The notes under the pieces: generated by a model
Told to the model about the DNA's origin: nothing
What the model saw: only the letters and a program-made list of their open reading frames with translations
Database searches by the model: none
In this document: one piece after another, positions 1 through 64,000 of the stretch
How positions within the stretch are numbered: the stretch's first letter is position 1
Layout: the number at the start of each line of letters is the position of its first letter
Assembly: GCA_905236245.1 (NCBI GenBank)
Contig: CAJOPC010000004.1
Span: forward strand, 6,079-70,078
Length of the DNA stretch: 64,000 nt
Source of the DNA: an uncultured Alphaproteobacteria bacterium
GTDB taxonomy: Bacteria; Pseudomonadota; Alphaproteobacteria; CAAHEQ01; UBA3637
Direction: 5' to 3'
Program-made: the position numbers and the translations under genes

Positions 1-2
1 TT

Positions 3-314
3 GTGGTGGATGCACCCTGCTCCGGCTGTGGCACTTGGCGCAGAGCTCCAAATATGAGATGGCATTTAACCGAAAAACAACTGAAACATATTGCCGAATC
101 CCAACGGGAAATTTTAAATCGTGCTGCGGCATATGTGCGTGAAGGCGGACAATTAGCATACATTACATGTTCTATTACAACCGATGAAAACGAAGCACAA
201 GTGGAGCAATTTCTAAAAACTCATCCGAATTATCGGGTCATTAAACAAAAACGCTATTCCCCCGCCCGCACAGGTACAGACGGATTCTTTTTGTGTTTAA
301 TGGAAAAAGAGTAA
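3..314 (+). CDS. C-terminal fragment of a NOL1/NOP2/Sun (RsmB-like) RNA m5C methyltransferase; the 5' end lies outside the window
   Basis: The ORF runs to the window edge. It has the D-A-P-C-S-G-(C)-G active-site motif typical of Sun-family methyltransferases, and a stop at 312-314. Confidence 0.55.
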   Translation: MVDAPCSGCGTWRRAPNMRWHLTEKQLKHIAESQREILNRAAAYVREGGQLAYITCSITTDENEAQVEQFLKTHPNYRVIKQKRYSPARTGTDGFFLCLMEKE

Positions 315-348
315 CCTTTTCTAAAAATGGCTGATTTGAAATCAGTGA

Positions 349-1224
349 TTATTGACATAATGCAAAACTGCCATAGCAGTGGTTTGTAGGAGATATATTT
401 CCACCATAAAACCCTATCGTGGGCGCATCCATGTTAGCACCTGCATTTATAAACCAAAAACCATTAATGTATCCAAAAGCCTGCATTAATTCATCTAGAA
501 CCGTGCTATATCTTACTTTATTCGCGTTAGTATACCAATTACGATCCCACTCACATGTTTGGCCACTAGCACAACATCCCCCAGAGTAATACCCATTTAC
601 TACAAGTGAATCTGAATTACTTTCATAACATTCAAATTTGCTGATATCTAACAAATTCATACCATGAGCCTTACACCAATTATCCGCTGCCCACCATGTT
701 ATCTCTTGCGTGTTTCTCCTTACTAAACCAAGAGTATTTGTTATCTCATCCTCATATTCATCAGCACTCATACAAACTCCTTTATCTGGTCTATCAGGCA
801 ATATCACCGGCGGAGGGCCATCAATGATACGTGCATCCAAATGACAAAAACACTTCTCATATCCATTTTCAACACACCAATCATTACAATCTCTATTACT
901 TATACAATTACCATCTAAATGTGTTTCTGTCCCACAAGGATCTTGTTCATACGATAAATACACATTTCCATTGGCACACACTGTACAAGATCCATCTGAA
1001 TTATGCTCTAAACCAGCTTCACATTTGGCAATACATGTATCATTCCAAACGTCCTCGTCATCTGTGCACACGACTTTGCTTCCCTCACCTCCAATATGCA
1101 AACTAATAGCATCAACACCTGTTCCACGATAAATAGAAGATTTTCGGCTCTTACCACCACCGCCAAAAGCCAACACACTTGTTGCCACCAAAATCGCTGT
1201 TCCAAATAATAAAATCTTTTCCAT
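349..1224 (-). CDS. Secreted cysteine-rich protein, family member P1 (conserved leader plus C-type-lectin-like C-terminal domain)
   Basis: The internal Met MEKILLFGTAILVATSVLAFGGGGKSRKSSIYRGTGVD matches the leader of four other paralogs. The module CTVCANGNVYLSYEQDPCGTET and the motif WWAADNWCKAHGMNLLDIS are shared with P2 and P3. The ATG lies at 1222-1224 (rev). Confidence 0.75.
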   Translation of the reverse strand: MEKILLFGTAILVATSVLAFGGGGKSRKSSIYRGTGVDAISLHIGGEGSKVVCTDDEDVWNDTCIAKCEAGLEHNSDGSCTVCANGNVYLSYEQDPCGTETHLDGNCISNRDCNDWCVENGYEKCFCHLDARIIDGPPPVILPDRPDKGVCMSADEYEDEITNTLGLVRRNTQEITWWAADNWCKAHGMNLLDISKFECYESNSDSLVVNGYYSGGCCASGQTCEWDRNWYTNANKVRYSTVLDELMQAFGYINGFWFINAGANMDAPTIGFYGGNISPTNHCYGSFALCQ

Positions 1225-1353
1225 GGTAGACCCTTCCAATATCACAAACTGCTTTCAAACTAAGCCTTTTTCCCATAAAAGTCAACCATTAAAAAACGCT
1301 TGAAAAAAAATTCATTTTATACGATAATACTCTTATTAAAGAAAGGCGATAAA

Positions 1354-2454
1354 ATGGGATTTAATTGTGGGATTGTCGGATTACCAAATGTAGGCAAATC
1401 AACTTTGTTTAATGCACTAACAGCGACGGTAAATGCTCAAGCGGCGAACTATCCGTTCTGCACGATTGAACCCAATGTGGGCCGTGTGGCTGTACCAGAC
1501 AATCGCCTAGATGAATTGCAAAAAATAGATAAAGCCGCAAAAATTGTGCCAACGCAGTTGGAATTTGTGGACATTGCCGGGCTTGTGCGTGGAGCCAGCA
1601 AAGGTGAAGGCCTCGGCAACCAATTTTTGGGCAACATCCGCGAGGTCGATGCCATTATTCACGTCCTCAGATGTTTTGAAAACACGGATATTGTGCATGT
1701 GGAAGGTTCCATTAATCCTATTCGTGATGCCGAAACGGTGGATACAGAATTGATGCTGGCCGATTTGGAAAACTTGGAAAAACGCTTGGCCGGTGTTGCC
1801 AAAAAAGCTCAAACTGGCGACAAAGAAGCTAAACAATGGGTGACCGTGATTGAGCCTGCGCTTGCTTTATTAAAAGAAGGAAAACCCGCACGCTTAGCTA
1901 TTCCGGAAGATCCCGAAATGAAAAAATTATTTAATCAATTATGTTTGTTGACGGCCAAACCGGTGCTGTATGTATGCAATGTGGATGAGGCCAGCGCCGC
2001 TACGGGAAATGAATTTTCTGCAAAAGTTGCAGAAATGGCCGAAAAGCAAGGCAATACATCCGTCGTCATTTCCGCCAACATTGAACAAGAAATTGCACAA
2101 CTACCGCTTGCTGAACAACCGGAATTTTTGGCCACTTTAGGTCTGGAAGAAACAGGTCTTTCACGCATTATTAAAGCCGGTTATAAACTATTGGGTTTGG
2201 AAACTTTCTTTACATCTGGCCCAACAGAAGCCCATGCTTGGACCATGCGCAAAGGCACTTTGGCCCCTCAAGCCGCCGGAATTATTCATACCGACTTTGA
2301 GCGGGGTTTCATTCGTGCAGAAGTGATTTCATATAATGATTATGTGACAGATGGAGGAGAAAGTGGCGCTCGCGAAAAAGGGCACTTGCGCCAGGAAGGA
2401 AAAAGTTATATAATGCAAGACGGAGATGTGGTTCATTTCTTGTTTAATGTTTAA
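1354..2454 (+). CDS. ychF: Ribosome-binding ATPase YchF (Obg-family GTPase)
   Basis: [23 protein letters not shown]-loop. It has a C-terminal TGS-like domain and is full length. I chose the internal Met at 1354 as the start because the upstream ORF extension is A/T-rich non-coding sequence. Confidence 0.9.
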
Positions 2455-2467
2455 ATAGGGGGCAAAA

Positions 2468-2905
2468 ATGCCAATTATAGCATGGCGAGATCAAATGAGT
2501 TTAGATTATCCACCTTTGGATGATGAACACAAAGCGTTTTTGGATGTTATCAACAATGCGACAATGGATTTAAGCCGACATGAATTGGACAACATACCAC
2601 AAATGTTTGAAGCTTGCTATGATTATGTTCGCAATCATTTTTCCGACGAAGAAGATGTTATGGAACGCGTCAATTTTCCAGATATGATGGCACATATTCA
2701 GGCCCACCAACAATTTATCAAAAACATTGCTGAATTTCGCCAAGCTTACGAGCAAGCAGAAACAAAAGGTAAAAAACTGGATTTAGCACAAAAGACTGTG
2801 GCTTTCCTGTCCGTTTGGTTTGTTGGACATGTAATCAGCCGCGATAAAATGTTAAAACCATACCTTGTCCGCCTGCGCAATCTGCCACCTCGGATGCAGT
2901 ATTAA
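2468..2905 (+). CDS. Hemerythrin-like metal-binding protein (bacteriohemerythrin)
   Basis: Residue spacing H-x2-F...H-F-x2-E-E...H...H-x2-F, typical of hemerythrin cation-binding domains. The protein is 145 aa. Confidence 0.65.
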   Translation: MPIIAWRDQMSLDYPPLDDEHKAFLDVINNATMDLSRHELDNIPQMFEACYDYVRNHFSDEEDVMERVNFPDMMAHIQAHQQFIKNIAEFRQAYEQAETKGKKLDLAQKTVAFLSVWFVGHVISRDKMLKPYLVRLRNLPPRMQY

Positions 2906-2908
2906 AAA

Positions 2909-3829
2909 TTAAAATGTTCTAGGGTTGCCCGTCGGATCCGACCAATCTGACACAAACGCAGTCAAATCTTTGTTTGGCTTGGATGGCAAAATAATGTTAA
3001 AGTGCACCAAACAATCTCCACTACCACCAACACCTTTTCCTTTCAAGCGTAAAACTTTATCTCCGCTCGTATACGGAGGAACTTTAACAGAAACAGTTCC
3101 GGATGGCAAAGGAATTGTAACTGATGTACCCAAAACAGCTTCTTTAAGCGTAATAGGAACCTTCACAATCAAATTCTTTTTATCTCTTGTAAAAATACCA
3201 CCATCGGTAATATGCACTTTTATCAAGGCATCTCCACCATTTTGTCCTTGACCTCTCAGTCGCAAAGTACCACCCTCTTCAACTCCGGCGGGCACACGCA
3301 TTTTGATTTTTTTACCTTGGATAACAAGGGTTGTTTCTCCACCGGTAATAGACAAATTAAATGGAATTGTATATTCATATTGGACATCTTGAGCGGGTCG
3401 ATAATTGCGTGTTCTTTGAGCACTGCCCATCCCAAACAAGTCGGCAAAATTAAATCCGCCGCCACCGCCCATGCCACCAAACATAGAAGCTAAATCTTCA
3501 GGATTGATATTAGTATAGGTTGTATTCCCTTGGCGATATGTCCTGCCGCCACCCATGCTACCAAAACCACCCCCGGCACGATCATACGCGCCAGCACCAA
3601 ACGGTGTTGGATTTCCATTATCATCAATTTCACCAGCGTCATAACGGGCGCGCTTCGATTTATCAGATAGAATCTCATAGGCCTTACTGACATTTTTAAA
3701 CTTCTCTTGAGCCTTTGCATCAGGATTTACATCTGGGTGCAATGTTTTAGCCATCTTATGATAGGCCTTTTTAATTTCCCCATCGCTCGCGCTTTTTGAG
3801 ACGCCTAATAAATCATATAAATTTGCCAT
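2909..3829 (-). CDS. cbpA: J-domain protein, CbpA/DnaJ class II (J domain, G/F-rich linker, DnaJ C-terminal domain, no zinc finger)
   Basis: N-terminal YDLLGV...KKAYHKMAKTLHPD...KFKNVSKAYEILSD...RARYD J-domain with HPD. A Gly/Phe-rich segment follows. There is no CxxCxGxG repeat. Confidence 0.8.
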   Translation of the reverse strand: MANLYDLLGVSKSASDGEIKKAYHKMAKTLHPDVNPDAKAQEKFKNVSKAYEILSDKSKRARYDAGEIDDNGNPTPFGAGAYDRAGGGFGSMGGGRTYRQGNTTYTNINPEDLASMFGGMGGGGGFNFADLFGMGSAQRTRNYRPAQDVQYEYTIPFNLSITGGETTLVIQGKKIKMRVPAGVEEGGTLRLRGQGQNGGDALIKVHITDGGIFTRDKKNLIVKVPITLKEAVLGTSVTIPLPSGTVSVKVPPYTSGDKVLRLKGKGVGGSGDCLVHFNIILPSKPNKDLTAFVSDWSDPTGNPRTF

Positions 3830-3920
3830 AACTAAGCTCCTTTTAACATACTATTATATAATATAGTCTGAATTTAAAAAAAATCTATGGTAAATCAAAA
3901 AAAAATGTTATAATCGCATT

Positions 3921-4823
3921 ATGTCAAGAAAACAAAACAACAGATTAATGATATTTTCTAGCATAGCCTCACTAGCTACGGTCTGCATTTTACTTGTCTT
4001 AAAAACTATTGCTTTTTTTACCACGAATTCCGTTGCCATTTTATCAAGTTTATTTGACTCTATCCAAGACCTAGTCACTTCTGGTGTCAATTTGGTGGCA
4101 ATCAAACAAGCCGTTCAGCCCCCAGACACAGATCATCGCTTTGGACACGGGAAAGCCCAAGGCATCGGAGCATTGATACAAGCGGTTATTATTACTGTAT
4201 CTGCTTTGTTCTTAGCTGCCGAATCTATCAAGCACCTGATACAACACCAAAAAGCGCATGATATTGGTTTTGGTGTTGAAGTTATTCTTATCTCCTTAAT
4301 TTTAACAATGGGACTGATTTTATTCCAAAATTATGTTATTAAAAAAACATCTTCTCTATCTATCAAGGCTGATTATGCTCATTATGCCGGCGATATTTTA
4401 ATGAATATTGGTGTGTTATTGGCTTTGTTTGGAAATACCTATCTTAATTGTTGGTGGATGGACGGATTATTTGGTATTCTTGTTTCAATATATCTGTTAC
4501 GAACAGTTTGGCATATTGCCTCAGAATCTATTTCTTTATTGATGGACAAAGAACTGGATACATCAACTCGCCATACAATTCATGATATCGCTATGCAGGT
4601 AAAAGGAGTTCGAAAGATATCCTCTTTAAAAACTCGGGCGGGTGGGGATTGTATGTTCATCCAATTTAATATTCATCTTGATGGAAAATTATCTTTACAC
4701 AAAGCCCATCAAATCACGGATGAAGTCGAATCAAAATTAAGGGAGAAATATCCTCAAGCAGAAATTATTATTCACGCAGAACCATTTCAAAATAGCAAAG
4801 GGAAGGATAAAAATGCCATATAA
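3921..4823 (+). CDS. Cation diffusion facilitator family transporter (CzcD/FieF-like)
   Basis: Six predicted TM helices followed by a cytoplasmic domain. Motifs such as HYAGDILMN and HAEP are typical of CDF proteins. An extended -10 (TGTTATAAT) lies upstream. Confidence 0.8.
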   Translation: MSRKQNNRLMIFSSIASLATVCILLVLKTIAFFTTNSVAILSSLFDSIQDLVTSGVNLVAIKQAVQPPDTDHRFGHGKAQGIGALIQAVIITVSALFLAAESIKHLIQHQKAHDIGFGVEVILISLILTMGLILFQNYVIKKTSSLSIKADYAHYAGDILMNIGVLLALFGNTYLNCWWMDGLFGILVSIYLLRTVWHIASESISLLMDKELDTSTRHTIHDIAMQVKGVRKISSLKTRAGGDCMFIQFNIHLDGKLSLHKAHQITDEVESKLREKYPQAEIIIHAEPFQNSKGKDKNAI

Positions 4824-5133
4824 TATACAACGACATCGCGTACATATCAGACAAAAACAACAAGAGGCCAGAGAAAATGGACAATTTGGAATATTGTTCT
4901 TTTTAATCTGTATGGGATTCTTTTTATTCGCAGGCAATACCGTGTTAATGCAAATGAAAAACTTAGGAACTTCTCTACGTCAAAAATTATCACAGCTTTT
5001 CTCCAAAAATAAAGGAGAACTTGCGGAAAGTGATCCTCTTAAGAAAATGGGAGAAGTTGTCCGCCGCAATGATAAAGTTCTTGAAGAAGTTACCAAAAAT
5101 GTGGCTCCTGAAGCAACAGATGAACGTGACTAA
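4813..5133 (+). CDS. Small hypothetical membrane protein
   Basis: The ORF fills the gap between the CDF transporter and der. It has one hydrophobic helix (ILFFLICMGFFLFAG). There is no other support. Confidence 0.3.
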   Translation: MPYNIQRHRVHIRQKQQEARENGQFGILFFLICMGFFLFAGNTVLMQMKNLGTSLRQKLSQLFSKNKGELAESDPLKKMGEVVRRNDKVLEEVTKNVAPEATDERD

Positions 5134-5137
5134 GATA

Positions 5138-6508
5138 CTAAGCTTTTAATTTTTTCTTGGTGTGTTTTGCCACCATCTTCTTTTCTTTTTGCTCAAAAGG
5201 ATTTTCACGTTTACGCAGGTGAATCCGGATTGGCACACCTTCAATACCAAAAGCCGCCTTTAATCCATTAGAAACATAGCGCATATATGAATCTGGCAAA
5301 CTGTCCGGATTAGATGTAAAAATAACAAAGGTTGGCGGCCGAATACTGACTTGCGTCATATACTTCATAGGAACACGATGTCCATTTCGTGCCAATGGCG
5401 TCGGATGAGCTTGTTTCAACTCCTCTAAAAAAGCGTTCAATTTATGCGTTGGAACGCGTTTGTTCCATAATGTATACATGCGGAAAACTTCATTCATCAA
5501 TTTATCCAAAGCCAAACCATTTTTGGCAGAAACTGGAACAACCGGTATTTTTTTAACCTGTTGTAAAGATTCAACCATTCGTCCTTTTAATTCTTTTAAA
5601 ACAGCTTGTGGATTGGCAACAATATCCCATTTATTCAGGGCAATTACCAAGGCGCGTCCTTCTTTCAAAACCGTTTCCGCAATGGCTAAATCCTGACGTT
5701 CCAAAGGTTGCATAGCATCCAATACCAAAACAACAACCTCGGCAAAATCAATTGCATTTTTTGTCTCCTGTCCACAAATACGCTCTAACTCATCGTCAAT
5801 CTTACCATATTTGCGCAAACCCGCTGTATCCGTCAATAAAATCTTCTTTCCTTTCCACATCCACGGGATTGTAATAGCATCACGTGTGACCCCAGCATTT
5901 GGCCCGGTTAAAAGCCGGTTTTGTTTTAAAAATTGATTCACGAGCGTAGATTTACCCACATTTGGACGACCGACAATAGCTAATTGCAATGGACGATCTT
6001 TTTCTTCTTTAACACTCTCTTCACGAGGACATAAGGCCCCTATTTTTTGCACCAACTCTTTTATCCCGATGTTATGCTCTGCGGAAATAGGCATTGGATC
6101 CCCAAGGCCTAAACGATAAAATTCCCCCAACGCATCCGTTTGCTTTTGACCTTCACATTTGTTTACGACCAGAAATTTCACCTTATCAACTTTTTTCAAT
6201 TGTCTGGCCAATTTTAAATCTAAAGCATTTAATTCGGTTCTTCCATCGGTGATCATTAAAATAATATCAGCCTCTTGAATGGCTAACTCCGTTTGTTGCC
6301 ACATCGCTTTTGCCAATGAAGAAGTATCTTCCAAACCCGCGGTATCCACCAATCGAACAATTGTTCCGTTCAAATCTGCTTCGGCTTCCTTTCGGTCGCG
6401 CGTCACCCCTGGCCGATCATGCACGATGGCCAAATGCTTATGACACAACTTGTTAAAGAGCGTTGATTTCCCTACATTTGTACGCCCGACCAAAACAACC
6501 GTTTTCAT
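5138..6508 (-). CDS. der: Ribosome biogenesis GTPase Der (EngA), with two tandem GTPase domains
   Basis: Two G domains (GRTNVGKST and GRPNVGKST) plus a KH-like C-terminus. Gene order yfgM-bamB-der. Confidence 0.95.
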   Translation of the reverse strand: MKTVVLVGRTNVGKSTLFNKLCHKHLAIVHDRPGVTRDRKEAEADLNGTIVRLVDTAGLEDTSSLAKAMWQQTELAIQEADIILMITDGRTELNALDLKLARQLKKVDKVKFLVVNKCEGQKQTDALGEFYRLGLGDPMPISAEHNIGIKELVQKIGALCPREESVKEEKDRPLQLAIVGRPNVGKSTLVNQFLKQNRLLTGPNAGVTRDAITIPWMWKGKKILLTDTAGLRKYGKIDDELERICGQETKNAIDFAEVVVLVLDAMQPLERQDLAIAETVLKEGRALVIALNKWDIVANPQAVLKELKGRMVESLQQVKKIPVVPVSAKNGLALDKLMNEVFRMYTLWNKRVPTHKLNAFLEELKQAHPTPLARNGHRVPMKYMTQVSIRPPTFVIFTSNPDSLPDSYMRYVSNGLKAAFGIEGVPIRIHLRKRENPFEQKEKKMVAKHTKKKLKA

Positions 6509-6517
6509 AAAATATCC

Positions 6518-7750
6518 TTACTGATAAAAAACCTTCGTTTTTTCGTCCATCATAATCAACCGATCGCCCACAACGATGGGTTGCGTTTTCATATCAAACT
6601 CTCGTTCGGCAGCTTTTTCTCCGTTGGCAGGATTTACAAAAACTAATTTCTCTCCATCCTCCAAAACAAGCTGATTATTTTGAATGGTTAAACTTTGCCA
6701 TGCTTGTCCTTTTTCAGGCGCATAAGATTGCTTCCAAAAAACCTTACCTGTTTTCTTGTCCAAGGAAACAAGCTCATTATCATTTGTCAAGATAAAGAGA
6801 GCATTTTTCCCCAACACCGGCGTAACACGACCACCAAAGTTGTGGGTCCACTTACTTATTCCGGTTTTTAAATCATAGGCCCCAGTTAAATTAGCATTAC
6901 CCACAAGGTATACAATACCCTTTTCGATAACAGGAGCAGCCACAATCTGCGGCACTTCCACCATATCACGAGGCCGATTGCCGACCATCACTTGAATCCA
7001 TAACATTGAACCAGAGTCAATATCAAAACCAATAACCTCCCCAGTGCTAAACGGAGCAACTAAGATGCCACCGGCCAACGCTGGCGGAGCCATCTCCTGC
7101 AGCAATGTAGAAGTCTTTGTTGTCTGATAGCGCCAAATTTCCTTACCATTTTTCTGAGACAAACAAATAAGTTGATTGTGTGCCGTCACAAAATAGAGAG
7201 CATTTTTATCCGTTTGCACAAAAGAACGCATTGGAACTTGAAAATCTTTTTGCCAAATTTGCTCTCCATCCAAATCTAATGCGGTCACATTTCCCCTAGA
7301 AGAAACTGCAAACAACTTGTCATTATTAAGTGTTAAACCAACTCCAGCAGAATCAGCCGCCAATTGTTTTTGCCACACTTGAGAACCATCCGTTAAATTC
7401 AACTTTGTCAGCGTATAGGTTCCATCCAACACAAATAAAGCATCTTTTGTAGCCAATGGAGGAACTAACCTACGCGAACCAAGATCTGTTGAAACACCAA
7501 CCTTTCGGCGCCAAGCCGTCGCTTTATCAGCTTCCACTTTTGCATTAGGCAATCTATTCTGATTGTTGAATAACTTTGATGGCCAGTTTTCAACACGAAT
7601 CGCATCCTCCAACTGAGGTGTTCCTTGTCCTTGCTGTGGCGTAAGTGTTTCAAATACAGCGACCCGCCCCTCCTTGGGTGCATATCTTTTGTCGTCTGTA
7701 CAAGCACAAATACAACAACCCACCAGTAACAAAGCAATAATTTTTTTCAT
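6518..7750 (-). CDS. bamB: Outer membrane protein assembly factor BamB (PQQ-like beta-propeller lipoprotein)
   Basis: Lipoprotein signal with a Cys lipobox (LLVGCCICAC). Repeated beta-propeller blades. It lies immediately upstream of der as in Enterobacteria. The start is set at the MKKIIALLL Met. Confidence 0.85.
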   Translation of the reverse strand: MKKIIALLLVGCCICACTDDKRYAPKEGRVAVFETLTPQQGQGTPQLEDAIRVENWPSKLFNNQNRLPNAKVEADKATAWRRKVGVSTDLGSRRLVPPLATKDALFVLDGTYTLTKLNLTDGSQVWQKQLAADSAGVGLTLNNDKLFAVSSRGNVTALDLDGEQIWQKDFQVPMRSFVQTDKNALYFVTAHNQLICLSQKNGKEIWRYQTTKTSTLLQEMAPPALAGGILVAPFSTGEVIGFDIDSGSMLWIQVMVGNRPRDMVEVPQIVAAPVIEKGIVYLVGNANLTGAYDLKTGISKWTHNFGGRVTPVLGKNALFILTNDNELVSLDKKTGKVFWKQSYAPEKGQAWQSLTIQNNQLVLEDGEKLVFVNPANGEKAAEREFDMKTQPIVVGDRLIMMDEKTKVFYQ

Positions 7751-7751
7751 C

Positions 7752-8453
7752 TTACTTATTCTCAATCACCCTTTTTATTTGAATCAAATGCGCTTTTGTA
7801 TCTTCAGGAATATCGGACCGTTCCTCACAAGATTGAAGGAAGCGCACGGCTTCATCTTTTTTGCCATCATTTAAGTAAATTGCAGCAATTAAATCAGCCG
7901 CCAAACGAACATAATCCGGATCATTCATCAACTGCTCTAACAATGGGAGCAATTCTTGTGTATTGCCAGCTGTTAGTTGAGAATCCACATATGATAATGT
8001 TGCTGTTTGACGTATATTTTTAGGGGCATCCGAATTCATCAAATCGCGGAAATATTTGACTGCATCAGCCTGTCTATTGGACCGAGCATAAACACCGGCC
8101 AATTGCAACTTAGCCATATAACGATAACCTGTTTGTCCCTCATTAGCCAACTTCTCTAAGGCAGGAATAGCTGCCTCCATCTCTTGTGTATATAGCAGGA
8201 CCAAAGCATTTTCATAAATATCGGATTCTTCCAAACGTGTCTTCATCCGCCATGATTGATATATTTGAATTCCGGCTGTAGTTCCCAAAATCAATGCAAT
8301 AGCAGCATACACAAACCAACGATATTTTTTCCAAAAATTATTCAAGCGTTCTTGACGCAAATCTTCGTCCACCTCTAATTCAAATGCGTGTTCTTGATGT
8401 TTTTTGCAATTATCACAATTGCTACAATTTTTTTGTTGTTTTACTTTTGCCAT
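7752..8453 (-). CDS. yfgM: YfgM-like TPR membrane protein (UPF0070)
   Basis: N-terminal TM helix then TPR-like helices. Conserved position upstream of bamB-der. The start at MAKVKQQ is preceded by an AGGAGG RBS. Confidence 0.65.
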   Translation of the reverse strand: MAKVKQQKNCSNCDNCKKHQEHAFELEVDEDLRQERLNNFWKKYRWFVYAAIALILGTTAGIQIYQSWRMKTRLEESDIYENALVLLYTQEMEAAIPALEKLANEGQTGYRYMAKLQLAGVYARSNRQADAVKYFRDLMNSDAPKNIRQTATLSYVDSQLTAGNTQELLPLLEQLMNDPDYVRLAADLIAAIYLNDGKKDEAVRFLQSCEERSDIPEDTKAHLIQIKRVIENK

Positions 8454-8508
8454 TTTTCCTCCTTCGTTTTTTTGCATTTTAACTCAAAATAATTTAAATG
8501 TCCACAGG

Positions 8509-9285
8509 TTATTTTTCTTTTTGCGGAAATTTTGCAAAAATCGGCAAAGCAATCCAACTTGGCAAGCAAGATCCAAACCATGCGGCGAATACCATAATCT
8601 TTGGGAAGCCAATCAGCGCCGGCCGTTTATTTAGTTTTTTGTGGATAATATGTGCCGCCCGCTCCGGCTTCATCAAAAAGGGCATACGGAAACGATTTTT
8701 ATCCGTCAAAGGCGTCTCAATAAAACCCGGGCAAATTGTTGTGATATTTATGCCGCGCGGCTTTTGCTGACCATACAAAGCCTCCCCCAACGCCTTAACC
8801 GCAGCTTTACTGGCTGAATAGGCCGGACAGCTTGCCATCCCACGATAACCAGCCAAAGAAGCAATAATAGCAATATGTCCTTTACGACGTTTGCGCATCA
8901 AATCCAATGCCGGCAAAATTGTGTTGAGCACCCCAAAAACATTTGTTGTCATAATTTTGCGCACCGCCTCTGTATTTTCGACCATTCCGATCACCCCGGC
9001 AGAAACACCTGCATTAGCAATAACCAAATCTAAAGGGGTCCGTTTAAATGCTGCAGTAATGGCTTTAAGCGCAGCATTTTCATCCGTCACATCAAACAGA
9101 TATGTATATACCTTTGATCCTTTTTGTCGACACTTTTCCGCCGTTAGCATTAAACGCTCTTTATTGCGCCCGCACAAGTGCAAAGTACGACCGGCCATAG
9201 CATACTCTATCGCTAAATGAGCTCCTAAACCACTAGACGCTCCCGTGATAAAAACCGATTTTGGTTCTTGCTTTTTGAAAAACAT
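8509..9285 (-). CDS. Short-chain dehydrogenase/reductase (SDR family oxidoreductase)
   Basis: TGASSGLG Rossmann motif and catalytic YSASK. The start MFFKK is preceded by an AAGGAG RBS. Confidence 0.85.
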   Translation of the reverse strand: MFFKKQEPKSVFITGASSGLGAHLAIEYAMAGRTLHLCGRNKERLMLTAEKCRQKGSKVYTYLFDVTDENAALKAITAAFKRTPLDLVIANAGVSAGVIGMVENTEAVRKIMTTNVFGVLNTILPALDLMRKRRKGHIAIIASLAGYRGMASCPAYSASKAAVKALGEALYGQQKPRGINITTICPGFIETPLTDKNRFRMPFLMKPERAAHIIHKKLNKRPALIGFPKIMVFAAWFGSCLPSWIALPIFAKFPQKEK

Positions 9286-9295
9286 AAAAAACTCC

Positions 9296-9324
9296 TTGAC
9301 AATAAAATTATAATGCGTTATAAT
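9296..9324 (+). promoter_or_regulatory. Consensus sigma70 promoter for tRNA-Leu (TTGACA-17 bp-TATAAT)
   Basis: TTGACA at 9296-9301 and TATAAT at 9319-9324. The tRNA 5' end lies about 20 nt downstream. Confidence 0.7.
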
Positions 9325-9343
9325 GGCGCTTGTCAACAAAAAA

Positions 9344-9430
9344 GCCTCTGTGGCGAAATTGGTAGACGCGACAGACTCAAAATCTGTTTCCAGCGATGGA
9401 GTGCTGGTTCAAGTCCGGCCAGAGGTACCA
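9344..9430 (+). tRNA. tRNA-Leu (anticodon CAA) with long variable arm and encoded CCA
   Basis: Acceptor stem GCCTCTG/CAGAGGT. Anticodon loop CT-CAA-AA. Long extra arm. TTCAAGTCC T-loop. The 3' end is ...AGAGGTACCA. Confidence 0.9.
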
Positions 9431-9500
9431 ATAAAAATACCGTCCAATTTGGGACGGTTTTTCTTTTTGTTTCCAAGCGCTTGTGCTGGCTCGATAACAG
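9426..9500. repeat. Direct repeat copy 1 (tRNA-Leu 3' end plus downstream terminator), att-like
   Basis: gtaccaataaaaataccgtccaatttgggacggtttttc... is repeated at 10328..10402. The first 39 nt differ at 3 positions. Confidence 0.7.
9436..9468 (+). terminator. Rho-independent terminator after tRNA-Leu
   Basis: CCGTCC-aatttg-GGACGG hairpin followed by a T-run. Confidence 0.7.
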
Positions 9501-9608
9501 TTCGCATTACTAGACTAGATTTTCGTCATTTATCGAACTCATAAAACAACGCAATTCGTTACAGAAGCCTAAAATAAATTGTTTTAAAAGTATTCACTCT
9601 AGCTTTTG

Positions 9609-10184
9609 CTATGAATCTAAGATCTCCGAAAGAAGTTGTGGAAAAGTATTGTATCCTGCCGCCGAGTTAAAATGTCCTGCTTGTTGAACCATTTTAATTT
9701 CTGCTTCAATTTTTTGTGCAAAATCAAGCGATACAGAGTTAGGAACATAAGGGTCATTTTCTGAAATAAAACACATTCTTTTTTCAGATAAGTTGGCCAC
9801 TTCTTGAAAATCATTTTTAATGAAAAATGGCTCATTTATAAGATCAAACTCAGGCGCATGTAATTTTTGGTATAAGGGGGCAACGAAATAGAGCCCTTTA
9901 ACTTTTAGCTTCGTATCCAGCAGATAATCTGTAATAAAAGCAGGGCCTAAACTATGCCCAATAAAGGATGTTTGAGCCCCAAAGAAAGGACGATAAACAT
10001 CCAAAACGCGAAACCAATTTTCATAATTTTGAAAGCCTATTCCGCAAGGAAATTGTGGAACTAAGACATTATAGCCTTTGGATTCCAACTGTTGAAAAAG
10101 CCAAGGAAACCAATTCTCAAATGGGGAGCCATAGCTTCCATGCACTATCACAAAATCATACACTTTTTCTTTAGTTTCAGACAT
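9609..10184 (-). CDS. Alpha/beta-hydrolase fold serine hydrolase (YqiA/RBBP9-like)
   Basis: GHSLG nucleophile elbow and a conserved VIVHG N-terminus. Size 191 aa. Confidence 0.6.
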   Translation of the reverse strand: MSETKEKVYDFVIVHGSYGSPFENWFPWLFQQLESKGYNVLVPQFPCGIGFQNYENWFRVLDVYRPFFGAQTSFIGHSLGPAFITDYLLDTKLKVKGLYFVAPLYQKLHAPEFDLINEPFFIKNDFQEVANLSEKRMCFISENDPYVPNSVSLDFAQKIEAEIKMVQQAGHFNSAAGYNTFPQLLSEILDS

Positions 10185-10274
10185 TTTTTATCCTTTCCTT
10201 GAATGGGTATTATTTTAGCCGAGTTATAAATATTTTGCAACTAAAATTAAAACTTCAATAGGTCAATTTGCTGT

Positions 10275-10300
10275 GCCAATTTTTTGAAATCCTCTAAATT
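10275..10300. repeat. 26-bp direct repeat copy A (gccaattttttgaaatcctctaaatt)
   Basis: 23 of 26 positions identical to 11716..11741. The two copies flank the acyltransferase gene. Confidence 0.55.
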
Positions 10301-10327
10301 GTTAGCCCGATATTCTGTAAGTATGCA

Positions 10328-10402
10328 GTACCAATAAAAATACCGTCCAATTTGGAACGATTTTCCTTTACCTTTCCAAGAGCTTATGCGGGTTCGATTG
10401 TG
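10328..10402. repeat. Direct repeat copy 2 (duplicate of the tRNA-Leu 3' end and terminator region, no tRNA body)
   Basis: gtaccaataaaaataccgtccaatttggaacgattttcc..., about 75% identity over roughly 75 nt with 9426..9500. Confidence 0.7.
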
Positions 10403-10591
10403 GGGACGTAAAAAAGGCTCAAAAACCGTAAATCATCGGATTCTTAAAATTTATTTCTTTAAAAAATCAATCAGTTAAATAAATTCCAGCCCAATCAGAA
10501 TTCCAACAATTAACAAGAAATTGAATAGTCTATTGTATTTTATAGAGTAATCTGATACGATAAAAAAGATAAAGAAAGAATAAAAGATTAT

Positions 10592-11665
10592 ATGAAAAAT
10601 GAAAATGAAATTTGGATTAGTGTTTTAACAGCAATTTCATGTATTGCTGTTGTGTATTTACACGTAAATAACATTTTTTGGCAGCACCCTAACGGCCTTT
10701 TGTGGATTACCTCAAATATTATAGAATGTTTATTTTACTTTGCAGTTCCTATATTTTTAATGATTACGGGATATACTTTATCAGATTATAGGGAAAGATA
10801 TGACACAAAAACATTTATAAAGAAGAGAACGATACGTACATTTATTCCTTTTATTTTTTGGTCATCTGTCTTTTTCTTTGTTTACGGGAAAAGAAATTTT
10901 TTTAACAGCATAATTAACATTGAAATAGAAAAAATATATAAATTTTTTCCAGGCTTATTCTCTTGCTATTTAGCTATTATATTCCTTAGTCTTTTTCAGA
11001 GTAAAAAGAAAATTTTCAGTTGGCTTTTTTTATGGTGCTTTATCAGCTATTCAATTATTCCTTTTTTAAGGAAATGTGGTATCTTACATATTTCAGATGC
11101 ATGGAAAAATCCAATTGGTTGCAGTTATTTACTATTTATTTTTCTAGGATATACTTTAGGACATGCAAAATTTCAAAAAAAAGAAAGAATATTACTATAC
11201 ATTTTAGGCTTGATAGGCTTATTATCTCATATAATTGGAACGCATTTGAATTCCCCACCAGATGGACGCATAAGTTTACTCTTTAAGGGATACAGGAATT
11301 GGCCTTGTGTTCTTTATTCTACTGCAATATTTATTTATTTTAAGTATTCTGATTGGACTTTTCTAACAAAAAATAAAATACTGACTCGATTATTGGAAAC
11401 TGTCATTTCATGCAGTCTTGGAATTTACTTAGTCCATGGTTATTTTGTATATCACTTGCTGCCAAGTATTTTTACTAAATTTGGGCATAAAGTTTTTGTT
11501 AACTCAAATTACTATAGAATTATCGCCCCCCTTATCATTGTATTAGGAATAGCTTTCTTAATTATAGCCGTTTCAAAACTCATCCCTTCAAAATTTCACT
11601 GCTTATTAGGTTATAAAAAAATAAAATTGACAAGAACCGAGCTTGATCTTAATAAAAAAAGTTGA
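10592..11665 (+). CDS. Acyltransferase family 3 membrane protein (O-acetyltransferase of surface polysaccharide/LPS)
   Basis: About 10 TM helices and an N-terminal motif typical of acyltransferase_3 proteins. Very AT-rich codon usage. Confidence 0.65.
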   Translation: MKNENEIWISVLTAISCIAVVYLHVNNIFWQHPNGLLWITSNIIECLFYFAVPIFLMITGYTLSDYRERYDTKTFIKKRTIRTFIPFIFWSSVFFFVYGKRNFFNSIINIEIEKIYKFFPGLFSCYLAIIFLSLFQSKKKIFSWLFLWCFISYSIIPFLRKCGILHISDAWKNPIGCSYLLFIFLGYTLGHAKFQKKERILLYILGLIGLLSHIIGTHLNSPPDGRISLLFKGYRNWPCVLYSTAIFIYFKYSDWTFLTKNKILTRLLETVISCSLGIYLVHGYFVYHLLPSIFTKFGHKVFVNSNYYRIIAPLIIVLGIAFLIIAVSKLIPSKFHCLLGYKKIKLTRTELDLNKKS

Positions 11666-11715
11666 TTTGGAATGTCAGTGTTCTGAATTAAAATTTCAAG
11701 AGCTCCATCTGCAGG

Positions 11716-11741
11716 GCCAACTTTTTGAAATCCGCGAAATT
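11716..11741. repeat. 26-bp direct repeat copy B (gccaactttttgaaatccgcgaaatt)
   Basis: See copy A. Confidence 0.55.
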
Positions 11742-11847
11742 TGAGTTTTGGTATTATCCAAGCTAATTACGCTATAAAACACAAATTTATGTTGACAAAT
11801 TCTGTCATAATACAGTACGCTAGTGTCACTAGTTTGGGTTGTAACAC

Positions 11848-13377
11848 ATGTATTTGAAGTTTTTCTTTTGTTTTTTTATTATATTGCTGCTACCTCTTTG
11901 GTCGGTGACTTTTCGGAGCGATTTTTTGTCTTTAATGGCCGGGCTTTCTTTTCTAATGGGGATTTTTTGCTTCACCTTGTCATCTGTTTCAATCTTAAAA
12001 AGAATAAAATATCTTAAATTTTTAAGGATTTTTATTTTAATATCTTCAAGTATATTTTACATCCTATATCTAATTCCAATATCCACAGTTTTTCAAGGTC
12101 TCACTTCCAACGATATTGTCGCTGTTTTTCAAACAAATGGAGCCGAAGCATTTGACTATCTTGCAGACAACTTAAAAATTTATGTGTTCATTCCTTTGGC
12201 CACTATTTTGGCTATCTTCATCTGTCTATGTATCAAAAATGTAGATAAATATTGTTTTGTTAAAAATCAAAAAGAAGCTGTTTTATTCTTACTTGCCAGC
12301 ATTGTTTTTATATGGTTCTACCAAACTAATGCGCTCACTATACCGATATACGATGCCGCTGATAAAATTGAACGATATTATGCCTTCTATAATAATTTAA
12401 AAAACAGAGAATATCCCAAATCCATAGAAAAAAACACCAAAGAAGGAATTTATGTCGTCGTTATTGGAGAAAGTCAAAATAGAGATTTTATGTCCGTTTA
12501 CAAACCTACCGAATACGATACGACACCTTTTTTATCAAGTATAAAATCAAGCAAAAATTGGTTCTTCTTTGATAATGCTTACTCTTGCCATGTTTATACC
12601 ATCGCAACATTAACTTACGCATTGACCCAAAAAAATAACTATAACAATTTGGACCTTTCAGAAAGCTATTCCATTGCGCATATGTTACATGAATTCGACA
12701 CTTACTGGCTCAGCAATCAAAAAGCAGTCGGCTATTACGGCGAACAAATAGCAGAAATTGGCCTACAAACAAAACATTCAACATTTATTAATAAATCCTT
12801 CGTCAAAGGGGATCCATATGATGAAGAACTCTTAAAATACCTGCCCAAAGAATCATCGTTAGTAAAAACAACTATTATATTTATTCATTTAATGGGAAAT
12901 CATCCAAATTATCGCAAAAGATATCCTGAAAAATTTGAAAAATACCCCAATACTTATGCCAATTCAATTTTATATAACGATTATATTGTTGAACAAATAT
13001 ACAATCATTTTGCATCCATGCGCAATTTTTCAGCTTTGATATATTTTTCAGATCATGGAGAAGATACAGAATGTGCCTGCCACAATCCTTCTAAATTTAC
13101 ATGGGAGATGACAAAAATTCCTTTTTATATCTATTTATCAGATAATTATATCAAACAACATCCTCAAAAAATTAGTACATTAAAAAAACATTTACATACC
13201 CCTTTTACAAATGATTTGTTCTTTGAAACATTTTTAGGCATATTAGACATTACAGACAAAAGATTTTACGCGCCAGAAAATGATCTTTCCAACTCCAATT
13301 ATAATCATACAAAATCAGATTTGACTACTTTTCATGGAGAAAAGAGTTTAGCCGAATATACAACCATAATACCATAA
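11848..13377 (+). CDS. Phosphoethanolamine transferase (EptA/LptA-like sulfatase-fold membrane protein)
   Basis: N-terminal multi-TM domain plus a periplasmic sulfatase domain with YVVVIGESQNRD and HLMGNH motifs. Very AT-rich. Confidence 0.7.
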   Translation: MYLKFFFCFFIILLLPLWSVTFRSDFLSLMAGLSFLMGIFCFTLSSVSILKRIKYLKFLRIFILISSSIFYILYLIPISTVFQGLTSNDIVAVFQTNGAEAFDYLADNLKIYVFIPLATILAIFICLCIKNVDKYCFVKNQKEAVLFLLASIVFIWFYQTNALTIPIYDAADKIERYYAFYNNLKNREYPKSIEKNTKEGIYVVVIGESQNRDFMSVYKPTEYDTTPFLSSIKSSKNWFFFDNAYSCHVYTIATLTYALTQKNNYNNLDLSESYSIAHMLHEFDTYWLSNQKAVGYYGEQIAEIGLQTKHSTFINKSFVKGDPYDEELLKYLPKESSLVKTTIIFIHLMGNHPNYRKRYPEKFEKYPNTYANSILYNDYIVEQIYNHFASMRNFSALIYFSDHGEDTECACHNPSKFTWEMTKIPFYIYLSDNYIKQHPQKISTLKKHLHTPFTNDLFFETFLGILDITDKRFYAPENDLSNSNYNHTKSDLTTFHGEKSLAEYTTIIP

Positions 13378-13400
13378 AAATACTTAAATAAAGAAATAAA

Positions 13401-13922
13401 ATGGCCAACAGGAAAATCTTTTTAAAACAACTTTCAAATAGTTATCAGCTTAGACGCTTAACAAAAGAGGATATTTCCTGCGTTTTAGAATTATGCAAAG
13501 GAAATCCATATTATTATAAACATTGTCCACCATCTCCAACGCCGGAAAACATCAAACGAGATATGCGGGCACTACCTCCCAGGACAACAAAAAAAGACAA
13601 AAGATATATTGGATTTTTCCAAGGCGCCGAATTAATTGCCGTTATGGATTTAATTTTCAATTATCCGAATTCTGAAACTTGTTTTATAGGATTTTTTATG
13701 ATGAATAAGAAATATCAAGGTCAAGGCATCGGCTCTCAGATTATTCAAAACGCGTTGGAATATTTAAAAAATTTTTATAAAACTGTTCGCTTGGGCTATG
13801 TTTCCACCAATGAACAAGCAAAAAGGTTTTGGTTAAAAAATGGTTTTAAATACACCGGCAAAGAATATCGAGACTCTCAATATCTTTATGTTGTTAAAAT
13901 AATGGCCAAAGAATTAAAATAA
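13401..13922 (+). CDS. GNAT family N-acetyltransferase
   Basis: GFFMMNKKYQGQGIGSQII acetyl-CoA binding motif (Q/RxxGxG/A). Confidence 0.7.
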   Translation: MANRKIFLKQLSNSYQLRRLTKEDISCVLELCKGNPYYYKHCPPSPTPENIKRDMRALPPRTTKKDKRYIGFFQGAELIAVMDLIFNYPNSETCFIGFFMMNKKYQGQGIGSQIIQNALEYLKNFYKTVRLGYVSTNEQAKRFWLKNGFKYTGKEYRDSQYLYVVKIMAKELK

Positions 13923-14092
13923 TTATATATGAATTTTTCCACTTGCTTTTGATAAAAAAAAGAATTAAACTGGCAAAGTTTGGATACTAGGAGGGATATG
14001 AGACCGTTGGCCAACGCAAGTTTAATTCATGGCGGCCGTTTAGAAAACGGATATGGTTTTGCCCCCTCAAAACAAGATTTAATGACTATGGA

Positions 14093-14125
14093 AAACTCTC
14101 TAATACACCAGAGAGTTTTTTCGTT
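14093..14125 (+). terminator. Intrinsic terminator-like hairpin plus T-run in the pyrG leader (candidate attenuator)
   Basis: CTCTC-taatacacca-GAGAG followed by TTTTTTCGTTTT. It ends about 18 nt before the pyrG ATG. Confidence 0.55.
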
Positions 14126-14142
14126 TTATGAAAGGGTATAAG

Positions 14143-15789
14143 ATGACAAAGTATGTATTTATTATTGGTGGTGTTGTTTCTTCTTTGGGCAAAGGAATTG
14201 CTTCGGCATCCACAGGTGCTTTATTAAAAGCCAGAGGTTATTCTGTTCGTATGAGAAAAATGGATCCTTATTTGAACGTAGATCCGGGCACTATGTCACC
14301 TTATCAACACGGTGAAGTTTTTGTCACAGAAGACGGCGCAGAAACGGATTTGGATTTAGGCCACTATGAACGTTTTGCAGATGTCAATTGTCATAAAACG
14401 GACAGCATTTCTGGAGGCAAAATTTATTTTAACGTTTTACAAAAAGAGCGTCGAGGTGATTATTTGGGGGCAACAGTTCAAGCTATTCCCCATGTCACAA
14501 ATGAAATCAAAGAATTTTTAAGATCAGATTTACATGGTGAAGATTTTGTGTTGTATGAAGTGGGCGGAACAGTCGGAGATATTGAAGGCACTTTGTTTTT
14601 GGAAGCAGTTCGTCAATTTGCTAACGAAGTGGGGCGCCAAAATGTGTGCTTTTTGTTTTTAACATTGCTCCCTTATATTTCTACTGCAGGCGAGTTGAAA
14701 ACGAAACCCACTCAACATGCAGTGAGGACTTTGATGGAGGCCGGAATTCAAGCGGATATTTTGTTGTGCAGAAGTAAAATGAACTTGGGGCCAGAAGAGC
14801 GCAGAAAATTAGCGCTGTTTTGCAATGTTTCGCCGGAGGATGTTATTATGGCCTTAGATGTAGATAACATCTACAAAATTCCTTTGGTTTATCATGAGCA
14901 AGGCTTAGATGTTCAAATTTTGAAACATTTTAATATGTTAGAACAAGCCCCCGAACCAGATTTAAGTGGCTGGAACAAAATTATTCATACTTGTTCCAAT
15001 TATGAAAAAGATGTCAAAATTGCTGTTGTAGGGAAATACTGTGGATTGTTGGAAGCGTACAAATCATTGAATGAGGCATTGGTTCATGCTGGCATAGCCA
15101 ATCACGCAAAAGTAAAAGTGACTTGGTTAGAGGCCGAACAATTTGAGGATCTTTCACAAGAGCAAGTGAATGAGCAATTAAAACCCTACTCAGGCATTTT
15201 AATACCTGGAGGTTTTGGCGTGCGTGGCATTGAAGGAAAAATTAAAGCTATCCGCTATGCAAGAGAAAATAAAGTTCCTTTCTTTGGTATTTGTCTAGGG
15301 ATGCAAATGGCCGTCGTAGAGGCCTGTAGATCATTACTAGGCATAGAAAATGCAGGGTCAGCGGAATTTGGGAGTCATTATATTCCAGTTGTTTCTAAAA
15401 TGAAAGTTTGGGAACAAGATGGGAAAAAACAAATTCGTGCAGACAACAGTGATTTAGGCGGCACAATGCGTTTAGGGGCCTATCCTTGTGTCCTGAAAAA
15501 AGGATCTTTGGCCGCGCAAATTTACAATGGAGTGACGGAAATCCAAGAACGCCATCGCCATCGGTATGAAGTGGACATGTCCTATGCACAACAATTAGCC
15601 GAACATGGAATGGAAATTTCTGGAAAATCTCCAGATGATTTATTGCCAGAAATTGTTGAAATTCCTGAACACCCATTTTTTATCGGTGTGCAATTCCATC
15701 CAGAATTTACATCCAGACCTGGTCGCCCTAATCCTATTTTTAAAGCATTTATTGAATCGGCCCTTAAATATGTAGTAACCGACTCATAA
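14143..15789 (+). CDS. pyrG: CTP synthase
   Basis: [19 protein letters not shown]-terminus. Glutamine amidotransferase domain with GICLGMQ and HPEF motifs. Alternative upstream start at 14128. Confidence 0.95.
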
Positions 15790-15882
15790 CCTCATTTAAA
15801 TATCTAGCACATTTCGACAATATGGTTTCTCCTTGACATAAAGAGAGGGCGTTGATATAATTCTTATAACAAGTGAGGAAAA

Positions 15883-16356
15883 ATGGCCACAATACATTTG
15901 ATACAAGGTTTTATGGGATTTGGGAAAACGACTTTAGCAAAAGAGTTGGCAAAAAAATATAATGCTAAACATTTTGCATGTGATCAGGTCGTATTAGCAA
16001 GATATGGCCGAAATCCACAAAACTTTGAAAAAGCTTACCGAGAAGCAGATGACTATATCTGGCAAGAAACTGCTAAATTGATTCAAGCGGGCCAAGATGT
16101 GATTTTAGACTACGGCTTTTGGGATAAAGAAACACGCAGAAAAGTTCAAGAAAAAGCGTCAAAACTAACTCCAAATGTCTTATGGCATCAACTGATTTGT
16201 GATATTGATATTGCGAAACAACGTGTTTTAAAACGCACCCAAGAAAATCCGAACGAACTCTTTATCGACGAAAACTGCTTTAACAAAAGACTCAGTTTAT
16301 ACGAACCCATTACTGATGATGAACATTTAAATGTGGAAAAACATATTTCAGGGTAA
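15883..16356 (+). CDS. P-loop NTPase / predicted kinase (AAA domain protein)
   Basis: GFMGFGKTTLAKEL Walker A. Small, 157 aa. Confidence 0.55.
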   Translation: MATIHLIQGFMGFGKTTLAKELAKKYNAKHFACDQVVLARYGRNPQNFEKAYREADDYIWQETAKLIQAGQDVILDYGFWDKETRRKVQEKASKLTPNVLWHQLICDIDIAKQRVLKRTQENPNELFIDENCFNKRLSLYEPITDDEHLNVEKHISG

Positions 16357-16404
16357 CCCCCACATAACTTATGAAAAGTAATTCTTACTTACAAAAGGAT
16401 TCCA

Positions 16405-17055
16405 ATGGAAAAGATAGATATTTTTGATGAAGAATTTAACGCAATAGAACCTTTTTCTACAACAATAGATGTTGTTCATCAAAAAGGCCTTTGGCATCAA
16501 ACATTTGCTTGTTGGATTGTCAATGCCAAAGAAAACAAAATCTTTTTACAATTGCGCGGTCCCAAAAACAGAATCGGACCAAATACTTTTGACGCGTCGG
16601 CAAGCGGCCATTTGTCTGCCGGAGAAAAACCGATAGATGGCTTTCGTGAGGCCGAAGAAGAATTGGGAAAGAATCTAAACCTAACCGATAAAACTTTTTT
16701 GGGAATAAACAGAAATGTCATTATACAAGGATCTTATATAAATCGTGAATTTTGTCATGTATATATTGCAAAAACGAACAGCCCTTTAACCGACTTTGGC
16801 TTGCAAAAGGGAGAAGTGTCCGGCCTCTTTGCTATGAATATCGATGAGGCGATTGACCTTTTTGCGGGGGCCGTAGAAAAGGTCCAAATTGACGGCAAAG
16901 TATGGCAAGAAGGAGGCTATCAAAACATTTCTCGCACTGTGACAACAAAAGATTTTTGCTCCTATCATGACCGAGTGGATATTTCAGGCTATTATTTAAA
17001 AGTTATGATGATGGCAAAACGCTATATCAAAGGCCAAAAACCGCTCAGAATTTAG
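16405..17055 (+). CDS. NUDIX hydrolase
   Basis: Nudix box GHLSAGEKPIDGFREAEEELG. Confidence 0.7.
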   Translation: MEKIDIFDEEFNAIEPFSTTIDVVHQKGLWHQTFACWIVNAKENKIFLQLRGPKNRIGPNTFDASASGHLSAGEKPIDGFREAEEELGKNLNLTDKTFLGINRNVIIQGSYINREFCHVYIAKTNSPLTDFGLQKGEVSGLFAMNIDEAIDLFAGAVEKVQIDGKVWQEGGYQNISRTVTTKDFCSYHDRVDISGYYLKVMMMAKRYIKGQKPLRI

Positions 17056-17071
17056 CTAACAAATCTTAAAA

Positions 17072-17686
17072 CTATCTAACCTCTATTTCATCTAAAGAAT
17101 CGATCAATGGATATTCCCACGCGTTTGGCAAATTGAAGTGCCACCATTCATGGGGCAATCCTTCCAAGCCAATGCGAGCCATCATTTCCTCTAAAAGTCG
17201 ACGATTATTTTTTTGTTCTTCCGTGATATCGGGCCCATCATAATCTCTATGGCATTTTTTTAAATACGCCGGATAATTAGGATCTTTTTCATACCCCGGA
17301 TAAAAAGCATCTGGCTCTGTTTGAAAAGAAAGAGGAACACCATTGATATCCGCTAAATAACAGTCAATAGCAACGCCCCGCGAATGAAAACCTCTTTTTG
17401 AATCCGCTTTTGGAGGTGGCGCAATATACGGTTTTATGTAATCTGGCGCATTTTCATACATAAACTTTTGAACGGCCAAAGGTCTAAAAGCATCATAAAT
17501 AACTAAAATTAAATTACGATCCCGCAACTCTTTTTCCAATTGCATTAAACAATCATATAACTTTGGATGCACTAAGGCCTCTGTCAAACCAAAATCTGCA
17601 TACATATCTTTATAAAAAGAATTATTTGTGGTTGCATACAACAATTTAGATTGAATCCACGGGGAAGAAATGCGTTTTAAAATCAT
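17072..17686 (-). CDS. ddpX: D-alanyl-D-alanine dipeptidase (VanX/DdpX, peptidase M15D)
   Basis: DAFRP, HSRGVAIDCYL and EWWHF motifs characteristic of VanX-type zinc dipeptidases. Confidence 0.75.
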   Translation of the reverse strand: MILKRISSPWIQSKLLYATTNNSFYKDMYADFGLTEALVHPKLYDCLMQLEKELRDRNLILVIYDAFRPLAVQKFMYENAPDYIKPYIAPPPKADSKRGFHSRGVAIDCYLADINGVPLSFQTEPDAFYPGYEKDPNYPAYLKKCHRDYDGPDITEEQKNNRRLLEEMMARIGLEGLPHEWWHFNLPNAWEYPLIDSLDEIEVR

Positions 17687-19338
17687 TAAGCCATCCTCCG
17701 TTCTGCTAAGGCTTGTGAAAAGACATTTATTGTTTTATCAACATGATAAAACAAACGAGGTGCATCTGCCCGAGCTGCTTCTGCTTCAATATATCCTGGG
17801 GCAGTAGAATCGAGATATGCGCCCAAAACTGGCAAAGCATTTTTCACCGCTTGACGAGAAGGAGTTGTTGGAATTGCATTTACCAATTCTTTTCTTTTAT
17901 CACTTGGCATACGCGAAATTTCAGACAACTTCATGGGCTGATCCGCATCATTATTCACTGCGGCCAAAGACAACAAAGCCATATCCACCGGCAAATTTTT
18001 AAGCTGTTCTGCCCGATCCCCTTCTCCAATATTTTGCAAAAGGTGCACAAACCGCTTTTTAATTTTGTCCGCATAGGTTGTTTGGAAGAAGCCCCCATGT
18101 GCCAGCACAGACGCGCTTTGGAAAATTAAAACCATCAAGGCACTAGACGGGACAATCTTTTTCTCTTGTAACAAAGGCAATAATACCTCTGGCTTGTGAT
18201 CGATCGTCTCCAACGGCAAGGAAATACATTTAGCAAATCCTTTACATCGTCCGACATAGTCAAACGGGGATTCATTTTGTTTCCAACTTCCTCTAATACC
18301 AATAAACGCTTGTTGCATTTGTTTAAAATTCTCCGGATTTCTAAAAATTTTATACCACAAACTCTCTTTATTTTGCAAAGCAGAAATCAAAAATTTACGC
18401 ACAACCTCCACTGCGTCTATAGAAATATGTTGTATCCCAGTTCCGTCTAAAACTTTATTGATTGTCCTTGATTGAACCAACGCCACTTGATCCGGCAATT
18501 TCAAATCTTGACGATCAAAAATTTCTTTCAATTCCAAATACTGTTTATCTATATCTGAAAAAGTATAACCATACTTTTTATAAGCTTCCGCCGATAAAAG
18601 TAATAACGCTGTTTTTACGAAACTTTGGTTATTAGCATTGAGCGCACGATATTGCTTTTCCACATGATCATAATTCATCTTTCCACCACTAACAGGGCCC
18701 AACAAACTGTTAACAATTTTTTTGGTTTTCATCAACATTTCTTTACGAGGGCTTTGTGTTTTATCAATAATTTCAGGCGTTAAAACATCATCCAAGATTT
18801 TGAGTTTTGCAACCAATGGCAACGCTTCATTAAAAGAACTTCCTTCCATACCGGGCGCATCATATAAACAAACTTGGCTAATTTGACGAGGAGAGGTGAC
18901 TGGGAAAATATCATCTCCTAATTGGAAATAGCCCCCACTACAAGGATGGTTCAAACTAACATTGCTGCCATAAACACCTACATGATATTTTTGTCCCATA
19001 TGACGCATCAAGGCACTTGAAATTAAAACATTTTGATTTAATCGCGAACGCAACTCATCCTTTTGAGGAGAATCATAATCACGCAAAAATGCCAAATGTG
19101 TGCCCGTCTCCACGACCGGGAAAGCTGTCACCTGTTGACATACTTCGTCTGCAATCTCTTTCCCGTAAAGGCGCGCTATTTCTTCTTCCATAGCCGCTAT
19201 AAGCATCTTTTTTTCAGGAGCCGAATCCATATAAGCCAATGGCTCAACCGTTCCTTTAAAATAATCTGAAAGCGTGGGTGTATTCCATATCTTCTGTAAA
19301 ACCGGCAATGCTTTCAAAATTTTTGTACCATCTGTCAT
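17686..19338 (-). CDS. Hypothetical protein (550 aa), overlaps ddpX start by 1 nt
   Basis: Long ORF with good coding look. Its terminator lies upstream of its neighbour. I recognise no family. Confidence 0.5.
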   Translation of the reverse strand: MTDGTKILKALPVLQKIWNTPTLSDYFKGTVEPLAYMDSAPEKKMLIAAMEEEIARLYGKEIADEVCQQVTAFPVVETGTHLAFLRDYDSPQKDELRSRLNQNVLISSALMRHMGQKYHVGVYGSNVSLNHPCSGGYFQLGDDIFPVTSPRQISQVCLYDAPGMEGSSFNEALPLVAKLKILDDVLTPEIIDKTQSPRKEMLMKTKKIVNSLLGPVSGGKMNYDHVEKQYRALNANNQSFVKTALLLLSAEAYKKYGYTFSDIDKQYLELKEIFDRQDLKLPDQVALVQSRTINKVLDGTGIQHISIDAVEVVRKFLISALQNKESLWYKIFRNPENFKQMQQAFIGIRGSWKQNESPFDYVGRCKGFAKCISLPLETIDHKPEVLLPLLQEKKIVPSSALMVLIFQSASVLAHGGFFQTTYADKIKKRFVHLLQNIGEGDRAEQLKNLPVDMALLSLAAVNNDADQPMKLSEISRMPSDKRKELVNAIPTTPSRQAVKNALPVLGAYLDSTAPGYIEAEAARADAPRLFYHVDKTINVFSQALAERRMA

Positions 19339-19591
19339 TTTATTTTTATTTTCCCTTTCGTTAAAACTAAAAAAAGCTCTTTCACAAGAAAGAGCCGCTT
19401 ACTGTTACTAAAAAATCTATTGATCAATTACAACAAAAAGAACTCTTTCTGGTTCGTCCAAAACCAAAAAAAGCTAAAATTAAAAGCAAAAAAATTCATA
19501 CTTTTTGTCATGGAAACGGATTCTACGCCTTTTGATTTCATTTGTCAATACTTTTTTTACTAAAAATTCAAACAAACTTCTATATCGCAGA

Positions 19592-21415
19592 CTACGGCAG
19601 TTTATCGGCCCACAATGTCCACTCATTCTCCGTTTCCGAAATTTGCATTTCCAACTCTTTAATTTGCTTTTGGATATTTGCAAAATCAATTTGATCCGGC
19701 TGCATTAAGGATTGAATCAATAAATCCCGCTCTGAGTGCAGTGTTTCAACCTTCTTTTCCAAGTCTTTTAGGTGTTTTTTTATGTATGGCAATTTTTCCG
19801 TTTTGTCTTTTTTAACAACCGGTTTTGTTTCTACTTTTACCAATTCTTTTTTAACCGTTAGTCCAAGCAATTGATTCTTATAATCTTCCAAATCACCATC
19901 AAATTCTTTACAAGTATGATTATCCACAATCCACAAAGTATCACACACAGATTCCAAAATATGAAAATCATGTGTAATTAAAATGACAGATCCGTTATAG
20001 GCATTAAGGGCATCTGCCAAAGCTTCGCGTCCCTGCATGTCTAAATGGTTTGTGGGCTCATCTAAGATTAAAATTTGAGGCTTATTTAAACAAATTTTGG
20101 CCAATAATAATCTGGCTTTTTCACCACCGGACAAATAACGAATCTGAGTAATAGCTTTATCCGCTGTCAAGCCAAATCTTGCCACATAAGACCGAAGCTC
20201 CGGCTCACGTTTACCAGGCATCATCGGAGCCAAATATGACACGGGTGTTTCCCGTTCAGGCAATTCTTCATTTTGATGTTGATTAAAAAATCCAACCTTA
20301 AATTTAGCAGACTTAATAATACGCCCAGTATCCAAAGAAAGCTGTCCAGCCATCAATTTTGCCAAAGTTGATTTTCCGTTTCCATTTTTCCCCAACAAAG
20401 CAATTCGATCATTATTGCCAATGCTTAGATTCAGCTTTGTCAAAACTGGAATATCTTTTTCATAAGCAAAAGAACCTTCTTGGATTTTCATACACGGGGC
20501 TGGCAACAACTCTGTTTCAGGAAAAGAAAAAACATCTGTTGGTTCCAAATCTACAATAGGCTCATCCTTCAACTTTGCCAACATTTTGATACGGCTTTGT
20601 GCCTGTTTTGCCTTAGTCGCTTTATACCGGAAACGATCAATATACGATTGTAAATGGGCTCGTTTGACCTTTTGTTTTTCGGCCATTTTTAATTGGTTTT
20701 CCCGTTTTTGAGTAAAGGTTGATTGATATGTATCAAAATTACCTTTATACAAAACCAACTGTTTACCTTCAAAATGCAAGATATGATCACATATTGTATT
20801 CAATAAATCTTTATCATGACTAATAATCAATAAAGTTCCCGAATATTTCTTTAAATAATTTTCCAACCATAAAACAGCTTCCAAATCCAAATGGTTAGTC
20901 GGCTCATCCAACAGCAAATAATCCGAAGATTGGAACAAAGCTCCAGCTAAAGCTAATCGCATACGCCATCCACCAGAAAAATCGTGCACCGGTCGAGTTA
21001 AGTCTGATTGAGAAAAACCAAGGCCTGCCAAGATTTCCGCCACCCTTGCTTCGGCCGAATCACTACGCAAAAAATTGAGTTGTTCCATAATTTCCGGCAG
21101 TTCTTCCGGCTGAGCATTTTGTAATTTTTGGCGCCATTTCATTAAAACTTTATCACGCGACAAAACAAATTGCAAAATGGATTCATCTAGATTTTGAATT
21201 TCTTGTTCAACATAGGCAACCTTTTTATTTTTAGGTATATCCACTTCACCAGAAAAATTATCTAATTGTCCCAAAATCACCTTAAATAATGTTGATTTAC
21301 CACATCCATTTTTTCCAACAATACCAATTTTTATACCATCCGCAATCGCTGCGGAGGCATCCTCTAATAAAAGTTGGTTTCCCATCTGCAATCTTATATG
21401 CGAGATTATCAACAT
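19592..21415 (-). CDS. ABC-F family ATPase (Uup/YheS-like, two ABC domains plus C-terminal coiled coil)
   Basis: Two Walker A motifs (GKNGCGKST, GKNGNGKST), two LSGGxxxR signatures, no TM domain, C-terminal charged coiled coil. Confidence 0.85.
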   Translation of the reverse strand: MLIISHIRLQMGNQLLLEDASAAIADGIKIGIVGKNGCGKSTLFKVILGQLDNFSGEVDIPKNKKVAYVEQEIQNLDESILQFVLSRDKVLMKWRQKLQNAQPEELPEIMEQLNFLRSDSAEARVAEILAGLGFSQSDLTRPVHDFSGGWRMRLALAGALFQSSDYLLLDEPTNHLDLEAVLWLENYLKKYSGTLLIISHDKDLLNTICDHILHFEGKQLVLYKGNFDTYQSTFTQKRENQLKMAEKQKVKRAHLQSYIDRFRYKATKAKQAQSRIKMLAKLKDEPIVDLEPTDVFSFPETELLPAPCMKIQEGSFAYEKDIPVLTKLNLSIGNNDRIALLGKNGNGKSTLAKLMAGQLSLDTGRIIKSAKFKVGFFNQHQNEELPERETPVSYLAPMMPGKREPELRSYVARFGLTADKAITQIRYLSGGEKARLLLAKICLNKPQILILDEPTNHLDMQGREALADALNAYNGSVILITHDFHILESVCDTLWIVDNHTCKEFDGDLEDYKNQLLGLTVKKELVKVETKPVVKKDKTEKLPYIKKHLKDLEKKVETLHSERDLLIQSLMQPDQIDFANIQKQIKELEMQISETENEWTLWADKLP

Positions 21416-21507
21416 TTTATTTCCTTTTTAATCTGCTTTATTATATTGAATTTTTTAAAAAAAGTCCAGTGCAAGCTAAAATAAAGGTCTATAGAAACAA
21501 CATTTTT

Positions 21508-22860
21508 CTATTCAACCGCTACCTTTTGCACACATGCCGTGAGGCGCTTATTAAATTTAGCATATAAGCGTTTTCCCCACATTGTCATCAAAATTAAAAA
21601 TAACAATACACGCGACACTGGCAAGGCCCACCATACACCATCCAAACCGAGCCACATCGGCAAAATCAACAAACATATTGGCAAAACACAAAATGTATCT
21701 CCATAAATCAACAAAGAAGAATAAAAGATTTTATTCGTTGCCTGATAATAAGCAGCCGCAACCTGAATTACACCCATAAATAAAAATGACCATGCGGAAA
21801 TACGCAATCCTATAGTGGCTTCTTCGGCAGCCGTTCCATGCACATCAAACAATCTCGGATACCAATCTGCTCCCACATACATTAAACAAACAAAGAACAA
21901 TCCCATAATAAGGGCCATACAATATCCTCTAACTCCCATCCTATTTTGCCGCCAATAGGAACGAGCACCATGGAGATAGGAGACAAGCGGTTGAACCCCC
22001 TGAGCTAAGCCAGAAATAAGTAGCAACAATAATGCCACGACCTCATTTACAACAGCACAAGCCGCTAATCCATCTTCACCGCCATACACCAGCGCTTGAT
22101 AATTATGAAAGGATAAAAAAGCCATCATGGACAATGAAAGCCCAAATGCGGGAATACCAACACGTATAATTTTTACAACATTCGCCCAATGGAATCTAAA
22201 ACACCTTTCCGTCACTGGCAAATGGGACTTTTTCAATTTGAAATAGGCAACGCCTCCTATTGTTTGGACGGTTTCTGCGATAACAATTGCCCACGCAGCT
22301 CCCACTAAACCTAAATTCAAAGGAACAACAAATAAAAAGTCTAGTAAAATATTTAATAATAATCCTGTGACATCCAACATCATTGCAAACCTGGGATGGC
22401 CATCATTTCGAATAACAATAGTCAATCCCGCACACAACATTGTAGTCACGGCGCCCAGACATATCAATCGTCCATAAATATTGGCTTCTGAAAACAACAA
22501 ACCACTGGCCCCCATTTGTCTGAGGAAAAAAGGAAAACAAAAATACATAATCGGGATCAAAACAGCACAAAACACCATTTGAAGGACAACCATCACCCCA
22601 AACACATCAGCAGCTTCCTTCACTTTTTTTGCCCCACGCAACTGACCAACCAAAACACCGGCACCAACACCCGTTAAACTACCGATTGCAGCGAAAAGCA
22701 TTGCTATAGGATAACTAAGATTCAAAGCTGTTAAACTGGTTGTTCCCGCACTATGTCCAACGAAAATTGCATCAATAATAGAATAAGATCCCCAAATCAA
22801 TGTGCTAAACATTGTGGGGATAACATAATAAAAAAATAATTTTAAATCACCAAAGCGCAT
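21508..22860 (-). CDS. MATE family efflux transporter
   Basis: 12 TM helices, 450 aa, typical MATE topology. Confidence 0.75.
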   Translation of the reverse strand: MRFGDLKLFFYYVIPTMFSTLIWGSYSIIDAIFVGHSAGTTSLTALNLSYPIAMLFAAIGSLTGVGAGVLVGQLRGAKKVKEAADVFGVMVVLQMVFCAVLIPIMYFCFPFFLRQMGASGLLFSEANIYGRLICLGAVTTMLCAGLTIVIRNDGHPRFAMMLDVTGLLLNILLDFLFVVPLNLGLVGAAWAIVIAETVQTIGGVAYFKLKKSHLPVTERCFRFHWANVVKIIRVGIPAFGLSLSMMAFLSFHNYQALVYGGEDGLAACAVVNEVVALLLLLISGLAQGVQPLVSYLHGARSYWRQNRMGVRGYCMALIMGLFFVCLMYVGADWYPRLFDVHGTAAEEATIGLRISAWSFLFMGVIQVAAAYYQATNKIFYSSLLIYGDTFCVLPICLLILPMWLGLDGVWWALPVSRVLLFLILMTMWGKRLYAKFNKRLTACVQKVAVE

Positions 22861-22906
22861 CTGATCCCTTTTTTAAGGAACAGCATACAAAATTTTTATA
22901 TCCCTG

Positions 22907-23326
22907 TCAATAAGATTCCATTTCCAAAAAACCATCTTGGTTTTCAATTGCTTCAATCTCTCGAGCAATGGATGGATAAAGTTCTGAATTTGACGCCGGT
23001 AAAAATCTCAAATCTCCATGCTTTTCCGGTTCATTATTTTTTATCTCACCCTGATACTTTTTAACCTCAAAGAAAAAACTAATATGCATTTTCTCCGGTT
23101 TAACAAGCCTAAATTTTAAATCTTCGGGCAATACATCAATATCTAACTCTTCTTTTAATTCCCTTACTGCTGCATGCACAACACTTTCACCTTCATCCAC
23201 ATGACCGCCAGGCATCATATACCATCCATCTTTGGCCCCTGTATGTGTTCGCTTTTGGAAAAGGTAATCACTTCCTTTTTTAATTATAAAAATCACAGCC
23301 ACTTTTTTATTACAATATTCTGCCAT
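22907..23326 (-). CDS. NUDIX hydrolase
   Basis: GGHVDEGESVVHAAVRELKEELDI Nudix box. Confidence 0.7.
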   Translation of the reverse strand: MAEYCNKKVAVIFIIKKGSDYLFQKRTHTGAKDGWYMMPGGHVDEGESVVHAAVRELKEELDIDVLPEDLKFRLVKPEKMHISFFFEVKKYQGEIKNNEPEKHGDLRFLPASNSELYPSIAREIEAIENQDGFLEMESY

Positions 23327-23440
23327 TTTTCATCCTTCCTTTTTCAATTCAACTTTACTTTTTATAACATAAGATATCAAGGAAAATTGACTTTTTCCGA
23401 TTTCTATGATATAATTTCCCCGTATTTACACAGGATTTAA

Positions 23441-24847
23441 ATGGTTCAAAAAATAAATTTTTCTGCAGATGATCTCAAAATACTCGCTCATGTGCTGGGC
23501 GAATTGAAAATGACTTGTCGTCCGTCTTTTAAACAGATACAGCCTATTGTCCAAATTAAACCTGCCGAACAAGAATTTGGCGCCGAAAACGGCATTTACA
23601 CACTGGACGAACTGAATAATTTATCCCAAACAAATCAATTTTTACCAGCCCATATTGACGCTATAAAAATGAATGGAACTTCGTGGTTTTATTCAGATGA
23701 CGAACCATTTGATTTTTATTCCACAAAAGCCCGGGTTATATTGAGCTTTGCCCCACAACGCATGCTTGATCCTAAAATTCTGAAAAACAAATCCATTTAT
23801 CACCATATACAAAAAATGTTGGCGACTCTTAGTTTACAGGGCAATTTATCCGAGCAAGAAGTTTTACAATTTTTCCCCGAAAATATTTGTCGCAAGATAT
23901 ATGAGCTGGATCCGCCCAGAGAGCACATTTTGAACACGCTCATGAGCAGTATTGAACAAGTTCGCCGAGTTCTTTTCTTGCATTTATTAGCACATCATAC
24001 CAACGATATTCAACAATTACCGGAATTTCAAAAATTTCAACAAAATACCGTTAATTCGCCCAATCTTTTAAAACAATTTTTAAAAAAAGATTATATGGGA
24101 TTTATATTAGCAGAACGTTGGGGATACATTTCCAACGCCAAACAACTTATTTCTTATCAACAACTTAGAGATGTGCCACGTCACCCGTCAAAACTGATGC
24201 CTGATCCTATATTAGCACCGGATTTTGACCCGGCGGCTTTAAGCGATAACGATCAAAATCGTTGGCTTTACCATATGGGCTATCCTTTACAAAACCCAAC
24301 ACAGCTTTACCAAGATTTTAAAAATGCGCTTTCTTTTGTCGCACCTCAAAAAAACAAAAATGTCGTTTCTTATGATGATGCTATGAGCGCTATTTGGTCA
24401 TACCAAAGTATCGAACAATTCAAACAAATTTTAGCGGCCTACCCTCGAGAAAAAAAATTAGAAACATTTTTAACTAAGCATTTTCCAACGGAAATTTCCA
24501 CAGATAATGTTATCATAGAACATCCAAATAATACTCAAAGCCCTGAACAAGTCACACATTTTGACTCATTTTATATCCGGGGAAAAGGTGTCGCTTCTGA
24601 TAAATCTGCAAAAAAACAAACGGACGGATCATTACTCCTCAAAGAAAGTGAATTTCACGATTGGCTCACCCACAGCAATACCAATGCGCATGCTAATTCC
24701 GGTTACCAAGGAAGTGCCAAAATCTTATCCCAAGATCTTCATCTTTTAATGGCTTTTGTGGACACACTCCAAGAAGCTCATGATAGAAAAAGAGGAGTCT
24801 CTCTCAATGGCTTTATACGTCAAAAAAAACAAACTGTTCAAAATTAA
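23441..24847 (+). CDS. Hypothetical protein (468 aa)
   Basis: Long ORF with no recognisable motifs. It could be an orphan or effector-like protein. Confidence 0.45.
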   Translation: MVQKINFSADDLKILAHVLGELKMTCRPSFKQIQPIVQIKPAEQEFGAENGIYTLDELNNLSQTNQFLPAHIDAIKMNGTSWFYSDDEPFDFYSTKARVILSFAPQRMLDPKILKNKSIYHHIQKMLATLSLQGNLSEQEVLQFFPENICRKIYELDPPREHILNTLMSSIEQVRRVLFLHLLAHHTNDIQQLPEFQKFQQNTVNSPNLLKQFLKKDYMGFILAERWGYISNAKQLISYQQLRDVPRHPSKLMPDPILAPDFDPAALSDNDQNRWLYHMGYPLQNPTQLYQDFKNALSFVAPQKNKNVVSYDDAMSAIWSYQSIEQFKQILAAYPREKKLETFLTKHFPTEISTDNVIIEHPNNTQSPEQVTHFDSFYIRGKGVASDKSAKKQTDGSLLLKESEFHDWLTHSNTNAHANSGYQGSAKILSQDLHLLMAFVDTLQEAHDRKRGVSLNGFIRQKKQTVQN

Positions 24848-27099
24848 ATAGAACGTTTTGAATTGCCGGACATAGTGCCAGCTATTTTTGTGCCAGATTT
24901 AATCTTATCCCATAATTCATGCACTTTGGCTGCGGTATAGGGGCGATTTACAAAATCTACTCGATAAAAATCCGCATCCACTTCTTTGCGTTCTTCCCCA
25001 ATATAAAAAGCATGTTCACTATAAAGGGTTAGTTGGCAATTTTTAATAGCGGCAAAATAGGTCTGTCCTCCGTTTTTAAGAGGTATCACACACGCTGATT
25101 TATCACAAGTTTTACAAGCGTTTTTTATGCAATTTGCACTAATGAATAATGGTACATCTTGATACACGACCATTGTCATTGGAAGGGCCGAAGTTTTTGC
25201 CACAGCTTGCATATTTTCCAATGTATCTTCCACCGACAAAGTTATTCTTCCTGCTCCCAATTCTTTGGCAAATTGTGTGCTTTCTCGGTTCAACATGTAA
25301 AATGGCGCATCAAAGGTCAAATCGATTCCTTTGGTCGGCAGCATTTCCAATCCCCACCAGTTGGCGATTTCCCATTTATGATAACCTCCCGCTAATACCT
25401 TTTGAATCAACTTGGCATATTGTTGTGGTTCACGCACCACCGTTGGCAAGGCCAAACGCACTTTGTTTTTGGGTAATTTTCTCAAAGTTTCTAAATCAAA
25501 CTCTGGACTTATTTGAATGATAATTTCAAAAAACTCATCAGGATTTAACTCAGCAATTTTTTGCAAATCATCTGTTTTTAAAAGCCATTTTGTATCTGCT
25601 TTTTTATGCGTTGTTGTAAGGGGTAAAACGCCATGTTTTGCTTCAACCACAATGTCATTATATAAGTCACGGCGCAGATTATTTAATGCCGAAATCGGCA
25701 CAAAAATATCGGCTTTATTTTCCACCTCAACCTGCGCAGAAAATGCATAATCATTATCTTTTTGGAAGGTCTTGATAGTGGAATCAATCATTTTTTGTAC
25801 ATTTTCAGCCGAAGCAAAATCACCCGTTAAAGTTTTTAAAACACCTTGAGCTGAAGCTACAACTTTTCCCTTTTCGAAAGTAACTTTCACATCTACCACA
25901 GGACGCGTTTTATATTGCCCTGGTTTTGGCTTTTCAAAATCATAAGCACCTTTCACGCGACTGGACGAAGCCAAATAAACAGGAGCGCCCTTTGGCATAA
26001 ACGGGCTATGCGGCGGCAATAAAATCTGAACATGTTGACCAGCCTTTGCCTCGAACACGGACTTATGATTTATGGTCATTTCCTGCACAGAAAATCCAAA
26101 TGGTTTTTCATCATTTGGCAGGTCTATTTGCAAACCATCATAACGCGCCACAGGATGAGTTGGCGTAAAGCATAACTGACGCCCGAGAACAGCTTCCACT
26201 TTGCCGATGACAAGGCCTCGATGTCCCACAAAATCAGGATCAATGACCTCATTGTTTTTGCCGTTAAAATGAAAGGTGGTCCAGGCACGTGAAAAGATTT
26301 GCTTAATATTTTCTGCCCGCTTTGGATCAGCATGCCCTGTGTCCAAAATCTGACGATAATAATCCACCACAGCGGCCACATACAGGGCTTTTTTCTTGCG
26401 GCCTTCAATCTTCAAAGAAGTGACAGGCATTTTCAAAATCGCCTCATCAAGCGCCATATCTTTCATGGAAAAACAATGTGTTTCCTTATCGCCTTTTTGA
26501 AACAAAGCGCGACACGGATATTGGCATTTGCCACGATTGGCACTACGGCCACCGACCATGGATGAGAACAAACATAACCCACTATATGCATAACACAAAG
26601 CCCCATGAATAAAGGCTTCTGTTTCCAACCCAGGAATAGCGGCTATTTCAGCAATTTCCTTTTGAGTCAATTCACGTGCCAATACCACACGAGAAAAACC
26701 AAGTTTCTTTAAAGCCAACGCCCCTTCTTTATTATGCACAGCCATCTGCGTGCTGGCATGCAAAACTAATTCTGGATAGCTTTCTTTAATAACGCGCGCC
26801 ACACCCATATCTTGCAAAATAATGCCATCCACATGTGCCGCAGAACACACATCCAAAGTTTGCAATAAAGCATCCAATTCGCGTTCTTGAATCACGGTAT
26901 TCACGGTCACATAAACTTTGCGATTCAAATGGTGCGCATACGCGGTAAATTCATTTAACTCTTGCGGTGTGAAATTGGTTGCCCCGGCTCTAGCCGAAAA
27001 ACTTTTAAGGCCTAAATAAACAGCATCTGCCCCAAAATAAAGGGCAGCATATCCGGCTTCTAAATCACCCGCAGGCGCTAATAATTCTGGCTTTTTCAT
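24844..27099 (-). CDS. Peptidase U32 family protein (collagenase-like, YhbU/YegQ/RlhA-type)
   Basis: MKKPELLAPAGD...AVYLG N-terminus typical of U32, with a long C-terminal extension. The start is set at the MKKPELL Met (27097-27099 rev). Confidence 0.8.
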   Translation of the reverse strand: MKKPELLAPAGDLEAGYAALYFGADAVYLGLKSFSARAGATNFTPQELNEFTAYAHHLNRKVYVTVNTVIQERELDALLQTLDVCSAAHVDGIILQDMGVARVIKESYPELVLHASTQMAVHNKEGALALKKLGFSRVVLARELTQKEIAEIAAIPGLETEAFIHGALCYAYSGLCLFSSMVGGRSANRGKCQYPCRALFQKGDKETHCFSMKDMALDEAILKMPVTSLKIEGRKKKALYVAAVVDYYRQILDTGHADPKRAENIKQIFSRAWTTFHFNGKNNEVIDPDFVGHRGLVIGKVEAVLGRQLCFTPTHPVARYDGLQIDLPNDEKPFGFSVQEMTINHKSVFEAKAGQHVQILLPPHSPFMPKGAPVYLASSSRVKGAYDFEKPKPGQYKTRPVVDVKVTFEKGKVVASAQGVLKTLTGDFASAENVQKMIDSTIKTFQKDNDYAFSAQVEVENKADIFVPISALNNLRRDLYNDIVVEAKHGVLPLTTTHKKADTKWLLKTDDLQKIAELNPDEFFEIIIQISPEFDLETLRKLPKNKVRLALPTVVREPQQYAKLIQKVLAGGYHKWEIANWWGLEMLPTKGIDLTFDAPFYMLNRESTQFAKELGAGRITLSVEDTLENMQAVAKTSALPMTMVVYQDVPLFISANCIKNACKTCDKSACVIPLKNGGQTYFAAIKNCQLTLYSEHAFYIGEERKEVDADFYRVDFVNRPYTAAKVHELWDKIKSGTKIAGTMSGNSKRSI

Positions 27100-27161
27100 G
27101 GGAGTTATTATAACATAAAAACGTCCAAAAGTCAAAAAGATGACTTACAAAACCATTTCCT

Positions 27162-27773
27162 TCAATAAAGATTTCTCTCTTGCCCGATTGTAGTAGGAGC
27201 TCCATGTCCTGGATACACAGGAGTTGCATCCGGCAATTTTTTAAATAATTTTGATAAACTTTCCCGCATTGCGTTTTCGTCACTTTCCCGCAAATCCGTT
27301 CGACCACAAGTTCCTTGAAACAAAGTATCTCCCGAAAATAGATTCTTATCTATTAAATAACACACACCACCCATCGTATGGCCCGGCGTTTCAATAATCT
27401 CTATAGGATAACCACCAACTTTAAACTTTGATGTTAAATCAAAAAAATTCAATTGCGGTTGTTCAACCTCTTGAAAATGCAGCATATTTATATATTCATT
27501 GACGCGTTCAACAAGGGCGGCATCCTTTTCATAACAAAAAGCCTTTAATCCATATTTATTTAAATAATAATTCACACCCAAAATATGGTCAAAATGTGCA
27601 TGTGTAATTAAAATATATTCTAATTTCAGATTGTTTTTTTTGACCCAGTTCATTATTTCATCATCCGGAGACGAACAATCAATTAAAACAGCTGTCTTTT
27701 TTTCATCATCTGCAACAATATAATTATTATTTCTTAACGGGGGTTTGATAAATTGTTTAACCAACAAACTCAT
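27162..27773 (-). CDS. MBL-fold metallo-hydrolase (GloB-like hydroxyacylglutathione hydrolase)
   Basis: THAHFDH zinc-binding motif. 203 aa. Confidence 0.75.
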   Translation of the reverse strand: MSLLVKQFIKPPLRNNNYIVADDEKKTAVLIDCSSPDDEIMNWVKKNNLKLEYILITHAHFDHILGVNYYLNKYGLKAFCYEKDAALVERVNEYINMLHFQEVEQPQLNFFDLTSKFKVGGYPIEIIETPGHTMGGVCYLIDKNLFSGDTLFQGTCGRTDLRESDENAMRESLSKLFKKLPDATPVYPGHGAPTTIGQERNLY

Positions 27774-28177
27774 TTGTCATCACTTTTTGCTTCATTATTT
27801 TTCACAAAATCAACAACATACTCATCAAATTCTTTTTGTGTTTCTGAACTCCAACCAAGAATATAATGATCGCCCATACAGAACAAAGGTGTGCCAAACT
27901 GGGATTTATTCAGCTTAAATTTTGCAACACAAGCAAGAGCCAAATCCAAATTATAACGAGAAGTGACATCCCGCCACTGTATTTTGAGATTCGGATATTT
28001 GCGGGTCAGATCCCGTTTGGCAGCCTCACAATGTATACAACCTTGCCGTGTGAACACATAAATTTGGTCTGGTTTTAACTCATTAATCGACAGCGCCTGA
28101 ACACCTTTACTAAAGCTCAAGCAGGAACAAAACACGATCCAAATAGAGAATAAAACCCTATACATGAAACTACTCAA
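27770..28177 (-). CDS. Secreted glutaredoxin/thioredoxin-fold protein (CxxC)
   Basis: Signal peptide, CIHC active site, and a C-terminal TPLFCMGDHYILGW glutaredoxin-like motif. Confidence 0.6.
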   Translation of the reverse strand: MSSFMYRVLFSIWIVFCSCLSFSKGVQALSINELKPDQIYVFTRQGCIHCEAAKRDLTRKYPNLKIQWRDVTSRYNLDLALACVAKFKLNKSQFGTPLFCMGDHYILGWSSETQKEFDEYVVDFVKNNEAKSDDK

Positions 28178-28748
28178 TGCAACAATCCACGGCTTTACGC
28201 ACTACGGATTTCAACCGGCCGAACAAAGAATTACTAACAGGGGCTTCCGCTTCTTTTTTAACAGGCGCCGCAACCTTTAAAGCTTCGACTTCCTTCTTCA
28301 CAGCGTCCAAATCATCGGGCTTCCATTGAATATCTTTGGCATCGACTAAATTCATATTCAATCCCCAGAAAAGGCAATACAGGTCATATGCATTATTGAA
28401 TAATTGATAAGCCTCTTCCTTATTACCCATGGATTGTTGTTTAGTTCCAACTTCCATTAAACGCATAGCTGTCGCCAATAAGTGTTTAGAAATACACCAA
28501 ACTTCTCCTTCGTAACTCGGAATAATCTTTTGCATTAAATTCTTGCGCAATTCCCGCACATCTTGAACCATATCATAAAACGAATTTTTACCTGTTTTAG
28601 CTCCAGAAAAAATTAAATGCTCTTCAATAGAAATCAAATTCATAATTGCAATAGTCAAGTCCTGATCCGAAGACAAATCCTTTGGATTTTTCTTTTTTGC
28701 CTGATCAACACGTTCTACGAATTCCTTAACGCTTTCTGCTTTTTTCAT
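28170..28748 (-). CDS. Hypothetical protein (192 aa)
   Basis: The ORF overlaps the next gene by 8 nt, so it is probably in an operon. Confidence 0.45.
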   Translation of the reverse strand: MKKAESVKEFVERVDQAKKKNPKDLSSDQDLTIAIMNLISIEEHLIFSGAKTGKNSFYDMVQDVRELRKNLMQKIIPSYEGEVWCISKHLLATAMRLMEVGTKQQSMGNKEEAYQLFNNAYDLYCLFWGLNMNLVDAKDIQWKPDDLDAVKKEVEALKVAAPVKKEAEAPVSNSLFGRLKSVVRKAVDCCIE

Positions 28749-28894
28749 ATGAGCTCCTTTCCTCGTTTATCTAAGGATAGTATCATACCCAAGAAAAAAT
28801 CAAAAAGCAAGTTATTTTTCTTGTAAAAGTTTGTGACAAAGGTTGCATTGAAATAAATTCCAAATTATATTGATACATGAAAAGGAGAATCGCC

Positions 28895-29497
28895 ATGGAC
28901 TTGCAAGCTTTATTTAAAATTTCGCACGGAGTTTATTTAACCGGTGCAAAAGACGACCAAAACCATCTAATCGGCAGTTGTATTGACTCTGTTATGGTCG
29001 TAGAAGCAGATCCCCAACAAGTCATTGTTTCAATGAACAATGCCTCCTACACTATGGAAAATATCCTTAAAACCGGAGAATTAACTTTATCTGTTTTGCC
29101 GGCAAATACACCTAATCAAATTATGGAATTATTTGGCATGCACACTTCCCGTAATACGAATAAATGGGAAAATACGGAACATATTCTTTACCATGATTTA
29201 CCAGTTTACAAAGATTCCGTTGCCTACATGTATCTAAAGGTCAAGGAAACATTTACAACATCCGGACATCATGTTTTTTTGTGCGATGTTATCGCGGGCG
29301 AAGCCGGGACAATGCAAGAGCCTCTTCTCTATGCCTCTTATCAAGCGCGCAAAACGCCTTCCACCAATACGCCGACACATTGGAAATGCAGTATTTGTGG
29401 CTATATTTATGATGGTAATATTCCATTTGAAGAGTTACCGGATGATTGGGTTTGCCCATTATGTAATCAAGGTAAAAGCGTCTTTATAAAAGAGTAA
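28895..29497 (+). CDS. Flavin reductase-like domain fused to a C-terminal rubredoxin (high-molecular-weight rubredoxin)
   Basis: The C-terminus has two C-x2-C pairs ([12 protein letters not shown]...[10 protein letters not shown]) matching the rubredoxin signature. The N-terminus looks like a flavin reductase. RBS AAAGGAGAA before the Met at 28895. Confidence 0.75.
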
Positions 29498-29499
29498 AA

Positions 29500-30150
29500 T
29501 CAATTTAATACGCACCCGAACAATACCGCGAAAAAGTGCATAACTGTTCCTGCCAACACCATAAAGTGCCAAATAGCGTGCGTATATTTTTTACTTTTCA
29601 TCACATAAAATATAATGCCCAAAGTATAACAAAGGCCACCTAAAATTAAAAAAGTTAAAGCGATACTGGGCAGTTCTTGAAACACCCGTTTAGAGGCAAA
29701 AATGACCAACCATCCCATTAATAAATAAAGGCCTATCGACCACAATTTTGTCCCCGAACCGCTTAAGGTTAGTTTTAAGATCGTTCCTAAAATAGCTAAT
29801 CCCCAAATAATACCAAAAATTGTCCAACCTAATGCTCCATGCAAAGTCACCAATGTAAAAGGAGTATAAGTTCCCGCAATCAAATAATAAATTGCAATAT
29901 GATCAAATTTTTTTAAAACCTTTTTAGCATGTTCATTTGGCACAGCATGATATAAAGTTGATGCCGAATATAACAACACCATGCTCACCCCAAAAATAAC
30001 TGTGGAAACAACAGTCCAAGCATTTCCCTTAATGGCAGATAAAGCCGCCAAAATGACCAAAGCGGCGATAGATAAAATGATTCCTATTCCGTGGATAACA
30101 CAATGCCAAATTTCCTCACCGATTGTATAAGAACGCTTTACCGTATCCAT
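29500..30150 (-). CDS. Hemolysin III family (PAQR) membrane protein
   Basis: Seven TM helices with conserved His residues (HCVIHGIG...HAIWH...H). Confidence 0.75.
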   Translation of the reverse strand: MDTVKRSYTIGEEIWHCVIHGIGIILSIAALVILAALSAIKGNAWTVVSTVIFGVSMVLLYSASTLYHAVPNEHAKKVLKKFDHIAIYYLIAGTYTPFTLVTLHGALGWTIFGIIWGLAILGTILKLTLSGSGTKLWSIGLYLLMGWLVIFASKRVFQELPSIALTFLILGGLCYTLGIIFYVMKSKKYTHAIWHFMVLAGTVMHFFAVLFGCVLN

Positions 30151-30160
30151 CGCCCCCCCC

Positions 30161-31546
30161 TTAATATTGCACTTTATAAGTCAACCTTGCTTCCCCTTTT
30201 GCTGGAACAGATACTGCCCACATTATAGTATTAGAAGTTACACGCTCTCCTTTTTGACTTTGATCTAACAACTTAAAATCATCTGGGAAACCGAGTGTCA
30301 ATTCAATCTCAGCATTTTCATCCGATCCGTTTTTAAACACAACTTCATAAGAAGCTATCTGCGTTTTTTCAGAAATTTTATTCAAGGCGGTTCGTTTCAT
30401 ATCCGCGGTCAAATTAAATGAAGTTCCCAATCTTAAACGAACATTTTCTCCATCTGCAATATGTTGGATCCGATCTTCACCAATAAATTGCATATTCTCC
30501 TTTGAATCTTCCTTATACATACGAATTGTGCCCTTTGGCAAAGGTTTTCCCAAGCCATTTTGTGGTGTATTTAAGAAAGATACATAAATATCCGGCTTCA
30601 TGTTTTTTCTTTCAGTTTGATGCACACTGAAAGGACGATTGAGCTCATAAGTTTTTTTCACGCCAACATCCGCCACAGATAACAAAGCTACCTGTTTTGT
30701 TTGATTAGATAACAAGTCGGTTTTATGCGGCACCGTATAAATATAGAAATCAGTCAACGCTTCTGCTTCCATACCATCAGCGACCATATCCAAAGCATTA
30801 GCAGATTTAGCCAACAACATCCGTGGCCGCTCCATATACTCGGATACAACATTCACATCCCCCGCGACCAATTGTAATAAAGCTTGTTTATAATCGGCAC
30901 CGGAATTATTTGTTAATGTGACAAAACCATTCAAATTCATTTTGGTTTCATCGGCATTTAACTTTGCCACATAATCCGCTTTCCAAGAAAGTCCTGTGGT
31001 CAAATAATCTAACTCTAACGAATCAGCACCTGCCTTTTTGGACACCAAAGTAATTGCCAAAGTTGGTTGCGCTCGCAAATTTTCTGGAACTGAATCAAAA
31101 ATCACTCGTCCCGGATAATCCGTTTCAATTTTATTTCCAATTTTCAAGACAGGATGCCCGTCATTAAAAGCTAAAATTTCGGCTTTTTCTTGATGCGTTT
31201 TTCCCGTTGCTGGATCAATATACTCAACAGTCACTTGTCGACCAACAGATTTTTGTAACAAAGCATTCCTTGTCAACAAATCAAAATTAAAATTTTGCTC
31301 ACGGGTCGAAATTCCATCCCCTTTTAGCAAGGCCGTCTGAGGCATCATGTTTGCCGAAACCCCACGGAAAGCCAATTCATTAATACCGGCAGTTAAATCA
31401 ACTTGGCGTTTATCTTTAATCAAAGCCCGATTTTCATTATAAATAGTCACATTCATACCCGTCTGAGCGGATACCGGAACCGTTGTTTCCGACGCCATTG
31501 CAATACTAGACAATCCTAAAACTAATAAACTTAACACTGTTTTCAT
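30161..31546 (-). CDS. Secreted DUF4139-like (MuiA-family) protein
   Basis: Signal peptide. The opening VTIYNENRALIKDKRQVDLTAGINELAFRGVS resembles DUF4139 proteins. This is a tentative family call. Confidence 0.45.
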   Translation of the reverse strand: MKTVLSLLVLGLSSIAMASETTVPVSAQTGMNVTIYNENRALIKDKRQVDLTAGINELAFRGVSANMMPQTALLKGDGISTREQNFNFDLLTRNALLQKSVGRQVTVEYIDPATGKTHQEKAEILAFNDGHPVLKIGNKIETDYPGRVIFDSVPENLRAQPTLAITLVSKKAGADSLELDYLTTGLSWKADYVAKLNADETKMNLNGFVTLTNNSGADYKQALLQLVAGDVNVVSEYMERPRMLLAKSANALDMVADGMEAEALTDFYIYTVPHKTDLLSNQTKQVALLSVADVGVKKTYELNRPFSVHQTERKNMKPDIYVSFLNTPQNGLGKPLPKGTIRMYKEDSKENMQFIGEDRIQHIADGENVRLRLGTSFNLTADMKRTALNKISEKTQIASYEVVFKNGSDENAEIELTLGFPDDFKLLDQSQKGERVTSNTIMWAVSVPAKGEARLTYKVQY

Positions 31547-31651
31547 ATTGAGTCCTCCCTATCTGCCCTTAATGTACCAAAATCAAAAAAAATAAGCAAG
31601 TCCATTGTTTAATAAGTTGTCTTTTTTATATAAATTTGTTATAATTTCAGT

Positions 31652-32944
31652 ATGGTATCTTTATTTGAAACTTTGGCTCACAAGCCACTTGCTGACAAAA
31701 TGCGTCCCGCCAAATTGGATGAGGTGGTCGGACAGTCGCATTTGCTTGGGGATAAAGGGCCCTTGGCTCGAATGCTGCAAAATCAAAATCTATCAAGCTT
31801 CATTTTGTGGGGCCCCCCGGGTTGTGGTAAAACAACCATTGCTCGCATTTTGGCGGAACAAACGAACCTTCACTTTGAACAACTATCCGCTGTTTTTTCT
31901 GGAGTAGCCGACCTACGGAAAGTGTTTGACGAAGCAAAAAAACGCCGTTTATCTGGTCAAGGTACATTGTTATTTGTGGACGAAATCCATCGTTTCAATC
32001 GGGCTCAACAAGATGGTTTTTTACCTTATGTAGAAGACGGCACTATTATCTTGGTCGGTGCCACAACTGAAAACCCCAGTTTTGAACTAAACGGCGCTTT
32101 GCTTTCCCGTTGTAAAGTTTTTGTATTGAATCGCCTTGATGATAAAGCATTGACGGAACTTGCTAAACGTGCCGAAAAAATTATGCAAAAACCTCTTCCT
32201 TTGGATGATGTCGGACGTGAATATTTATGTGCCCTGGCGGACGGAGATGGCCGCTATTTCATCAACTTGATTGAGGCCGTTTACCAATATGCCATACAAG
32301 ATGAAATTTTGGATAAAGACGAACTGGAAAAATTACTTCAAAAGCGCCTACCTAATTACGATAAAGACCGCGAAGGCCACTACAATTTAATTTCTGCCCT
32401 GCATAAATCATTGCGTGGATCTGATCCGGATGCAGGCCTTTATTGGTTGGCACGCATGGTAACCGCAGGCGAAGATATGAAATATATTTTGCGTCGTCTT
32501 ACCCGCTTTGCATCTGAAGATATCGGCTTGGCCGATCCGCAAGCTTTGGTGCAAGCCATCAATGCTTGGAACAGCTATGAACGGCTGGGCTCTCCCGAAG
32601 GAGATTTGGCTGTGGCAGGCTTGGTTGTGTATTTAGCAACCGCACCTAAATCCATCAGTGTTTATCGCGCTTGGGGAAATGCTGTTAAAACCGCAAAAGA
32701 AACAGATTCATTGATGCCACCCAAACATATTTTAAATGCCCCGACAAAATTGATGGCAGATATTGGTTATTCCAAAGGATATCAATACGACCCTGACACA
32801 AAGGATGGCTTTTCCGGACAAGAATACTTCCCGGATGAAATTGGACATCACACTTTTTATCATCCGGCAGAGCGTGGTTTTGAGCGTGAGATTCAAAAAC
32901 GCTTAGATTACTGGAATAATTTGCGTAAAAAATTAAAAAAATAG
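31652..32944 (+). CDS. rarA: Replication-associated recombination protein A (AAA+ ATPase)
   Basis: GPPGCGKTT Walker A, LFVDEIHRFN Walker B/sensor, conserved MgsA C-terminal domain. Confidence 0.95.
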   Translation: MVSLFETLAHKPLADKMRPAKLDEVVGQSHLLGDKGPLARMLQNQNLSSFILWGPPGCGKTTIARILAEQTNLHFEQLSAVFSGVADLRKVFDEAKKRRLSGQGTLLFVDEIHRFNRAQQDGFLPYVEDGTIILVGATTENPSFELNGALLSRCKVFVLNRLDDKALTELAKRAEKIMQKPLPLDDVGREYLCALADGDGRYFINLIEAVYQYAIQDEILDKDELEKLLQKRLPNYDKDREGHYNLISALHKSLRGSDPDAGLYWLARMVTAGEDMKYILRRLTRFASEDIGLADPQALVQAINAWNSYERLGSPEGDLAVAGLVVYLATAPKSISVYRAWGNAVKTAKETDSLMPPKHILNAPTKLMADIGYSKGYQYDPDTKDGFSGQEYFPDEIGHHTFYHPAERGFEREIQKRLDYWNNLRKKLKK

Positions 32945-32954
32945 TTCATAACTC

Positions 32955-33971
32955 TTGCATTTTACCCCCATTTTCGGTATGCTTAACGAAAAAGGGGATC
33001 GCATGACATCGGTTGAATTTGCTATTGTTAACGAAAAAGATGACGACATCCGTTTGGATCGTTGGTTTTTGCGTCACTATCCCGATCTAAAACATGGCAT
33101 GTTAGAGCGTCTGATTAAAAATAAAAATATCAAATTAAACAAGGCAAAAACAACGGCCGGCACACACGTGCATGTGGGCGATGAAATTCGTATTCCCCCT
33201 CTGGATACGCCTAAACGTGATGATACACCGATGTCGTTATCCAAAAAAGACATTCAAATGATGCAAAAAATGGTCATCTATAAAGATAATGAAATAATCA
33301 TTTTAAATAAGCCCGCGGGCTTGGCCGTTCAAGGCGGCAGCAAAACAACACGTCATATTGATGGCCTGCTAGACGCTTTGCGTTTCGACAAAGATGAAAA
33401 GCCTCATTTGGTTCATCGTTTGGATAAAGAAACTTCGGGCGTTTTGGTTCTAGCACGCTCTACAAATATTGCCGCCAAATTGACGAATTTATTTAAAACA
33501 CGCGATGTTCATAAAGTTTATTGGGCTGTTGTATCCGGCAAACCACCATTGCCATCCGGCAAAATAGATGCCCCTTTAAGGAAAGCTCAAGATAAAGTTG
33601 TTGTAGATTTTGAACACGGAGAAAAAGCAATTTCTGTTTACAAAGTCATTGATAATGCCGGGCAAAAAGCATCATGGCTAGCCCTTAGCCCTTTAACGGG
33701 TCGCACGCATCAACTACGTGTCCACTTGACAGAAATTTTAAAAACACCTATTCTGGGTGATGATAAGTATGGCAAGAAAAGTCTGACAAATATGGGAAAG
33801 GGACTACATTTACACGCCCGCGCAATCGAAATCAAAAATCCCAAGTCTGGGAAAACTATTTGCGTAACGGCGGAACTACCCCCACATATTAAAGAGACAT
33901 TTCACTTGCTGGGATTTGATGAAAAAGAACAAAAAAATCCCTTTAATTTTTTGAAAAAGGAGGAACAATGA
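32955..33971 (+). CDS. RluA-family 23S rRNA pseudouridine synthase (RluC/RluD-like)
   Basis: S4 domain followed by the HRLDKETSGVLVLA catalytic motif. An alternative start is at 33003. Confidence 0.8.
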   Translation: MHFTPIFGMLNEKGDRMTSVEFAIVNEKDDDIRLDRWFLRHYPDLKHGMLERLIKNKNIKLNKAKTTAGTHVHVGDEIRIPPLDTPKRDDTPMSLSKKDIQMMQKMVIYKDNEIIILNKPAGLAVQGGSKTTRHIDGLLDALRFDKDEKPHLVHRLDKETSGVLVLARSTNIAAKLTNLFKTRDVHKVYWAVVSGKPPLPSGKIDAPLRKAQDKVVVDFEHGEKAISVYKVIDNAGQKASWLALSPLTGRTHQLRVHLTEILKTPILGDDKYGKKSLTNMGKGLHLHARAIEIKNPKSGKTICVTAELPPHIKETFHLLGFDEKEQKNPFNFLKKEEQ

Positions 33972-36235
33972 AACTTTTAAAAACTCTCTTTTTAACTTTA
34001 TTATTATTGGTACTTCTAGCTGTTAGTGCTATTGGAATTTTCTTGTGGACATTTGATTTAAATCATTATAAAAATTTGGCAGAAACCAAATTGACAGAAT
34101 TGTTAAAACATCCCGTTCAAATTCAAGAGATGACAACCCAGCTGTCATTCATTCCGACAATTTCCATTTCTGGCTTTAAGATTTTAAATAACGAACCTTT
34201 CCAAGAAGAAAAACCATTATTAGACGTACAAAAAATGTCTGCTGAATTGGAATTGATTCCATTACTGAATTCGCAAATCAATATCCATAGAATTAGCATC
34301 GATTCTGCTAATTTGAATTTAATTCAAGAAAAGGATACAAATAACTGGGAAATTAAAACAACGGGAACTTCTTCCTCGCAACAGACAAAGACCGCTTCAC
34401 AAACTAATCAACAAAAGATCAAGTCCGACAATATTCAGTTGAATCTTATTGATATTAAAACACTCAATGTGGCATATACCAAAGATAAAAAAACACAAAA
34501 ACTTGCTGCCAATAAATTACAGCTGAAACAATTACATATCTTAAGCGGTGATTTTGTTTATGAAAATCAAGCAATCAATATCAGCTTGAATACAAGCCCT
34601 GTTTTTGAATTTTTAAATATGAAAAATACCTTTCCAATAGATTTAAAAATAACATCAAAATTATTTAATTTATCTGTTAATGGTAAGGTCACTAATTTAA
34701 AACAACCTTCAAATATACAAGCGGTTATCTCTTTGAGTAGTACCAACCTCAAAAATTCCCTCAATTTTTTCAAAATATCCCATCCGCTTATTCCTTCTCA
34801 AGCCGGACAACTTAACTTGCAATTCAGCGGAGACCAAAAAAAGCTGGATATAAAACAAGCAAATTTTGATATCAATGCTCAAAAAGATTTCTCTTTTACC
34901 GCTCATGGAACATTACGTAATTTGCTTAAAAATCCAACGCTTAGTTTAACAGCAAACGCACGTTTATTAGACAGTAAAACAAGCAAGTTATGGAAAGTTG
35001 CTCCGATGGCGTTAAAAGGAGATTTCACCCTAACCCAAAACAGCGTTAAAGCAACAAAATTAAATATAGAAGCCAATCGCTCTGATATTCAATTATCTGG
35101 AGATTTTTCATGGAAAAAACAACCTTATACTCTGCAATTAGATATGACATCCGAGTATCTGGATTATCGTGATTTCTTCTTGTCAGAGCAATCAACCACT
35201 GCAGCAAATACAGCAACGAAAAAAGGCGCCACCGAAACAACTATCCCCTGGGATTTGCTTAATAAATTCACAGCCACGACAAGCGTTCAAATTAAACACC
35301 TGCAAGCGACAGATATGCTGACAGGGTTGATTAGCATTTCAGCAAAGCCCACCTTAAAGCAAGGACTTTTGCAAGCCCCGTTCGAAGCAAGATTACTTGA
35401 AGGCAATTTAACGGGCGCCCTCTCGGCAAAAGCCGCCACTCAACAAATTGAAATGGTGCTAGCCACGAATAAATTAAATCTAGACGGCATCCGTCCAGTT
35501 GGGCAACAAGTTCAAAATCTGATTCTTAATTCTAAAATAGAGCTAGCCTCCAAAGGCGATACAAAAACAAGTATTTTGAAAAATTTAAAGGGTCATATAA
35601 CTGCACAAACACAACAAGGACGAATCTTAAATCCATGGTTTATTAACCTTGCAAAAACGTTAACGACCTATAGAAAGCGCAAAAATTCTGCTCTCAATTC
35701 TTCTGATGAAAAGATAACAATTACCTGTGCGGCAGCAAATTTGAATATCAAACAGGGAGTTATTATAGGCCAGGATCAAATTGCGTTAGAAACAAATGTT
35801 TTGAACATCGTCGCTGGGGGAACTATTAACCTGGCGGAACAAACAGTGAATATCAACGCCTATCCTTCTTTACCGTTTGAAGGAAAGTTAGATGAAGTTT
35901 TGTCTTTATCCAAACTTATCCATATCACCGGCCCCTTTAATAAATTGACCTCTCAAGTGGATGCCACACAGGCAGCAGTCAGCTTATTAGAAAAAGGCTT
36001 GAATAAATGGACAAAGAATAATTCTTCGACAAATAATTTATCATTGAACAGAGGACAATTATGTCAAAATGTTCTAGGAACGACCACGACATCAAAAGCA
36101 ACAGATAAAAAGGAAACGCAACCTAAAAAACAAACAACTCAGGCCGCTTCCGGCTCAAACCAAAAGAAATCTGCACAAGATCAATTCAAACAACAATTAG
36201 CAGATTCTTTATTGAAGGCCTTAAGCTCTAAATGA
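33968..36235 (+). CDS. asmA: AsmA family outer-membrane biogenesis protein
   Basis: N-terminal TM anchor. 755 aa of beta-rich, low-complexity periplasmic sequence typical of AsmA-like proteins. Confidence 0.7.
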   Translation: MKLLKTLFLTLLLLVLLAVSAIGIFLWTFDLNHYKNLAETKLTELLKHPVQIQEMTTQLSFIPTISISGFKILNNEPFQEEKPLLDVQKMSAELELIPLLNSQINIHRISIDSANLNLIQEKDTNNWEIKTTGTSSSQQTKTASQTNQQKIKSDNIQLNLIDIKTLNVAYTKDKKTQKLAANKLQLKQLHILSGDFVYENQAINISLNTSPVFEFLNMKNTFPIDLKITSKLFNLSVNGKVTNLKQPSNIQAVISLSSTNLKNSLNFFKISHPLIPSQAGQLNLQFSGDQKKLDIKQANFDINAQKDFSFTAHGTLRNLLKNPTLSLTANARLLDSKTSKLWKVAPMALKGDFTLTQNSVKATKLNIEANRSDIQLSGDFSWKKQPYTLQLDMTSEYLDYRDFFLSEQSTTAANTATKKGATETTIPWDLLNKFTATTSVQIKHLQATDMLTGLISISAKPTLKQGLLQAPFEARLLEGNLTGALSAKAATQQIEMVLATNKLNLDGIRPVGQQVQNLILNSKIELASKGDTKTSILKNLKGHITAQTQQGRILNPWFINLAKTLTTYRKRKNSALNSSDEKITITCAAANLNIKQGVIIGQDQIALETNVLNIVAGGTINLAEQTVNINAYPSLPFEGKLDEVLSLSKLIHITGPFNKLTSQVDATQAAVSLLEKGLNKWTKNNSSTNNLSLNRGQLCQNVLGTTTTSKATDKKETQPKKQTTQAASGSNQKKSAQDQFKQQLADSLLKALSSK

Positions 36236-36522
36236 TTACACGCCACATTAAAGTCATCGGCCGTGTTCAAGGTATCGGATTTCGCCGATGGGCTGAAGAT
36301 ATTGCCATAAAATTAAATTTATCGGGATGGGTTCGCAATAGCTCGGATGGTTCCGTGGAAATTATGGTGCAAGGCCCAGAAAATGAAGTCAATAAATTTT
36401 TAGCATCCTGTCTTAATGGACCAGCCTTTGCCCATGTACTAGGCGTTCAACCTGTTATTGTTCCAACTGCTAGCCCTGCTCCCATAGAACAAGGAATATT
36501 TAAAATTATTGCCAGTGTATAG
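36232..36522 (+). CDS. acyP: Acylphosphatase
   Basis: VIGRVQGIGFRRW signature and GWVRNSSDGSVE. 96 aa. Confidence 0.85.
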   Translation: MITRHIKVIGRVQGIGFRRWAEDIAIKLNLSGWVRNSSDGSVEIMVQGPENEVNKFLASCLNGPAFAHVLGVQPVIVPTASPAPIEQGIFKIIASV

Positions 36523-36540
36523 AAAAAATAAAAAATCCCC

Positions 36541-36867
36541 TCAAATCGTAACAAGATTTTTGGGAACCGCAACACTCTTTAAATACATCACATCACATAC
36601 ATATTCACGAACAACAGAGCCATTATTTGTTTCTACAATTAATATCTGTGTTTTTAGGCGCAAGGCCTTTCGTATAGCAGGGTGAATATAATCCAACACA
36701 ACTGTGTTATGATCATTGCGATACAACAAAGCATGTTCGCCCCCATTGTAAACAAGTTTTGGGCGATCCGCATCTTCCAAACGCGCCCTGATCAAAATCA
36801 TCAACTTTCCGGACTCATTTTGTAAGATGTTAAAATTCTTTTCCTGTTCAATAAGCGGTTTTGTCAT
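36541..36867 (-). CDS. Hypothetical protein (108 aa)
   Basis: ORF only. Confidence 0.35.
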   Translation of the reverse strand: MTKPLIEQEKNFNILQNESGKLMILIRARLEDADRPKLVYNGGEHALLYRNDHNTVVLDYIHPAIRKALRLKTQILIVETNNGSVVREYVCDVMYLKSVAVPKNLVTI

Positions 36868-36985
36868 CTAAGCTCCTTAAATCACCACTTTTATAGAATA
36901 AAATAGAAAAAAACAAATTGCAACACCTTTTTTTGATTTATTATCAGAAATCAATTTACCCTATTATAAACGAATTATTTAGAAA

Positions 36986-37016
36986 ACAAAAAAAATCGCC
37001 CGAAAAGGGCGATTTA
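36986..37016. terminator. Bidirectional rho-independent terminator
   Basis: A-run, then the ATCGCCC-gaaaa-GGGCGAT hairpin, then a T-run. Confidence 0.65.
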
Positions 37017-37060
37017 TAATGATACATAAAACCTAAATTGATTTTTTCAGCAAACGAATT

Positions 37061-37456
37061 TTAGCGTTTATTTGCTTTAACCATCTCTGCCGCAGTTCTA
37101 ATAAGTCCCATATTTTGCTCTTCGGTTATCCGCTCTTCTTCTTCCGTTTGACGTCTATAGGTTCCATCTTGTCCTCTAAACAACTTGACGTATGAATTGG
37201 GAACTGTTTCCCCCTTCTCATCCACTTTGCGAATCACCATGTGATCTGGTTTAGACTCATCTTTCTTTTCGGAACCACTCATATTCCATGTTGTCATTTC
37301 TACATTACCACTAAGGTCAACGTCAGCGGGAATACCGCTAACAACTATTTCGTGACGGTCGCTTCTATATTTTTCTCCCCAAATAGCTGTCTGAGTTTTT
37401 CCTACTTGACGAACTCTTTCTAACTTATAACCCCCTGTTAATGTATATCCTGGCAT
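37061..37456 (-). CDS. Hypothetical protein (131 aa)
   Basis: ORF with an RBS-like sequence. I recognise no family. Confidence 0.4.
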   Translation of the reverse strand: MPGYTLTGGYKLERVRQVGKTQTAIWGEKYRSDRHEIVVSGIPADVDLSGNVEMTTWNMSGSEKKDESKPDHMVIRKVDEKGETVPNSYVKLFRGQDGTYRRQTEEEERITEEQNMGLIRTAAEMVKANKR

Positions 37457-37560
37457 TTTATTTCTCCTTTCCTTTAATCGGCAACTCCTATTATATCACA
37501 TATTGGTGAAAAAGTCAAATTTTTGAATATGTTGTGCTTTATAACGAGCACTACCAAAAG

Positions 37561-37590
37561 AAAAGCCCTCATTTGAAAGAGGGCTATAAT
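37561..37590 (-). terminator. Terminator downstream of tRNA-Phe
   Basis: On the minus strand: AGCCCTC-tttcaaatg-AGGGCT followed by TTTTCTTTT. Confidence 0.65.
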
Positions 37591-37593
37591 AAA

Positions 37594-37669
37594 TGGTGCC
37601 TGGAGACGGAATCGGACCGCCGACACAGGGATTTTCAGTCCCTTGCTCTACCAACTGAGCTATCCAGGC
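37594..37669 (-). tRNA. tRNA-Phe (anticodon GAA), CCA encoded
   Basis: The reverse complement reads GCCTGGATAGCTCAGTTGGTAGAGCAAGGGACTGAAAATCCCTGTGTCGGCGGTTCGATTCCGTCTCCAGGCACCA. It has a 7-bp acceptor stem and a CT-GAA-AA anticodon loop, and closely resembles E. coli tRNA-Phe. Confidence 0.92.
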
Positions 37670-37718
37670 CGGTTGTAGTGTTTATTATACACATTTTTAA
37701 ACGAATTGCAAGGACTTT

Positions 37719-38300
37719 TTATTTTTTCTGTTCGGCCTGCCACTCTGACCTCAATTTTGACCATATTTGAGTATCGCGAAAAGACTGCCACCGCTTGTCC
37801 CAGATATTCGAACGCAGCACACCCTCCAAACGATAACCGCACCGCTTTGGCACATTTATTGAGCGCACATTTTCGACATCACAACCAATCATAATCCGAT
37901 TGACACCTTTCTTAAATGCGGTATTTTCCAAAGCACTCACAGCCTCTGACATATAACCATGTCCAACAGCGTCATCGCTAAGCCAATACCCAATTTCGGC
38001 AGACTTATGTTTTTCACTGTAATCCATCAAATCAACACACCCCAAAAGAGCTTTTGTTTTTTTATTGCGAATTAAATAAGCAAAACCTTCACCTTTATCC
38101 CAAGTTTGTGTTTGATTCGTCAACCACGGCAATCTATCCTCCGGCGTTTTAACGCCATCCACCCACGGCAACCAATCGCGTAAAGTCTTGCGAGACAAAT
38201 CAATTTTTTCAAACATTTCTTTGGACAACTCAACAGAGGCGGGATAAGGCCGCACTAAAACAATGCGATCCGATTCAATTTTTGCTGGCATTTTTAACAT
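37719..38300 (-). CDS. GNAT family N-acetyltransferase (RimJ/RimL-like)
   Basis: GNAT fold motifs (IGYWLSDDAVGHGYMSEAV). Confidence 0.65.
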   Translation of the reverse strand: MLKMPAKIESDRIVLVRPYPASVELSKEMFEKIDLSRKTLRDWLPWVDGVKTPEDRLPWLTNQTQTWDKGEGFAYLIRNKKTKALLGCVDLMDYSEKHKSAEIGYWLSDDAVGHGYMSEAVSALENTAFKKGVNRIMIGCDVENVRSINVPKRCGYRLEGVLRSNIWDKRWQSFRDTQIWSKLRSEWQAEQKK

Positions 38301-38349
38301 TTTTATCCCCTAATTTTTTGTACTACTTTTCCATTTTTAAAAATTACTT

Positions 38350-39189
38350 TTACCTACACAATGGTGTAATAAATGGTCCATTTGATTTAGGACGAGAAAA
38401 ATTACCCACATCACTGTTATTAGCCGACACATTAAACATTGCACAGGAATTATCAGCTGAGTAATTAGAGCTGGTCCAAAAACTAACTGGTCCAAAATTT
38501 TGCCTCAGAGCAATAATCACAGCACTATAATGAGAATATACGAAATCTTCATGCTCTGGCAAAATAGTTTTATTCTCACATTGATAACAATTTTCCCAAT
38601 AATTATACCAAGGCCCTGCACTTTGACCAGATACACAACAAGAAGAGTATATACCGGAACCACCAGTAACTAGTGTTGAAGTATCACTCTGATAACAATT
38701 AAACTCGGCCACATCTATTAAAGATTTACCCTGTGCTTTGCACCAATTATCCGCAGACCACCAACTCATCCGTTCATATTTGTTAATGACTTCCCCTAAT
38801 CCTTCTATATTAACAGGGCCAAGCACATCTCCGATAGCGGTACAGGTTCCTGTATTTGGTTGTTCACAATTTGATCCATCCAAATTACAGTATTCGCCCT
38901 CATTACAATCCTCATTACTCTTACAACCATCAAAAATTGTTTCCGTACCACATGGATCTTCTTTGTATGACAAATACACATTACCATTGGCACAAACCGT
39001 ACATTTTCCAAATCTATCCTCTAACACGCCAGCGGCACAAGCGCCACCTTTTCCATTGATACGCACATCAACAGAGTCCACTCCTACTCCGCGATATACG
39101 GAGCTCTTACGACTTTTCCCGCCACCACCAAAGGCCAAAACACTTGTTGCCATTAAAAGTGCTGTTCCAAATAATAATATTTTATTCAT
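38350..39189 (-). CDS. Secreted cysteine-rich protein, family member P2 (conserved leader plus CTLD-like C-terminal domain)
   Basis: MNKILLFGTALLMATSVLAFGGGGKSRKSSVYRGVGVDS leader. The first ~105 aa match P3 at all but one position, after which the sequences diverge. WWSADNWCKAQGKSLIDVAEF motif. AAGGAG RBS. Confidence 0.8.
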   Translation of the reverse strand: MNKILLFGTALLMATSVLAFGGGGKSRKSSVYRGVGVDSVDVRINGKGGACAAGVLEDRFGKCTVCANGNVYLSYKEDPCGTETIFDGCKSNEDCNEGEYCNLDGSNCEQPNTGTCTAIGDVLGPVNIEGLGEVINKYERMSWWSADNWCKAQGKSLIDVAEFNCYQSDTSTLVTGGSGIYSSCCVSGQSAGPWYNYWENCYQCENKTILPEHEDFVYSHYSAVIIALRQNFGPVSFWTSSNYSADNSCAMFNVSANNSDVGNFSRPKSNGPFITPLCR

Positions 39190-39236
39190 AAAAACTCCTT
39201 TTTTAAAAATAAAACTCGCCCTGATAACTTAAAGTC

Positions 39237-39265
39237 ATTATATGTCATCCATTTTTAAATAGCAA
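39237..39265 (-). promoter_or_regulatory. Consensus sigma70 promoter of P2 (TTGCTA-17 bp-TATAAT on minus strand)
   Basis: On the minus strand, TTGCTA (39265-39260) and TATAAT (39242-39237). The identical module is found upstream of P3. Confidence 0.6.
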
Positions 39266-39296
39266 CAAAAAAGCCCGAGATAATCTCGGGCTTTTC
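39266..39296 (-). terminator. Rho-independent terminator of P3
   Basis: GCCCGAG-ataatc-CTCGGGC hairpin flanked by A and T runs. Confidence 0.7.
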
Positions 39297-39311
39297 ATGA
39301 GGACTATCGGG

Positions 39312-40034
39312 TTACTTACACAATGCAGGAGCATTCATGCCTTGTCCACCCTGTCGGCCATCTCTTGGGCCAATATATTTATCAAAAGTGCGCACATAAA
39401 CACTCTTACAGATATCTATACCATCATTTACCCAAAACCAATTATAACTTATCTTATCCAAAACTGGTTGCCAATCTAAATGACATCCAGAACTTTCTTG
39501 ACACGTTTCACCATTGATAATGACACCACTAACACTGGAAGGATCAATACCAATATCTTCTAAGCCAATCAACTGTTTTCCCCTAGCAGCACACCAATTT
39601 TCAGCAGCCCAATAGGAAAAAGAATCTTGGCTAATTATACAACCATCATCAAAAGTTGTTTTAATATCATTCTCATTTAATGGAGAACACACGCCTGTAT
39701 CTGGCTGTTCACAATTACTACCTGTCAAATTGCAATATTCATTTTCTCCACATTGTACATTACTTACACAACCTGTTACACTTGTTTCCGTACCACATGG
39801 ATCTTCTTCGTATGACAAATACACATTACCATTGGCACAAACCGTACATTTTCCAAATCTATCCTCTAACACACCAGCAGCACAAGCACCACCTTTTCCA
39901 TTAATATGCACATCAACAGAGTCCACTCCTACTCCGCGATATACGGAGCTCTTACGACTTTTCCCACCTCCACCAAAGGCCAAAACACTTGTTGCCATTA
40001 AAAGCGCTGTTCCAAATAATAATACTTTGTTCAT
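39312..40034 (-). CDS. Secreted cysteine-rich protein, family member P3 (tandem paralog of P2)
   Basis: Leader and first ~105 aa match P2 at all but one position (K/V at the fourth residue). Divergent C-terminus still containing YWAAENWCAARGKQLIGL. Confidence 0.8.
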   Translation of the reverse strand: MNKVLLFGTALLMATSVLAFGGGGKSRKSSVYRGVGVDSVDVHINGKGGACAAGVLEDRFGKCTVCANGNVYLSYEEDPCGTETSVTGCVSNVQCGENEYCNLTGSNCEQPDTGVCSPLNENDIKTTFDDGCIISQDSFSYWAAENWCAARGKQLIGLEDIGIDPSSVSGVIINGETCQESSGCHLDWQPVLDKISYNWFWVNDGIDICKSVYVRTFDKYIGPRDGRQGGQGMNAPALCK

Positions 40035-40070
40035 AAAAGCTCCTTTTTTAAAAATAAAACTCGCCTTGAT

Positions 40071-40231
40071 GAGAGGCGGTTGGAAGCTCGAAAACTATCA
40101 GATAGAATAGTGCGACATATTTCGGTGTTAACACCTTTATTTTGTCACCTTCCAACCACGTGATTGGAATTTTTCGTCCTTGGACGCTATCTGAAAGGCT
40201 TTCGAGACCTTAGATCGGGAATCACCCAATC
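40071..40231 (-). other. About 160-bp structured MITE-like insert in the P3 5'UTR (absent from the otherwise identical P2 leader)
   Basis: Flanked by sequence shared with the P2 leader. It contains a perfect 12-bp palindrome GGTGTTAACACC, a near-palindrome TTCCAACCACGTGATTGGAA, and outer inverted arms CTCGAAA...CAGATAG / CTATCTG...TTTCGAG. Confidence 0.55.
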
Positions 40232-40238
40232 CAAAGTC

Positions 40239-40267
40239 ATTATATGTCATCCATTTTTAAATAGCAA
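40239..40267 (-). promoter_or_regulatory. Consensus sigma70 promoter of P3 (same module as P2)
   Basis: TTGCTA...TATAAT, identical to the P2 promoter sequence. Confidence 0.6.
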
Positions 40268-40269
40268 CA

Positions 40270-40300
40270 AAAAAAGCCCCGATTACTCAGGGCTTTTATT
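40270..40300 (-). terminator. Terminator of the PFOR gene
   Basis: AGCCCC-gattactca-GGGCT hairpin plus T-run, immediately downstream of the stop at 40316. Confidence 0.6.
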
Positions 40301-40315
40301 TATTATCGGAAAGAT

Positions 40316-43300
40316 TTATTTTTCTTCCCCGGCCAGTTGTTTGTAGTATGCCCAACGGTCATCCACTTGCTTTTGAGCCTGTTTCAACAATTCCTCATAG
40401 TGTTCCGGATCTTGTTGTTTCACATACTTAAAGCGTGTTTCTGTGGCCATAAAATCGGCGACAGGAATGCTTGGCTTACTATCTAACTGGAATGGATTTT
40501 TACCTTCCGCTTTCAGGCGCGGATCAAAACGATACAATGGCCACAAGCCGGATTTCACCGCCAATTGTTGATGGTTCAATCCTTCCTTACCGATATCATA
40601 CCCATGGTTGATACAGTGGCTGTAAGCAATGATCAAGCTTGGTCCATTAAAGGATTCGGCTTCGTTCATGGCTTTCAAAGCTTGAGCATCATTAGCACCC
40701 AAGGAAATGCTTGCCACATAAACTTCGCCCGAACTCATGGCAATGGCGCCCAAGTCTTTGCGTGGCAAGCTGCTGCCCGACACGGCAAACTTAGCGGACG
40801 CACCAATCGGTGTTGCTTTAGAACGTTGTCCACCAGTGTTGGAATAAACCTCGGTATCCATGACCATAATGTTCACATTCTTGCCAGAGTACAAAGCGTG
40901 ATCTAAACCACCATAGCCGATATCATAGGCCCAACCGTCACCGCCCAAAATCCACACGGATTTTTTAACGAGATAGTCGGCATGTTCGCTCATCAATTTC
41001 ACACGATCACCAGACAAGGTTGCCAATTTTTCTTTCAACGCTTTCACACGATCACGTTGAGCGGCAATACCTTCCTCTGTTGTTTGATCGGCATTTAAAA
41101 TACTGTCAGCCAATTCGGCACCAACTTGGTCTTTCAATTCGCCCAATAACTGAATTGCAAATTCAATTTTGGAATCAACCGAAGTACGCATACCTAAACC
41201 AAACTCAGCATTGTCTTCAAACAAACTGTTTGCCCAAGCGGGGCCTCTGCCTTCTTCATTTTGTGCATACGGTGTTGTCGGTAAGTTACCGCCATAGATG
41301 GAGGAACAACCTGTTGCATTGGCCACCAACAAACGATCACCAAAGAGCTGCGTCATCATCTTGACATACGGCGTTTCGCCACACCCAGCGCAAGCGCCAG
41401 AGAATTCAAACAATGGACGCATGAGTGCTACACTCTTCACCGCTTTTGGATTCAACTTGCTGCGATCCGCATCTGGCAATTGCATAAAGAAGTCAAAGTT
41501 CTTGATTTCTTGATCAATATGCTTTTCAATTGGCTCCATAACAAGCGTGTTTTTCGCTTTCATTGGGCAAACCTGCGTACACAAAGAACACCCTGTGCAA
41601 TCTTCTGGAGCTACCTGAACAATAAACTTGTTACCGGCAAAATCAGGTGTCTTATAATCCGAGGACTTAAAGCCCTCCGGCGCATTTGCCAATGTTTCTG
41701 GTTTAGCCACTTTTGCACGAATAGCGGCATGTGGACACACAGACACACATTTACCGCATTGGATACATGTTTCTGGATCCCAGCAAGGAATCTCCGTTGC
41801 CACACGGCGTTTTTCATAGCGAGCGGTATCGCTTGGCCACGTCCCATCCACAGTCCATTCAAACGCGGAGACAGGTAATTCATTTCCTTTTTCTTCAATG
41901 ATTTTACCCGTCACATTACGAATCAACTCTGGCGCAGTCGTTGGTACACCCGGTTGACGATGAATCTTGGAGTTTGCTTCTCCGATCTTCACTTCATACA
42001 AATGCTCCAAACTGGCATCCACGGCCTTGATGTTAGCATCCACCACTTCTTGACCTTTTTTCATATAGGTTTTTGTAATGGCTGCTTTAATCTTTTCAAT
42101 TGCCACATCCTTTGGCAACACGCCGGAAATAGCAAAGAAACAAGCCTGCATGATTGTGTTGATTCTGCGACCCATGCCTGTCTTACCGGCCACATCCACC
42201 GCATCAATGGCATACATTTTAATCTTCTTATCAATGATCTCTTGTTGCACCTCAATCGGTAAACTGTCCCATACTTGATCGGCAGGGGTTTGTGTATTCA
42301 ACAAGAACACAGAATTTGGTGCAGCCACCGCCAACAAATCAATCTTATGCAAGAATGGTTCATGGTGACAAGCCACAAAGTCAGCGGATGTAATCAAATA
42401 CGGCGCCTTAATCGGGCTCTTACCAAAGCGCAAGTGAGATGTTGTCATCGCACCCGACTTTTTGGAATCATACACAAAGTATGCTTGCCCATACATATCA
42501 TCGGCATCTGCAATAATTTTGATAGAGTTCTTATTTGCACCAACAGTACCATCAGAACCCAAACCAAAGAAGATACAACGACTGAGGTCTTGGGCTGGTA
42601 AATTCCAAGTGGCATCATAATCCAAAGATCCATTTGTCACATCATCATTGATACCAACGGTGAAGTGATTCTTTTCCACGTTTTCAAACACAGCTTTTGC
42701 CATAGCGGGCGTGAATTCTTTGGAGGAAATTCCATAACGGCCACCCAACACTTTTGGCATAGCGCGGCCATTGACAGCCCCTTCGGCCAAAGCGGATACA
42801 ACATCCAAGTACAAAGGTTCACCAACGGAACCAGCTTCTTTTGTTCTGTCTAATACTGTCACATATTTCACGGATTCAGGCAAAGCCGCCACAAATGCTT
42901 TGGATGGGAACGGACGATACAAATGTACCGCCACAACACCATATTTACCACCATTGGCATTCAAGGCTTTTACTGTTTCAGATAATGTTTCTACACCGGA
43001 ACCCATAGCAACCACAACATGTTCAGCATCTTTGGCGCCAACATAATCCACAATATGATAAGCACGGCCAGTGACTTCTTCAAACTTGCGCATACATTTT
43101 TCAACGATTTCTGGGCAAGCCTGATAATACTTGTTTGCAGCTTCTTTAATTTGGAAGAATACATCCGGATTCTGAGCTGTACCACGAACCTTTGGATGAT
43201 CCGGCGTCAAAGCGTTCTTACCTGTAAAGTCTGTTGGAATATCCGCCATCAAAGCCTTCAAATCATCATCACTCATCATATTGATTTTGTTGATTTCGTG

Positions 43301-43828
43301 GGATGTGCGGAATCCATCAAAGAAATGCAAGAACGGAATGCGTGACAAATATGTGGACATTTGCGCCACCGCGGCCAAATCATGTGCTTCCTGAACCGAG
43401 TTGGAAGCCAACATTGCAAATCCCGTTTGACGGCAAGCCATCACATCCGAGTGATCACCAAAAATGGACAAAGCATGTCCTGCAACAGTACGAGCCGCCA
43501 CATGCATCACAAATGGCAACAATTCGCCAGCAATCTTGTACATATTCGGAATCATCAACAACAAACCTTGGCTGGCGGTATAAGTTGTGGTCATAGATCC
43601 AGCTTGCAAAGCCCCATGCACGGCACCGATAGCTCCAGCTTCAGATTGCATTTCCAAAACTTGCGGCACTTTGCCCCAAATGTTTTGTTGTTTACCGGCC
43701 GCCCAAGCGTCCGCCCATTCGCCCATTGGAGAAGATGGCGTAATCGGATAAATAATGGAAAGTTCGTTCAATTTATATGCCACTGTAGCAGCGGCTTCGT
43801 TTGCATCAAGCATTTTTGTTTTAGACAT
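40316..43828 (-). CDS. nifJ: Pyruvate:ferredoxin (flavodoxin) oxidoreductase, single-polypeptide PFOR
   Basis: About 1170 aa. Two 4Fe-4S ferredoxin motifs (CIQCGKCVSVCP, CTGCSLCTQVCP). TPP-binding GDGW motif. The start is set at MSKTKMLD (43826-43828 rev). Confidence 0.92.
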   Translation of the reverse strand: MSKTKMLDANEAAATVAYKLNELSIIYPITPSSPMGEWADAWAAGKQQNIWGKVPQVLEMQSEAGAIGAVHGALQAGSMTTTYTASQGLLLMIPNMYKIAGELLPFVMHVAARTVAGHALSIFGDHSDVMACRQTGFAMLASNSVQEAHDLAAVAQMSTYLSRIPFLHFFDGFRTSHEINKINMMSDDDLKALMADIPTDFTGKNALTPDHPKVRGTAQNPDVFFQIKEAANKYYQACPEIVEKCMRKFEEVTGRAYHIVDYVGAKDAEHVVVAMGSGVETLSETVKALNANGGKYGVVAVHLYRPFPSKAFVAALPESVKYVTVLDRTKEAGSVGEPLYLDVVSALAEGAVNGRAMPKVLGGRYGISSKEFTPAMAKAVFENVEKNHFTVGINDDVTNGSLDYDATWNLPAQDLSRCIFFGLGSDGTVGANKNSIKIIADADDMYGQAYFVYDSKKSGAMTTSHLRFGKSPIKAPYLITSADFVACHHEPFLHKIDLLAVAAPNSVFLLNTQTPADQVWDSLPIEVQQEIIDKKIKMYAIDAVDVAGKTGMGRRINTIMQACFFAISGVLPKDVAIEKIKAAITKTYMKKGQEVVDANIKAVDASLEHLYEVKIGEANSKIHRQPGVPTTAPELIRNVTGKIIEEKGNELPVSAFEWTVDGTWPSDTARYEKRRVATEIPCWDPETCIQCGKCVSVCPHAAIRAKVAKPETLANAPEGFKSSDYKTPDFAGNKFIVQVAPEDCTGCSLCTQVCPMKAKNTLVMEPIEKHIDQEIKNFDFFMQLPDADRSKLNPKAVKSVALMRPLFEFSGACAGCGETPYVKMMTQLFGDRLLVANATGCSSIYGGNLPTTPYAQNEEGRGPAWANSLFEDNAEFGLGMRTSVDSKIEFAIQLLGELKDQVGAELADSILNADQTTEEGIAAQRDRVKALKEKLATLSGDRVKLMSEHADYLVKKSVWILGGDGWAYDIGYGGLDHALYSGKNVNIMVMDTEVYSNTGGQRSKATPIGASAKFAVSGSSLPRKDLGAIAMSSGEVYVASISLGANDAQALKAMNEAESFNGPSLIIAYSHCINHGYDIGKEGLNHQQLAVKSGLWPLYRFDPRLKAEGKNPFQLDSKPSIPVADFMATETRFKYVKQQDPEHYEELLKQAQKQVDDRWAYYKQLAGEEK

Positions 43829-43894
43829 GTTTTTCCTTTCAAAAATTGATGGCAATTTTATACAACTTTTTTTCATAAATTGCAAGCATAAAAT

Positions 43895-43928
43895 CTTAAA
43901 AAAATCCCCATCTTTTTGACGGGGATTT
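43895..43928 (-). terminator. Terminator of P4
   Basis: ATCCCCgtcaaaaagatGGGGAT hairpin plus T-run on the minus strand. Confidence 0.6.
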
Positions 43929-43998
43929 GAACAAAACATTTTTCCTATATTCTCGTTTGATAATTCACAACAATTTCACCTACACAAAAATATAAAAA

Positions 43999-44715
43999 TC
44001 ATTGATTACATGTGTCAGGAGACCAACTACCCCCAGGGGTCACTTCACCAGCACAACATCCCCAAGACCAACTTCCACCATCACACTCCGGCCCATGTCG
44101 AGATAAACAATATGGGGTTGTATCTTTTGGACAACAAATATAGCCTATACACACATTGTTTTCATCGTACTTGTAACAAACGGGTTCAGTTCCCGGAGTG
44201 GTACAACATAAATCTGATCCATCTAGCCCTTTACCTTCAAATACTTCACCATTACAACATGTATAATTATCTCCATATGAAAAACGACCACTCAAATAAG
44301 GCTTTCCTCCACTGGGGCAACACAAAGACCAGTTATAAACACAATTTCCATCAGCATCACGAGTAAAACAAAAAAGGGTGCCGGTGCAACACATTGAAGC
44401 CCACGACCCTACTTGGCGAGAAGCCGATTCTCCTGCTGGGCAACAAAAATTCAATTCTTCATTACAACACTGGTATTCGCCTGATTCGTTCTGACTACAT
44501 ACATTATCACCATAACAACAACCTTTACCGCACTTAACACCATCTGAGCACGTCTCCTCTGAATCACTATCTTTTCCACTAAAATGCACACCGATAGAAT
44601 CAACGCCTACGCCACGATAAACGGAAGATTTGCGACTCTTTCCTCCTCCGCCGCCAAAGGCTAAAACAGAGGTTGCTACCAAAATTGCCATTCCAAATAA
44701 TAATACCTTTTTCAT
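43999..44715 (-). CDS. Secreted cysteine-rich protein, family member P4 (conserved leader plus tandem CC-x-G repeat C-terminal domain)
   Basis: MKKVLLFGMAILVATSVLAFGGGGGKSRKSSVYRGVGVDSIGVHF leader. The C-terminus contains many CC pairs (CCYGDN, CCNEE, CCPAGE, CCTGT, CCPSGG, CCNGE, CCTTPG, CCPKD, CCAGE). AGGAG RBS. It lies 18 nt downstream of the preceding gene. Confidence 0.8.
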   Translation of the reverse strand: MKKVLLFGMAILVATSVLAFGGGGGKSRKSSVYRGVGVDSIGVHFSGKDSDSEETCSDGVKCGKGCCYGDNVCSQNESGEYQCCNEELNFCCPAGESASRQVGSWASMCCTGTLFCFTRDADGNCVYNWSLCCPSGGKPYLSGRFSYGDNYTCCNGEVFEGKGLDGSDLCCTTPGTEPVCYKYDENNVCIGYICCPKDTTPYCLSRHGPECDGGSWSWGCCAGEVTPGGSWSPDTCNQ

Positions 44716-44733
44716 ATTAATCTCCTAAAAAAT

Positions 44734-45156
44734 TTAATGGTGATGATGATGGTGCCTGATTGTCCGCAAATAATCCTGTCTTTCACGATACGAATCTTGA
44801 TAAGTGGATTCATCACGTTCCATTTCGGCATGCTCTTGAATACATGTCCATAACGCCTCTTTTGAAATAGCGCTATCTTTAAAGTAATTCTCACAAGTCG
44901 TGTTTAACTTATCAATTTTTTGCTCAATTCTATCTGCCAATTCTTTGCTAACGGAACCTGACATATGATACAAACGCCTAAATAATTTTTCATAAAACAA
45001 ATGGCACTTCATATTCTGTTCTGAACCAGGCTGAAAACCCAACACTTCTTCACATTGACGATTCAAAGCTTCTTGATAACGTGCCTCACCAATTCGATCA
45101 GAGTCTGCCATCGGGTTAAGTAACAAAGAAGTTAATAAAATACTTCCCCAAAACAC
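44734..45156 (-). CDS. Small secreted protein with a natural C-terminal hexahistidine tail (putative metal-binding), co-transcribed with P4
   Basis: GTG start with an AAGGAGG RBS. Hydrophobic N-terminus. Ends ...TIRHHHHHH-stop. The likely promoter TTGCAT-17-TATTAT is upstream. Confidence 0.6.
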   Translation of the reverse strand: MFWGSILLTSLLLNPMADSDRIGEARYQEALNRQCEEVLGFQPGSEQNMKCHLFYEKLFRRLYHMSGSVSKELADRIEQKIDKLNTTCENYFKDSAISKEALWTCIQEHAEMERDESTYQDSYRERQDYLRTIRHHHHHH

Positions 45157-45261
45157 AAAAGCCTCCTTTTTTTAATGATTTACATGAAAGTATAATACCA
45201 TACATGAAATAAAATGCAAGCACTTATTTCGTTTTCGGGAATCATTTGAAATTATTTTAAA

Positions 45262-46410
45262 TCAATAATTAGATTTTCCTTGATTAAAAAAACCTAAATG
45301 CCGGTTTGTCTTACCTATTTGATTAAAAGAAACTTCCACCATTTTGGTGTAATTAATTCTTTTATCTTTATCTTTAGAAATAATTTGCTCTACACTTACT
45401 CTGGATTCACCAACTTTAGCAAAAATACCATGGAAATACCGCTTAAAAGAAGCAACCAACTCACGCAACTGAACCGGATTCGATGCTTCTCGGACTAAGT
45501 CCGATGCAAACGAAGTCACAGCAGCGCGCTTTAAATCAAGCAACTGTCGTTCCCGCGCGGCGGGAGAAAGATGAATGACTTTATCATACAATCCTTCATC
45601 AATCAATTTAGCAGATTTCAAATACTCCAAAGCGGTTACAATACGCACCTGAGCTCTTTGAAATAAACACTCTTCCTTTTTACCATGAATGTATTGGAAA
45701 GCAACCGGTCGCAAACCATAATCACGAATATCCGCCAAGGCTTTATAAATTCGAAAATTATTTAATTTCTGCAAAGCGCTAGAAGCGCGCATTGTTCTAA
45801 CTCCTAAAGGGGAACGACCTTTTCCGATCGCCATTTTATTCATCCACACCCAACCCGCATCTTCATCAACAGGAGTCGCCCGTTGGCACATTAACTCATC
45901 TACAACACTCACCTTTCCCTTTTGATCTGTGCGCACTTCTTCCATATACAATGCAGTGCTTAAGGCTGCAACCAATTTAATTGGTTTGTCCAAACGAAGA
46001 CATAAATTTATATAAGCATCAAAATTTTGATCAGCCAAATACTTTAAAAGCAAGGAAACTTTTTTTGGGGGCGTAGAAATAAACGCAGCTCCCGCATTCT
46101 CTGGATTCTGAATAGAATTTTGAATTTCTTCCGTTACCATGGAATCTTGCCAACGTTCCATATGATTAAATAATGCTTCATAATCCACAGGATCCACCAA
46201 TCCAAAAACAGCAAACAAAGGTAAATCAGAATAGCTATGATACGCCCGCCACGCAACCAAATCTTTGGCATGCGCTTTCGAATCAAAAAACTTTTTCATG
46301 ATCCTTCTCTGAGACAACCGAACTCGTTCTGAATTCAATGTATCTCTGGCAACTTCTACGCGTTGTATCCATTGAAAATCTCGTTTATCATTTGCCATCA
46401 TACACTCCAA
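45262..46410 (-). CDS. Hypothetical protein (382 aa)
   Basis: Long ORF. I recognise no family. Confidence 0.45.
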   Translation of the reverse strand: MECMMANDKRDFQWIQRVEVARDTLNSERVRLSQRRIMKKFFDSKAHAKDLVAWRAYHSYSDLPLFAVFGLVDPVDYEALFNHMERWQDSMVTEEIQNSIQNPENAGAAFISTPPKKVSLLLKYLADQNFDAYINLCLRLDKPIKLVAALSTALYMEEVRTDQKGKVSVVDELMCQRATPVDEDAGWVWMNKMAIGKGRSPLGVRTMRASSALQKLNNFRIYKALADIRDYGLRPVAFQYIHGKKEECLFQRAQVRIVTALEYLKSAKLIDEGLYDKVIHLSPAARERQLLDLKRAAVTSFASDLVREASNPVQLRELVASFKRYFHGIFAKVGESRVSVEQIISKDKDKRINYTKMVEVSFNQIGKTNRHLGFFNQGKSNY

Positions 46411-46517
46411 ACAAAACTAATTGGTCGCTATTGTACAAGATTTTTTAATTATGTCAAGTTTTTACATACTATAAAAAGCCCCACCAGTTGGCAGGGCTTT
46501 CGTATTGTCTGAAAAAA

Positions 46518-47702
46518 TTACTTTTCCAAAATGGCAACACCCGGCAAAGATTTGCCTTCCATCCATTCCAAGAAAGCACCACCGGCCGCAGACACATAGG
46601 TCATGTCGGCTTTTACACCTGCTTTTTTTAAAGCGGAAACGGTATCACCACCGCCTGCGACGGATGTCAAAGCGCCGGCCTTTGTTTGATCGGCCACCAC
46701 TTTGGCAATTTCGTTTGTGGCTTTGTCAAAAGGTTTGATTTCAAATGCGCCCACCGGGCCGTTCCAAATCAATGTCTTTGCATTTTTAATCACATCAGCA
46801 AAAGCAGCCACAGATTTTTCTCCAATATCTAACAATACTTTGCCGGCAGGTACCGCATTTACATCGGATGTATGGGGCTCTTGACCTTCAGCAAAGGCAT
46901 CGGCCCATACCAAATCTACAGGCAAAACAATTTTGCAATTACCGGCATTAGCCAAAATGTTTTTAGCTGTATCAATCATATCTGGTTCAACCAAAGAGCC
47001 TTCGCCCATTGGAATTCCTTGTGCAGCCAAAAAAGTATGAGCCATACCGCCACCAATGAGCAAGTAATCTACTTTCTTCACCAAGTTACCCAATAAATCC
47101 AATTTCGTGGAAACTTTGCTACCACCCACCAAAGCAACGGCTGGATGGACAGGGTTACCCAAAGCTTTGTCCAAAGCCTCCAATTCTTCCTGCATCAAAC
47201 GACCTGCGCCATTTGGCAACAAATGTGCCATACCTTCTGTGGAGGCATGCGCACGATGTGCCGTTGAGAAAGCATCATTGATATAAATATCCATACCATG
47301 TGCCAAACTTTCGGCGAATTCGCGATCGTTGGCTTCTTCTCCTTCATAGAAGCGTAAGTTTTCCAACAAAATAACTTCGCCTGGTTGCATAGCTGCTACA
47401 GCAGCATCACGAGCTTCGCCCACACAATCGTCAATGAATTTCACGGAAACACCTGCCGCTTTTTCCAAAGCAGGAGCCAAAAAAGCCATAGAAAATTCCG
47501 GATTCTTTTGACCTTTCGGACGACCAAAGTGACTAGCCACCACGGCTTTACCACCATGTTCAATAATATATTTCAAAGTCGGCACAAAACGATCGATACG
47601 AGTTGTATCTGTGATTTGTCCATCCTTGGCAGGCACATTCAAGTCTGCACGAATAAAAACTGTTTTACCGTTAAAATCAAAATTATCCAAAGTATTAAAC
47701 AT
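46518..47702 (-). CDS. pgk: Phosphoglycerate kinase
   Basis: MFNTLDNFDFNGKTVFIRADLNVP N-terminus and conserved Pgk motifs throughout. The start is set at the internal Met. Confidence 0.95.
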   Translation of the reverse strand: MFNTLDNFDFNGKTVFIRADLNVPAKDGQITDTTRIDRFVPTLKYIIEHGGKAVVASHFGRPKGQKNPEFSMAFLAPALEKAAGVSVKFIDDCVGEARDAAVAAMQPGEVILLENLRFYEGEEANDREFAESLAHGMDIYINDAFSTAHRAHASTEGMAHLLPNGAGRLMQEELEALDKALGNPVHPAVALVGGSKVSTKLDLLGNLVKKVDYLLIGGGMAHTFLAAQGIPMGEGSLVEPDMIDTAKNILANAGNCKIVLPVDLVWADAFAEGQEPHTSDVNAVPAGKVLLDIGEKSVAAFADVIKNAKTLIWNGPVGAFEIKPFDKATNEIAKVVADQTKAGALTSVAGGGDTVSALKKAGVKADMTYVSAAGGAFLEWMEGKSLPGVAILEK

Positions 47703-47822
47703 TTTTGTCCTTTCTTTTGTTAAAATAATTGTGTCCATTGTTTTAATCTTTTTTTAAAAAAATTGCAAGAGGAATTTATTTGAAGCCTTAACAAAAATCC
47801 CCCGACAAATCGGGGGAAAATA

Positions 47823-48737
47823 TTACAGGACACACGTATCGGGTTCATTTTTTGATCCTGGGGTAACTGTTCCAGGACAACATCTCCAAGAGGCACCACC
47901 ACAACATCCCTCATATCGGGAGACACAATAAGGCGTTTCTCCTTCACTACAACATGCTGCTTGATAATAGTAATTTTGTTGAATAAAAAACGATGTTACA
48001 CAATCTGCCTTGCCACATGCATATCCATATCCTCTACATTTTTCTCCGTTGGTTTCATATTCTGCACAATATCCTTTTTCTCCCTCTGCACAACAAATAT
48101 GTACAGTACAATTACCTGCATCATCATACTCCGCACAAACTGGTTTTTTCCCATCATAACAGCACAAATCAGCCCCATCCACGCCTTTCTCTTTATAAAC
48201 TTTTCCTCCATTAGAACAACACATATATTGATCTCCATAAGAAAATTTACCATTTATATAAGGCTCTCCATCACAACATAAATACTCTTTAGTACCATCA
48301 TCACGTTCATAAGGGCCATATACTTTCCCTCCAGTTGGGCAACAAGAAGTAGACGTACAATTATCTTCTGCATCTTTATAACTGCAAAACAATTTCCCAG
48401 CACAGCAAGTCGTCTCCCAATATCCTCTGAAGATACGATATGCTCCACCACTTATTGGGCAACAATGATTTAATTCTTCACTGCAGCACTGATACTCGCC
48501 AGACTCATTCTGCTTGCACACATTATCACCATAACAACAACCGCTGCCACATTTGATACCATCAGAACAGGTCTCTTTTCCTGAATCGTCATCTTTTCCA
48601 TTAAAATGTACACCGATAGAATCAATACCTGTGCCGCGGTAGACAGATGCCTTTCGACTTTTTCCGCCCCCACCACCAAAGGCAAAAACCGATGTTGCCA
48701 CCAAAATTGCCGTTCCGAATAATAAAACTTTTTTCAT
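47823..48737 (-). CDS. Secreted cysteine-rich protein, family member P5 (conserved leader plus CC-x-G repeat domain, P4-like)
   Basis: MKKVLLFGTAILVATSVFAFGGGGGKSRKASVYRGTGIDSIGVHFNGKDDDSGKETCSDGIKCGSGCCYGDNVC parallels P4. The C-terminus is longer and repeat-rich. Confidence 0.8.
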   Translation of the reverse strand: MKKVLLFGTAILVATSVFAFGGGGGKSRKASVYRGTGIDSIGVHFNGKDDDSGKETCSDGIKCGSGCCYGDNVCKQNESGEYQCCSEELNHCCPISGGAYRIFRGYWETTCCAGKLFCSYKDAEDNCTSTSCCPTGGKVYGPYERDDGTKEYLCCDGEPYINGKFSYGDQYMCCSNGGKVYKEKGVDGADLCCYDGKKPVCAEYDDAGNCTVHICCAEGEKGYCAEYETNGEKCRGYGYACGKADCVTSFFIQQNYYYQAACCSEGETPYCVSRYEGCCGGASWRCCPGTVTPGSKNEPDTCVL

Positions 48738-48832
48738 CTTTTATCCTTTCTTTATTAAATTACAAAACACCCCTGCCTTACGGCACGGTTTAATTCATCG
48801 GCGTCGCCGATTTTGCTCGGCAAGCTTTTAAT

Positions 48833-48854
48833 TGTGTGTGTGTGTGTGTGTGTG
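48833..48854. repeat. (TG)11 dinucleotide microsatellite, about 100 bp upstream of the P5 start codon
   Basis: Perfect TG x 11, visible directly in the sequence. Confidence 0.9.
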
Positions 48855-48965
48855 TACAAAATAAGGGCTATCGCCTTATTCACGTTCGCTATTTTTTTTA
48901 AAATCATAGAATCATTCCTACACATGGCTTCATTTTGACATATACTTCAATGAATTGTCAAGGGG

Positions 48966-49000
48966 AAAACAAAAAAATACTCCCGATTGTGCGGGAGTAT
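48966..49000 (-). terminator. Terminator of the FadL-family gene
   Basis: ATACTCCCGcacaatCGGGAGTAT hairpin plus a 7-T run on the minus strand. Confidence 0.7.
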
Positions 49001-49019
49001 TTTCGATTTTTACCCGATA

Positions 49020-50258
49020 TTAAAAATGATACTGGGCGCTTAAACCAAGGCTGTTGAGTTGCGTATGATATGTTCCGCGAATTTCGGTCTGTCCCGTTGT
49101 GTTAGCTTTACTAGCCACACGAGCTTTGGACCAAAACATATGGAAATAGCTGGCATCGATTTGCCAATTACCTCTTTTATAACTGGCACCAATACTGGCA
49201 ATCCAGCGGTTTGCGTCTGGCACACGCGCGGTACGATGCTTTGGATCTTTTACCGCACCTTGATCATAAGCCAAACCAGTCCGGAAGGTCAAATTTTTGC
49301 AATAATGATAATCGACGCCACCAGAAACTGTCCAAGTATTCCGCCAATTTTCATCAACTTGAGATGGAGTTCTCCCAGGGCCTAATTGAGCCAAAGCCGT
49401 TGAATCAATAGACAACAAATTGAAACGGCTCCAACGTGTCCAACGTGCCATAGCAGAAAGACCAAACTTGCCAACTTCTTGATAGGCTGTTAATTGAATG
49501 TGCTCTGGATCTACCAACTTTGTACTACTATAACCTTCTTTACGCCCCACTGCGGGATTTGGGTGTTGAAAGTGGTGTTTACCTTTAATATTTTGCACAA
49601 TCGGAGAACGATAAGCCACACCGAAACGTGCTGTCTTTGTTGGCTCAACCATAATACCAGCATTCCAACCATGTCCCCAACCATCAGCATTCATGTCGGA
49701 TTTACCGCCAGCAGCAGAATCCAATGTATTTGTTAAACGTGCTTGCATGCGTTCCAAAATAAAGCCACCACCAATACTCAACCATTGCAATGGTTTCCAT
49801 GCCAAAGATGGATGGATATCAATTGTTTCAATCTCACTCACCAAAGAATGTGTACGACCAAACCAAGATTTATTATAATATGTGCCCAATCCAAACGGTA
49901 CATACAATCCTAAACCTAAACGCCAATTTTCGGAAAGCGCATATTGTCCGAAAGCATGCGGAATCAATTTAAAGTTACGCAATTTACCTTTGGAAGTCGC
50001 TGTACCATCACTCAATGAACCACCTTCCACATTGGAATGAATGTCCATTCCCATAGCACCCAATTGCATACCCGACTTTCTCAAAGTCATACCGGCAGGG
50101 TTAAAAGCCACTGCAGAATAATCGTCACCAACGATACCTGCTCCGGCAAAAGCACGACCGGCATTTGTGACAGAGTATTCCTGTAATTGATAACCACCGG
50201 CCCAAACACTGGTGGAAGCCATTAATAATACTGCTAATAATGTTAATTTACTTTTCAT
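49020..50258 (-). CDS. FadL/OmpP1/TodX family outer-membrane hydrophobic-compound transporter
   Basis: Signal peptide. The mature N-terminus AGGYQLQEYSVTNAGRAFAGAG is typical of FadL. C-terminal aromatic residue (..YHF). Confidence 0.8.
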   Translation of the reverse strand: MKSKLTLLAVLLMASTSVWAGGYQLQEYSVTNAGRAFAGAGIVGDDYSAVAFNPAGMTLRKSGMQLGAMGMDIHSNVEGGSLSDGTATSKGKLRNFKLIPHAFGQYALSENWRLGLGLYVPFGLGTYYNKSWFGRTHSLVSEIETIDIHPSLAWKPLQWLSIGGGFILERMQARLTNTLDSAAGGKSDMNADGWGHGWNAGIMVEPTKTARFGVAYRSPIVQNIKGKHHFQHPNPAVGRKEGYSSTKLVDPEHIQLTAYQEVGKFGLSAMARWTRWSRFNLLSIDSTALAQLGPGRTPSQVDENWRNTWTVSGGVDYHYCKNLTFRTGLAYDQGAVKDPKHRTARVPDANRWIASIGASYKRGNWQIDASYFHMFWSKARVASKANTTGQTEIRGTYHTQLNSLGLSAQYHF

Positions 50259-50435
50259 TTTTTCTCCTTTTGTTTCACTTTGGTGACACTATTATTACAC
50301 TTTTATTACAACAATGCAACAAAAAAATTTAAAAAAATGAAACTATCTTATTTTTCAAAATAAAATACGCATCTAAACTCATATACAACAAAAAAACACC
50401 CCCGAGTTTCGAGGGTGTTTCTTTTAAGTTGAAGA

Positions 50436-51443
50436 TTACAACAATTTGCCCATAGCAACGGCTGTATCCAACATACGATTGGAGAATCCCCATTCGTTGT
50501 CATACCAGCTCATCACACGCAATTGTGTACCACCCATCACCTTTGTGCCGTTAGCATCAAATGTGGAGGAGTGAGCATCATGTGTAAAGTCGATGCTGAC
50601 CAATTTTTCGGCGTTGTAACCCAAAATTCCTTTGAGTTCACCTTCTGCAGCGGCTTTCAAAGCGGCGTTGACTTCATCAACGGTTACTTCTTTTTCCATA
50701 ATGAAGTTAGCATCCACCAAAGAAACATCTGGGGTCGGCACGCGAATCGAAACACCGTCCAATTTGCCGGCCAATTCTGGCATCACCAAACCAATAGCTT
50801 TAGCAGCACCAGTCTTTGTTGGAATCATGCTCATAGCAGCAGCACGAGCGCGATACAAATCTTTATGTAATTGATCCAAAATCTTTTGATCATTTGTGTA
50901 GCTGTGAATTGTTGTCATAAAGCCTTGTTTAATGCCAAAAGCTTTTTGCAATACATAGACCACAGGGGCCAAACAGTTTGTTGTGCAAGATGCATTAGAA
51001 ACAACCAAATCTTCGGCTGTCAATGTATTTTGGTTCACACCGTACACGATTGTCTTATCGGCGCCTTCTGATGGAGCAGACACCAACACGCGTTTTGCAC
51101 CAGCTTGCAAATGCACCATAGCTTTTTCCTTGGATGTAAAGATACCTGTGCATTCAAACACGATATCAACACCCATTTCACCCCATGGCAATTGTGTTGG
51201 ATCTTTTTGAGCAATCACGCGGGTCTTTTTATCTCCGGCGAGCAAATATTCACCCTCGGCACGAATATCCATATCTAATTTTCTGTGAATAGAATCATAC
51301 TTCAACAAATAAGCATTGGCGGCGGCGTCACCCAAATCATTGATGGCAACGATATCCACATCTGTGCGGCCAGATTCCAACCAAGCACGATATACCAAAC
51401 GGCCAATACGGCCAAATCCGTTAATAGCAACTTTTACTGTCAT
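50436..51443 (-). CDS. gap: Glyceraldehyde-3-phosphate dehydrogenase (type I)
   Basis: [15 protein letters not shown] start. [10 protein letters not shown] active site. The upstream ORF extension was rejected. Confidence 0.95.
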
Positions 51444-51529
51444 TTTCTTTATTTTCCTTTCATTAAAAATACGACTTAAAAATCGTGCCTTTGATATAAG
51501 CATATTTTTTATAAAATTGCAAGCACTTT

Positions 51530-51558
51530 TTGACAGATTTTGAGTTCCATGGTATAAT
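51530..51558 (+). promoter_or_regulatory. Perfect consensus sigma70 promoter (TTGACA-17 bp-TATAAT) driving a small ORF
   Basis: TTGACA at 51530-51535 and TATAAT at 51553-51558. Confidence 0.65.
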
Positions 51559-51584
51559 GAAAGTGTCAACGGAAAGGAGAGCAC

Positions 51585-51752
51585 ATGGCAGCAACAAACG
51601 ACAGACTACAACAGCTGAAACGAATCCGCGAAGAATTCTATCGCAAGAAAACAGAAGCTAAGGAAAATGCAAAAAGCGTCAAACGCCAAATGTCTAACCA
51701 ACTATTGCAACTGGCAAAGCTCAATATAAAGGGCTCTCAAAGAGCCGCCTAA
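51585..51752 (+). CDS. Unannotated small basic protein (55 aa)
   Basis: ATG 7 nt after a GGAAAGGAGA RBS. Sequence [55 protein letters not shown]. It is below the 60-aa ORF-track cutoff. Confidence 0.5.
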
Positions 51753-53437
51753 TGCGCTTGATATAGCGGCCAACGCTTTTGAACAATTTCGTCCAAGGAT
51801 TCCAAGGACTTGCCCATTAAGTTTTGATAAACCCAATAGTTGACCAAAATTCTTTCAACAAATCCGCGGGTCTCCTTAGAGGGTAAAATTTCCAAAAATA
51901 ATAGCGGATCATCATGATAATTCATTTTATTTTTCCATTTTGTTAAATTACCAGGCCCTGCATTATATGCAACCGCCAAAAAGATAAGGTTATTATTTAC
52001 TTGAGGATATTCCTCCATTAAACGCATTAAGTACGCTTGTCCCAAACGCAAATTATAGGCCGGATCTTTAAGTGCATTTTTTGAAAATGGGCACTGCAAA
52101 ACCCCTGCCAATTCTCTGGCTGTATCTGGCATTAATTGCATCAATCCCAAAGCGCCCGCATGGCTTTCTGCACGATTATTAAAACAAGATTCCTGTCTGA
52201 CAAAAGCATAGACCAATTCTTTTTTCAGTTTCCATCCCCCTTGGGGCGTCCAATTCGGCATAGGATAACGCACATCTTCTCCCTGTAGCGTTCCCGTCAA
52301 TCCTTGCAACACATCATCAAAATCATTTTCCTTAGAAATCAACATTAAAACGCCCTTGCCTTCGTCATCTGCTTCTAAATAAAGTTTAGACAACTCCTGG
52401 CTGGCCCACTCATCACGTCCAATTTGTCTTAAAGCATAAAAGCGCTCCAAAGCGGGGTGTGAAAAACTGGCACGCACCTCATCCACCGGCAACACGGGCG
52501 TATCCCATACATAATTTAAATCCTCTCCCAAAGCTCTAGAAGCCAACATACCATAAAAATTACGTGGTGATTTTGATGCTATCTTAAAGTATTCGATAAC
52601 AGAAGAATATTTCCCCAAACCCAAATAAGTACGAGCGGCCCAATAAGCTGCCCGCGTTTTGATATTATCCGGAGCAGATCGCATATCTGCTAAATCAGAA
52701 AAATATGAAGCTGCTTGCTCTAAATCACCTAAACTCCAACTGGCCAACCCGGCAACCCAATAACTTAACGGAACAGTATTTATCCATCTGATGGCCTCTT
52801 TAACAGTTTCTAAGGCTAAAGAATCTTCTCCATCCAATAAATAATTATAAGCCAAAGCCGTTTTGGCTTTATTTAAATCCTCTCGCGTTAATAAATGAAT
52901 TGTTTTTTTATCCTGAATCATTTGTTTTGCTGTTAAGGTGTGCCCCTGTTTTAATGCGCGAACAATTTGCTTCATCCTTTTGCTTGCCTCTTTTTTTTGA
53001 GCTCCAGACAAATAAGAAAAAGAAAGATTACTTATCAATTCTAACGGCTCTTGTCTTGAAGGACTTGAACAAGCCTGAGTATTTCCGCCAAAGAGCCCTT
53101 TGGGACGCACCAAGCGTTTGATTTTCTTTTGATTACCCAAGGCATACATATCAACCGCCACCGGCAAATCAGCATAATGCGACATCCATGAAAAAATCTC
53201 GTCTGGTTTAGTCACATACTTACGGGAAAAATAACGATCGAACAATACATATCCCTTCAATAAATTATTTTGAATTTTTTTCTCAACTGCTTTTGCGGCG
53301 GCAAAATCTCCCTTGTGTTGCAAAGTAAAAATCTGTTTATAATTTTTAATATCCGATTTAGATAGCACTTCCCCAAAGGCCCACGCATTTGATAGGCATA
53401 GGCACAAACTACACACTAGTAAAAGGACAAAGCGCAT
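51749..53437 (-). CDS. slt: Soluble lytic murein transglycosylase (Slt family)
   Basis: Signal peptide. Superhelical repeat domain. C-terminal SLT domain with ES...GLMQLMP...AYNAG motifs. Confidence 0.85.
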   Translation of the reverse strand: MRFVLLLVCSLCLCLSNAWAFGEVLSKSDIKNYKQIFTLQHKGDFAAAKAVEKKIQNNLLKGYVLFDRYFSRKYVTKPDEIFSWMSHYADLPVAVDMYALGNQKKIKRLVRPKGLFGGNTQACSSPSRQEPLELISNLSFSYLSGAQKKEASKRMKQIVRALKQGHTLTAKQMIQDKKTIHLLTREDLNKAKTALAYNYLLDGEDSLALETVKEAIRWINTVPLSYWVAGLASWSLGDLEQAASYFSDLADMRSAPDNIKTRAAYWAARTYLGLGKYSSVIEYFKIASKSPRNFYGMLASRALGEDLNYVWDTPVLPVDEVRASFSHPALERFYALRQIGRDEWASQELSKLYLEADDEGKGVLMLISKENDFDDVLQGLTGTLQGEDVRYPMPNWTPQGGWKLKKELVYAFVRQESCFNNRAESHAGALGLMQLMPDTARELAGVLQCPFSKNALKDPAYNLRLGQAYLMRLMEEYPQVNNNLIFLAVAYNAGPGNLTKWKNKMNYHDDPLLFLEILPSKETRGFVERILVNYWVYQNLMGKSLESLDEIVQKRWPLYQAH

Positions 53438-53448
53438 CTACACAAAAC

Positions 53449-54123
53449 CTAACGCAGCGGAACAAAAACCACACGTTTTTTACATGCGTTTTCTTCCATT
53501 TCTGGCACCTGACATTTCTTTACTTCTACCGCAGGCATCTCCATTATAACTTCACAAGCAGTTCCAAGCAATGTAATGCTTTCTTCCTGTGTTGCCTTTG
53601 GCGCTAAATTTCGAATGGTATAATTGGCCTCTATATCGCCGTATGTCAACTTTACCTCTAAATTTTGGATAACCCGGCGCAAGCCATTGTAAAACTTAAT
53701 AGAGCCAAAGCAATACGAGAAATTTCTATTTGGCGTAATGGTTGCATCTACGTTGTCAGAGTAAATTCGAATTTGAGCAGAACGTTTTTCTTCTTCTGTT
53801 TCTTCCTCTTCTGCTCCATCTGCTGATTTATCTTGGCTTTCAGCAGTCACAACCGACTCTGGCTCTTTGTTTTCAGCAAATAAATCTGTTTCTTCCTTTT
53901 GGGCCGCTTCTTCACCACTGGGCTGCTCTTCCTCCTCTACCTTTTCGACCGCTTCTGGTGCAATTTGTGGCACCTCCTCAGTTTCATTTTTCTTTAGCTC
54001 TTTTTTGGATTTTGGAGCAGCAACTCCCGCATCAGGGCCAAATCCCTCTAGTTCAGGAAATAATCCTTGGGCAAAAACAACACTTGTTATTAAACAAGCT
54101 CCCAATAAAAAAATTTTTTTCAT
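53449..54123 (-). CDS. Secreted acidic (Glu-rich) protein, upstream of slt
   Basis: Signal peptide MKKIFLLGACLITSVVFA. Long E/K-rich low-complexity segment. AAGGAGGG RBS before the Met at 54123. Confidence 0.55.
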   Translation of the reverse strand: MKKIFLLGACLITSVVFAQGLFPELEGFGPDAGVAAPKSKKELKKNETEEVPQIAPEAVEKVEEEEQPSGEEAAQKEETDLFAENKEPESVVTAESQDKSADGAEEEETEEEKRSAQIRIYSDNVDATITPNRNFSYCFGSIKFYNGLRRVIQNLEVKLTYGDIEANYTIRNLAPKATQEESITLLGTACEVIMEMPAVEVKKCQVPEMEENACKKRVVFVPLR

Positions 54124-54212
54124 TTTTATGCTCCCTCCTTTTGACATTTCATTTTAATTTAATTACAATAGCATACACGAACTAATATTCAATGTAAAGG
54201 AAGATTTTTAAA

Positions 54213-55586
54213 ATGGCAACCTTTTTTTTCTGCGGCATCGGTGGCATAGGCATGAGCGCTATTGCTCTGTATCTTAAAAAAATGGGGCATACGGTATTAG
54301 GTTCAGATCGATCTTTTGATCAAAATCAAAACAGTGCAATCAAAGCAAATTTAAAACAAGCCGGCATTGTTTTATTTCCACAAAATGGCACCAGCATTTC
54401 CCCCTATATTGATACTTTTGTCGTGTCTTCCGCCGTAGAAGATCATATCCCGGATGTTCAAAAAGCAAAAGAATTACAGCTCAACATTAAAACTCGCGCA
54501 GAAATATTGGCCGATATCCTTGAAAAATATTTCAGCATAGCTGTCGCAGGAACAAGCGGCAAAACAACAACAACTGCTATGATTGGACATATCCTGTTTA
54601 AAAACAACAAACATCCTATTATGATTAATGGGGGGATTTCTCAAAATACCTACCTGGGAAATCCATCGTCTAATCTGATATTAGATGGAGATGAAATTTG
54701 TGTCATTGAAGCTGATGAATCTGATGGTTCAATTGATCGATATACGCCGGACATTGCAGTTTTAACAAATGTCTCTTTAGACCACAAACCATTAAACGAA
54801 GTAAAGTCATTATTTTATAACTTTTTGAATCGCACGAGAAAAGGGATTGTTCTAAATATTGACGATCCCAACTCTTTAGAGCTCAATATTGATCATCCAA
54901 ACATTATTACGTTTTCCATTTCTGGTGATGAAAAAGCAACCTTGAAAGCTACCGATATTGTTCAACAAGACGCGACCGTTTCGTTTAACTTAAATGGCAT
55001 GGAGACAACCCTACCGCTTATTGGCAAACACAATATCGAAAATGCCTTAGCCGCTATTGGTGCCTGTCTTCATCTAGGGGTATCTATTGCTGAAAGCATA
55101 ACAGCCCTTCAATCTTTTTTGGGCGTCCAAAGACGACTTACTTTAATTGGAAAACCTAACGGAATATGCATTTTTGATGATTATGCACATAATCCGGCAA
55201 AACTGAAAGCAACACTCAGCGCTGTTAAACCGTCCAGCAAAAGAATTTTTGCCATATATCAACCGCATGGCTTTGGTCCGCTAAGGTTGATGAAAGATGA
55301 GCTAATTCAAACTTTGACAGATATTTTAGACGATCAAATTGAATGGATTATGCTCCCTGTTTTTTATGTGGGGGGCACGGTTCAAAAAGATATATCTTCA
55401 ACAGACATCATCATCCCTTTACAACAAAAAGGAAAACGAGCCGTTGAAATCAAGACACGAGAAGAAGTTCTAGCTTATCTGAAAAAAAGAACTTGTCCTG
55501 GGGATACTGTTTTAGTCATGGGCGCCAGAGATCCTTCTCTTACGACATTTGCCCAACAAATTTCGGAAAAATTACAGGAGGAATAA
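54213..55586 (+). CDS. mpl: UDP-N-acetylmuramate:L-alanyl-gamma-D-glutamyl-meso-diaminopimelate ligase (murein peptide ligase)
   Basis: Mur ligase three-domain architecture. GTSGKTTTT P-loop. Closer to Mpl/MurC than to other Mur ligases. Followed by ldcA. Confidence 0.75.
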   Translation: MATFFFCGIGGIGMSAIALYLKKMGHTVLGSDRSFDQNQNSAIKANLKQAGIVLFPQNGTSISPYIDTFVVSSAVEDHIPDVQKAKELQLNIKTRAEILADILEKYFSIAVAGTSGKTTTTAMIGHILFKNNKHPIMINGGISQNTYLGNPSSNLILDGDEICVIEADESDGSIDRYTPDIAVLTNVSLDHKPLNEVKSLFYNFLNRTRKGIVLNIDDPNSLELNIDHPNIITFSISGDEKATLKATDIVQQDATVSFNLNGMETTLPLIGKHNIENALAAIGACLHLGVSIAESITALQSFLGVQRRLTLIGKPNGICIFDDYAHNPAKLKATLSAVKPSSKRIFAIYQPHGFGPLRLMKDELIQTLTDILDDQIEWIMLPVFYVGGTVQKDISSTDIIIPLQQKGKRAVEIKTREEVLAYLKKRTCPGDTVLVMGARDPSLTTFAQQISEKLQEE

Positions 55587-56474
55587 ATGCCAAAAGCTGC
55601 TTTAATTGTTATGCCATCTTCTTATCATAAAATGACTTCTCAAAATAAAAGTACGATTGCTCAAATTTTTAAACAGCATGATTATACCGTCAAATGGGCA
55701 CCTCATGCCCAAACATGTGAAAAAGCTTTTGGCATTTTAGACAACGAAAAGGCACAAGATTTGCATCAGGCTTTTGCTCAACAACCCGATATCATTATGG
55801 CACTGCGCGGAGGTTATGGCTCCGAACGTCTTTTGCCAAAGCTCAATTGGGGCAAAATAAAAAAATCCAAAAGTTTATTCGTTGGTTGCAGCGACACGAC
55901 TGTTTTTCAAAATGCCTATCTTGCAAAAACGGGCAAAGCATCCATTACCGGCATGATTGCCACTTTTTTAATAAACAACACTTATAGTAAAACAACAAAG
56001 AATTTCTTTCAACTTTTATCCGGCCAGGATGTGGATTTAAAGAAATTTTCAACTTTGGCTCCGGGCCACGCAACCGGAACCGTAATCGGTGGTAATTTAA
56101 GCTGTTTTATCACGCTGATCGGAACGCCCTATATGCCAAAGTTAAAAGGTAAAATTTTACTATTGGAAGAAGTTCACGAGGCCCCCTTCCGTGTAGACCG
56201 CATGCTTACTCATCTAAAAACGGCAGGCGTATTTGATCAAATAAATGGTGTAATTTTAGGAACATTTCATGAATGTGTCCATCCCAAAGAAAATGAAGAC
56301 ATTGAAGTTCATCAAGTTCTTAAAAATTTCTTTGCCAATTTTAAAATTCCAGTCATAACTGATATCCCGTATGGTCACTCACCACAACATATTTGTCTGC
56401 CACTGGGAACAAAAGCAATAATTGACACGCAAAAAAATATTTTACATATTGACGCGCCTTCTAAAAAACGCTAA
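55587..56474 (+). CDS. ldcA: LD-carboxypeptidase (peptidase S66, muramoyltetrapeptide carboxypeptidase)
   Basis: GCSDTTVF nucleophile motif (compare GYSDITAL of LdcA). 295 aa. Tightly coupled to mpl. Confidence 0.7.
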   Translation: MPKAALIVMPSSYHKMTSQNKSTIAQIFKQHDYTVKWAPHAQTCEKAFGILDNEKAQDLHQAFAQQPDIIMALRGGYGSERLLPKLNWGKIKKSKSLFVGCSDTTVFQNAYLAKTGKASITGMIATFLINNTYSKTTKNFFQLLSGQDVDLKKFSTLAPGHATGTVIGGNLSCFITLIGTPYMPKLKGKILLLEEVHEAPFRVDRMLTHLKTAGVFDQINGVILGTFHECVHPKENEDIEVHQVLKNFFANFKIPVITDIPYGHSPQHICLPLGTKAIIDTQKNILHIDAPSKKR

Positions 56475-56508
56475 TATAAATTCTGAAATGAAATTGAAAG
56501 GACAAAAA

Positions 56509-57288
56509 ATGAGATTTTTATTAAAACTAATCAACTCTGTTTTAAAGATTATTATTTGGGCTATTTTACTTATTATTTTACTGGTTGTCGTCCTATATTT
56601 TAGTGCGGGCAAATTGATTCAACATTTCGCCCCTGACTTTATCAGTAAAATTACACAAACAGAAACAAGCTTGGGCGAGGTTGATCTTTCCTTGCTAAGC
56701 GGTAAAGTCGCAATCAATGATTTGGCTATTGGAAATCCATCCGGATACAAGGATAAAAATATTTTCCAATTAGGCAAGATTTTGGTAGATTACGATCCAA
56801 AAAGTTTGCTGACAAACAAAATTATTATTAACAAGGTTCAATTGTCTGGCATTGGTGTTTCCAGTGAATTAAACGCTCAAGGAAAAACAAATATCACACA
56901 ATTGATGGATAACGTCAATAGCTTTATCGGAACAGATTCTTCAAAGGCCGAAAAAGTACAACCTAAGACGGAGCAAAAACCCGAACAACCGAAAAGCGGT
57001 TCTGATACATCTGTGGTTATCCGTGATTTAGTGATTGAAGATTCATCCGTGCGGGCTGGAGTCGCCGGACAGATCAACACAATTCCTTTGCCGACTATTC
57101 GCCAACAAAACATTGGTGAACAAAAAGAGCAAAATATCGGACAAATCATTCAAGATGTTCTTGCTCTCATTAGTGCGGAATCTACAAAAGCCACTATTCA
57201 GGCTACAAAAGACGCCGCCAAAAATGCGGTAAAGTCAGGGAAAGACACATTACAAGGAATCAAAGAAGGATTCAAAGGTCTTTTCTAA
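56509..57288 (+). CDS. Membrane-anchored hypothetical protein (AsmA-like N-terminal region)
   Basis: Start MRFLLKLINSVLKIIIWAILLIILLVVVLYF after a GAAAGGA RBS. One TM helix plus a periplasmic domain. Confidence 0.5.
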   Translation: MRFLLKLINSVLKIIIWAILLIILLVVVLYFSAGKLIQHFAPDFISKITQTETSLGEVDLSLLSGKVAINDLAIGNPSGYKDKNIFQLGKILVDYDPKSLLTNKIIINKVQLSGIGVSSELNAQGKTNITQLMDNVNSFIGTDSSKAEKVQPKTEQKPEQPKSGSDTSVVIRDLVIEDSSVRAGVAGQINTIPLPTIRQQNIGEQKEQNIGQIIQDVLALISAESTKATIQATKDAAKNAVKSGKDTLQGIKEGFKGLF

Positions 57289-57299
57289 AAAAAGCAACT

Positions 57300-57335
57300 T
57301 GTAAAAAATCCCCAGCTTTGGGGATTTTTTATTTT
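57300..57335. terminator. Bidirectional terminator
   Basis: ATCCCCAGCTTTGGGGAT hairpin flanked by A and T runs. Confidence 0.7.
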
Positions 57336-58207
57336 GTCTTAGATTTCGATGTATTTTTTTGTTTTCTTTTCAAAAATTCAAAATGCGTAATTTTAACTTT
57401 TTTAATACGCCTCGCATCAACATCCAACACCTGAAATTTTAAACCGCTAGAATGGGTAATAATTTCCCCACGATATGGCAATCGACCAGCTAAATGAAAG
57501 ACCAATCCGCCCACAGTATCAACCTCAGCTTCTGTATCTTCCTTAGTTAAAAACGAACCAATCATTTTTTGTAGCTCAGACAATTCAACACGCGCATCCG
57601 CCTCAATAATTCGAGCAGATATTTTCTTTAATTCGGGCGGCTTATCCAACATATCATGTTCGTCTTCAATTTCACCAACGATTTCTTCCAGCAAATCTTC
57701 CAAGGTAATCAAGCCCAAAGTTCCACCGAATTCATCCACGACGACAGCCAATTGCATGGCCTTTGCCTGCATTTCGCGCAATAAATCTAAGCCCCGCATA
57801 GAGGGCGCAACAAAAACGACATGATGATTCATAATTTTGGAAATATCTATCTTTTTTTTCTGTAAAATAGCGCTCAATAAATCTTTTGTATGCAAAACGC
57901 CCACAATATTATCCATCGTTTTTTCGTAAACCGGCATACGTGTGTATTTATCCTTCAACACAATTTTTTTCAATTCTTCCGGCGTTGCATGAACAGAAAT
58001 AGCAACCATCTGAGCCCGAGGAATTACAATATCAACAGCACGTTTATCCCTTAATTTAAAAACGTTCTTCAATAATAACATTTCATCTGCATCAACCAAA
58101 ACTTCATCACCGCGTTCCTCGCGCTCATCCATAATCTCTTCCACAGTTTCTATGGCTTTTTCTTCCTCGGGGTGACTTTCAAAAAGGCTTTTTATTTTTT
58201 CAAACAT
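57329..58207 (-). CDS. corC: HlyC/CorC family transporter-associated protein (CBS pair plus CorC_HlyC domain)
   Basis: CBS domains and C-terminal transporter-associated domain. Position after ybeY as in the E. coli ybeZ-ybeY-ybeX cluster. Confidence 0.8.
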   Translation of the reverse strand: MFEKIKSLFESHPEEEKAIETVEEIMDEREERGDEVLVDADEMLLLKNVFKLRDKRAVDIVIPRAQMVAISVHATPEELKKIVLKDKYTRMPVYEKTMDNIVGVLHTKDLLSAILQKKKIDISKIMNHHVVFVAPSMRGLDLLREMQAKAMQLAVVVDEFGGTLGLITLEDLLEEIVGEIEDEHDMLDKPPELKKISARIIEADARVELSELQKMIGSFLTKEDTEAEVDTVGGLVFHLAGRLPYRGEIITHSSGLKFQVLDVDARRIKKVKITHFEFLKRKQKNTSKSKTK

Positions 58208-58645
58208 TTACACTCCTTTATAGGGATCCTCATACCCCAAACGCTGCAACAATTTTGTTTCTAATTGTTCCATTTTTTGGGCCTGCTTTTCCGTTAAATG
58301 GTCATATTTTTGTAAATGTAAAGCCCCATGTGTCAATAAATGGGCAAAATGTGCTGAAAATGTTTTTCTTTGCGCCTTTGCCTCATCCCGCGTAACACCA
58401 TAAGCAATCACAATATCCCCCGCCAACGGATATGCATTTTCAAACGAAAGGACATTTGTTGGTTTATCTTTTCCGCGATACTTTTTATTCAAAGAATGCA
58501 CAAAGTCATTGCTTGCCAAAACAACAGATACAACAGCATCTGACTTTCCCTTCCAAGCATTCTCGATAACTTTCTGACAAAAACGTTTTAAAAAAAAGCG
58601 TCGCAAATAAAAATGCTTATCCAAAACTTGAATGTCAATTTGCAT
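58208..58645 (-). CDS. ybeY: rRNA maturation endoribonuclease YbeY
   Basis: HGALHLQKYDH zinc-binding motif (H-x3-H-x5-H). Confidence 0.9.
   Translation of the reverse strand: MQIDIQVLDKHFYLRRFFLKRFCQKVIENAWKGKSDAVVSVVLASNDFVHSLNKKYRGKDKPTNVLSFENAYPLAGDIVIAYGVTRDEAKAQRKTFSAHFAHLLTHGALHLQKYDHLTEKQAQKMEQLETKLLQRLGYEDPYKGV

Positions 58646-64000: not shown

Follow-up and report, generated by a model that had tools for sequence, protein, structure and literature searches.

The window, the whole 64,000-nt stretch of DNA analysed here, stems from an uncultured gut alphaproteobacterium and carries five minus-strand genes, P1 to P5, whose cysteine-rich products share an N-terminal leader (Table 1). 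All five open reading frames reported in a first-pass annotation were recovered where it had placed them and are intact; its overall observation is confirmed, whereas its interpretation is supported in part only. The diderm, AT-rich and probably host-associated bacterium that it had proposed agrees with the encoded BamB, FadL-like, AsmA-like and EptA-like proteins, a GC content of ~39% and closest relatives that are gut MAGs. The GC content of the five genes is 0.39-0.43 (window, 0.389). For P1, the family alignment favours the ATG at 1224 over an upstream GTG at 1245, and a Shine-Dalgarno-like AGGA or GGAG lies 6-10 nt 5' of the ATG in each of the five genes. All copies are complete genes, each equipped with a promoter-like site, ribosome-binding site and terminator, and to judge from these elements the leader genes are independent transcription units. 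They occur as dispersed singletons adjoining housekeeping operons, with no conserved neighbour at the loci examined. The promoter-like site of P5 is situated directly past the terminator (48973..49004) of a FadL-like gene.

Table 1. Features of the five leader genes and their surroundings in the window. CTLD, C-type-lectin-like domain.
Feature	Position	Strand	Remarks
P1	349..1224	-	291 aa: leader, Cys-rich linker, NGNVYLSY module, knot, CTLD
P1 leader, aa 1-47	1084..1224	-	tblastn E 4e-24
P1 CTLD	352..732	-	WWAADNWC at aa 177, FWF at 256, end ALCQ; boundaries approximate; fold inferred from P2 model
P2	38350..39189	-	279 aa: leader, NGNVYLSY module, knot, CTLD
P2 leader, aa 1-47	39049..39189	-	tblastn; model pLDDT < 50
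P2 middle region	38800..39045	-	C-x-V-C-A-N-G-N-V-Y-L-S-Y..DPCGTET module and small disulfide knot C-x-S-N-x-D-C...C...G-x-C; pLDDT 65-95
P2 CTLD	38353..38799	-	boundaries approximate
Duplicate of P3 promoter-like element, before P2	39237..39265	-	
Terminator-like hairpin between P3 and P2	39268..39296	-	
P3	39312..40034	-	240 aa; tandem paralogue of P2, CTLD different
P3 leader, aa 1-47	39894..40034	-	tblastn
P3 CTLD	39315..39662	-	YWAAENWC ... FWV ... ALCK; boundaries approximate
Promoter-like site, P3	40239..40267	-	TTGCTA-17-TATAAT
P4	43999..44715	-	238 aa: leader, di-cysteine hairpin stack; 28 Cys, 9 CC
P4 leader, aa 1-48	44572..44715	-	tblastn
Terminator-like hairpin, 3' of P5	47798..47817	-	
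P5	47823..48737	-	304 aa: leader, di-cysteine hairpin stack; 37 Cys, 12 CC
P5 all-beta stack	47826..48569	-	~20 short strands, hairpins bounded by CC pairs; AF2
P5 leader, aa 1-48	48594..48737	-	tblastn; model pLDDT < 50
(CA)11.5 dinucleotide repeat	48833..48855	.	between P5 promoter-like site and start codon
Promoter-like site, P5 upstream	48932..48961	-	TTGACA-18-CAAAAT; consensus match only

The common N-terminus noted earlier proved to span 47-48 aa that are 73-92% identical among the five proteins. A 47-aa query matched the window exactly five times (E 1e-21 to 1e-24), and no further match in the window fell below E 0.08. These 47 residues consist of a signal peptide and a tag of ~28 residues. 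The Sec-type signal peptide, M-K/R-K plus ~15 hydrophobic residues, has an invariant A-F-G-G end, where candidate cleavage sites between A and F and between G and G both conform to the -3/-1 rule. It is followed by a linker of 14-17 residues, rich in Gly, Ser, Thr, Lys and Arg, and by a near-invariant amphipathic strand, G-V-[DN]-[AS]-I-G-V-H-[FI]-x-G, which is flanked by basic residues (KSRK, GEKK). Among 169 leader proteins the signal peptide measures 18-19 aa in 127 and the distance from F+1 to GVD 15-17 aa in 129; the first Gly is present in all 169 and the His in 162. This comparison upholds the earlier remark that conservation reaches far past the needs of signal peptidase. At the DNA level the leaders of non-tandem paralogues are only 73-76% identical, with dS near saturation in all pairs save the tandem P2/P3 (dS 0.9-1.9, dN 0.07-0.20, dN/dS 0.06-0.21). 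Recent copying of DNA thus does not explain the leader, and purifying selection acts on the peptide itself, including the ~28-residue segment past the signal peptide. In AlphaFold models the leader is disordered (pLDDT < 50 over aa 1-48 of P2 and aa 1-52 of P5) and the passengers exceed 90; the tag is therefore predicted not to pack on the passenger, although such disorder would fit a cleaved pro-region equally well.

The family is considerably larger than the five members first described. At least eight reside on the same ~300-kb contig, further members are present in the same samples, and an exhaustive leader profile search of public data retrieved at least 208 clusters (defined at 50% identity) at E<=1e-3, or 110 at E<=1e-10. 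The leader lies at or near the N-terminus in all 150 matches listed, in proteins of 53-1981 aa. Its novelty, already suspected from the letters alone, holds against Pfam, NCBIfam and the searchable literature: no curated family scored above threshold for the five window proteins and ~90 relatives, and no paper with the motif was found. As far as seen, the five genes are part of a large paralogous superfamily of exported, disulfide-rich proteins that is apparently confined to one lineage. The N-terminal handle is the only element common to this superfamily, and no C-terminal element shared by the passengers was found.

Behind the tag, the passengers form a mosaic of unrelated Cys-rich modules, namely CTLD, EGF-like, NGNVYLSY and di-cysteine hairpin stack. 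Both architectures outlined in the first-pass annotation are real. P1-P3 carry C-x-V-C-A-N-G-N-V-Y-L-S-Y..DPCGTET, then W-W-x-A-D-N-W-C, and end in LC(Q/R/K); P4 and P5 contain 9 and 12 CC dipeptides and the PDTC end, and the AF2 model of P5 exceeds a pLDDT of 90 over aa 60-220. A function as lectin is not borne out, because the EPN/QPD and WND calcium/sugar motif is missing from the CTLDs of P1-P3, as it is in protein-binding CTLDs. The median Cys content of the passengers is 10%, and Cys counts are even in 107 of 143 family proteins, ~6 SD off a 50:50 expectation; those of P1, P2, P3 and P5 are odd. Passengers that are exported and oxidised, as these figures suggest, would support the reading preferred below. 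The proposed swapping of modules is corroborated by the module combinations and by a mosaic breakpoint between P2 and P3, which are ~96% identical over the first ~270 nt and near-random beyond. Their upstream DNA is also nearly identical, the pair being a recent tandem duplicate, and the sharp breakpoint indicates that modules are exchanged by recombination. The same passengers also occur behind another N-terminus. In P0013, P0014 and P0018, NGNVYLSY and CTLD modules follow G-R-S-M-V-E-M-L-G-V-L-A-I-I-G-V-L, and a locus (L027) whose Pgk is 94% identical to that of the window encodes two pilin-like Cys-rich proteins. A very close relative bears these passengers behind a type-IV-pilin-like N-terminus, for which the profile evidence is weak (E 0.01-0.1 for a prepilin N-terminus). 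Fusion of a passenger to a pilin-like N-terminus suggests display at the end of an N-terminal handle.

That one conserved, unannotated N-terminus heads so many secreted, disulfide-rich proteins suggests a signal for export or display that has not been described before. Under our preferred, still tentative reading (probability roughly 0.45), it is a lineage-specific N-terminal tag by which the binding proteins of a recombining repertoire are exported or displayed. After Sec export, the proteins would undergo oxidative folding of the DsbA type in the periplasm, and the tag would be read in trans by a partner encoded elsewhere in the genome. This trans-acting partner is purely conjectural, since the surroundings of the ~10 members examined revealed neither a partner nor a dedicated secretion gene. 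The tag strand would probably bind it by beta-strand augmentation, with the Gly-rich linker as a flexible tether, and the partner might carry the protein across the outer membrane or retain it at the cell surface, where the modules of the passenger may serve as ligand-binding, adhesin-like heads, the CTLD being presumably of the calcium-independent type that binds protein or glycan. The repertoire would be diversified by duplication and module swapping, without programmed switching.

Alternatively, the segment after the signal might be a conserved propeptide that would serve to recruit an oxidoreductase or chaperone of the periplasm, or to maintain the solubility of the Cys-rich passenger while it undergoes oxidative folding, and would later be removed or irrelevant; the cell would then release the proteins in soluble form, for instance as factors resembling toxins, bacteriocins or effectors. 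Such precursors would follow the same logic as those of conotoxins. High Cys content, the only property common to nearly all passengers, suits a role in folding or quality control as well as one in sorting, and the even-Cys bias shows that disulfides matter. The predicted disorder of the tag, the basic residues beside the strand and the lack of visible surface-anchoring machinery nearby are likewise compatible with a propeptide. However, there is no conserved cleavage site after the strand, where the positions following H-x-x-G vary (K/E/D/N), giant members of 1,700-2,000 aa are unlike toxins or bacteriocins, and in close relatives the place of the tag is taken by a pilin-like N-terminus, which is a device for assembly or display and no folding aid. 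We regard a propeptide as rather unlikely. Distinctly less credence is given to a tether within the envelope, by which the mature N-terminus (F/G-G-G-G..., a free amine and then a basic patch) would be anchored on peptidoglycan or on the outer membrane, at its inner face, either covalently by an L,D-transpeptidase-type reaction or non-covalently. Covalent attachment of this type has been described for outer-membrane protein N-termini in other Alphaproteobacteria, the class of this host; the first residues of the predicted mature protein (FGG/GGG) are invariant, and no outer-membrane translocator was found nearby. Against action inside the envelope, CTLD, EGF-like and adhesin-tip-like modules, and the pilin-like fusions of close relatives, suggest that the modules face outwards, and conservation peaks in the internal strand GVDxIGVH, beyond the N-terminal residues alone.

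The first-pass annotation had thought of antigenic variation. In such a phase- or antigen-variable surface repertoire, the common 5' handle would serve to recombine or exchange silent with expressed copies, or to turn genes on and off. The P2/P3 breakpoint, the dispersed multi-copy family and the (CA)11.5 repeat upstream of P5 could be read in this way, but the repeat has an identical length in one other assembly, and the leader DNA of non-tandem copies is too diverged for frequent homologous exchange. Moreover, with all copies complete and individually equipped for expression, and with no silent or truncated cassettes, template repeats, extra leader DNA copies, reverse transcriptase or other DGR components in the window, such variation is very unlikely. 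Mere common descent, with an N-terminus left over from duplication or gene conversion and functional only in Sec targeting, would account for the tandem P2/P3 pair with its nearly identical 5' halves and upstream DNA. It is already disfavoured and highly improbable, given the low dN/dS at near-saturated dS in the other pairs and a strand motif that is kept over at least 208 clusters while linkers and passengers have diverged beyond recognition.

Known systems resemble individual features of the leader proteins. The window CTLDs share the W-x-x-A-x-x-W-C helix, an FW(T/V/F) 'WIGL'-like strand and the C-terminal Cys with the C-type-lectin-fold tip of Bd2740 (PDB 8OKS) and the wider CTLD superfamily, which includes NK-receptor CTLDs, intimin/invasin D3, snake-venom lectins and phage Mtd. 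Bd2740, a mosaic adhesive trimer fibre of Bdellovibrio bacteriovorus, dispenses with the calcium site (PMC10769870), as do Mtd, intimin and the window CTLDs, and in both Bd2740 and the window proteins the domain is C-terminal in a modular exported protein. The window CTLDs differ in a sequence identity of only 10-16%, the lack of a Pfam Lectin_C match, additional Cys residues, preceding small disulfide knots in place of a trimeric fibre or Ig-like domains, and the absence of a DGR link. P4 and P5, with tandem units of ~12-21 residues bounded by CC pairs, recall galaxin-like repeats (PF24748) and granulin stacks; each unit is predicted to be a beta-hairpin stacked on the next, and we take CC-x6-H-CCP to resemble the granulin signature. 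However, PF24748 touched only 2 of 77 CC-rich relatives (best 26.9 bits, threshold 28), Pfam gave no match for P4/P5 at E<=1, and neither Foldseek (TM <= 0.13) nor an HMM search of PDB sequences related the P5 stack to granulin or any other entry.

In conotoxin precursors, a conserved signal and pro-region precede a mature part that is hypervariable and Cys-rich, and Giardia VSPs are a Cys-rich variant family with a conserved C-terminal anchor. Both resemble the leader family in having many paralogues with a conserved targeting region and fast-diverging, modular, disulfide-rich mature regions. The leader family differs in its bacterial Sec/periplasm setting and its large (to ~1,900 aa), multi-domain passengers, from conotoxins also in lacking a conserved processing site, and from VSPs in the N-terminal position of the conserved element. 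Minor type IV pilins such as the CofB/TcpB tip pilins carry large C-terminal adhesin domains, to which the relative's fusion of NGNVYLSY and CTLD or other Cys-rich passengers to G-x4-E and a hydrophobic helix is similar; the window five instead have a cleavable Sec signal, a Gly-rich linker and a short strand, and neither the helix nor the globular domain of a pilin. In curli, CsgG/CsgE read the first 22 residues of mature CsgA as the secretion signal, and chaperone-usher pilins have N-terminal donor strands, e.g. 'GGTVHFKGEVV' of FimA; both kinds of segment are recognised in trans during secretion or assembly at the outer membrane. No sequence relationship of the tag to either is demonstrable, neither curli nor usher/chaperone genes turned up around the members examined, and the window passengers are neither amyloid repeats nor incomplete Ig folds. 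Nevertheless, the tag motif I-G-V-H-F-N-G-K looks similar to the donor strands, and like these segments of CsgA and FimA the tag is a short Gly-rich/beta segment right after the Sec signal and dispensable for the fold.

All five minus-strand reading frames of the first-pass annotation (P1 to P5; see table) were found at their positions and are intact; for P1, the family alignment favours the ATG at 1224 over an upstream GTG at 1245. Queried with the 47-aa leader, the 64-kb window yields exactly five sites (E 1e-21 to 1e-24; next best E 0.08), and protein alignment confirms the invariant block M-x-K-x-L-L-F-G-x-A-x-L-x-A-T-S-V-x-A-F-G-G-G-G-K-S-R-K-x-S-x-Y-R-G-x-G-x-D. Recent DNA copying is ruled out as the source of this similarity, because leader DNA identity between non-tandem copies is only 73-76% and the Nei-Gojobori dS over the 47 leader codons is 0.9-1.9. 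With a dN of 0.07-0.20, dN/dS is 0.06-0.21, which indicates that the leader peptide is kept by purifying selection. The exception is the pair P2/P3, a recent tandem duplicate in which the upstream region and the first ~270 nt are ~96% identical. Thereafter identity drops to near-random, leaving a sharp mosaic breakpoint where the PCGTET module ends; judged from the two sequences, this is a recombination or module-swap point. Each family gene resembles its own transcription unit: ahead of it lie the preceding gene's terminator, a sigma-70-like site and an AGGA/GGAG ribosome-binding site; an own terminator-like element was seen for P3 and P5. TRF detected no dinucleotide repeat in the 64-kb window other than a (CA)n tract upstream of P5, which could in principle turn P5 on and off, or change its level, by slipped-strand events.

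The family had been described as having five members, which is an undercount, since at least eight lie on one contig: P1, P3, P4, P5 and the homologous proteins P0010, P0022 and P0028 are assigned to one contig of 301,256 bp. In a second assembly, a P2 variant (P0001), P5 and P0028 lie on a 238-kb scaffold, and the homologue P0003 on another scaffold from the same sample. We infer about a dozen or more members per genome. An exhaustive HMMER search of 1.84 billion cluster representatives with a leader profile built from 21 sequences retrieved 208 proteins at E<=1e-3, 110 of them at E<=1e-10. The leader match is at or near the N-terminus in all 150 of the 150 proteins listed, whose lengths range from 53 to 1981 aa. 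Word-indexed searches among 5.8 billion proteins returned 24 relatives of P2 and 20 of P5, none bearing a name or a Pfam domain. With the leader alignment as query such a search gave four short fragments only, a sensitivity artefact as the exhaustive count of 208 demonstrates, and none of 70 pattern matches in a genome-collection scan was confirmed by tblastn, which low-complexity masking of the 48-aa query may explain; for short, Gly-rich, low-complexity queries, negatives from indexed or tblastn-confirmed searches are unreliable. Nothing in Pfam or NCBIfam scored above threshold for the five window proteins, the giant relatives, the pilin-fused relatives or 77 CC-rich relatives, no match covered the leader in the scans of the window proteins, and a literature search found the motif strings in no paper. 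The leader and its family are therefore as unrecognised as the first-pass annotation had held them to be.

Alignment of 169 family sequences divides the leader into three parts. The signal peptide spans 18-19 residues in 127/169 sequences and ends in A-F-G-G. Sec signal peptides consist of a positive n-region, a hydrophobic h-region of 7-15 residues and small residues at -3/-1. By inspection, the leader has the features of a Sec (signal peptidase I) substrate, M-K/N/E-K being followed by ILLFGTAILVATSVL. The -3/-1 rule is satisfied at both V-L-A|F and A-F-G|G, and the invariant AFGG may thus itself be the signal-peptidase site. The linker that follows is 14-17 residues long, has a high content of Gly, Ser/Thr and Lys/Arg/His, and differs among sub-lineages (GGGGKSRKSSVYRG, GGMFNHGSKSTTYKG, GGGGSGRKSTAFTS and others). 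The third part is a strand motif, which reads (n=169) G 169/169, V 158, D 123 or N, A 113 or S, I 147, G 158, V 147, H 162, F/I, x, G 131; it may resemble the donor strands of chaperone-usher pilins, and searches of PDB sequences gave it no significant match.

Other signal classes do not fit. The five window proteins have no Cys within their first ~50 residues and hence no lipobox (signal peptidase II), which ends in an invariant Cys at +1; Cys is also absent from the family consensus L-A-F-G-G. Class III (type IV pilin) signals have G|(F/x)-x3-E and then a hydrophobic helix of ~20 residues after a short basic leader; in the window proteins the hydrophobic stretch precedes the Gly run and there is no Glu at +5. 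Double-glycine leaders are amphipathic segments of 15-30 aa with L-12/E-8/L-7/I-4 and GG at -2/-1 that are handled by a C39 peptidase/ABC exporter. This class is ruled out, the segment before GG being an unbroken hydrophobic Sec-type core without an acidic residue. Profile and peptide searches of the leader against PDB sequences found no significant match; the nearest sequence was a lipoprotein signal, VLAFAGC (E 0.16), whose likeness is limited to the signal peptide. An RCC1-like repeat of BLIP-II (PDB 1jtd_B) was considered as a leader relative, and its E-value of 0.85 is taken as chance. The leader V-L-A-F-G-G…(13 aa)…G-V-D-A-I-G-V-H mimics the BLIP-II blade V-I-A-W-G-G-N…S-G-V-D-A-I-A, a likeness that fits the beta-strand propensity of the motif. 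In AlphaFold2 models built with family alignments, pLDDT is below 50 at residues 1-48 of P2 and 1-52 of P5 and above 90 in the passengers, the Cys-rich parts downstream. The conserved leader segment is thus not predicted within the fold, and the selection on it presumably comes from outside the protein.

The architecture proposed for P1-P3, a CTVCANGNVYLSY…DPCGTET module (the NGNVYLSY module) followed by a W-W-x-A-D-N-W-C…LC(Q/R/K) domain, is borne out by alignment. The P2 model has a mean pLDDT of 79, exceeding 90 from residue ~90, and Foldseek ranked the superfamily of C-type-lectin-like domains (CTLDs) first against the PDB (E~0.1). The modelled domain has the double-loop alpha/beta fold superposable on known CTLDs together with the sequence hallmarks of these domains: helix 1 contains W-x-x-A-x3-C, a strand resembles WIGL, and a C-terminal Cys is the putative disulfide partner. 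The 23 aligned homologues retain W-W-x-A-x-N-W-C, the C-terminal Cys and a strand with FW(T/V); W149, C150 and C278 never vary, and conservation is at least 90% at W143/W144/A146 and at W238 (FW[TVF]). One passenger of the family is thus a genuine CTLD, whose nearest counterpart is an adhesin tip. Of the earlier lectin-fold prediction, the fold stands for P2 by its model and for P1 and P3 at the level of shared sequence hallmarks; sugar binding is not implied. A calcium-dependent, carbohydrate-binding C-type lectin is not supported, the EPN/QPD + WND calcium/sugar motif being absent from the CTLD part of P1-P3, which had no Pfam match at E<=1, to Lectin_C (PF00059) or otherwise. A profile search with the P2-type passenger against PDB sequences yielded nothing significant. 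Variable proteins of diversity-generating retroelements (DGRs; CLec fold) are rejected, as neither a template repeat nor a reverse transcriptase was found; there are no extra DNA copies of the gene 3' ends in the window, and no reverse transcriptase among its scanned ORFs of at least 150 aa.

P4 and P5 have the CC-rich architecture with a PDTC end previously assigned to them, as alignment confirms; P4 contains 9 CC dipeptides among 28 Cys in all, and P5 has 12 CC dipeptides among 37 Cys. The P5 model, with pLDDT >90 for residues 60-220, is all-beta, its ~20 short strands forming hairpins delimited by CC pairs. Against the PDB it had no meaningful match by fold (TM <= 0.13) or by profile. A galaxin-like repeat (PF24748) or granulin is rejected for P4/P5, which matched neither these models nor any PDB fold or profile; among the 77 CC-rich relatives PF24748 gave two weak matches, the best below threshold. 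Across the leader family four passenger elements occur in many combinations: an EGF-like C-x-C-x2-G-[YWF] element, the CC stack, the NGNVYLSY module and the CTLD. The median Cys content of the passengers is 10%, and 107/143 family proteins (75%) have an even Cys count, the bias to be expected were virtually every Cys engaged in a disulfide within an oxidising compartment. The passengers are exported disulfide-rich modules shuffled by recombination. Cys counts are odd in four of the five window proteins (P1 19, P2 17, P3 15, P5 37); an unpaired Cys in these could allow an intermolecular disulfide. No C-terminal element is common to the passengers, whose ends vary by module (…ALC[KRQ], …PDTC.., others). 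Autotransporter or C-terminal sorting domains (T5SS barrel, T9SS CTD, PEP-CTERM) are rejected, with no Pfam/NCBIfam match and no barrel in the models. Chaperone-usher pilins are ruled out because the passengers are CTLDs or hairpin stacks and not Ig folds; no usher or chaperone genes were found in the window.

Three homologues of the NGNVYLSY + CTLD passenger (P0013, P0014, P0018) are without the leader. They begin instead with …G-R-S-M-V-E-M-L-G-V-L-A-I-I-G-V-L-S…, followed by a domain of ~150 aa. By its motif this N-terminus appears type-IV-pilin-like, with weak profile support (PpdD-type E 0.01-0.03; TIGR02532 E 0.12), and a pilin-type handle would belong to the class that builds surface filaments. 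The signal occurs only in these relatives and in proteins of the locus L027, not in the window proteins. L027 encodes P0014 and a further pilin-like protein whose Cys-rich passenger is of another kind; such proteins make up a parallel pilin-handle family. It shares the PFOR…pgk arrangement of the window, and its Pgk is 94% identical to that of the window, which identifies L027 as a very close relative. In a close relative the tag is thus replaced by a pilin-type handle, and one passenger repertoire appears, from these N-termini, to be carried on two alternative handles within one lineage.

The core genes of the window are those of a diderm (YchF, DnaJ-like, FieF, Der, BamB, PyrG, an ABC-F protein, AsmA-like proteins, PFOR, Pgk, a FadL-like outer-membrane protein, GAPDH, a lytic transglycosylase, Mpl/LdcA-like enzymes, PhoH and MiaB-like proteins). 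PyrG of the window shares 93% identity with that of one Alphaproteobacteria MAG and 82-88% with those of other uncultured Alphaproteobacteria MAGs (Hadza, Nepal, BRZ, roe-deer and sheep samples); the clade may be RF32 of GTDB. The window showed no gene for a secretion system, usher, curli, sortase or reverse transcriptase. The contexts of ~10 family members revealed no recurrent neighbour or operon partner; all neighbours are housekeeping genes (rplQ, pnp/htpG, recA/hydABC, dnaE, pgk, gap, PFOR, lnt). Single family genes sit in gaps immediately next to highly conserved core operons, in the window and at further loci (L019, L023, L025/L026, L029, L031). Relative to L027, P4 and P5 appear to have been inserted into a conserved PFOR-orphan-pgk block.

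Features of the window and of related loci (window coordinates unless a locus is named)
Feature	Position	Strand	Context or remarks
P1	349..1224	minus	NGNVYLSY module + CTLD
P2	38350..39189	minus	NGNVYLSY module + CTLD
P3	39312..40034	minus	NGNVYLSY module + CTLD
P2/P3 shared 5' part	38850..39189 vs 39694..40034	minus	~96% over first ~270 nt plus promoter/RBS region
P4	43999..44715	minus	di-cysteine hairpin stack
P5	47823..48737	minus	di-cysteine hairpin stack
P4 and P5			around pgk, between gap/fadL and PFOR
(TG)11.5, (CA)n on gene strand	48833..48855		between promoter-like site and P5 start codon
140-aa ORF	44734..45156	minus	natural RHHHHHH tail; between P4 and 382-aa orphan; start codon uncertain; no Pfam/NCBIfam match
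382-aa orphan	45262..46410	minus	cytoplasmic-looking; adjoins pgk; no Pfam/NCBIfam match
Tandem paralogues	59380..60726 and 60739..62052	minus	25% identity, E 1e-13; HExxH (HEAAH, HEGEH)
Acyl_transf_3 gene	10592..11665		in low-GC stretch
EptA/CptA-like phosphoethanolamine transferase	11848..13377		in low-GC stretch
ORF	17686..19338	minus	no signal peptide by eye; no Pfam match
ORF	23441..24847	plus	no signal peptide by eye; no Pfam match
ORF	28170..28748	minus	no signal peptide by eye; no Pfam match
ORF	37061..37456	minus	no signal peptide by eye; no Pfam match; no NCBIfam match (the only one of these four ORFs so scanned)
Homologue P0003			directly 3' of rplQ
Homologue P0022			between pnp and htpG
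Homologue P0029			between recA and hydABC
Homologue P0028			between GNAT gene and dnaE
Homologue P0131			precedes lnt-rpmJ-aroA
Pilin-like Cys-rich proteins	L027 10001..11152 and 16845..18146		G-R-S-M-V-E-M-L-G-x-L-A N-terminus
Pilin-like N-terminus	L002 2484..2594		adjoins pyrG; roe-deer MAG of the clade, PyrG 84% identical

The window is also rich in lineage-specific proteins, comprising four Pfam-less ORFs and the 382-aa orphan. The latter shares just 35% identity with the protein at the syntenic position (L027 3379..4725), beside a Pgk that is 94% identical, and hence is a fast-evolving gene. The tandem HExxH paralogues have signal- or lipoprotein-like N-termini and no Pfam match, and could represent an unnamed family of secreted metalloproteases. 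A stretch at ~10000..14000 with a GC content of 0.30 (0.39 for the window) is probably a horizontally acquired LPS-modification islet.

The leader defines a large unannotated superfamily in which a Sec signal is joined to a selected, probably unstructured tag of 28 residues. We propose, with a probability of about 0.45, that this tag is read in trans. The proteins would thereby cross the outer membrane or be held on the surface, the amphipathic strand would suit beta-augmentation and the Gly-rich linker a tether, and the passengers would serve as binding heads. The tag might instead be a pro-region that aids oxidative folding and is dispensable afterwards; Cys-richness, the sole property common to the passengers, speaks for this explanation, which we nevertheless regard as unlikely. 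A periplasmic or peptidoglycan tether acting through the invariant mature N-terminus is more doubtful still. That the genes form a phase- or antigen-variable repertoire is hinted at only by the P2/P3 mosaic and the (CA)11.5 tract upstream of P5, which has the identical length in the one other assembly compared (L022); we consider such variation improbable. Both the dN/dS of the leader and the depth of its family contradict mere common descent, which has very little left to recommend it.

The tag might be the label of an undescribed outer-membrane export or surface-anchoring pathway of uncultured gut Alphaproteobacteria, one that is swappable with a type-IV-pilin N-terminus and shows recombining eukaryote-like modules (C-type-lectin-like, EGF-like and di-cysteine stacks) to the host or to microbes. 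In this full form the proposal is speculative, and we would not bet on it. Passengers with the CTLD fold or the hairpin stack could plausibly mediate binding to surfaces of the host or of microbes, and the di-cysteine beta-hairpin stack has no solved homologue. The leader motif could seed a Pfam/NCBIfam model and so permit annotation of currently unnamed proteins. No functional studies of the carrier clade, which is common in the gut and uncultured, were found in the literature.

Diderms rarely have N-terminal sorting signals in addition to the signal peptide; examples of such signals are curli N22 and those for lipoprotein export in Bacteroidota. The occurrence of the tag on >200 otherwise unrelated modular disulfide-rich proteins, its strong purifying selection and its replacement by a pilin N-terminus in a close relative make it a concrete candidate, open to testing, for a new route of export or display. 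As far as the databases and literature searched show, neither the tag and its superfamily, nor its interchangeability with the pilin handle, nor the di-cysteine hairpin stack has been described; kinds already known are the CTLD fold, adhesin-like repertoires of modular build and targeting regions at the N-terminus. The closest known counterpart of the P2 CTLD is the tip domain (PDB 8OKS) of Bd2740, an adhesive trimer fibre of the predator Bdellovibrio bacteriovorus, in which a calcium-independent C-type-lectin tip is carried on a surface-displayed adhesive fibre (PMC10769870).

Follow-up and report, generated by a model that had tools for sequence, protein, structure and literature searches.

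In this study, we followed five paralogous genes, P1 to P5, whose first ~130 nt form a common 5' handle, through a 64,000-nt stretch of DNA (the window, to which all positions refer) and through their homologs in sequence databases. We consider it quite probable that the handle is a portable coding module, in which the DNA similarity of dispersed copies arises from selection on the protein, gene conversion is a local event and part of the encoded peptide serves as a tag for sorting or anchoring. The similarity between dispersed copies is a side effect of strong purifying selection on the handle peptide, with synonymous sites being saturated, and the handle is a conserved secretion leader and tag which, although undescribed, is familiar in concept. 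In the proposed mechanism, the module would encode a Sec-type signal peptide of ~19 residues followed by a mature N-terminal peptide of ~25 residues. It heads a large repertoire of otherwise unrelated Cys-rich, adhesin-like proteins that belong to uncultured Alphaproteobacteria of gut and rumen. Over the first ~20 codons, a general bias towards A-ending codons may further raise the similarity of the handles at DNA level, and the retained flexible tag would carry binding domains of various kinds to the cell surface or into the surroundings.

Five genes and the N-terminal module they encode

All five paralogs are complete genes on the minus strand, each with a full ORF, an ATG and an SD, and a six-frame motif scan found no sixth handle copy in the window. 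P1 (349..1224) encodes a predicted secreted protein of 291 aa with handle, Cys-rich modules and a C-terminal C-type-lectin-like domain (CTLD). P2 (38350..39189, handle 39055-39189) encodes a 279-aa paralog with a CTLD-type body and stands in tandem with P3 (39312..40034, handle 39900-40034; 240 aa), each of the two having its own promoter-like site. P4 (43999..44715, handle 44578-44715; 238 aa) carries a CC-rich all-beta body and P5 (47823..48737, handle 48600-48737; 304 aa) a CC-rich body. P1 lies 38 kb away from P2, in good agreement with the ~37 kb given originally for its distance to the other copies. The N-termini of P1-P5 follow the pattern M-[KEN]-K-[IV]-LLFGTAILVATSVLAFGGGG(G)KSRKSSVYRG-x-GVDSIGVH-[IF] and diverge thereafter, P2 of the window having an Arg at codon 43, where the motif has a near-invariant His. 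Beyond the handle, the rest of P1-P3 consists of Cys-rich modules and a C-terminal TWWAADNWCKAQG... domain, that of P4-P5 of the CC-rich body.

By inspection, residues 1-19 are composed of M-[KEN]-K, LLFGTAILVATSV and L-A↓F, with V or S at -3 and A at -1, and are read as a predicted Sec (type I) signal peptide. In P1, this putative signal peptide occupies codons 1-19 (1168..1224, minus strand) with MEK, a hydrophobic core and SVLA, and is followed in codons 20-45 (1090..1167, minus strand) by the conserved mature N-terminal tag FGGGGKSRKSSIYRGTGVDAISLHIG, recognised by alignment, profile search and low pLDDT. In a distant homolog, P0024, L-A-F is replaced by a lipobox-like F-S-C, which supports cleavage between Ala and Phe. 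With this cleavage site, FGGGG...GVDxIGVH would be retained after export. The mature tag of ~25 residues consists of Phe-Gly-Gly-Gly-Gly, a short basic/Ser linker, Tyr-Arg-Gly and the strand-like segment G-V-D-[SA]-I-G-V-H; in 26 divergent sequences, AFGG never varies, nor does the first Gly of G-V-D, and V, D and H are nearly invariant.

When 1.84 billion cluster representatives were searched with a profile built from the handle, 218 proteins matched at E <= 1e-3, 108 of them at E <= 1e-10, and the match was N-terminal in all 150 listed of the 218, usually from residue 1. The matched proteins are 69-2951 aa long, and their median Cys content is 8.4%. P1 itself has 40 database homologs, none with a Pfam domain, and the handle N-terminus is present in 38/40. 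In hmmscan searches of P1-P5 against Pfam-A and NCBIfam we obtained no meaningful match and no model for the handle. A 54-aa handle query gave no match in a word-indexed protein database, from which the full-length query recovered the exact proteins. A narrow handle alignment led to 56 pattern matches in GTDB genomes, 0 of which were upheld by tblastn, and the variability of a broad alignment was too high for back-translation.

The handle profile also matches BLIP-II in the PDB with a whole-sequence E-value of 8e-4, summed over several repeats, and both have the motif A[WF]GG-x(10-13)-GVDAI in common. The tag could on this basis be derived from, or mimic, an RCC1/BLIP-II beta-propeller blade fragment (V-x-A-W-G-G ... 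S-G-V-D-A-I) and act by strand complementation with a partner propeller. We regard this as extremely improbable, since the best match to any single repeat has an E-value of 3.3, the predicted signal peptide, which would be removed, overlaps with the 'A-F-G-G' half, the register of the conserved His does not agree and a Pfam RCC1 match is absent.

In AlphaFold2 models, P1 residues 1-46 and almost all of P4 residues 1-52 show pLDDT < 50, while the two unrelated bodies are modelled at pLDDT about 90. The tag is therefore predicted to be flexible and to lie outside the cargo fold. It should be noted that the low values in the handle could partly stem from shallow alignments of 13-22 sequences.

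With first 19 residues resembling a standard Sec signal and no partner or dedicated machinery found beside any copy, the handle might be nothing but an ordinary signal peptide plus linker, conserved through young paralogs and having no specific post-export role. We find this unlikely, because the bodies have diverged beyond alignment, yet the tag is ~80% identical with dN/dS ~0.1, and because the module is found again in 218 clusters whose cargo is unrelated. Moreover, conservation peaks after the predicted cleavage site, in the invariant or nearly invariant AFGG and G-V-D..H residues, where an ordinary signal peptide needs none.

Several other classes of leader were considered and rejected. 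A lipoprotein (type II) leader does not fit P1-P5, which are devoid of Cys in the first 48 residues, and a type IV pilin or class III leader does not fit the window proteins, in which the hydrophobic core precedes the Gly run and Glu at +5 is missing. YSIRK, KxYKxGKxW, ESPR and Tat leaders were set aside because no Pfam or NCBIfam model matches the N-terminus of P1-P5. For a double-glycine (C39/PCAT) leader, the GG comes after a classical hydrophobic h-region, the cargo reaches 2951 aa and no ABC exporter lies beside the window copies or recurs at other loci. Reading GVDSIGVHF as a TonB box or as a chaperone-usher donor strand would rest on a resemblance, and the accepting pilin domain is absent.

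DNA similarity and synonymous divergence of dispersed copies

The first 44-46 codons of P1-P5 can be aligned with a one-codon Gly indel as the sole gap. Over the first 132 nt, nucleotide identity amounts to 73-81% in every dispersed pair and to 95% in P2/P3, while the 100 nt upstream of the ATG, with the exception of P2/P3, are at background level (26-33%). Considering the unrelated upstream DNA, the similarity is real and far above chance, and it starts at the start codon. The original observation of a highly similar stretch of ~130 nt in all five genes is thus confirmed as to the existence of the similarity in P1-P5, but its level is ~75% and not near-identity. A 44-mer quoted for all five genes is found in P1, P2 and P3 with <=3 mismatches, but is absent from P4 and P5. 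The longest exact match between dispersed copies is 12-18 nt. Efficient RecA-dependent exchange in E. coli usually requires roughly 20-30 nt of identity, and the shorter matches observed here count against a recombination handle for the dispersed copies.

Synonymous divergence was calculated by the Nei-Gojobori method and extended to 7 paralogs in total by adding two from the same samples, P0002 (beside rplQ) and P0037 (beside uppS). Handle dS is 0.86-1.56 for the dispersed pairs of P1-P5 and 0.6-2.5 across the 7 paralogs, P2/P3 excepted, compared to 1.2-2.7 in the bodies. For the same set of pairs, handle dN is 0.05-0.20, so that dN/dS is ~0.1. P2/P3, with a handle dS of 0.15-0.18, is unlike every dispersed pair. 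The handle had been claimed to be conserved beyond what constraint at protein level requires, with equal divergence of synonymous sites in leader and bodies named as the observation that would indicate purifying selection on the protein. This is what we observe in all dispersed pairs, and the claim does not hold for them.

Codon choice was assessed by a same-codon test, in which identical codons are compared with Monte-Carlo expectations from the codon usage of the window (5000 simulations). In the mature handle (codons 21-44), 42/110 codons were identical at an expectation of 40.8 (P = 0.44), i.e. no excess, while in the signal peptide (codons 1-20) 58/93 were identical at an expectation of 34.6, a value reached in 0/5000 simulations. 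One serine of the handle is encoded by AGT in P1-P3, by TCT in P4 and by TCG in P5, and this switching between codon families indicates that selection acts on the amino acid, not through DNA copying. The same-codon fraction of the signal peptide is 0.60 within the genome and 0.61 against homologs from L025, L026 and L027, which apparently belong to another species, as judged from their different samples and flanking genes and not from a shared housekeeping gene. The excess, being equal across samples, does not stem from intragenomic homogenisation. A-ending codons account for 0.45 of the signal-peptide codons, 0.36 of the first 20 codons of other genes and 0.29 of codons elsewhere. At the 5' end of genes, and particularly in signal peptides, the choice of codons and the structure of the mRNA are established targets of selection. 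The same-codon excess means that some constraint at nucleotide level exists in the signal peptide, and we tentatively attribute it to 5' codon or mRNA selection.

These data bear directly on the alternative that ongoing gene conversion keeps the handle DNA alike in the five dispersed genes and provides homology for the exchange of cassettes, promoters or leaders. The same-codon excess in the signal peptide and the modular nature of the family, with cargo shuffled after a constant N-terminus, would be in line with such conversion, as would the homogenised tandem pairs described below. However, all dispersed pairs are saturated at synonymous sites, the excess neither extends into the mature handle nor differs between the genome and other samples, exact matches are short in the midst of unrelated upstream DNA, and every copy is complete with its own SD, P2 and P3 also with their own promoter-like sites. 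Ongoing conversion among the five genes is hence very improbable, and for the dispersed copies largely refuted.

Probable gene conversion between adjacent copies

The tandem pair P2/P3 behaves differently from all dispersed pairs. Its homogenised 5' block extends in P2 from -40 to +253 (38937..39229, minus strand), covering the 5'UTR with SD, the handle and the first Cys module, and the P3 copy (39782..40074, minus strand) is ~96% identical to it, with 63 nt as the longest identical stretch. Between P2 and P3, dS is 0.15 in codons 1-84, rises to 1.96 in codons 85-125 and is 1.10 further downstream; the mismatch counts across this breakpoint differ with P = 7e-44 in Fisher's exact test. Upstream of P2, a terminator hairpin is combined with a promoter-like TTGCTA-17-TATAAT (39231..39295, minus strand; repeat family D7, 86% identity). 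A second terminator and promoter-like block, assigned to the D7 repeat by scan and alignment, lies upstream of P3 (40233..40297, minus strand), where ~157 extra nt separate it from the UTR.

Strain variation was followed for P2-P5 in three short-read metagenome assemblies, the window included. The two other strain assemblies are colinear with positions 28350-49189 at 99.93-99.95% identity, with gene order and sizes kept, and in a second assembly P1 and its flank are identical over 4.2 kb. In L023, the handle genes contain five SNPs, all between CDS +128 and +162 and all at sites that distinguish P2 from P3. Four of them (CDS +128, +132, +147 and +162) mark a putative gene-conversion tract in P2 (39028..39062, minus strand), where all switch to the P3 base, including R43H, which brings back the near-invariant His of the motif. 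P3 of the same strain carries a reciprocal SNP to the P2 base at position 39879 (+156). This pattern, in sequences which are all short-read metagenome assemblies, is the signature of inter-paralog gene conversion. It would mean that DNA-level exchange takes place in the handle family.

Since all three sequences are metagenome assemblies, we also considered that the apparent conversion between P2 and P3 in the strain is an artefact of assembly or polishing over the 289-nt, 96%-identical repeat, left by a partial tandem duplication. The confinement of the five SNPs to 35 nt inside the repeat would agree with this, as would the one reciprocal change, which is expected from mis-phasing. Nevertheless, an artefact seems rather unlikely to us, as the longest P2/P3 identity of 63 nt is shorter than the k = 141 implied by one 'k141' contig name, the step in dS at codon 85, from 0.15 to >1, is present in every single assembly and similar mosaics occur in independent tandem pairs of two other MAGs.

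The first of these MAGs, JAZRDB01 (L003), contains tandem handle genes encoding 915 and 300 aa with unrelated bodies, which are 97-98% identical from -65 to about +108 and fall to background similarity past about +136. In the tandem pair of L027, the handles are merely ~70% identical and a tract of ~110 nt at 98% identity lies just downstream. Such a tract outside the handle indicates that conversion takes place wherever neighbours share homology and is not handle-specific, and it speaks against conversion as the agent that keeps the handles alike. Within the limits of these assemblies, conversion or unequal recombination is found only between physically adjacent copies, in tracts that include the handle but are not limited to it.

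Recombination, as originally suggested for all five genes, thus applies to the adjacent P2 and P3, where both the mosaic and the strain SNPs support it, but not to the dispersed P1, P4 and P5. The three strain assemblies, in which the 20.8 kb with P2-P5 are colinear, speak against the proposed cassette exchange or leader swapping among dispersed copies.

Cargo, related systems and a proposed role for the retained tag

The cargo of P1-P3 has a CTLD fold, for which Pfam Lectin_C gives no match in these proteins. In the AlphaFold2 model, hairpins stack into the all-beta body of P4, for which we found no PDB neighbour, and among 16 longer handle proteins Pfam detected only one F5/8 type C domain and one sub-threshold Dumpy match. 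The bodies of P1-P3 and P4-P5 had been called unrelated, and within the window they are indeed unalignable. However, four homologs (P0008, P0026, P0028 and P0035) join a P4/5-type CC-rich module and a P1-type lectin domain in one protein, and the two groups are therefore to be seen as module shuffles within one superfamily. Compared to the C-terminal domain of the Bdellovibrio fibre protein Bd2740 (PDB 8oks) and to the CTLDs of invasin, intimin and Legionella Lcl, sequence identity is 8-17%, and the N-terminal architecture of the handle proteins differs from that of all four.

Relatives in reference genomes all belong to uncultured Alphaproteobacteria MAGs, whose names indicate human (Hadza) gut, yak rumen and UBA bins. 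Several sister MAGs encode the same cargo behind an N-terminus of type IV pilin-like character, ...GRSMVEMLGVLAIIGVLSVGGIAGY, with G-R-S-M-V-E, then a hydrophobic helix, and with GRSMVEMLGVLAIIGVL present; pilin models gave only sub-threshold scores on these proteins. Both kinds of N-terminus, tag and pilin-like, are found in UBA3650. The handle genes stand singly amid core housekeeping genes, and we found no conserved neighbour across their loci. Pfam gave no match for the unknown ORFs flanking P4 and P2, and secretion genes are missing from their vicinity.

Modular type IV pilins with adhesin or lectin modules are described for Streptococcus sanguinis PilB and PilC (PMC8179133, PMC9934059). 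The sister-MAG proteins resemble them in grafting a Cys-rich, C-type-lectin-like adhesin module onto a pilin-like delivery module. The window proteins differ from them, their hydrophobic core lying before the Gly run and not after a G↓x site, with no Glu at +5.

Conserved signal-peptide modules are found in YSIRK-G/S and KxYKxGKxW of Gram-positive surface proteins and in ESPR of autotransporters, and are thought to route proteins during or after Sec export. The handle likewise constitutes an N-terminal leader that is conserved at protein level and common to paralogous surface or secreted proteins with unrelated passengers. In contrast to these modules, it is without a Pfam or NCBIfam match, its host lineage is one of uncultured Alphaproteobacteria, and its strongest conservation (FGG..., GVDxIGVH) follows the predicted cleavage site and would thus be part of the mature protein. 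In this respect, the curli subunit CsgA is closer, in which N22, a Gly-rich unstructured mature segment of 22 residues after the Sec signal, directs CsgG-dependent secretion, also of heterologous cargo. The handle shares with it the combination of a Sec signal with a Gly-rich, flexible and cargo-independent peptide, which AlphaFold2 leaves unstructured on two unrelated cargoes. The likeness is one of layout: Pfam and NCBIfam returned no family for the handle proteins, no CsgG/E/F genes lie beside any handle copy, and the handle cargoes are large and disulfide-rich, reaching 2951 aa, which makes passage through a channel for unfolded substrates unlikely.

Surface variation by gene-conversion cassettes is known from Neisseria pilE/pilS, Borrelia vlsE and Treponema tprK. 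The handle family has in common with these systems its surface-type character, constant and variable parts and conversion tracts between neighbours. Unlike them, it contains no silent promoterless partial cassettes, all five copies being complete genes; its dispersed handles are synonymously saturated and without long identical runs, and the handle loci are stable across three strains.

Taken together, we lean slightly towards the view that the retained tag is a signal by which proteins are sorted or anchored after Sec export and so displayed at the surface or outside the cell. This is suggested by the tag's cargo independence and its conservation past the predicted cleavage site, as well as by the adhesin-like nature of the cargo and the substitution of a pilin-type delivery module in related genomes. 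A further-reaching and tentative reading, which we consider possible but hold with clearly less conviction, is that AFGG...GVDxIGVH is the recognition signal of an undescribed post-Sec export or anchoring route of these gut and rumen bacteria that displays many fast-evolving disulfide-rich lectin-like adhesins, is functionally interchangeable with a pilin N-terminus and is aided in the attachment of cargo by local conversion of the 5' block.

For the analysis of similar families, the example demonstrates that ~75% DNA identity over 130 nt can mimic homogenisation, although ~80% amino-acid identity and a 5' codon preference account for the similarity. The portable, unannotated tag marks >200 clusters of Cys-rich, lectin-like secreted proteins in a gut and rumen alphaproteobacterial lineage, with no cultured representative among the handle matches. 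It thereby makes it possible to catalogue the surface proteins and adhesins of these bacteria by sequence, and offers a bait peptide for the partner in export or anchoring, while the mosaics of tandem copies illustrate how new combinations of cargo originate.

Strain differences across P2 to P5

Two further strain assemblies, L023 and L024, were compared with the window across the 20.8 kb spanning P2 to P5, genes for cysteine-rich secreted proteins. Within the minus-strand pyruvate:ferredoxin oxidoreductase gene (40316-43939) we observed 10 SNPs confined to 46 nt (41345-41390), nine of which, by our own count, fall on third codon positions. The identical set of differences from the window is found in both other assemblies, while the remainder of the 20.8 kb is nearly identical between the window and both of them. 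Judging from the sequence comparison, this segment looks like a short recombination tract derived from a diverged allele.

Codon 43 of P2 (window 39062) encodes Arg (CGT) in the window and in L024, at the near-invariant His position of the GVDxIGVH motif, which belongs to the handle, the shared N-terminal module of about 45 residues. Strain L023 carries His (CAT) at this codon, apparently regained through conversion from P3, the tandem neighbour of P2.

Neighbouring reading frames and dispersed repeats

Directly upstream of P4, a minus-strand ORF of 140 aa and unknown function (44734-45156) terminates in a natural HHHHHH tail and gave no Pfam match. On the plus strand, long antisense ORFs of 164 aa (38738-39232) and 126 aa (39730-40110) lie opposite P2 and P3, respectively, and have sequence in common because both overlap the 5' block duplicated between these two genes. 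Both ORFs probably just shadow the real genes and do not represent genes of their own.

The two repeat families D6 and D8 consist of short direct repeats in dispersed positions (82-86% identity). Neither is related to the handle genes, and one of them contains the hairpin-like ACCGTCCAATTTGGGACGGT. Direct-repeat pairs are located at 9425-9495/10328-10398 and 10245-10300/11686-11741.

Handle copies and related protein modules

Additional handle genes, each single, were observed at the ends of core operons in L029 (6001-6819) and L031/L032, all from the same samples as the window's contig, positioned after rplQ and beside uppS/frr; they apparently belong to the same species as the window. Database matches that agree in contig count and source suggest at least about 13 handle-gene copies in the genome.

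The handle profile A2 gave a weak match to beta-lactamase inhibitor protein II (PDB 1jtd_B; E-value 8e-4 for the whole sequence, 3.3 for the best single repeat) in its RCC1-like repeats, which carry the motif A-W-G-G ... S-G-V-D-A-I; this likeness is probably convergent.

In six Alphaproteobacteria MAGs (L004, L008, L010, L014, L016 and L019), Cys-rich and C-type-lectin-like cargo of the type found behind the handle is headed by a type IV pilin-like N-terminus (GRSMVEMLGVLAIIGVL...). Pilin HMMs gave only sub-threshold scores on these proteins, which, from their sequence, would be candidate modular pilins.

Follow-up and report, generated by a model that had tools for sequence, protein, structure and literature searches.

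Here, the window denotes the whole stretch of DNA analysed, 64,000 nt (64 kb) from an uncultured Alphaproteobacteria bacterium. The part of it considered here runs from an intact tRNA-Leu(CAA) gene to the leader of pyrG and contains the following features:

9344-9430, plus strand: tRNA-Leu(CAA) gene (ARAGORN; Rfam tRNA, 56.6 bits), proximal anchor of the array
9425..9546, plus strand: D1a, right half-module adjoining the tRNA gene (GTACCA, hairpin, tRNA-like tail and about 50 nt of extra module sequence)
9609-10184, minus strand: alpha/beta hydrolase of 191 aa (Ser_hydrolase, PF06821; Pfam 3.6e-20), cargo of cassette 1
10245..10326, minus strand: D2a, left half-module, remnant of a short minus-strand reading frame ending in LTEYRANNLEDFKKLAQQIDLLKF and a stop codon
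10328..10565, plus strand: D1b, right half-module of cassette 2 (nhmmer score 195; alignment to relatives)
10592-11665, plus strand: membrane O-acyltransferase of 357 aa (Acyl_transf_3; Pfam 9.4e-21), cargo of cassette 2
11647..11777, minus strand: D2b, left half-module past the acyltransferase (nhmmer score 82)
11782..11823, minus strand: additional partial copy of the right part of D2 (YCIMTEFVNINL; tblastn with the D2 peptide, E 2e-7)
11848-13377, plus strand: EptA/CptA-like membrane protein of 509 aa with a Sulfatase domain (Pfam PF00884, 1.3e-28)
13401-13922, plus strand: GNAT N-acetyltransferase of 173 aa (Pfam PF00583, 2.7e-12)
13932..14142, plus strand: conserved pyrG leader, where the variable region ends distally (80-85% identity by blastn, starting at 13932/13933)

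This layout is a tandem array, D1-hydrolase-D2 joined to D1-acyltransferase-D2, followed by an eptA-like/GNAT block that carries neither D1 nor D2 borders and forms distal cargo outside the modules. Pfam and NCBIfam upheld the gene calls of the original prediction (hydrolase, acyltransferase-3, phosphoethanolamine-transferase-like protein and GNAT), the EptA/CptA-like protein matching the NCBIfam families CptA (6e-36) and EptA (6e-29) at scores under every NCBIfam cut-off. The GNAT gene starts 23 nt past the stop codon of the eptA-like gene, and the two are probably an operon. This cargo of O-acyltransferase, phosphoethanolamine-transferase-like protein, GNAT and small hydrolase would serve cell-envelope variation, in keeping with the earlier view of an AT-rich, envelope-modifying cargo. 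Sliding-window analysis gave a GC content of 26-33% across approximately 10.2-13.5 kb, compared with roughly 38-43% in most of the flanking sequence. The AT-richness predicted for the block was also evident gene by gene, the acyltransferase (28.3%, z -3.2, the lowest in the window), eptA-like (30.7%, z -2.5) and GNAT (32.6%, z -1.9) genes being the three lowest in GC among 49 window genes; the hydrolase is ordinary for this genome (z -0.9), and GC3 of the block genes deviates less than their overall GC.

The first of the two repeats, D1, pairs 9425-9495 with 10328-10398 (71 nt, 86% identity), and 37 of its first 39 nt are identical between the copies. The homology starts exactly at GTACCA, 6 nt inside the tRNA 3' end (9425-9430). 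These six are the sole tRNA bases common to the inter-cassette modules, the remaining 65 nt of D1 being tRNA-downstream sequence composed of a terminator and a tRNA-like relic. In D1a, the terminator hairpin is intact (9439-9458; -12.6 kcal/mol, z -2.7, by folding and terminator scan) and the tRNA-like tail TTTCCAAGCGCTTGTGCTGGCTCGAT lies at 9470-9495. D1b comprises GTACCA (10328-10333), a decayed hairpin (-4.2 kcal/mol), a tRNA-like tail (10373-10398), a decayed second tRNA-like piece (about 10484-10520) and, ahead of the acyltransferase gene, a promoter-like segment.

The second repeat, D2, spans 56 nt without gaps (10245-10300 and 11686-11741; 82% identity), and comparison with relatives extends it to about 82-130 nt (10245-10326 and 11647-11777). 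It had been described as a 26-bp repeat, of which the identity of 23 of 26 positions was reproduced and the length was not. Substitutions in D2 follow a codon-position pattern, in keeping with the remnant of a reading frame. D2a has ATA where the relative L014 has ATG, so that the start codon is lost, and D2b keeps the C-terminal frame (ending in NFADFKKLALQMELLKF and a stop codon) with a degenerate right part. The partial D2 copy is followed by GTACGC (11818-11823), the last module-like junction, with no D1 behind it; this hexamer is plausibly a mutated GTACCA core. Two other origins of D2 were considered and rejected. Similarity to a decayed tRNA 3' half was not significant (p 0.1-0.7), and derivation from an integrase C-terminus, suggested by an 'EYRA' motif that recalls the catalytic Tyr region, is pure speculation, as D2 gave no Pfam match even at E=10.

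The region is AT-rich, the sequences were assembled from metagenomes, and the tRNA gene is close to the break point of many related contigs; the repeats might accordingly be chance A/T-rich matches, a REP/MITE-like dispersed repeat or the product of a chimeric two-strain assembly. We consider this highly improbable. Neither repeat was reproduced in any of 100 shuffles, and a 28-nt D1 probe allowing up to 3 mismatches matched twice in 64 kb, with two or more matches in 0 of 100 shuffles. D2 was unique in the window by shuffle-tested search and nhmmer. Profiles of D1 and D2 matched nowhere else in the window, nor outside the tRNA-Leu locus in relatives. The same proteins in the same arrangement occur on four independently assembled contigs from NCBI, ENA and Logan assemblies, the longest exact repeat between copies is about 28 nt, and homologous arrays are present in other samples. 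The array is not an assembly artefact, and the predicted duplication of the tRNA-Leu 3' end is real, with six tRNA nucleotides repeated.

With the end of D2a at 10326 and the start of D1b at 10328, the two 'separate' repeats abut and form a single unit. The original prediction had treated them as two distinct pairs. They instead make up a single inter-cassette module, about 0.35 kb long and repeated, with D1 as its right half and D2 as its left; in it, D2 abuts GTACCA and D1. This D2-GTACCA-D1 junction was found once in the window, twice each in L043 and L042, and once in L044; the window shares it with four further metagenomic genomes (under L042, L043 and L044). Where the array begins, the 3' end of the tRNA itself stands in for D2, and the tRNA-GTACCA-D1 configuration recurs at many loci. 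In L014, in L044 and at 11818 of the window, the terminal D2 copy stops precisely at the position of GTACCA; in L014 and L044 this terminal GTACCA is poorly preserved. In L043, a D2-GTACCA-D1 junction is followed by a spacer like that of the empty site L016. Taken together, attL-, attP-, attR- and attB-like site types are all represented, with homology breaking at the same base. Inspection by eye gave no convincing inverted repeat, dif/Xer-like motif or palindromic core around GTACCA, and Rfam reported nothing beyond tRNA in the window block and the L044 array.

Relatives keep the gene order der-bamB-yfgM-SDR-tRNA-Leu(CAA)...pyrG and diverge from one another at, or within 33 nt past, the CCA end of the tRNA. 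L016 is an empty site, with about 120 nt from the tRNA terminator to the pyrG leader and flanks 77-80% identical to the window. At the same place, L014, L017 and L044 carry 2.9-4.3 kb of unrelated genes, which in L044 are other module-separated cassettes; homology of the window to L014, L016 and L044 resumes at the pyrG leader. Across about 15 relatives, the first gene after the tRNA is of at least 10 different kinds. The interval from tRNA-Leu(CAA) to the pyrG leader is a hypervariable insertion site; the clade concerned consists of uncultured bacteria, and its nearest relatives with a name are listed as 'MAG: Alphaproteobacteria bacterium'. A BamB search of genome contigs returned only distant planctomycete PQQ-repeat proteins. 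These comparisons agree with the predicted left boundary at the tRNA 3' end and with the block being accessory DNA, absent or replaced in relatives and not uniformly present.

The acyltransferase cassette, about 1.44 kb long with a module spacing of 1440-1444 nt, recurs in L043 and L042 (76-81% aa identity) with modules on both sides. Its position varies, being second in the window, last in L043 and apparently first after the tRNA in L034, as judged from 238 nt that match up to the contig end. Homologues of the hydrolase (57-73% identity) occur elsewhere in unrelated contexts without modules, and the hydrolase is therefore no guide to the donor.

Integration at the tRNA 3' end followed by decay, as originally proposed, would make the 9.4-13.9 kb block a single-event island whose integrase has since been deleted, with D1b as the attR scar and D2 as an unrelated local duplication. 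Several features fit such an island: its place at the tRNA 3' end, the presence of tRNA bases in a direct repeat, the low GC and the empty site L016. However, the D1 repeat sits inside the block, D1b lying 0.9 kb from the tRNA and not at the far end of the AT-rich part; the D1 pair encloses only the hydrolase, which is ordinary in composition, and none of the AT-rich genes. Moreover, D2 and D1 are contiguous, the composite flanks the acyltransferase on both sides in other genomes, and cassettes occur independently of one another. The arrays of these other genomes already contradict a single event, which we regard as very improbable; site-specific integration itself still offers the better fit, and the decay is visible.

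No integrase, resolvase or transposase was detected in the block or among the 40 window ORFs of at least 150 aa in the 64 kb, and Phage_integrase and Resolvase domains had zero matches in the same set, in agreement with the prediction that no integrase is left. Recombinase families were likewise not listed among the called genes of related arrays. A parent ICE or IME with the same att specificity was not found in the limited search space of about 50 related loci, viral contigs, and plasmid and phage collections. Patterns for the junction and for D2, as well as the tRNA 3' end, had 0 matches in IMG/VR viral contigs, and the whole block had no blastn match in the plasmid and phage collections.

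On balance, we favour as the somewhat more probable account that integrase-less cassettes accreted in tandem at the tRNA 3' end, in an array that is now decaying. Each cassette has as its left border D1, with GTACCA, tRNA-like relics, the terminator hairpin and a promoter where the copy is full, and as its right border D2, the 85-130-nt remnant of a short reading frame. Circular cassettes would have integrated repeatedly at a GTACCA-containing site; both the circles and the crossover at GTACCA are what we infer. The recombinase would have acted in trans, encoded elsewhere or since lost. Such integration would yield tRNA-GTACCA-D1 (attL-like) at the proximal end, D2-GTACCA-D1 (attP-like) between cassettes, and D2 joined to other sequence (attR-like) at the distal end, and recombination between modules would later shuffle and homogenise them. 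The window array looks fossilised, with its second terminator broken, the start codon of D2a lost and D2b rearranged. Our best reading of the array is thus an integrase-less, decaying form of the known pile-up of mobile DNA at tRNA genes. This account has weak points: the searches of the block, of the 40 window ORFs and of the called genes in related arrays gave no recombinase, only six tRNA nucleotides are repeated, no clear inverted-repeat core was seen by eye around GTACCA, the terminal GTACCA of L014 and L044 is poorly kept, the eptA-like/GNAT block is borderless, and the model does not account for the codon-like conservation of D2. Classical tRNA-targeting elements duplicate 15-50 nt or more of the target gene.

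Site-specific integration is most likely the better-fitting mechanism, and homologous recombination through the modules is its main and serious rival. Module segments are mosaic: the D1 copies of the window are homogenised over their first 39 nt, and in L044 the first 65 nt differ and at least the next 250 are identical. Homologous recombination or gene conversion is therefore active. In the rival account, the locus would be a recombination hotspot of the 'minimal mobile element' type, with the tRNA gene, pyrG and the modules as anchors, where imported DNA (through transformation or gene-transfer agents) or sister copies replace, duplicate and loop out cassettes in RecA fashion without a dedicated recombinase; the junction would have arisen once by illegitimate tandem duplication and then spread. 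Given one junction, recombination between repeats of 70-290 nt could produce every array seen. No recombinase was found nearby, two very conserved genes, tRNA and PyrG (91-93% aa identity), mark the exact limits of the variable region, D1 classes show no linkage to cargo, and two L044 cassettes have near-identical ends with diverged middles, as this account would have it. L044 comes from the same sample as the window.

All tRNA-proximal copies, and three independent terminal D2 copies, lose homology at one and the same base, the GTACCA boundary, which generalised recombination does not predict. Within one genome, module copies share just 75-86% identity along most of their length and are a poor RecA substrate. 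Across distant genomes, the module is also better conserved than the flanking core gene: the 65 non-coding nt of D1 are 91-95% identical, compared with 72-75% (nucleotide) and 60-81% (protein) for the adjoining SDR gene. Over longer stretches, D1a taken together with the tRNA (9341/9344-9546/9539) is 88% identical to L026/L032, and D1b matches the tRNA-downstream region of L034 (238 nt, 78% identity) and L014 (150 nt, 75%). We treat the hotspot as possible and less probable than accretion.

Single-gene cassettes separated by a repeated site-like element, with the same cassette at varying positions, also recall integrons. An integron consists of the tyrosine recombinase gene intI with an adjacent attI site and Pc promoter, its attC sites are imperfect palindromes, and its promoterless cassettes share one orientation. 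The window has neither intI nor attI, and its array starts at a tRNA gene; unlike attC, its modules are about 0.35 kb and non-palindromic except for the terminator hairpin, and its cassettes lie in both orientations with their own promoter-like sequence and terminators. A bolder variant, which we hold to be rather unlikely, is an integron-like gene-capture platform in which single-gene cassettes with a terminator, a promoter and D2-GTACCA-D1 half-sites would be inserted at the extreme 3' end of tRNA-Leu(CAA) by a dedicated recombinase encoded elsewhere. The cassettes would circulate among genera of uncultured Alphaproteobacteria-like bacteria, and the codon-constrained frame of D2 would encode a working micro-protein or else derive from the recombinase or accessory gene as its displaced end.

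The accreted array has closer counterparts among known islands. CIMEs of the Streptococcus ICESt1/ICESt3-type islands have lost integration and transfer genes, retain attL/attR-like borders, and form tandem stacks at a conserved gene's 3' end with repeated att sites between units (PMC5704250). The window units, from GTACCA-D1 to D2-GTACCA, repeat in the same manner without mobility genes. By contrast, they are tiny (0.9-1.4 kb, one gene), their border of about 0.35 kb includes only 6 nt of the target gene and its own terminator and promoter, and no parent ICE/IME or integrase was seen in any relative. In Dehalococcoides, multiple islands lie in tandem downstream of the tRNA-like gene ssrA, each delimited by a 3'-end direct repeat with extra conserved bases beside it; their content is strain-specific, many lack the integration module and are proposed to be cis-mobilizable, and an opposite-strand reading frame overlaps the att repeat (PMC3146451). 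The window shares the tandem units beside a tRNA(-like) gene, the repeat borders and the opposite-strand frame at the site; in Dehalococcoides the repeat comprises 20 bp of ssrA, islands reach a much larger size, and 16 have a serine-recombinase module (PMC3146451), none of which is seen here. Neisseria minimal mobile elements, as summarised in PMC1797815 (citing Saunders & Snyder 2002), are alternative small cassettes of up to three genes at the same syntenic site without mobility genes, often with surface- or defence-related cargo. The window locus likewise holds alternative cassettes between conserved genes without mobility genes; unlike it, the Neisseria elements, in that summary, exchange via the conserved genes on either side, lack repeated att-like modules inside and tandem arrays, and have no defining tRNA anchor. 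For the window locus, the mosaic modules speak for such homologous exchange, and the recurring break at GTACCA for a further, site-specific step.

If the modules are true recombination sites, they would constitute a compact, tRNA-anchored system for capturing cassettes that falls outside the integron paradigm and belongs to an uncultured, poorly known lineage, and would make envelope genes (O-acylation, phosphoethanolamine-type) mobile, which bears on evasion of phages and host immunity and on cationic-peptide resistance. If homologous recombination alone suffices, the locus would be a clean 'minimal mobile element' hotspot outside Neisseria, organised by repeated intergenic modules. The D2-GTACCA-D1 junction is a concrete, searchable signature for metagenome mining that could reveal further cassettes and the missing recombinase.

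Two pieces of D1 are collinear with tRNA-Leu positions 41-67 and 63-80 (p 0.002-0.03), and comparison of L028 with L031 revealed an insert of about 88 nt with AGTTCGA on both flanks; both are typical of what debris of integration into tRNA genes would look like. RNAalifold missed the D1 terminator, since the alignment puts the hairpin types out of register; in single-sequence folds, each tested D1 hairpin type formed its own strong hairpin.

The DNA between tRNA-Leu and pyrG carries four genes, whose assignment by Pfam and NCBIfam agreed with that of the original prediction.

Genes at the tRNA-Leu/pyrG locus (positions in the window)
9344–9430, + strand, tRNA-Leu(CAA) (ARAGORN)
9609–10184, − strand, hydrolase, Ser_hydrolase (Pfam/NCBIfam)
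10592–11665, + strand, acyltransferase, Acyl_transf_3 (Pfam/NCBIfam)
11848–13377, + strand, Sulfatase-domain EptA/CptA-like protein (Pfam; NCBIfam scores under every family cut-off)
13401–13922, + strand, GNAT (Pfam/NCBIfam)
from 14143, PyrG (Pfam/NCBIfam)

The GC content fell to 26–33% over about 10.2–13.5 kb, compared with ~38–43% in most of the flanking sequence. As predicted for an AT-rich block, the acyltransferase (z = −3.2), eptA-like (z = −2.5) and GNAT (z = −1.9) genes had the lowest GC among 49 genes, with a weaker signal at third codon positions; the hydrolase gene was of ordinary GC, and its homologues elsewhere lie in neighborhoods unrelated to this locus. Judging from family membership, the Acyl_transf_3 protein would be a membrane O-acyltransferase of surface glycans, and the Sulfatase-domain protein would group with EptA/CptA phosphoethanolamine transferases, though below their cut-offs.

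The window comes from a scaffold assembled from a metagenome (ENA ERZ28573572, GLEN20-2), and the nearest named homologues carry only the label 'MAG: Alphaproteobacteria bacterium'. Its proteins recur on four contigs of different assemblies, which makes a chimeric assembly unlikely and led us to exclude an assembly artefact. A scan of the genome collection with BamB returned distant matches only, and relatives were found via homologues of the SDR gene adjoining the tRNA. Those with a 78–88% identical SDR retain der-bamB-yfgM-SDR-tRNA-Leu(CAA), and in most of them pyrG lies shortly beyond the tRNA, with variable intervening DNA.

DNA between tRNA-Leu and pyrG in four related metagenomic loci
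L016: about 120 nt from the tRNA terminator to the conserved pyrG leader, an empty site
L014: 4.3 kb, with a 192-aa membrane protein, a 181-aa protein, a GNAT, an IMPDH-family protein and an Abhydrolase_2
L017: 2.9 kb, with an Abhydrolase_2, a methyltransferase, a NUDIX and a 245-aa protein
L044 (from the window's own sample): a pair of paralogous genes for membrane proteins, and a 159-aa gene

Scanning metagenomes for the tRNA 3' end added 22 loci, many stopping a few hundred bases past the tRNA, with at least ten different genes in first place after it. Homology to the window is lost at or shortly past the tRNA end and returns at 13932/13933 in the pyrG leader, showing that the block is accessory DNA in a hotspot, in keeping with the acquired origin originally ascribed to it. 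The relatives' cargo includes membrane proteins, an MFS-like transporter, GNATs, DUF3768 and Fic; taken with the families in the window, this suggests, from family membership, that the site diversifies envelope and accessory functions. Neither Rfam nor the plasmid, phage and viral-contig collections gave a match for the block and module sequences. In L048 and L049, two loci with a 78% identical SDR (GCA_965342675.1 and GCA_965339155.1), an ABC transporter and dnaX, not pyrG, follow tRNA-Leu; the tRNA-Leu/pyrG pairing that frames the hotspot is thus confined to a subclade.

Two repeats structure the block. The repeat finder reported D1 (71 nt, 86% identity, 9425–9495 and 10328–10398) and D2 (56 nt, 82% identity, 10245–10300 and 11686–11741), the copies of each being termed a and b. 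D1 starts 6 nt inside the tRNA, at GTACCA, and 37 of its first 39 nt are identical, in line with the near-identity noticed from the sequence. The 26-bp repeat described around the acyltransferase does show 23/26 identity, but it is the core of the longer D2 rather than a whole repeat. The two repeats had also been taken for separate pairs; with a single position between the end of D2a (10326) and the start of D1b (10328), they are contiguous. Probes for D1 and D2 each matched just their two sites in 64 kb, which no shuffle equaled, and profiles found no further copies in the window or outside the tRNA-Leu locus in relatives, indicating that neither is a dispersed repeat; chance repeats were excluded on these grounds. 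The order in the window is tRNA, D1a, hydrolase (−), D2a, D1b, acyltransferase (+), D2b, followed by a partial D2 piece with GTACGC at 11818, the eptA-like and GNAT genes without such borders, and the pyrG leader.

The right half-module, D1, is widespread. Downstream of tRNA-Leu in most relatives, the terminator hairpin, TTTCCAAGCGCTTGTGCTGGTTCGAT and ~200 nt more are conserved, and 65 nt of D1 are 91–95% identical where the adjoining SDR gene is just 72–75% identical in DNA (about 60% in protein in the most distant of those genomes). D1b matches this region over 150–238 nt (L014, 75%; L034, 78%), up to just before the acyltransferase gene. The hairpin, which a T-run follows, differs in sequence by lineage (ACCGTCC/GGGACGG, ACAACTCCC/GGGAGTTGT and others), and the three copies folded, of two sequence types, were strong (−12.6 to −15.1 kcal/mol). 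Full copies carry a promoter-like TTGTAT...TGGTATAAT right before the cassette gene. D1 also contains, past the tRNA terminator, two pieces collinear with tRNA-Leu positions 41–67 (variable arm/T-loop) and 63–80 (T-loop/acceptor) (p about 0.002–0.03 versus shuffles), located at 9470–9495 and 10373–10398 in the window and at about 1896–1922 in L042. The pieces are fused in locus L031, and lie ~88 nt apart, flanked by AGTTCGA, in L028 and most other loci. They resemble the remains of earlier insertions in the T-loop of a tRNA. The fused and split forms together suggest that a second class-II tRNA copy, truncated today, once received an insertion in its T-loop.

The left half-module, D2, is also present in L014 and L044, where it closes off the right-hand end of a gene following D1. 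On its minus strand is an open frame ending ...(E)YRANNLEDFKKLAxQxxLLKF-stop. Variable columns in six D2 copies numbered 12/4/17 at codon positions 1/2/3, and synonymous codon differences numbered 76 in frame versus 24 and 10 in the other frames, indicating that D2 is coding now or was recently. The stop codon is conserved and the start codon inconsistent; the frame had no Pfam match, and D2 showed no similarity to the tRNA.

Copies of D2
window: 10245–10326 and 11647–11777
L014: 8772–8899
L044: 6724–6847 and 7954–8090
L042: 3065–3195
L043: 1695–1827

The junction of the two half-modules, D2–GTACCA–D1, recurs in other genomes. The closest acyltransferase homologues, in L043 (76% aa identity) and L042 (about 81%), have this composite on both sides, with a repeat spacing of 1440 and 1444 nt versus 1441 nt in the window. 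In L044 it separates two cassettes, the modules differing over the first 65 nt and being identical over the next 250 or more. Because D1 is conserved in relatives, D2 also occurs there and the composite recurs, we describe the window locus as an array. The acyltransferase cassette is second in the window and last in L043, and it apparently leads the array in L034, where 238 nt match as far as the contig end. The L042 homologue (2013–3086) aligns full-length in one frame to the window protein, but a TGA interrupts this frame after about 46 codons and the gene caller split it in two; the cassette is otherwise intact, and its gene is probably a pseudogene. The tandem L044 cassettes (6990–9214, reverse strand in the window's orientation) encode paralogous membrane proteins of 222 and 218 aa. 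The two agree fully or almost fully in their upstream modules, first 10 codons and last ~25 codons, and their middles are strongly diverged, a mosaic suggesting that gene conversion has occurred or that a variable domain is under diversifying selection.

The anatomy and polymorphism of the array and its recurrent breakpoint were observed directly. The configurations correspond to the four kinds of site known from site-specific integration.

Site configurations
tRNA, GTACCA, short native flank: attB-like, empty site (L016)
tRNA, GTACCA, D1: attL-like (many loci)
D2, GTACCA, D1 between cassettes: attP-like (window, L042, L043, L044)
D2 at the distal end: attR-like (L043, L014, L044, window)

In L043, GTACCA, D1 and a spacer equal to that of the L016 empty site come after the distal D2, and in the distal D2 of L014, L044 and the window homology ends exactly at the GTACCA position. 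Given these site types, the changing cassette rank and the accretion-like pattern, we favor a model in which small cassettes, as circles, were inserted one after another at the tRNA end by a site-specific recombinase, which may be encoded elsewhere or have since been lost; this recombinase, the circular form and the precise crossover point are inferred. The original prediction of a single island integrated once at the tRNA end fails, since the only gene between the two D1 copies is the one whose composition is normal, the AT-rich genes are not enclosed by them, and the cassettes are found independently elsewhere. Its statement that no integrase is left holds: no integrase, resolvase or transposase was found in the block or among 40 window ORFs of at least 150 aa, and no recombinase family was listed among the called genes of related arrays. 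Counting against site-specific insertion, the duplicated tRNA part is only 6 nt, inspection by eye revealed no convincing inverted-repeat core around GTACCA, and the modules are mosaic, the first 39 nt being homogenised in the window. Together with the L044 genes that share ends and not middles, this mosaicism shows general recombination clearly at work. The main rival model is homologous recombination: given one D2–GTACCA–D1 junction, exchange from module to module, and via the highly conserved tRNA and pyrG as anchors, could make all the arrays, which would then look like the minimal mobile elements of Neisseria (PMC1797815). Recombination of this kind fails to predict that terminal copies of independent origin lose homology at one and the same base, or that a module is conserved better than the adjoining core gene. 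Signs of decay in the window are a disrupted D1b hairpin (−4.2 kcal/mol), ATA in D2a at the position of the L014 ATG, and a rearranged D2b; this genome's array seems by now to be in decay.

Islands linked to tRNAs, accretion and hotspot cassettes are already known. The tandem array shows the accretion pattern named for decayed integrative elements, CIMEs (PMC5704250), and resembles the tandem ssrA islands of Dehalococcoides, many of them without an integration module, in which a reverse-strand frame overlaps the repeat (PMC3146451). What sets this case apart is the one-gene cassette scale, the 0.35-kb border with its own terminator and promoter, its minimal overlap with the tRNA, and a codon-constrained border segment with no recombinase across many genomes of an uncultured lineage. 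We consider it unlikely that the array represents a true capture system of the integron kind; such a system would be of much greater interest.

The ~210-nt pyrG leader (13932–14142) is conserved in L014, L016 and L044 at 78–85% identity, in alignments extending into pyrG. It contains a small hairpin (14036–14050), a terminator-like hairpin with a T-run right before the pyrG start (14090–14121, −12.6 kcal/mol) and a called 47-aa ORF (13998–14141), whose segment 'AN..L....R..NGY.FAP' is kept in L016. The leader, which had no Rfam match, is a candidate transcription attenuator or leader peptide for pyrG. Gene order past pyrG is not kept among these relatives: in L016 (2133–2250) a tRNA-Phe lies just downstream of pyrG, then a hairpin like the D1 terminator (5 mismatches in 28 nt), and the tRNA-Phe of the window is 22 kb away (37594–37669). 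On the other side of the array, a pair of convergent, overlapping promoters at 9296–9336 each match the sigma-70 consensus perfectly (12/12), the + strand TTGACA-17-TATAAT 20 nt upstream of tRNA-Leu and the − strand TTGACA-18-TATAAT upstream of the SDR gene.

Follow-up and report, generated by a model that had tools for sequence, protein, structure and literature searches.

Tandem genes for lectin-fold proteins in an uncultured alphaproteobacterium: distinct C-terminal domains behind front ends probably homogenised by gene conversion

Two neighbouring genes, P2 and P3, lie in tandem on the minus strand of a 64-kb window, the window being the whole stretch of 64,000 nucleotides analysed here from an uncultured member of the Alphaproteobacteria. 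The reading that we prefer, with a probability of roughly 0.7, is that the two genes carry old C-terminal subtypes, and that their front ends have been homogenised by gene conversion. The evidence is a mosaic pattern in which the 5′ parts of the genes are near-identical and the 3′ parts are strongly diverged, with a sharp change from one state to the other inside the coding sequence.

P2 (39312-40034, minus strand, 240 aa) and P3 (38350-39189, minus strand, 279 aa) are full-length open reading frames, each of which has its own promoter, RBS, ATG and terminator. The locus is bounded by the PFOR gene on one side and by the GNAT acetyltransferase / tRNA-Phe on the other. The modules of P2 are, in order, a Sec-type leader, a conserved AFGG...GVDSVDVH tag, a small Cys-rich module (C..CTVCANGNVYLSY..DPC), a Cys repeat (GC.SN..C...EYC), and a short-type C-terminal lectin-fold domain (39315-39683, minus strand, residues ~118-240). 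The front modules of P3 are those of P2, and its long-type lectin-fold domain (38353-38832, minus strand, residues ~120-279) adds a CC motif and a helical insert. The N-termini of both proteins, MNK(V/I)LLFGTALLMATSVLA-FGGGG, are Sec-type leaders without the Glu5 motif, so neither protein has the class III signal peptide of type IV pilins, with its G, hydrophobic stretch and Glu at +5. We infer Sec export for proteins of the family, and the C-terminal lectin-fold domain, as modeled, would most likely be the tip that binds a ligand.

The near-identical block of P2 and P3 extends over 288 nt from 35 nt 5′ of the ATG through codon 84, and is 95.5% identical with 13 differences. The P2 copy (39783-40070, minus strand, running from ATCA.GGCGAG in the 5′ UTR) and the P3 copy (38938-39225, minus strand) both contain the 5′ UTR, the RBS and codons 1-84. 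When the genes are compared in register at an offset of 845 nt, the identity per 30 nt is 27-30 from the 5′ UTR to codon ~84, 18-21 past that codon, and later 9-10, so that the identity plot proposed in a preliminary description of this DNA finds divergence that is far from uniform along the genes. By a maximum chi-square scan the breakpoint falls at codon 84/85, after CDS nt 253, with differences at 11 of 252 positions before it and 35 of 93 after it (Fisher p = 6e-14). The abrupt identity boundary that had been described inside the coding sequence is thereby confirmed, and the near-identical block is real, but its length had been given as about 105 codons with 1 mismatch, and it proves to be 84 codons with 11 nucleotide and 3 amino-acid differences (V4I, H43R, and E76K). 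The C-terminal halves had been put at about 35% identity, close to the 32% protein identity measured for the whole part downstream of codon 84, though that part does not sit at one uniform level, since codons 85-115 are 65% identical in protein (20/31) and the C-terminal domain 23% (29/124).

Codons 1-84 have a dS of 0.15 and a dN of 0.016, as against a dS of 1.84 in codons 85-115 and 1.12 in the C-terminal domain, which is to say that synonymous divergence is saturated (>1) beyond codon 84. Because of this saturation, and of an alignment that is unreliable at 23% identity, dN/dS is uninformative on positive selection in the C-terminal domain. One could suppose that no recombination took place and that extreme constraint on the export and tag module alone keeps the 5′ block identical; the leader is indeed conserved family-wide, with the tag pattern AFGG...GVDxIGVH in 85 of the 93 leader-bearing family representatives. 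This we consider very improbable. Leaders of the other paralogues have a dS of 0.6-1.6 with a dN of 0.05-0.2, and a low leader dS (0.18) is found only in the P2-P3 pair, which indicates a constraint on the protein and not on synonymous sites. Protein-level constraint is also insufficient because the identity takes in the promoter and the 5′ UTR, which are non-coding.

The two parts of the genes have different nearest relatives. Over the first 84 aa, P2 and P3 are mutual nearest relatives at 96%, followed by the next relative at 71%. The C-terminal domain of P3 is nearest to proteins of other organisms, with 46% identity to P0005, that of P2 is nearest to another set, at ~33% to P0128, P0085, P0130, and P0054, and neither is among the top matches of the other. 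The tract is phylogenetically incongruent with the rest of the gene, and this marks the pair as a mosaic, as does the combination of a sharp breakpoint with low dS inside the tract and high dS outside it. Large indels also set the two domains apart, as does the CC motif, which only that of P3 has; the same states are found in proteins of other species.

A recent whole-gene tandem duplication, followed by fast divergence of the C-terminal domain under selection, would account for genes that are adjacent on the same strand with a common architecture and promoter module, and binding domains of surface proteins are often fast-evolving. We nevertheless rate it as improbable. Faster protein evolution would not yield the contrast in dS, the P3 domain is closer to a protein of another organism (46%) than to that of P2 (23%), and the large indels and CC-motif states are held in common with proteins of other species. 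Given the dS contrast, and given that each domain has closer relatives in other organisms than the domain next to it, the P2 and P3 domains are to be taken as old and distinct lineages and not as fast-diverged copies. Recent duplication with accelerated divergence was the first of two alternatives in the preliminary description, and it finds no support in the saturated downstream dS and the different nearest relatives. The second was segmental gene conversion, which is supported by the breakpoint, by the dS of 0.15 versus 1.84 and 1.12, and by the incongruent relatives.

In the proposed mechanism, non-reciprocal homologous recombination between the neighbors would have homogenised the 5′ UTR together with codons 1-84, the promoter core would have been homogenised separately from that block, and the downstream edge of the converted tract would fall at a module boundary. 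The mosaic fits conversion of the 5′ part or replacement of the 3′ part alike; how many conversion events there were, and which way they went, is what we infer from it.

The promoter core TTGCTA-17-TATAAT with its flanks (32 nt) is present in exactly 2 copies in the window, at 39234-39265 and 40236-40267, with 0 mismatches, and the 26-nt UTR/RBS block GGCGAG...AAGGAG also in exactly 2, at 39195-39220 and 40040-40065. Each of the two promoters is preceded by a strong terminator hairpin, and terminator and promoter together make up a 65-nt repeat (family D3) whose copies are 86% identical. In one copy (40233-40297, minus strand), consensus scans find the terminator of PFOR, the gene upstream, at 40272-40297 and directly after it the P2 promoter, with -35 TTGCTA at 40262-40267 and -10 TATAAT at 40239-40244. 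The other copy (39231-39295, minus strand) has the P2 terminator, with a hairpin at 39268-39296 that goes 1 nt past the repeat copy, followed directly by the P3 promoter, with -35 at 39260-39265 and -10 at 39237-39242. The same module had been said to precede both genes; this is right as to the identical promoter core and RBS block, but the two regions are not colinear, as P2 has a 162-nt leader insertion (40071-40232, minus strand) between promoter and RBS where P3 has 5 nt.

The P2 leader insertion is strongly structured, with a fold energy of -69.5 kcal/mol (z = -5.6 versus shuffles), and is closed by a weak terminator-like hairpin at 40062-40078. It aligns with the Rfam family sRNA-Xcc1 (RF02221) at 40070-40157 over the full model length with all three helices formed, scoring 35.1 bits, which does not reach the gathering score of 53 bits; at the gathering threshold, Rfam finds two tRNAs only in the whole window. 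The sRNA-Xcc1 context described in bioRxiv 10.1101/2025.06.18.660453 has a symE-like gene downstream, which the P2 leader insertion does not have.

Given the metagenomic source, near-identical 5′ ends might also be produced by repeat collapse or chimerism in assembly, and a short Logan contig breaks off within the repeat itself, at position 38994 of the window, a sign that the region is hard for assemblers. That an artefact made the pattern is nonetheless scarcely credible, since independent assemblies of different samples (ERZ27234820, ERZ28573572 of sample SAMEA5961694, and the record of the window itself) all show this arrangement, 11 of 11 paralogue-specific differences are kept in two of the three assemblies, unique sequence flanks both copies, and the 3′ halves are distinct. 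One assembly, L004, is identical to L001 over 20.8 kb save for five sites, all of them sites of difference between P2 and P3. Each of the five changes is to the base of the other paralogue, the P3 copy of L004 carrying the P2 base at 39062, 39058, 39043, and 39028, and P2 and P3 are then identical over nt 70-225. This difference could be partly an assembly artefact, because with identical flanks of just 58 and 63 nt, one repeat branch may be threaded through both copies. In another species (L006), an independent tandem pair, P0004/P0008, is 99% identical over ~115 nt in its interior with flanks at 65-80%, which also speaks for conversion.

Conserved 5′ and variable 3′ ends are also what antigenic-variation families show, and CTLD-fold tips are classic targets of diversity-generating retroelements, so that programmed variation has to be weighed, in the form of a contingency locus, switching between expressed and silent cassettes, or a retroelement acting on a lectin-fold variable protein. 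The L004 changes, as possible micro-conversion between strains, would be in keeping with it. Nevertheless, the P2 and P3 open reading frames and promoter spacers contain no simple-sequence repeats or homopolymers of 7 or more, the only tract being seven T in a row at 40269-40275 (A7 when read on the plus strand), which belong to the tail of the terminator and lie upstream of the -35. There are no inverted repeats flanking the promoters, and no promoterless silent copies; promoter, RBS and start codon are present in P2 and P3 alike, and with full expression signals on both, neither is a silent cassette. When 38300-40350 is compared by blastn with the whole 64-kb window, paralogue 5′ ends are the only matches, so that nothing resembling a template repeat of either 3′ end is present there, and there is no Pfam match to a reverse transcriptase within ~10 kb on either side of P3, six genes there being without any match. 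The layout is identical in every contig spanning the locus.

Locus and window therefore lack the features of a phase-variable contingency locus, a pilE/pilS-type cassette, or a diversity-generating retroelement target, and programmed variation is in our judgment unlikely to a considerable degree. The idea of a contingency or variable-surface locus finds no support, there being no simple repeats, flanking inverted repeats or silent copies. The comparison between strains that had been suggested for it finds no difference in copy number or cassettes among the recovered assemblies and contigs spanning the locus, which is a weak test as these are all nearly clonal; exact-protein look-ups of P2, P3, a P3 variant, and the flanking acetyltransferase recover near-clonal copies of the same locus only.

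As to what the diverged domains are, the predicted models have the CTLD fold, being alpha/beta with two helices and two antiparallel sheets and superposable on solved CTLDs; the P2 model is of moderate confidence (pLDDT 69). The W..A...C...G..L core reported earlier is indeed retained, as W..A..NWC..G..L, in both P2 and P3. In the family alignment W149, C150 (NWC), A152, and C278 (LC-K/R) are invariant and W238 (FW-T/V) is nearly so, and the four invariant positions would fit the disulfide pattern of CTLDs, which joins helix 1 to the C-terminus. The term CTLD-like thus applies to the predicted fold and not to the sequence. Pfam at E ≤ 1 finds no family on P0, P1, P2, or P3, Lectin_C (PF00059) included, an NCBIfam scan of P1, P2, and P3 has no match, and a PDB sequence search with the family profile finds no meaningful sequence relative. 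The EPN/QPD and WND motifs, searched by regular expression, are absent from both CTLDs, the sole QPD of P2 (residue 110) being part of the Cys repeat, ahead of the domain. With these canonical Ca2+/sugar motifs absent, strict lectin activity is not implied.

P2 and P3 belong to a previously undescribed, lineage-restricted multigene family of disulfide-rich proteins, with at least five copies (P0, P1, P2, P3, and P4) in the window. P0 (349-1224, minus strand, 291 aa, identical to P0009) has the same leader, the CTVCANGNVYLSY module and a P3-type lectin-fold domain; P1 (43999-44715, minus strand, 238 aa) has the same leader and tag with a CC-rich body and no lectin-fold domain; and P4 (47823-48737, minus strand, 304 aa) has the same leader and tag with a P1-like CC-rich body. 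The family tag consists of AFGG, ~13 residues rich in Gly/Ser/Lys/Arg, and GVDxIGVH. In metagenomes the family has ~617 cluster representatives, with no Pfam or NCBIfam model. A scan of species-representative genomes finds only two distant relatives (36-38% identity) in other species, and a JGI metagenome scan finds 22 loci, all at ≤44% identity and all from other species. A prepilin-like N-terminus, G-RSMVE-hydrophobic, stands before the Cys modules and lectin-fold domain in 23 of 160 sequences scanned (159 fetched proteins plus P3 of the window), among them P0013, P0014, P0018, P0094, and P0110. Some relatives read GRSMVEML..., with HMM support for the prepilin motif below threshold. The position of the lectin-fold domain behind such an N-terminus points to display outside the cell, and an extracellular adhesin or receptor-binding role would suit the P2/P3 family.

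Gene conversion between tandem paralogues of secreted binding proteins is a well-known mechanism, and as the fold is likewise familiar, there is little new to be learned from the mosaic itself. Its modest value is to flag an unannotated family of bacterial lectin-fold proteins, which, being multicopy in uncultured Alphaproteobacteria and sometimes having pilin-like N-termini, are candidate adhesins or receptor-binding proteins of organisms about whose functions almost nothing is known. The conserved tag at the N-terminus offers a concrete candidate sorting signal. A more speculative proposal, which we hold with considerable doubt, is that the AFGG...GVDxIGVH tag is an undescribed signal for export or surface attachment, swappable with the prepilin N-terminus, that recombination at the module boundary close to codon 84 re-pairs the front module, for expression, export and anchoring, with different lectin-fold tips, and that the P2 leader RNA adds copy-specific regulation. 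If true, this would be a small-protein counterpart to the tip-swapping of phage tail fibers and Bdellovibrio MAT fibers.

Among known systems, the eukaryotic CTLDs (Lectin_C PF00059; CD72, LLT1, CLEC5A, Ly49, and selectins) differ from P2 and P3, which are bacterial, have extra cysteines and inserts, and are without the Pfam match, EPN/QPD, or WND. The CTLD-like receptor-binding domains at the C-termini of intimin and invasin are among the closest. Intimin and invasin have an outer-membrane beta-barrel, are autotransporter-like, and have stalks of Ig-like repeats; barrel and Ig-like stalk are absent from P2 and P3. In the variable proteins of diversity-generating retroelements (Mtd and TvpA), the diversified part is a C-terminal ligand-binding domain of CTLD fold, as it would be in P2/P3, whose divergence, in contrast, is old, domain-wide, and not limited to adenine-templated sites. 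Also among the closest is the C-terminal domain of Bd2740, from the mosaic adhesive trimer fibers of Bdellovibrio bacteriovorus (PDB 8oks, PMC10769870), at 13-14% sequence identity; that domain is the tip of a trimeric fiber of ~600-1000 aa, whereas P2 and P3, at 240-279 aa, have a Sec leader and no fiber shaft or S74 motif. Modular type IV pilins such as PilB and PilC of Streptococcus sanguinis have a functional module grafted on a pilin (PMC8179133), and some relatives of P2 and P3 resemble them in having Cys modules and a lectin-fold domain behind a prepilin-like N-terminus; modular pilins have a class III signal peptide, while the leader of P2 and P3 is of the ordinary Sec type. The babA/babB/babC genes of Helicobacter pylori are paralogous adhesin genes with common 5′ regions, in which gene conversion in the first ~60-240 bp produces chimeras of the expression module of one gene and the binding part of another (PMC4552749). 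The bab genes differ in having dispersed loci, outer-membrane products, common 3′ ends as well, and CT repeats giving phase variation, a type of repeat not found in P2/P3, but in size and position the bab tract is much like the tract that P2 and P3 share.

P2 (39312-40034, minus strand, 240 aa) and P3 (38350-39189, minus strand, 279 aa) are tandem paralogues flanked on one side by a pyruvate:ferredoxin oxidoreductase (PFOR) gene with a 1207 aa product (40316-43939) and on the other by a GNAT acetyltransferase gene (37719-38300); a tRNA-Phe also lies near the locus. Nucleotide alignment finds them nearly identical from ~35 nt upstream of the ATG to codon 84, with an abrupt drop after that. The preliminary description had drawn the same sharp boundary, but at ~105 codons and with a single mismatch before it; we count 81 identical residues out of 84, with differences V4I, H43R, and E76K. 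Protein identity falls to 20/31 over residues 85-115 and to 29/124 over the remainder. At the nucleotide level the two genes differ at 11 sites within coding nt 1-252 and at 35 within the 93 nt that follow (Fisher p = 6e-14), and a maximum chi-square scan places the breakpoint after coding nt 253. The mosaic is real and statistically unambiguous.

Two origins had been offered for it, recent duplication followed by accelerated divergence, and segmental gene conversion. Nei-Gojobori estimates are dN 0.016 and dS 0.15 for codons 1-84, dN 0.39 and dS 1.84 for codons 85-115, and dN 1.02 and dS 1.12 beyond codon 115. Because the downstream synonymous sites are saturated, accelerated protein evolution after a recent duplication cannot be the source, and the C-terminal parts are old. 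BLAST of the separate segments against 159 family proteins points the same way. Over residues 1-84, P2 and P3 are mutually nearest at 96%, with the next relative at 71%, whereas the P3 C-terminal domain is nearest to the family protein P0005 (46%), followed by a set at about 40%, and the closest proteins to the P2 domain, at about 33%, are others again; neither domain ranks among the top hits of its neighbor. A CC motif and a helical insert mark the P3-type domains and are missing from the P2-type, and both types are found in proteins of other organisms. The low dS in front against the high dS behind, and the disagreement of the front and C-terminal relationships, favor conversion and tell against recent duplication. 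A third candidate, that constraint on the leader keeps the fronts alike, does not account for the identity, since the 44-codon leader among other paralogues has dS 0.6-1.6 (dN 0.05-0.2) with dS 0.18 only in P2-P3, and since the identity reaches into non-coding DNA. On these sequence comparisons, the best explanation of the mosaic is gene conversion between tandem paralogues that are themselves old and belong to an undescribed family of putative secreted proteins with the C-type lectin-like domain (CTLD) fold.

The same terminator-promoter-RBS module had been said to precede both genes, and that holds for its elements but not for their colinearity. The 32-nt promoter core TTGCTA-17-TATAAT and a 26-nt UTR/RBS block each occur in exactly 2 copies in the window with 0 mismatches, and a strong terminator hairpin lies directly 5' of each promoter. 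Between promoter and RBS, P2 has 162 extra nt (40071-40232, minus strand) where P3 has five, an insertion in the 5' UTR without counterpart in P3. Its predicted fold is much more stable than those of shuffled sequences (-69.5 kcal/mol, z -5.6). The Rfam family sRNA-Xcc1 matches full-length at 40070-40157 but sub-threshold, at 35 bits where the gathering score is 53, and the insertion ends just ahead of the RBS in a weak terminator-like hairpin (40062-40078). It could be a P2-specific small RNA or attenuator. No symE-like gene lies downstream of it, in contrast to the described sRNA-Xcc1 context.

The 20.8-kb locus was also recovered from two other assemblies, ERZ27234820 and ERZ28573572. The first differs from the window solely in ten clustered synonymous substitutions in the PFOR gene; these fall within 46 nt (41345-41390), are shared by the second assembly, and look like a short imported recombination tract. 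ERZ28573572 has five changes more, four in P3 (R43H among them) and one in P2. All five are at sites where the paralogues differ and each has the other copy's base, so that P2 equals P3 over coding nt 70 to 225 with flanking paralogue-specific sites retained. The probability of such placement by chance is negligible, and the mosaic haplotype A,T,T,C,T could not be produced by graph collapse of window-type reads; with identical flanks of just 58 and 63 nt, however, its assignment to both copies could reflect an error in threading the repeat. As evidence for ongoing conversion, the pattern is suggestive. One short Logan contig matches the window without a difference and breaks off within the repeat. 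No contig recovered for the locus has a copy-number or cassette difference, a weak between-strain test given near-clonal sampling.

Conversion may have occurred elsewhere in the family. Another species has the tandem pair P0004/P0008 (10001-10894 and 10957-11847 of locus L006; the same genes are in L007 and L009) at a different place in its genome. The two genes are 99% identical along an internal patch (codons about 38-77, about 115 nt), while identity is about 65% in the leader before it and below 60% in the 3' part behind it. This is a typical conversion patch, independent of the P2/P3 tract and in another position. That pair is followed, 1 kb downstream, by a third family gene (12811-14514). 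Of the loci examined, five hold tandem clusters of family genes, and leader DNA is 80-85% identical in some, none being as alike as P2/P3.

Within the window, P0 (349-1224, minus strand) has the P2/P3 leader and tag and a P3-type lectin-fold domain. P1 (43999-44715) and P4 (47823-48737), both minus strand, have the same leader and tag on CC-rich bodies (28 Cys in 238 aa in P1) and no lectin-fold domain, so the leader is common to unrelated cargo domains. Pfam has no match for P0-P3 and NCBIfam none for P1-P3. A word-index search found 24 relatives, and a full profile search 617 cluster representatives at E <= 0.001, 106 of them at <= 1e-30, including giants with up to 19 module copies (P0102, 6368 aa, 19 matched stretches; P0053, 4335 aa, 12). 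Species-representative genomes gave only two related loci, both in MAGs labelled Alphaproteobacteria. The window's own species is absent from the P3 scan, which takes one genome per GTDB species, yet NCBI lists both P2 and P3; the representative may lack P3, or else the pattern scan overlooked it.

The AlphaFold2 model of P3, made with the family alignment, has pLDDT above 90 for about residues 90-279, with residues 1-48 disordered. Bd2740 is the Ca2+-independent C-type-lectin-fold tip of a surface fibre (PMC10769870), and the first reading of the domain as CTLD-like is therefore right at the fold level; a motif search of the P2/P3 domains found none of the EPN/QPD and WND sugar/Ca2+ motifs. 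Upstream of the CTLD are a Cys repeat, GC.SN.DC..GEYC, which in relatives is weakly like TIGR04201, and a small module with four Cys, C..G....G.CTVC.NGNVYLSY..DPC. The protein starts with a Sec-type signal peptide whose last residues are AFGG; about 13 residues rich in Gly/Ser/Lys/Arg follow, and GVDxIGVH comes next. The pattern AFGG-spacer-GVD(A/S)IGVH is in 85 of 93 leader-bearing representatives (residues 19-44 in P2 and P3); disorder is predicted for it, and we could identify no known sorting signal to which it corresponds. At least 23 of 160 sequences scanned have instead a prepilin-like GRSMVEMLGVLAIIG... N-terminus, with sub-threshold HMM support, and keep the Cys modules and lectin-fold domain behind it in P0013, P0014, P0018, P0046, P0094, P0110, P0112, and others. 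These relatives resemble the modular-pilin design (PMC8179133) and argue for display outside the cell.

We propose that P2 and P3 would each be transcribed from their own sigma-70-like promoter, and that the Sec pathway would export the product, whose oxidation would give a disulfide-rich protein presenting the CTLD tip for ligand binding. The tandem layout and common architecture permit homologous recombination, by which a tract that starts in the 5' UTR and closes with the first Cys module was probably copied between neighbors, and the promoter core separately. The conversion would be old enough for about 4.5% divergence, with later micro-conversion possible. The suggestion of a contingency locus is unsupported, since the locus yielded neither simple repeats nor invertible segments nor silent cassettes, the 64-kb window yielded no template repeat, and no reverse transcriptase match is on record for the neighboring genes. 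What is worth following is the undescribed family, its N-terminal tag, and the structured leader specific to P2; gene conversion as a mechanism and the CTLD as a fold are both of known kinds. The closest mechanistic analogue of the P2/P3 tract is in the bab adhesin genes of Helicobacter pylori, where gene conversion falls in the 5' 60-240 bp (PMC4552749), although bab, unlike P2/P3, has phase-variable repeats.
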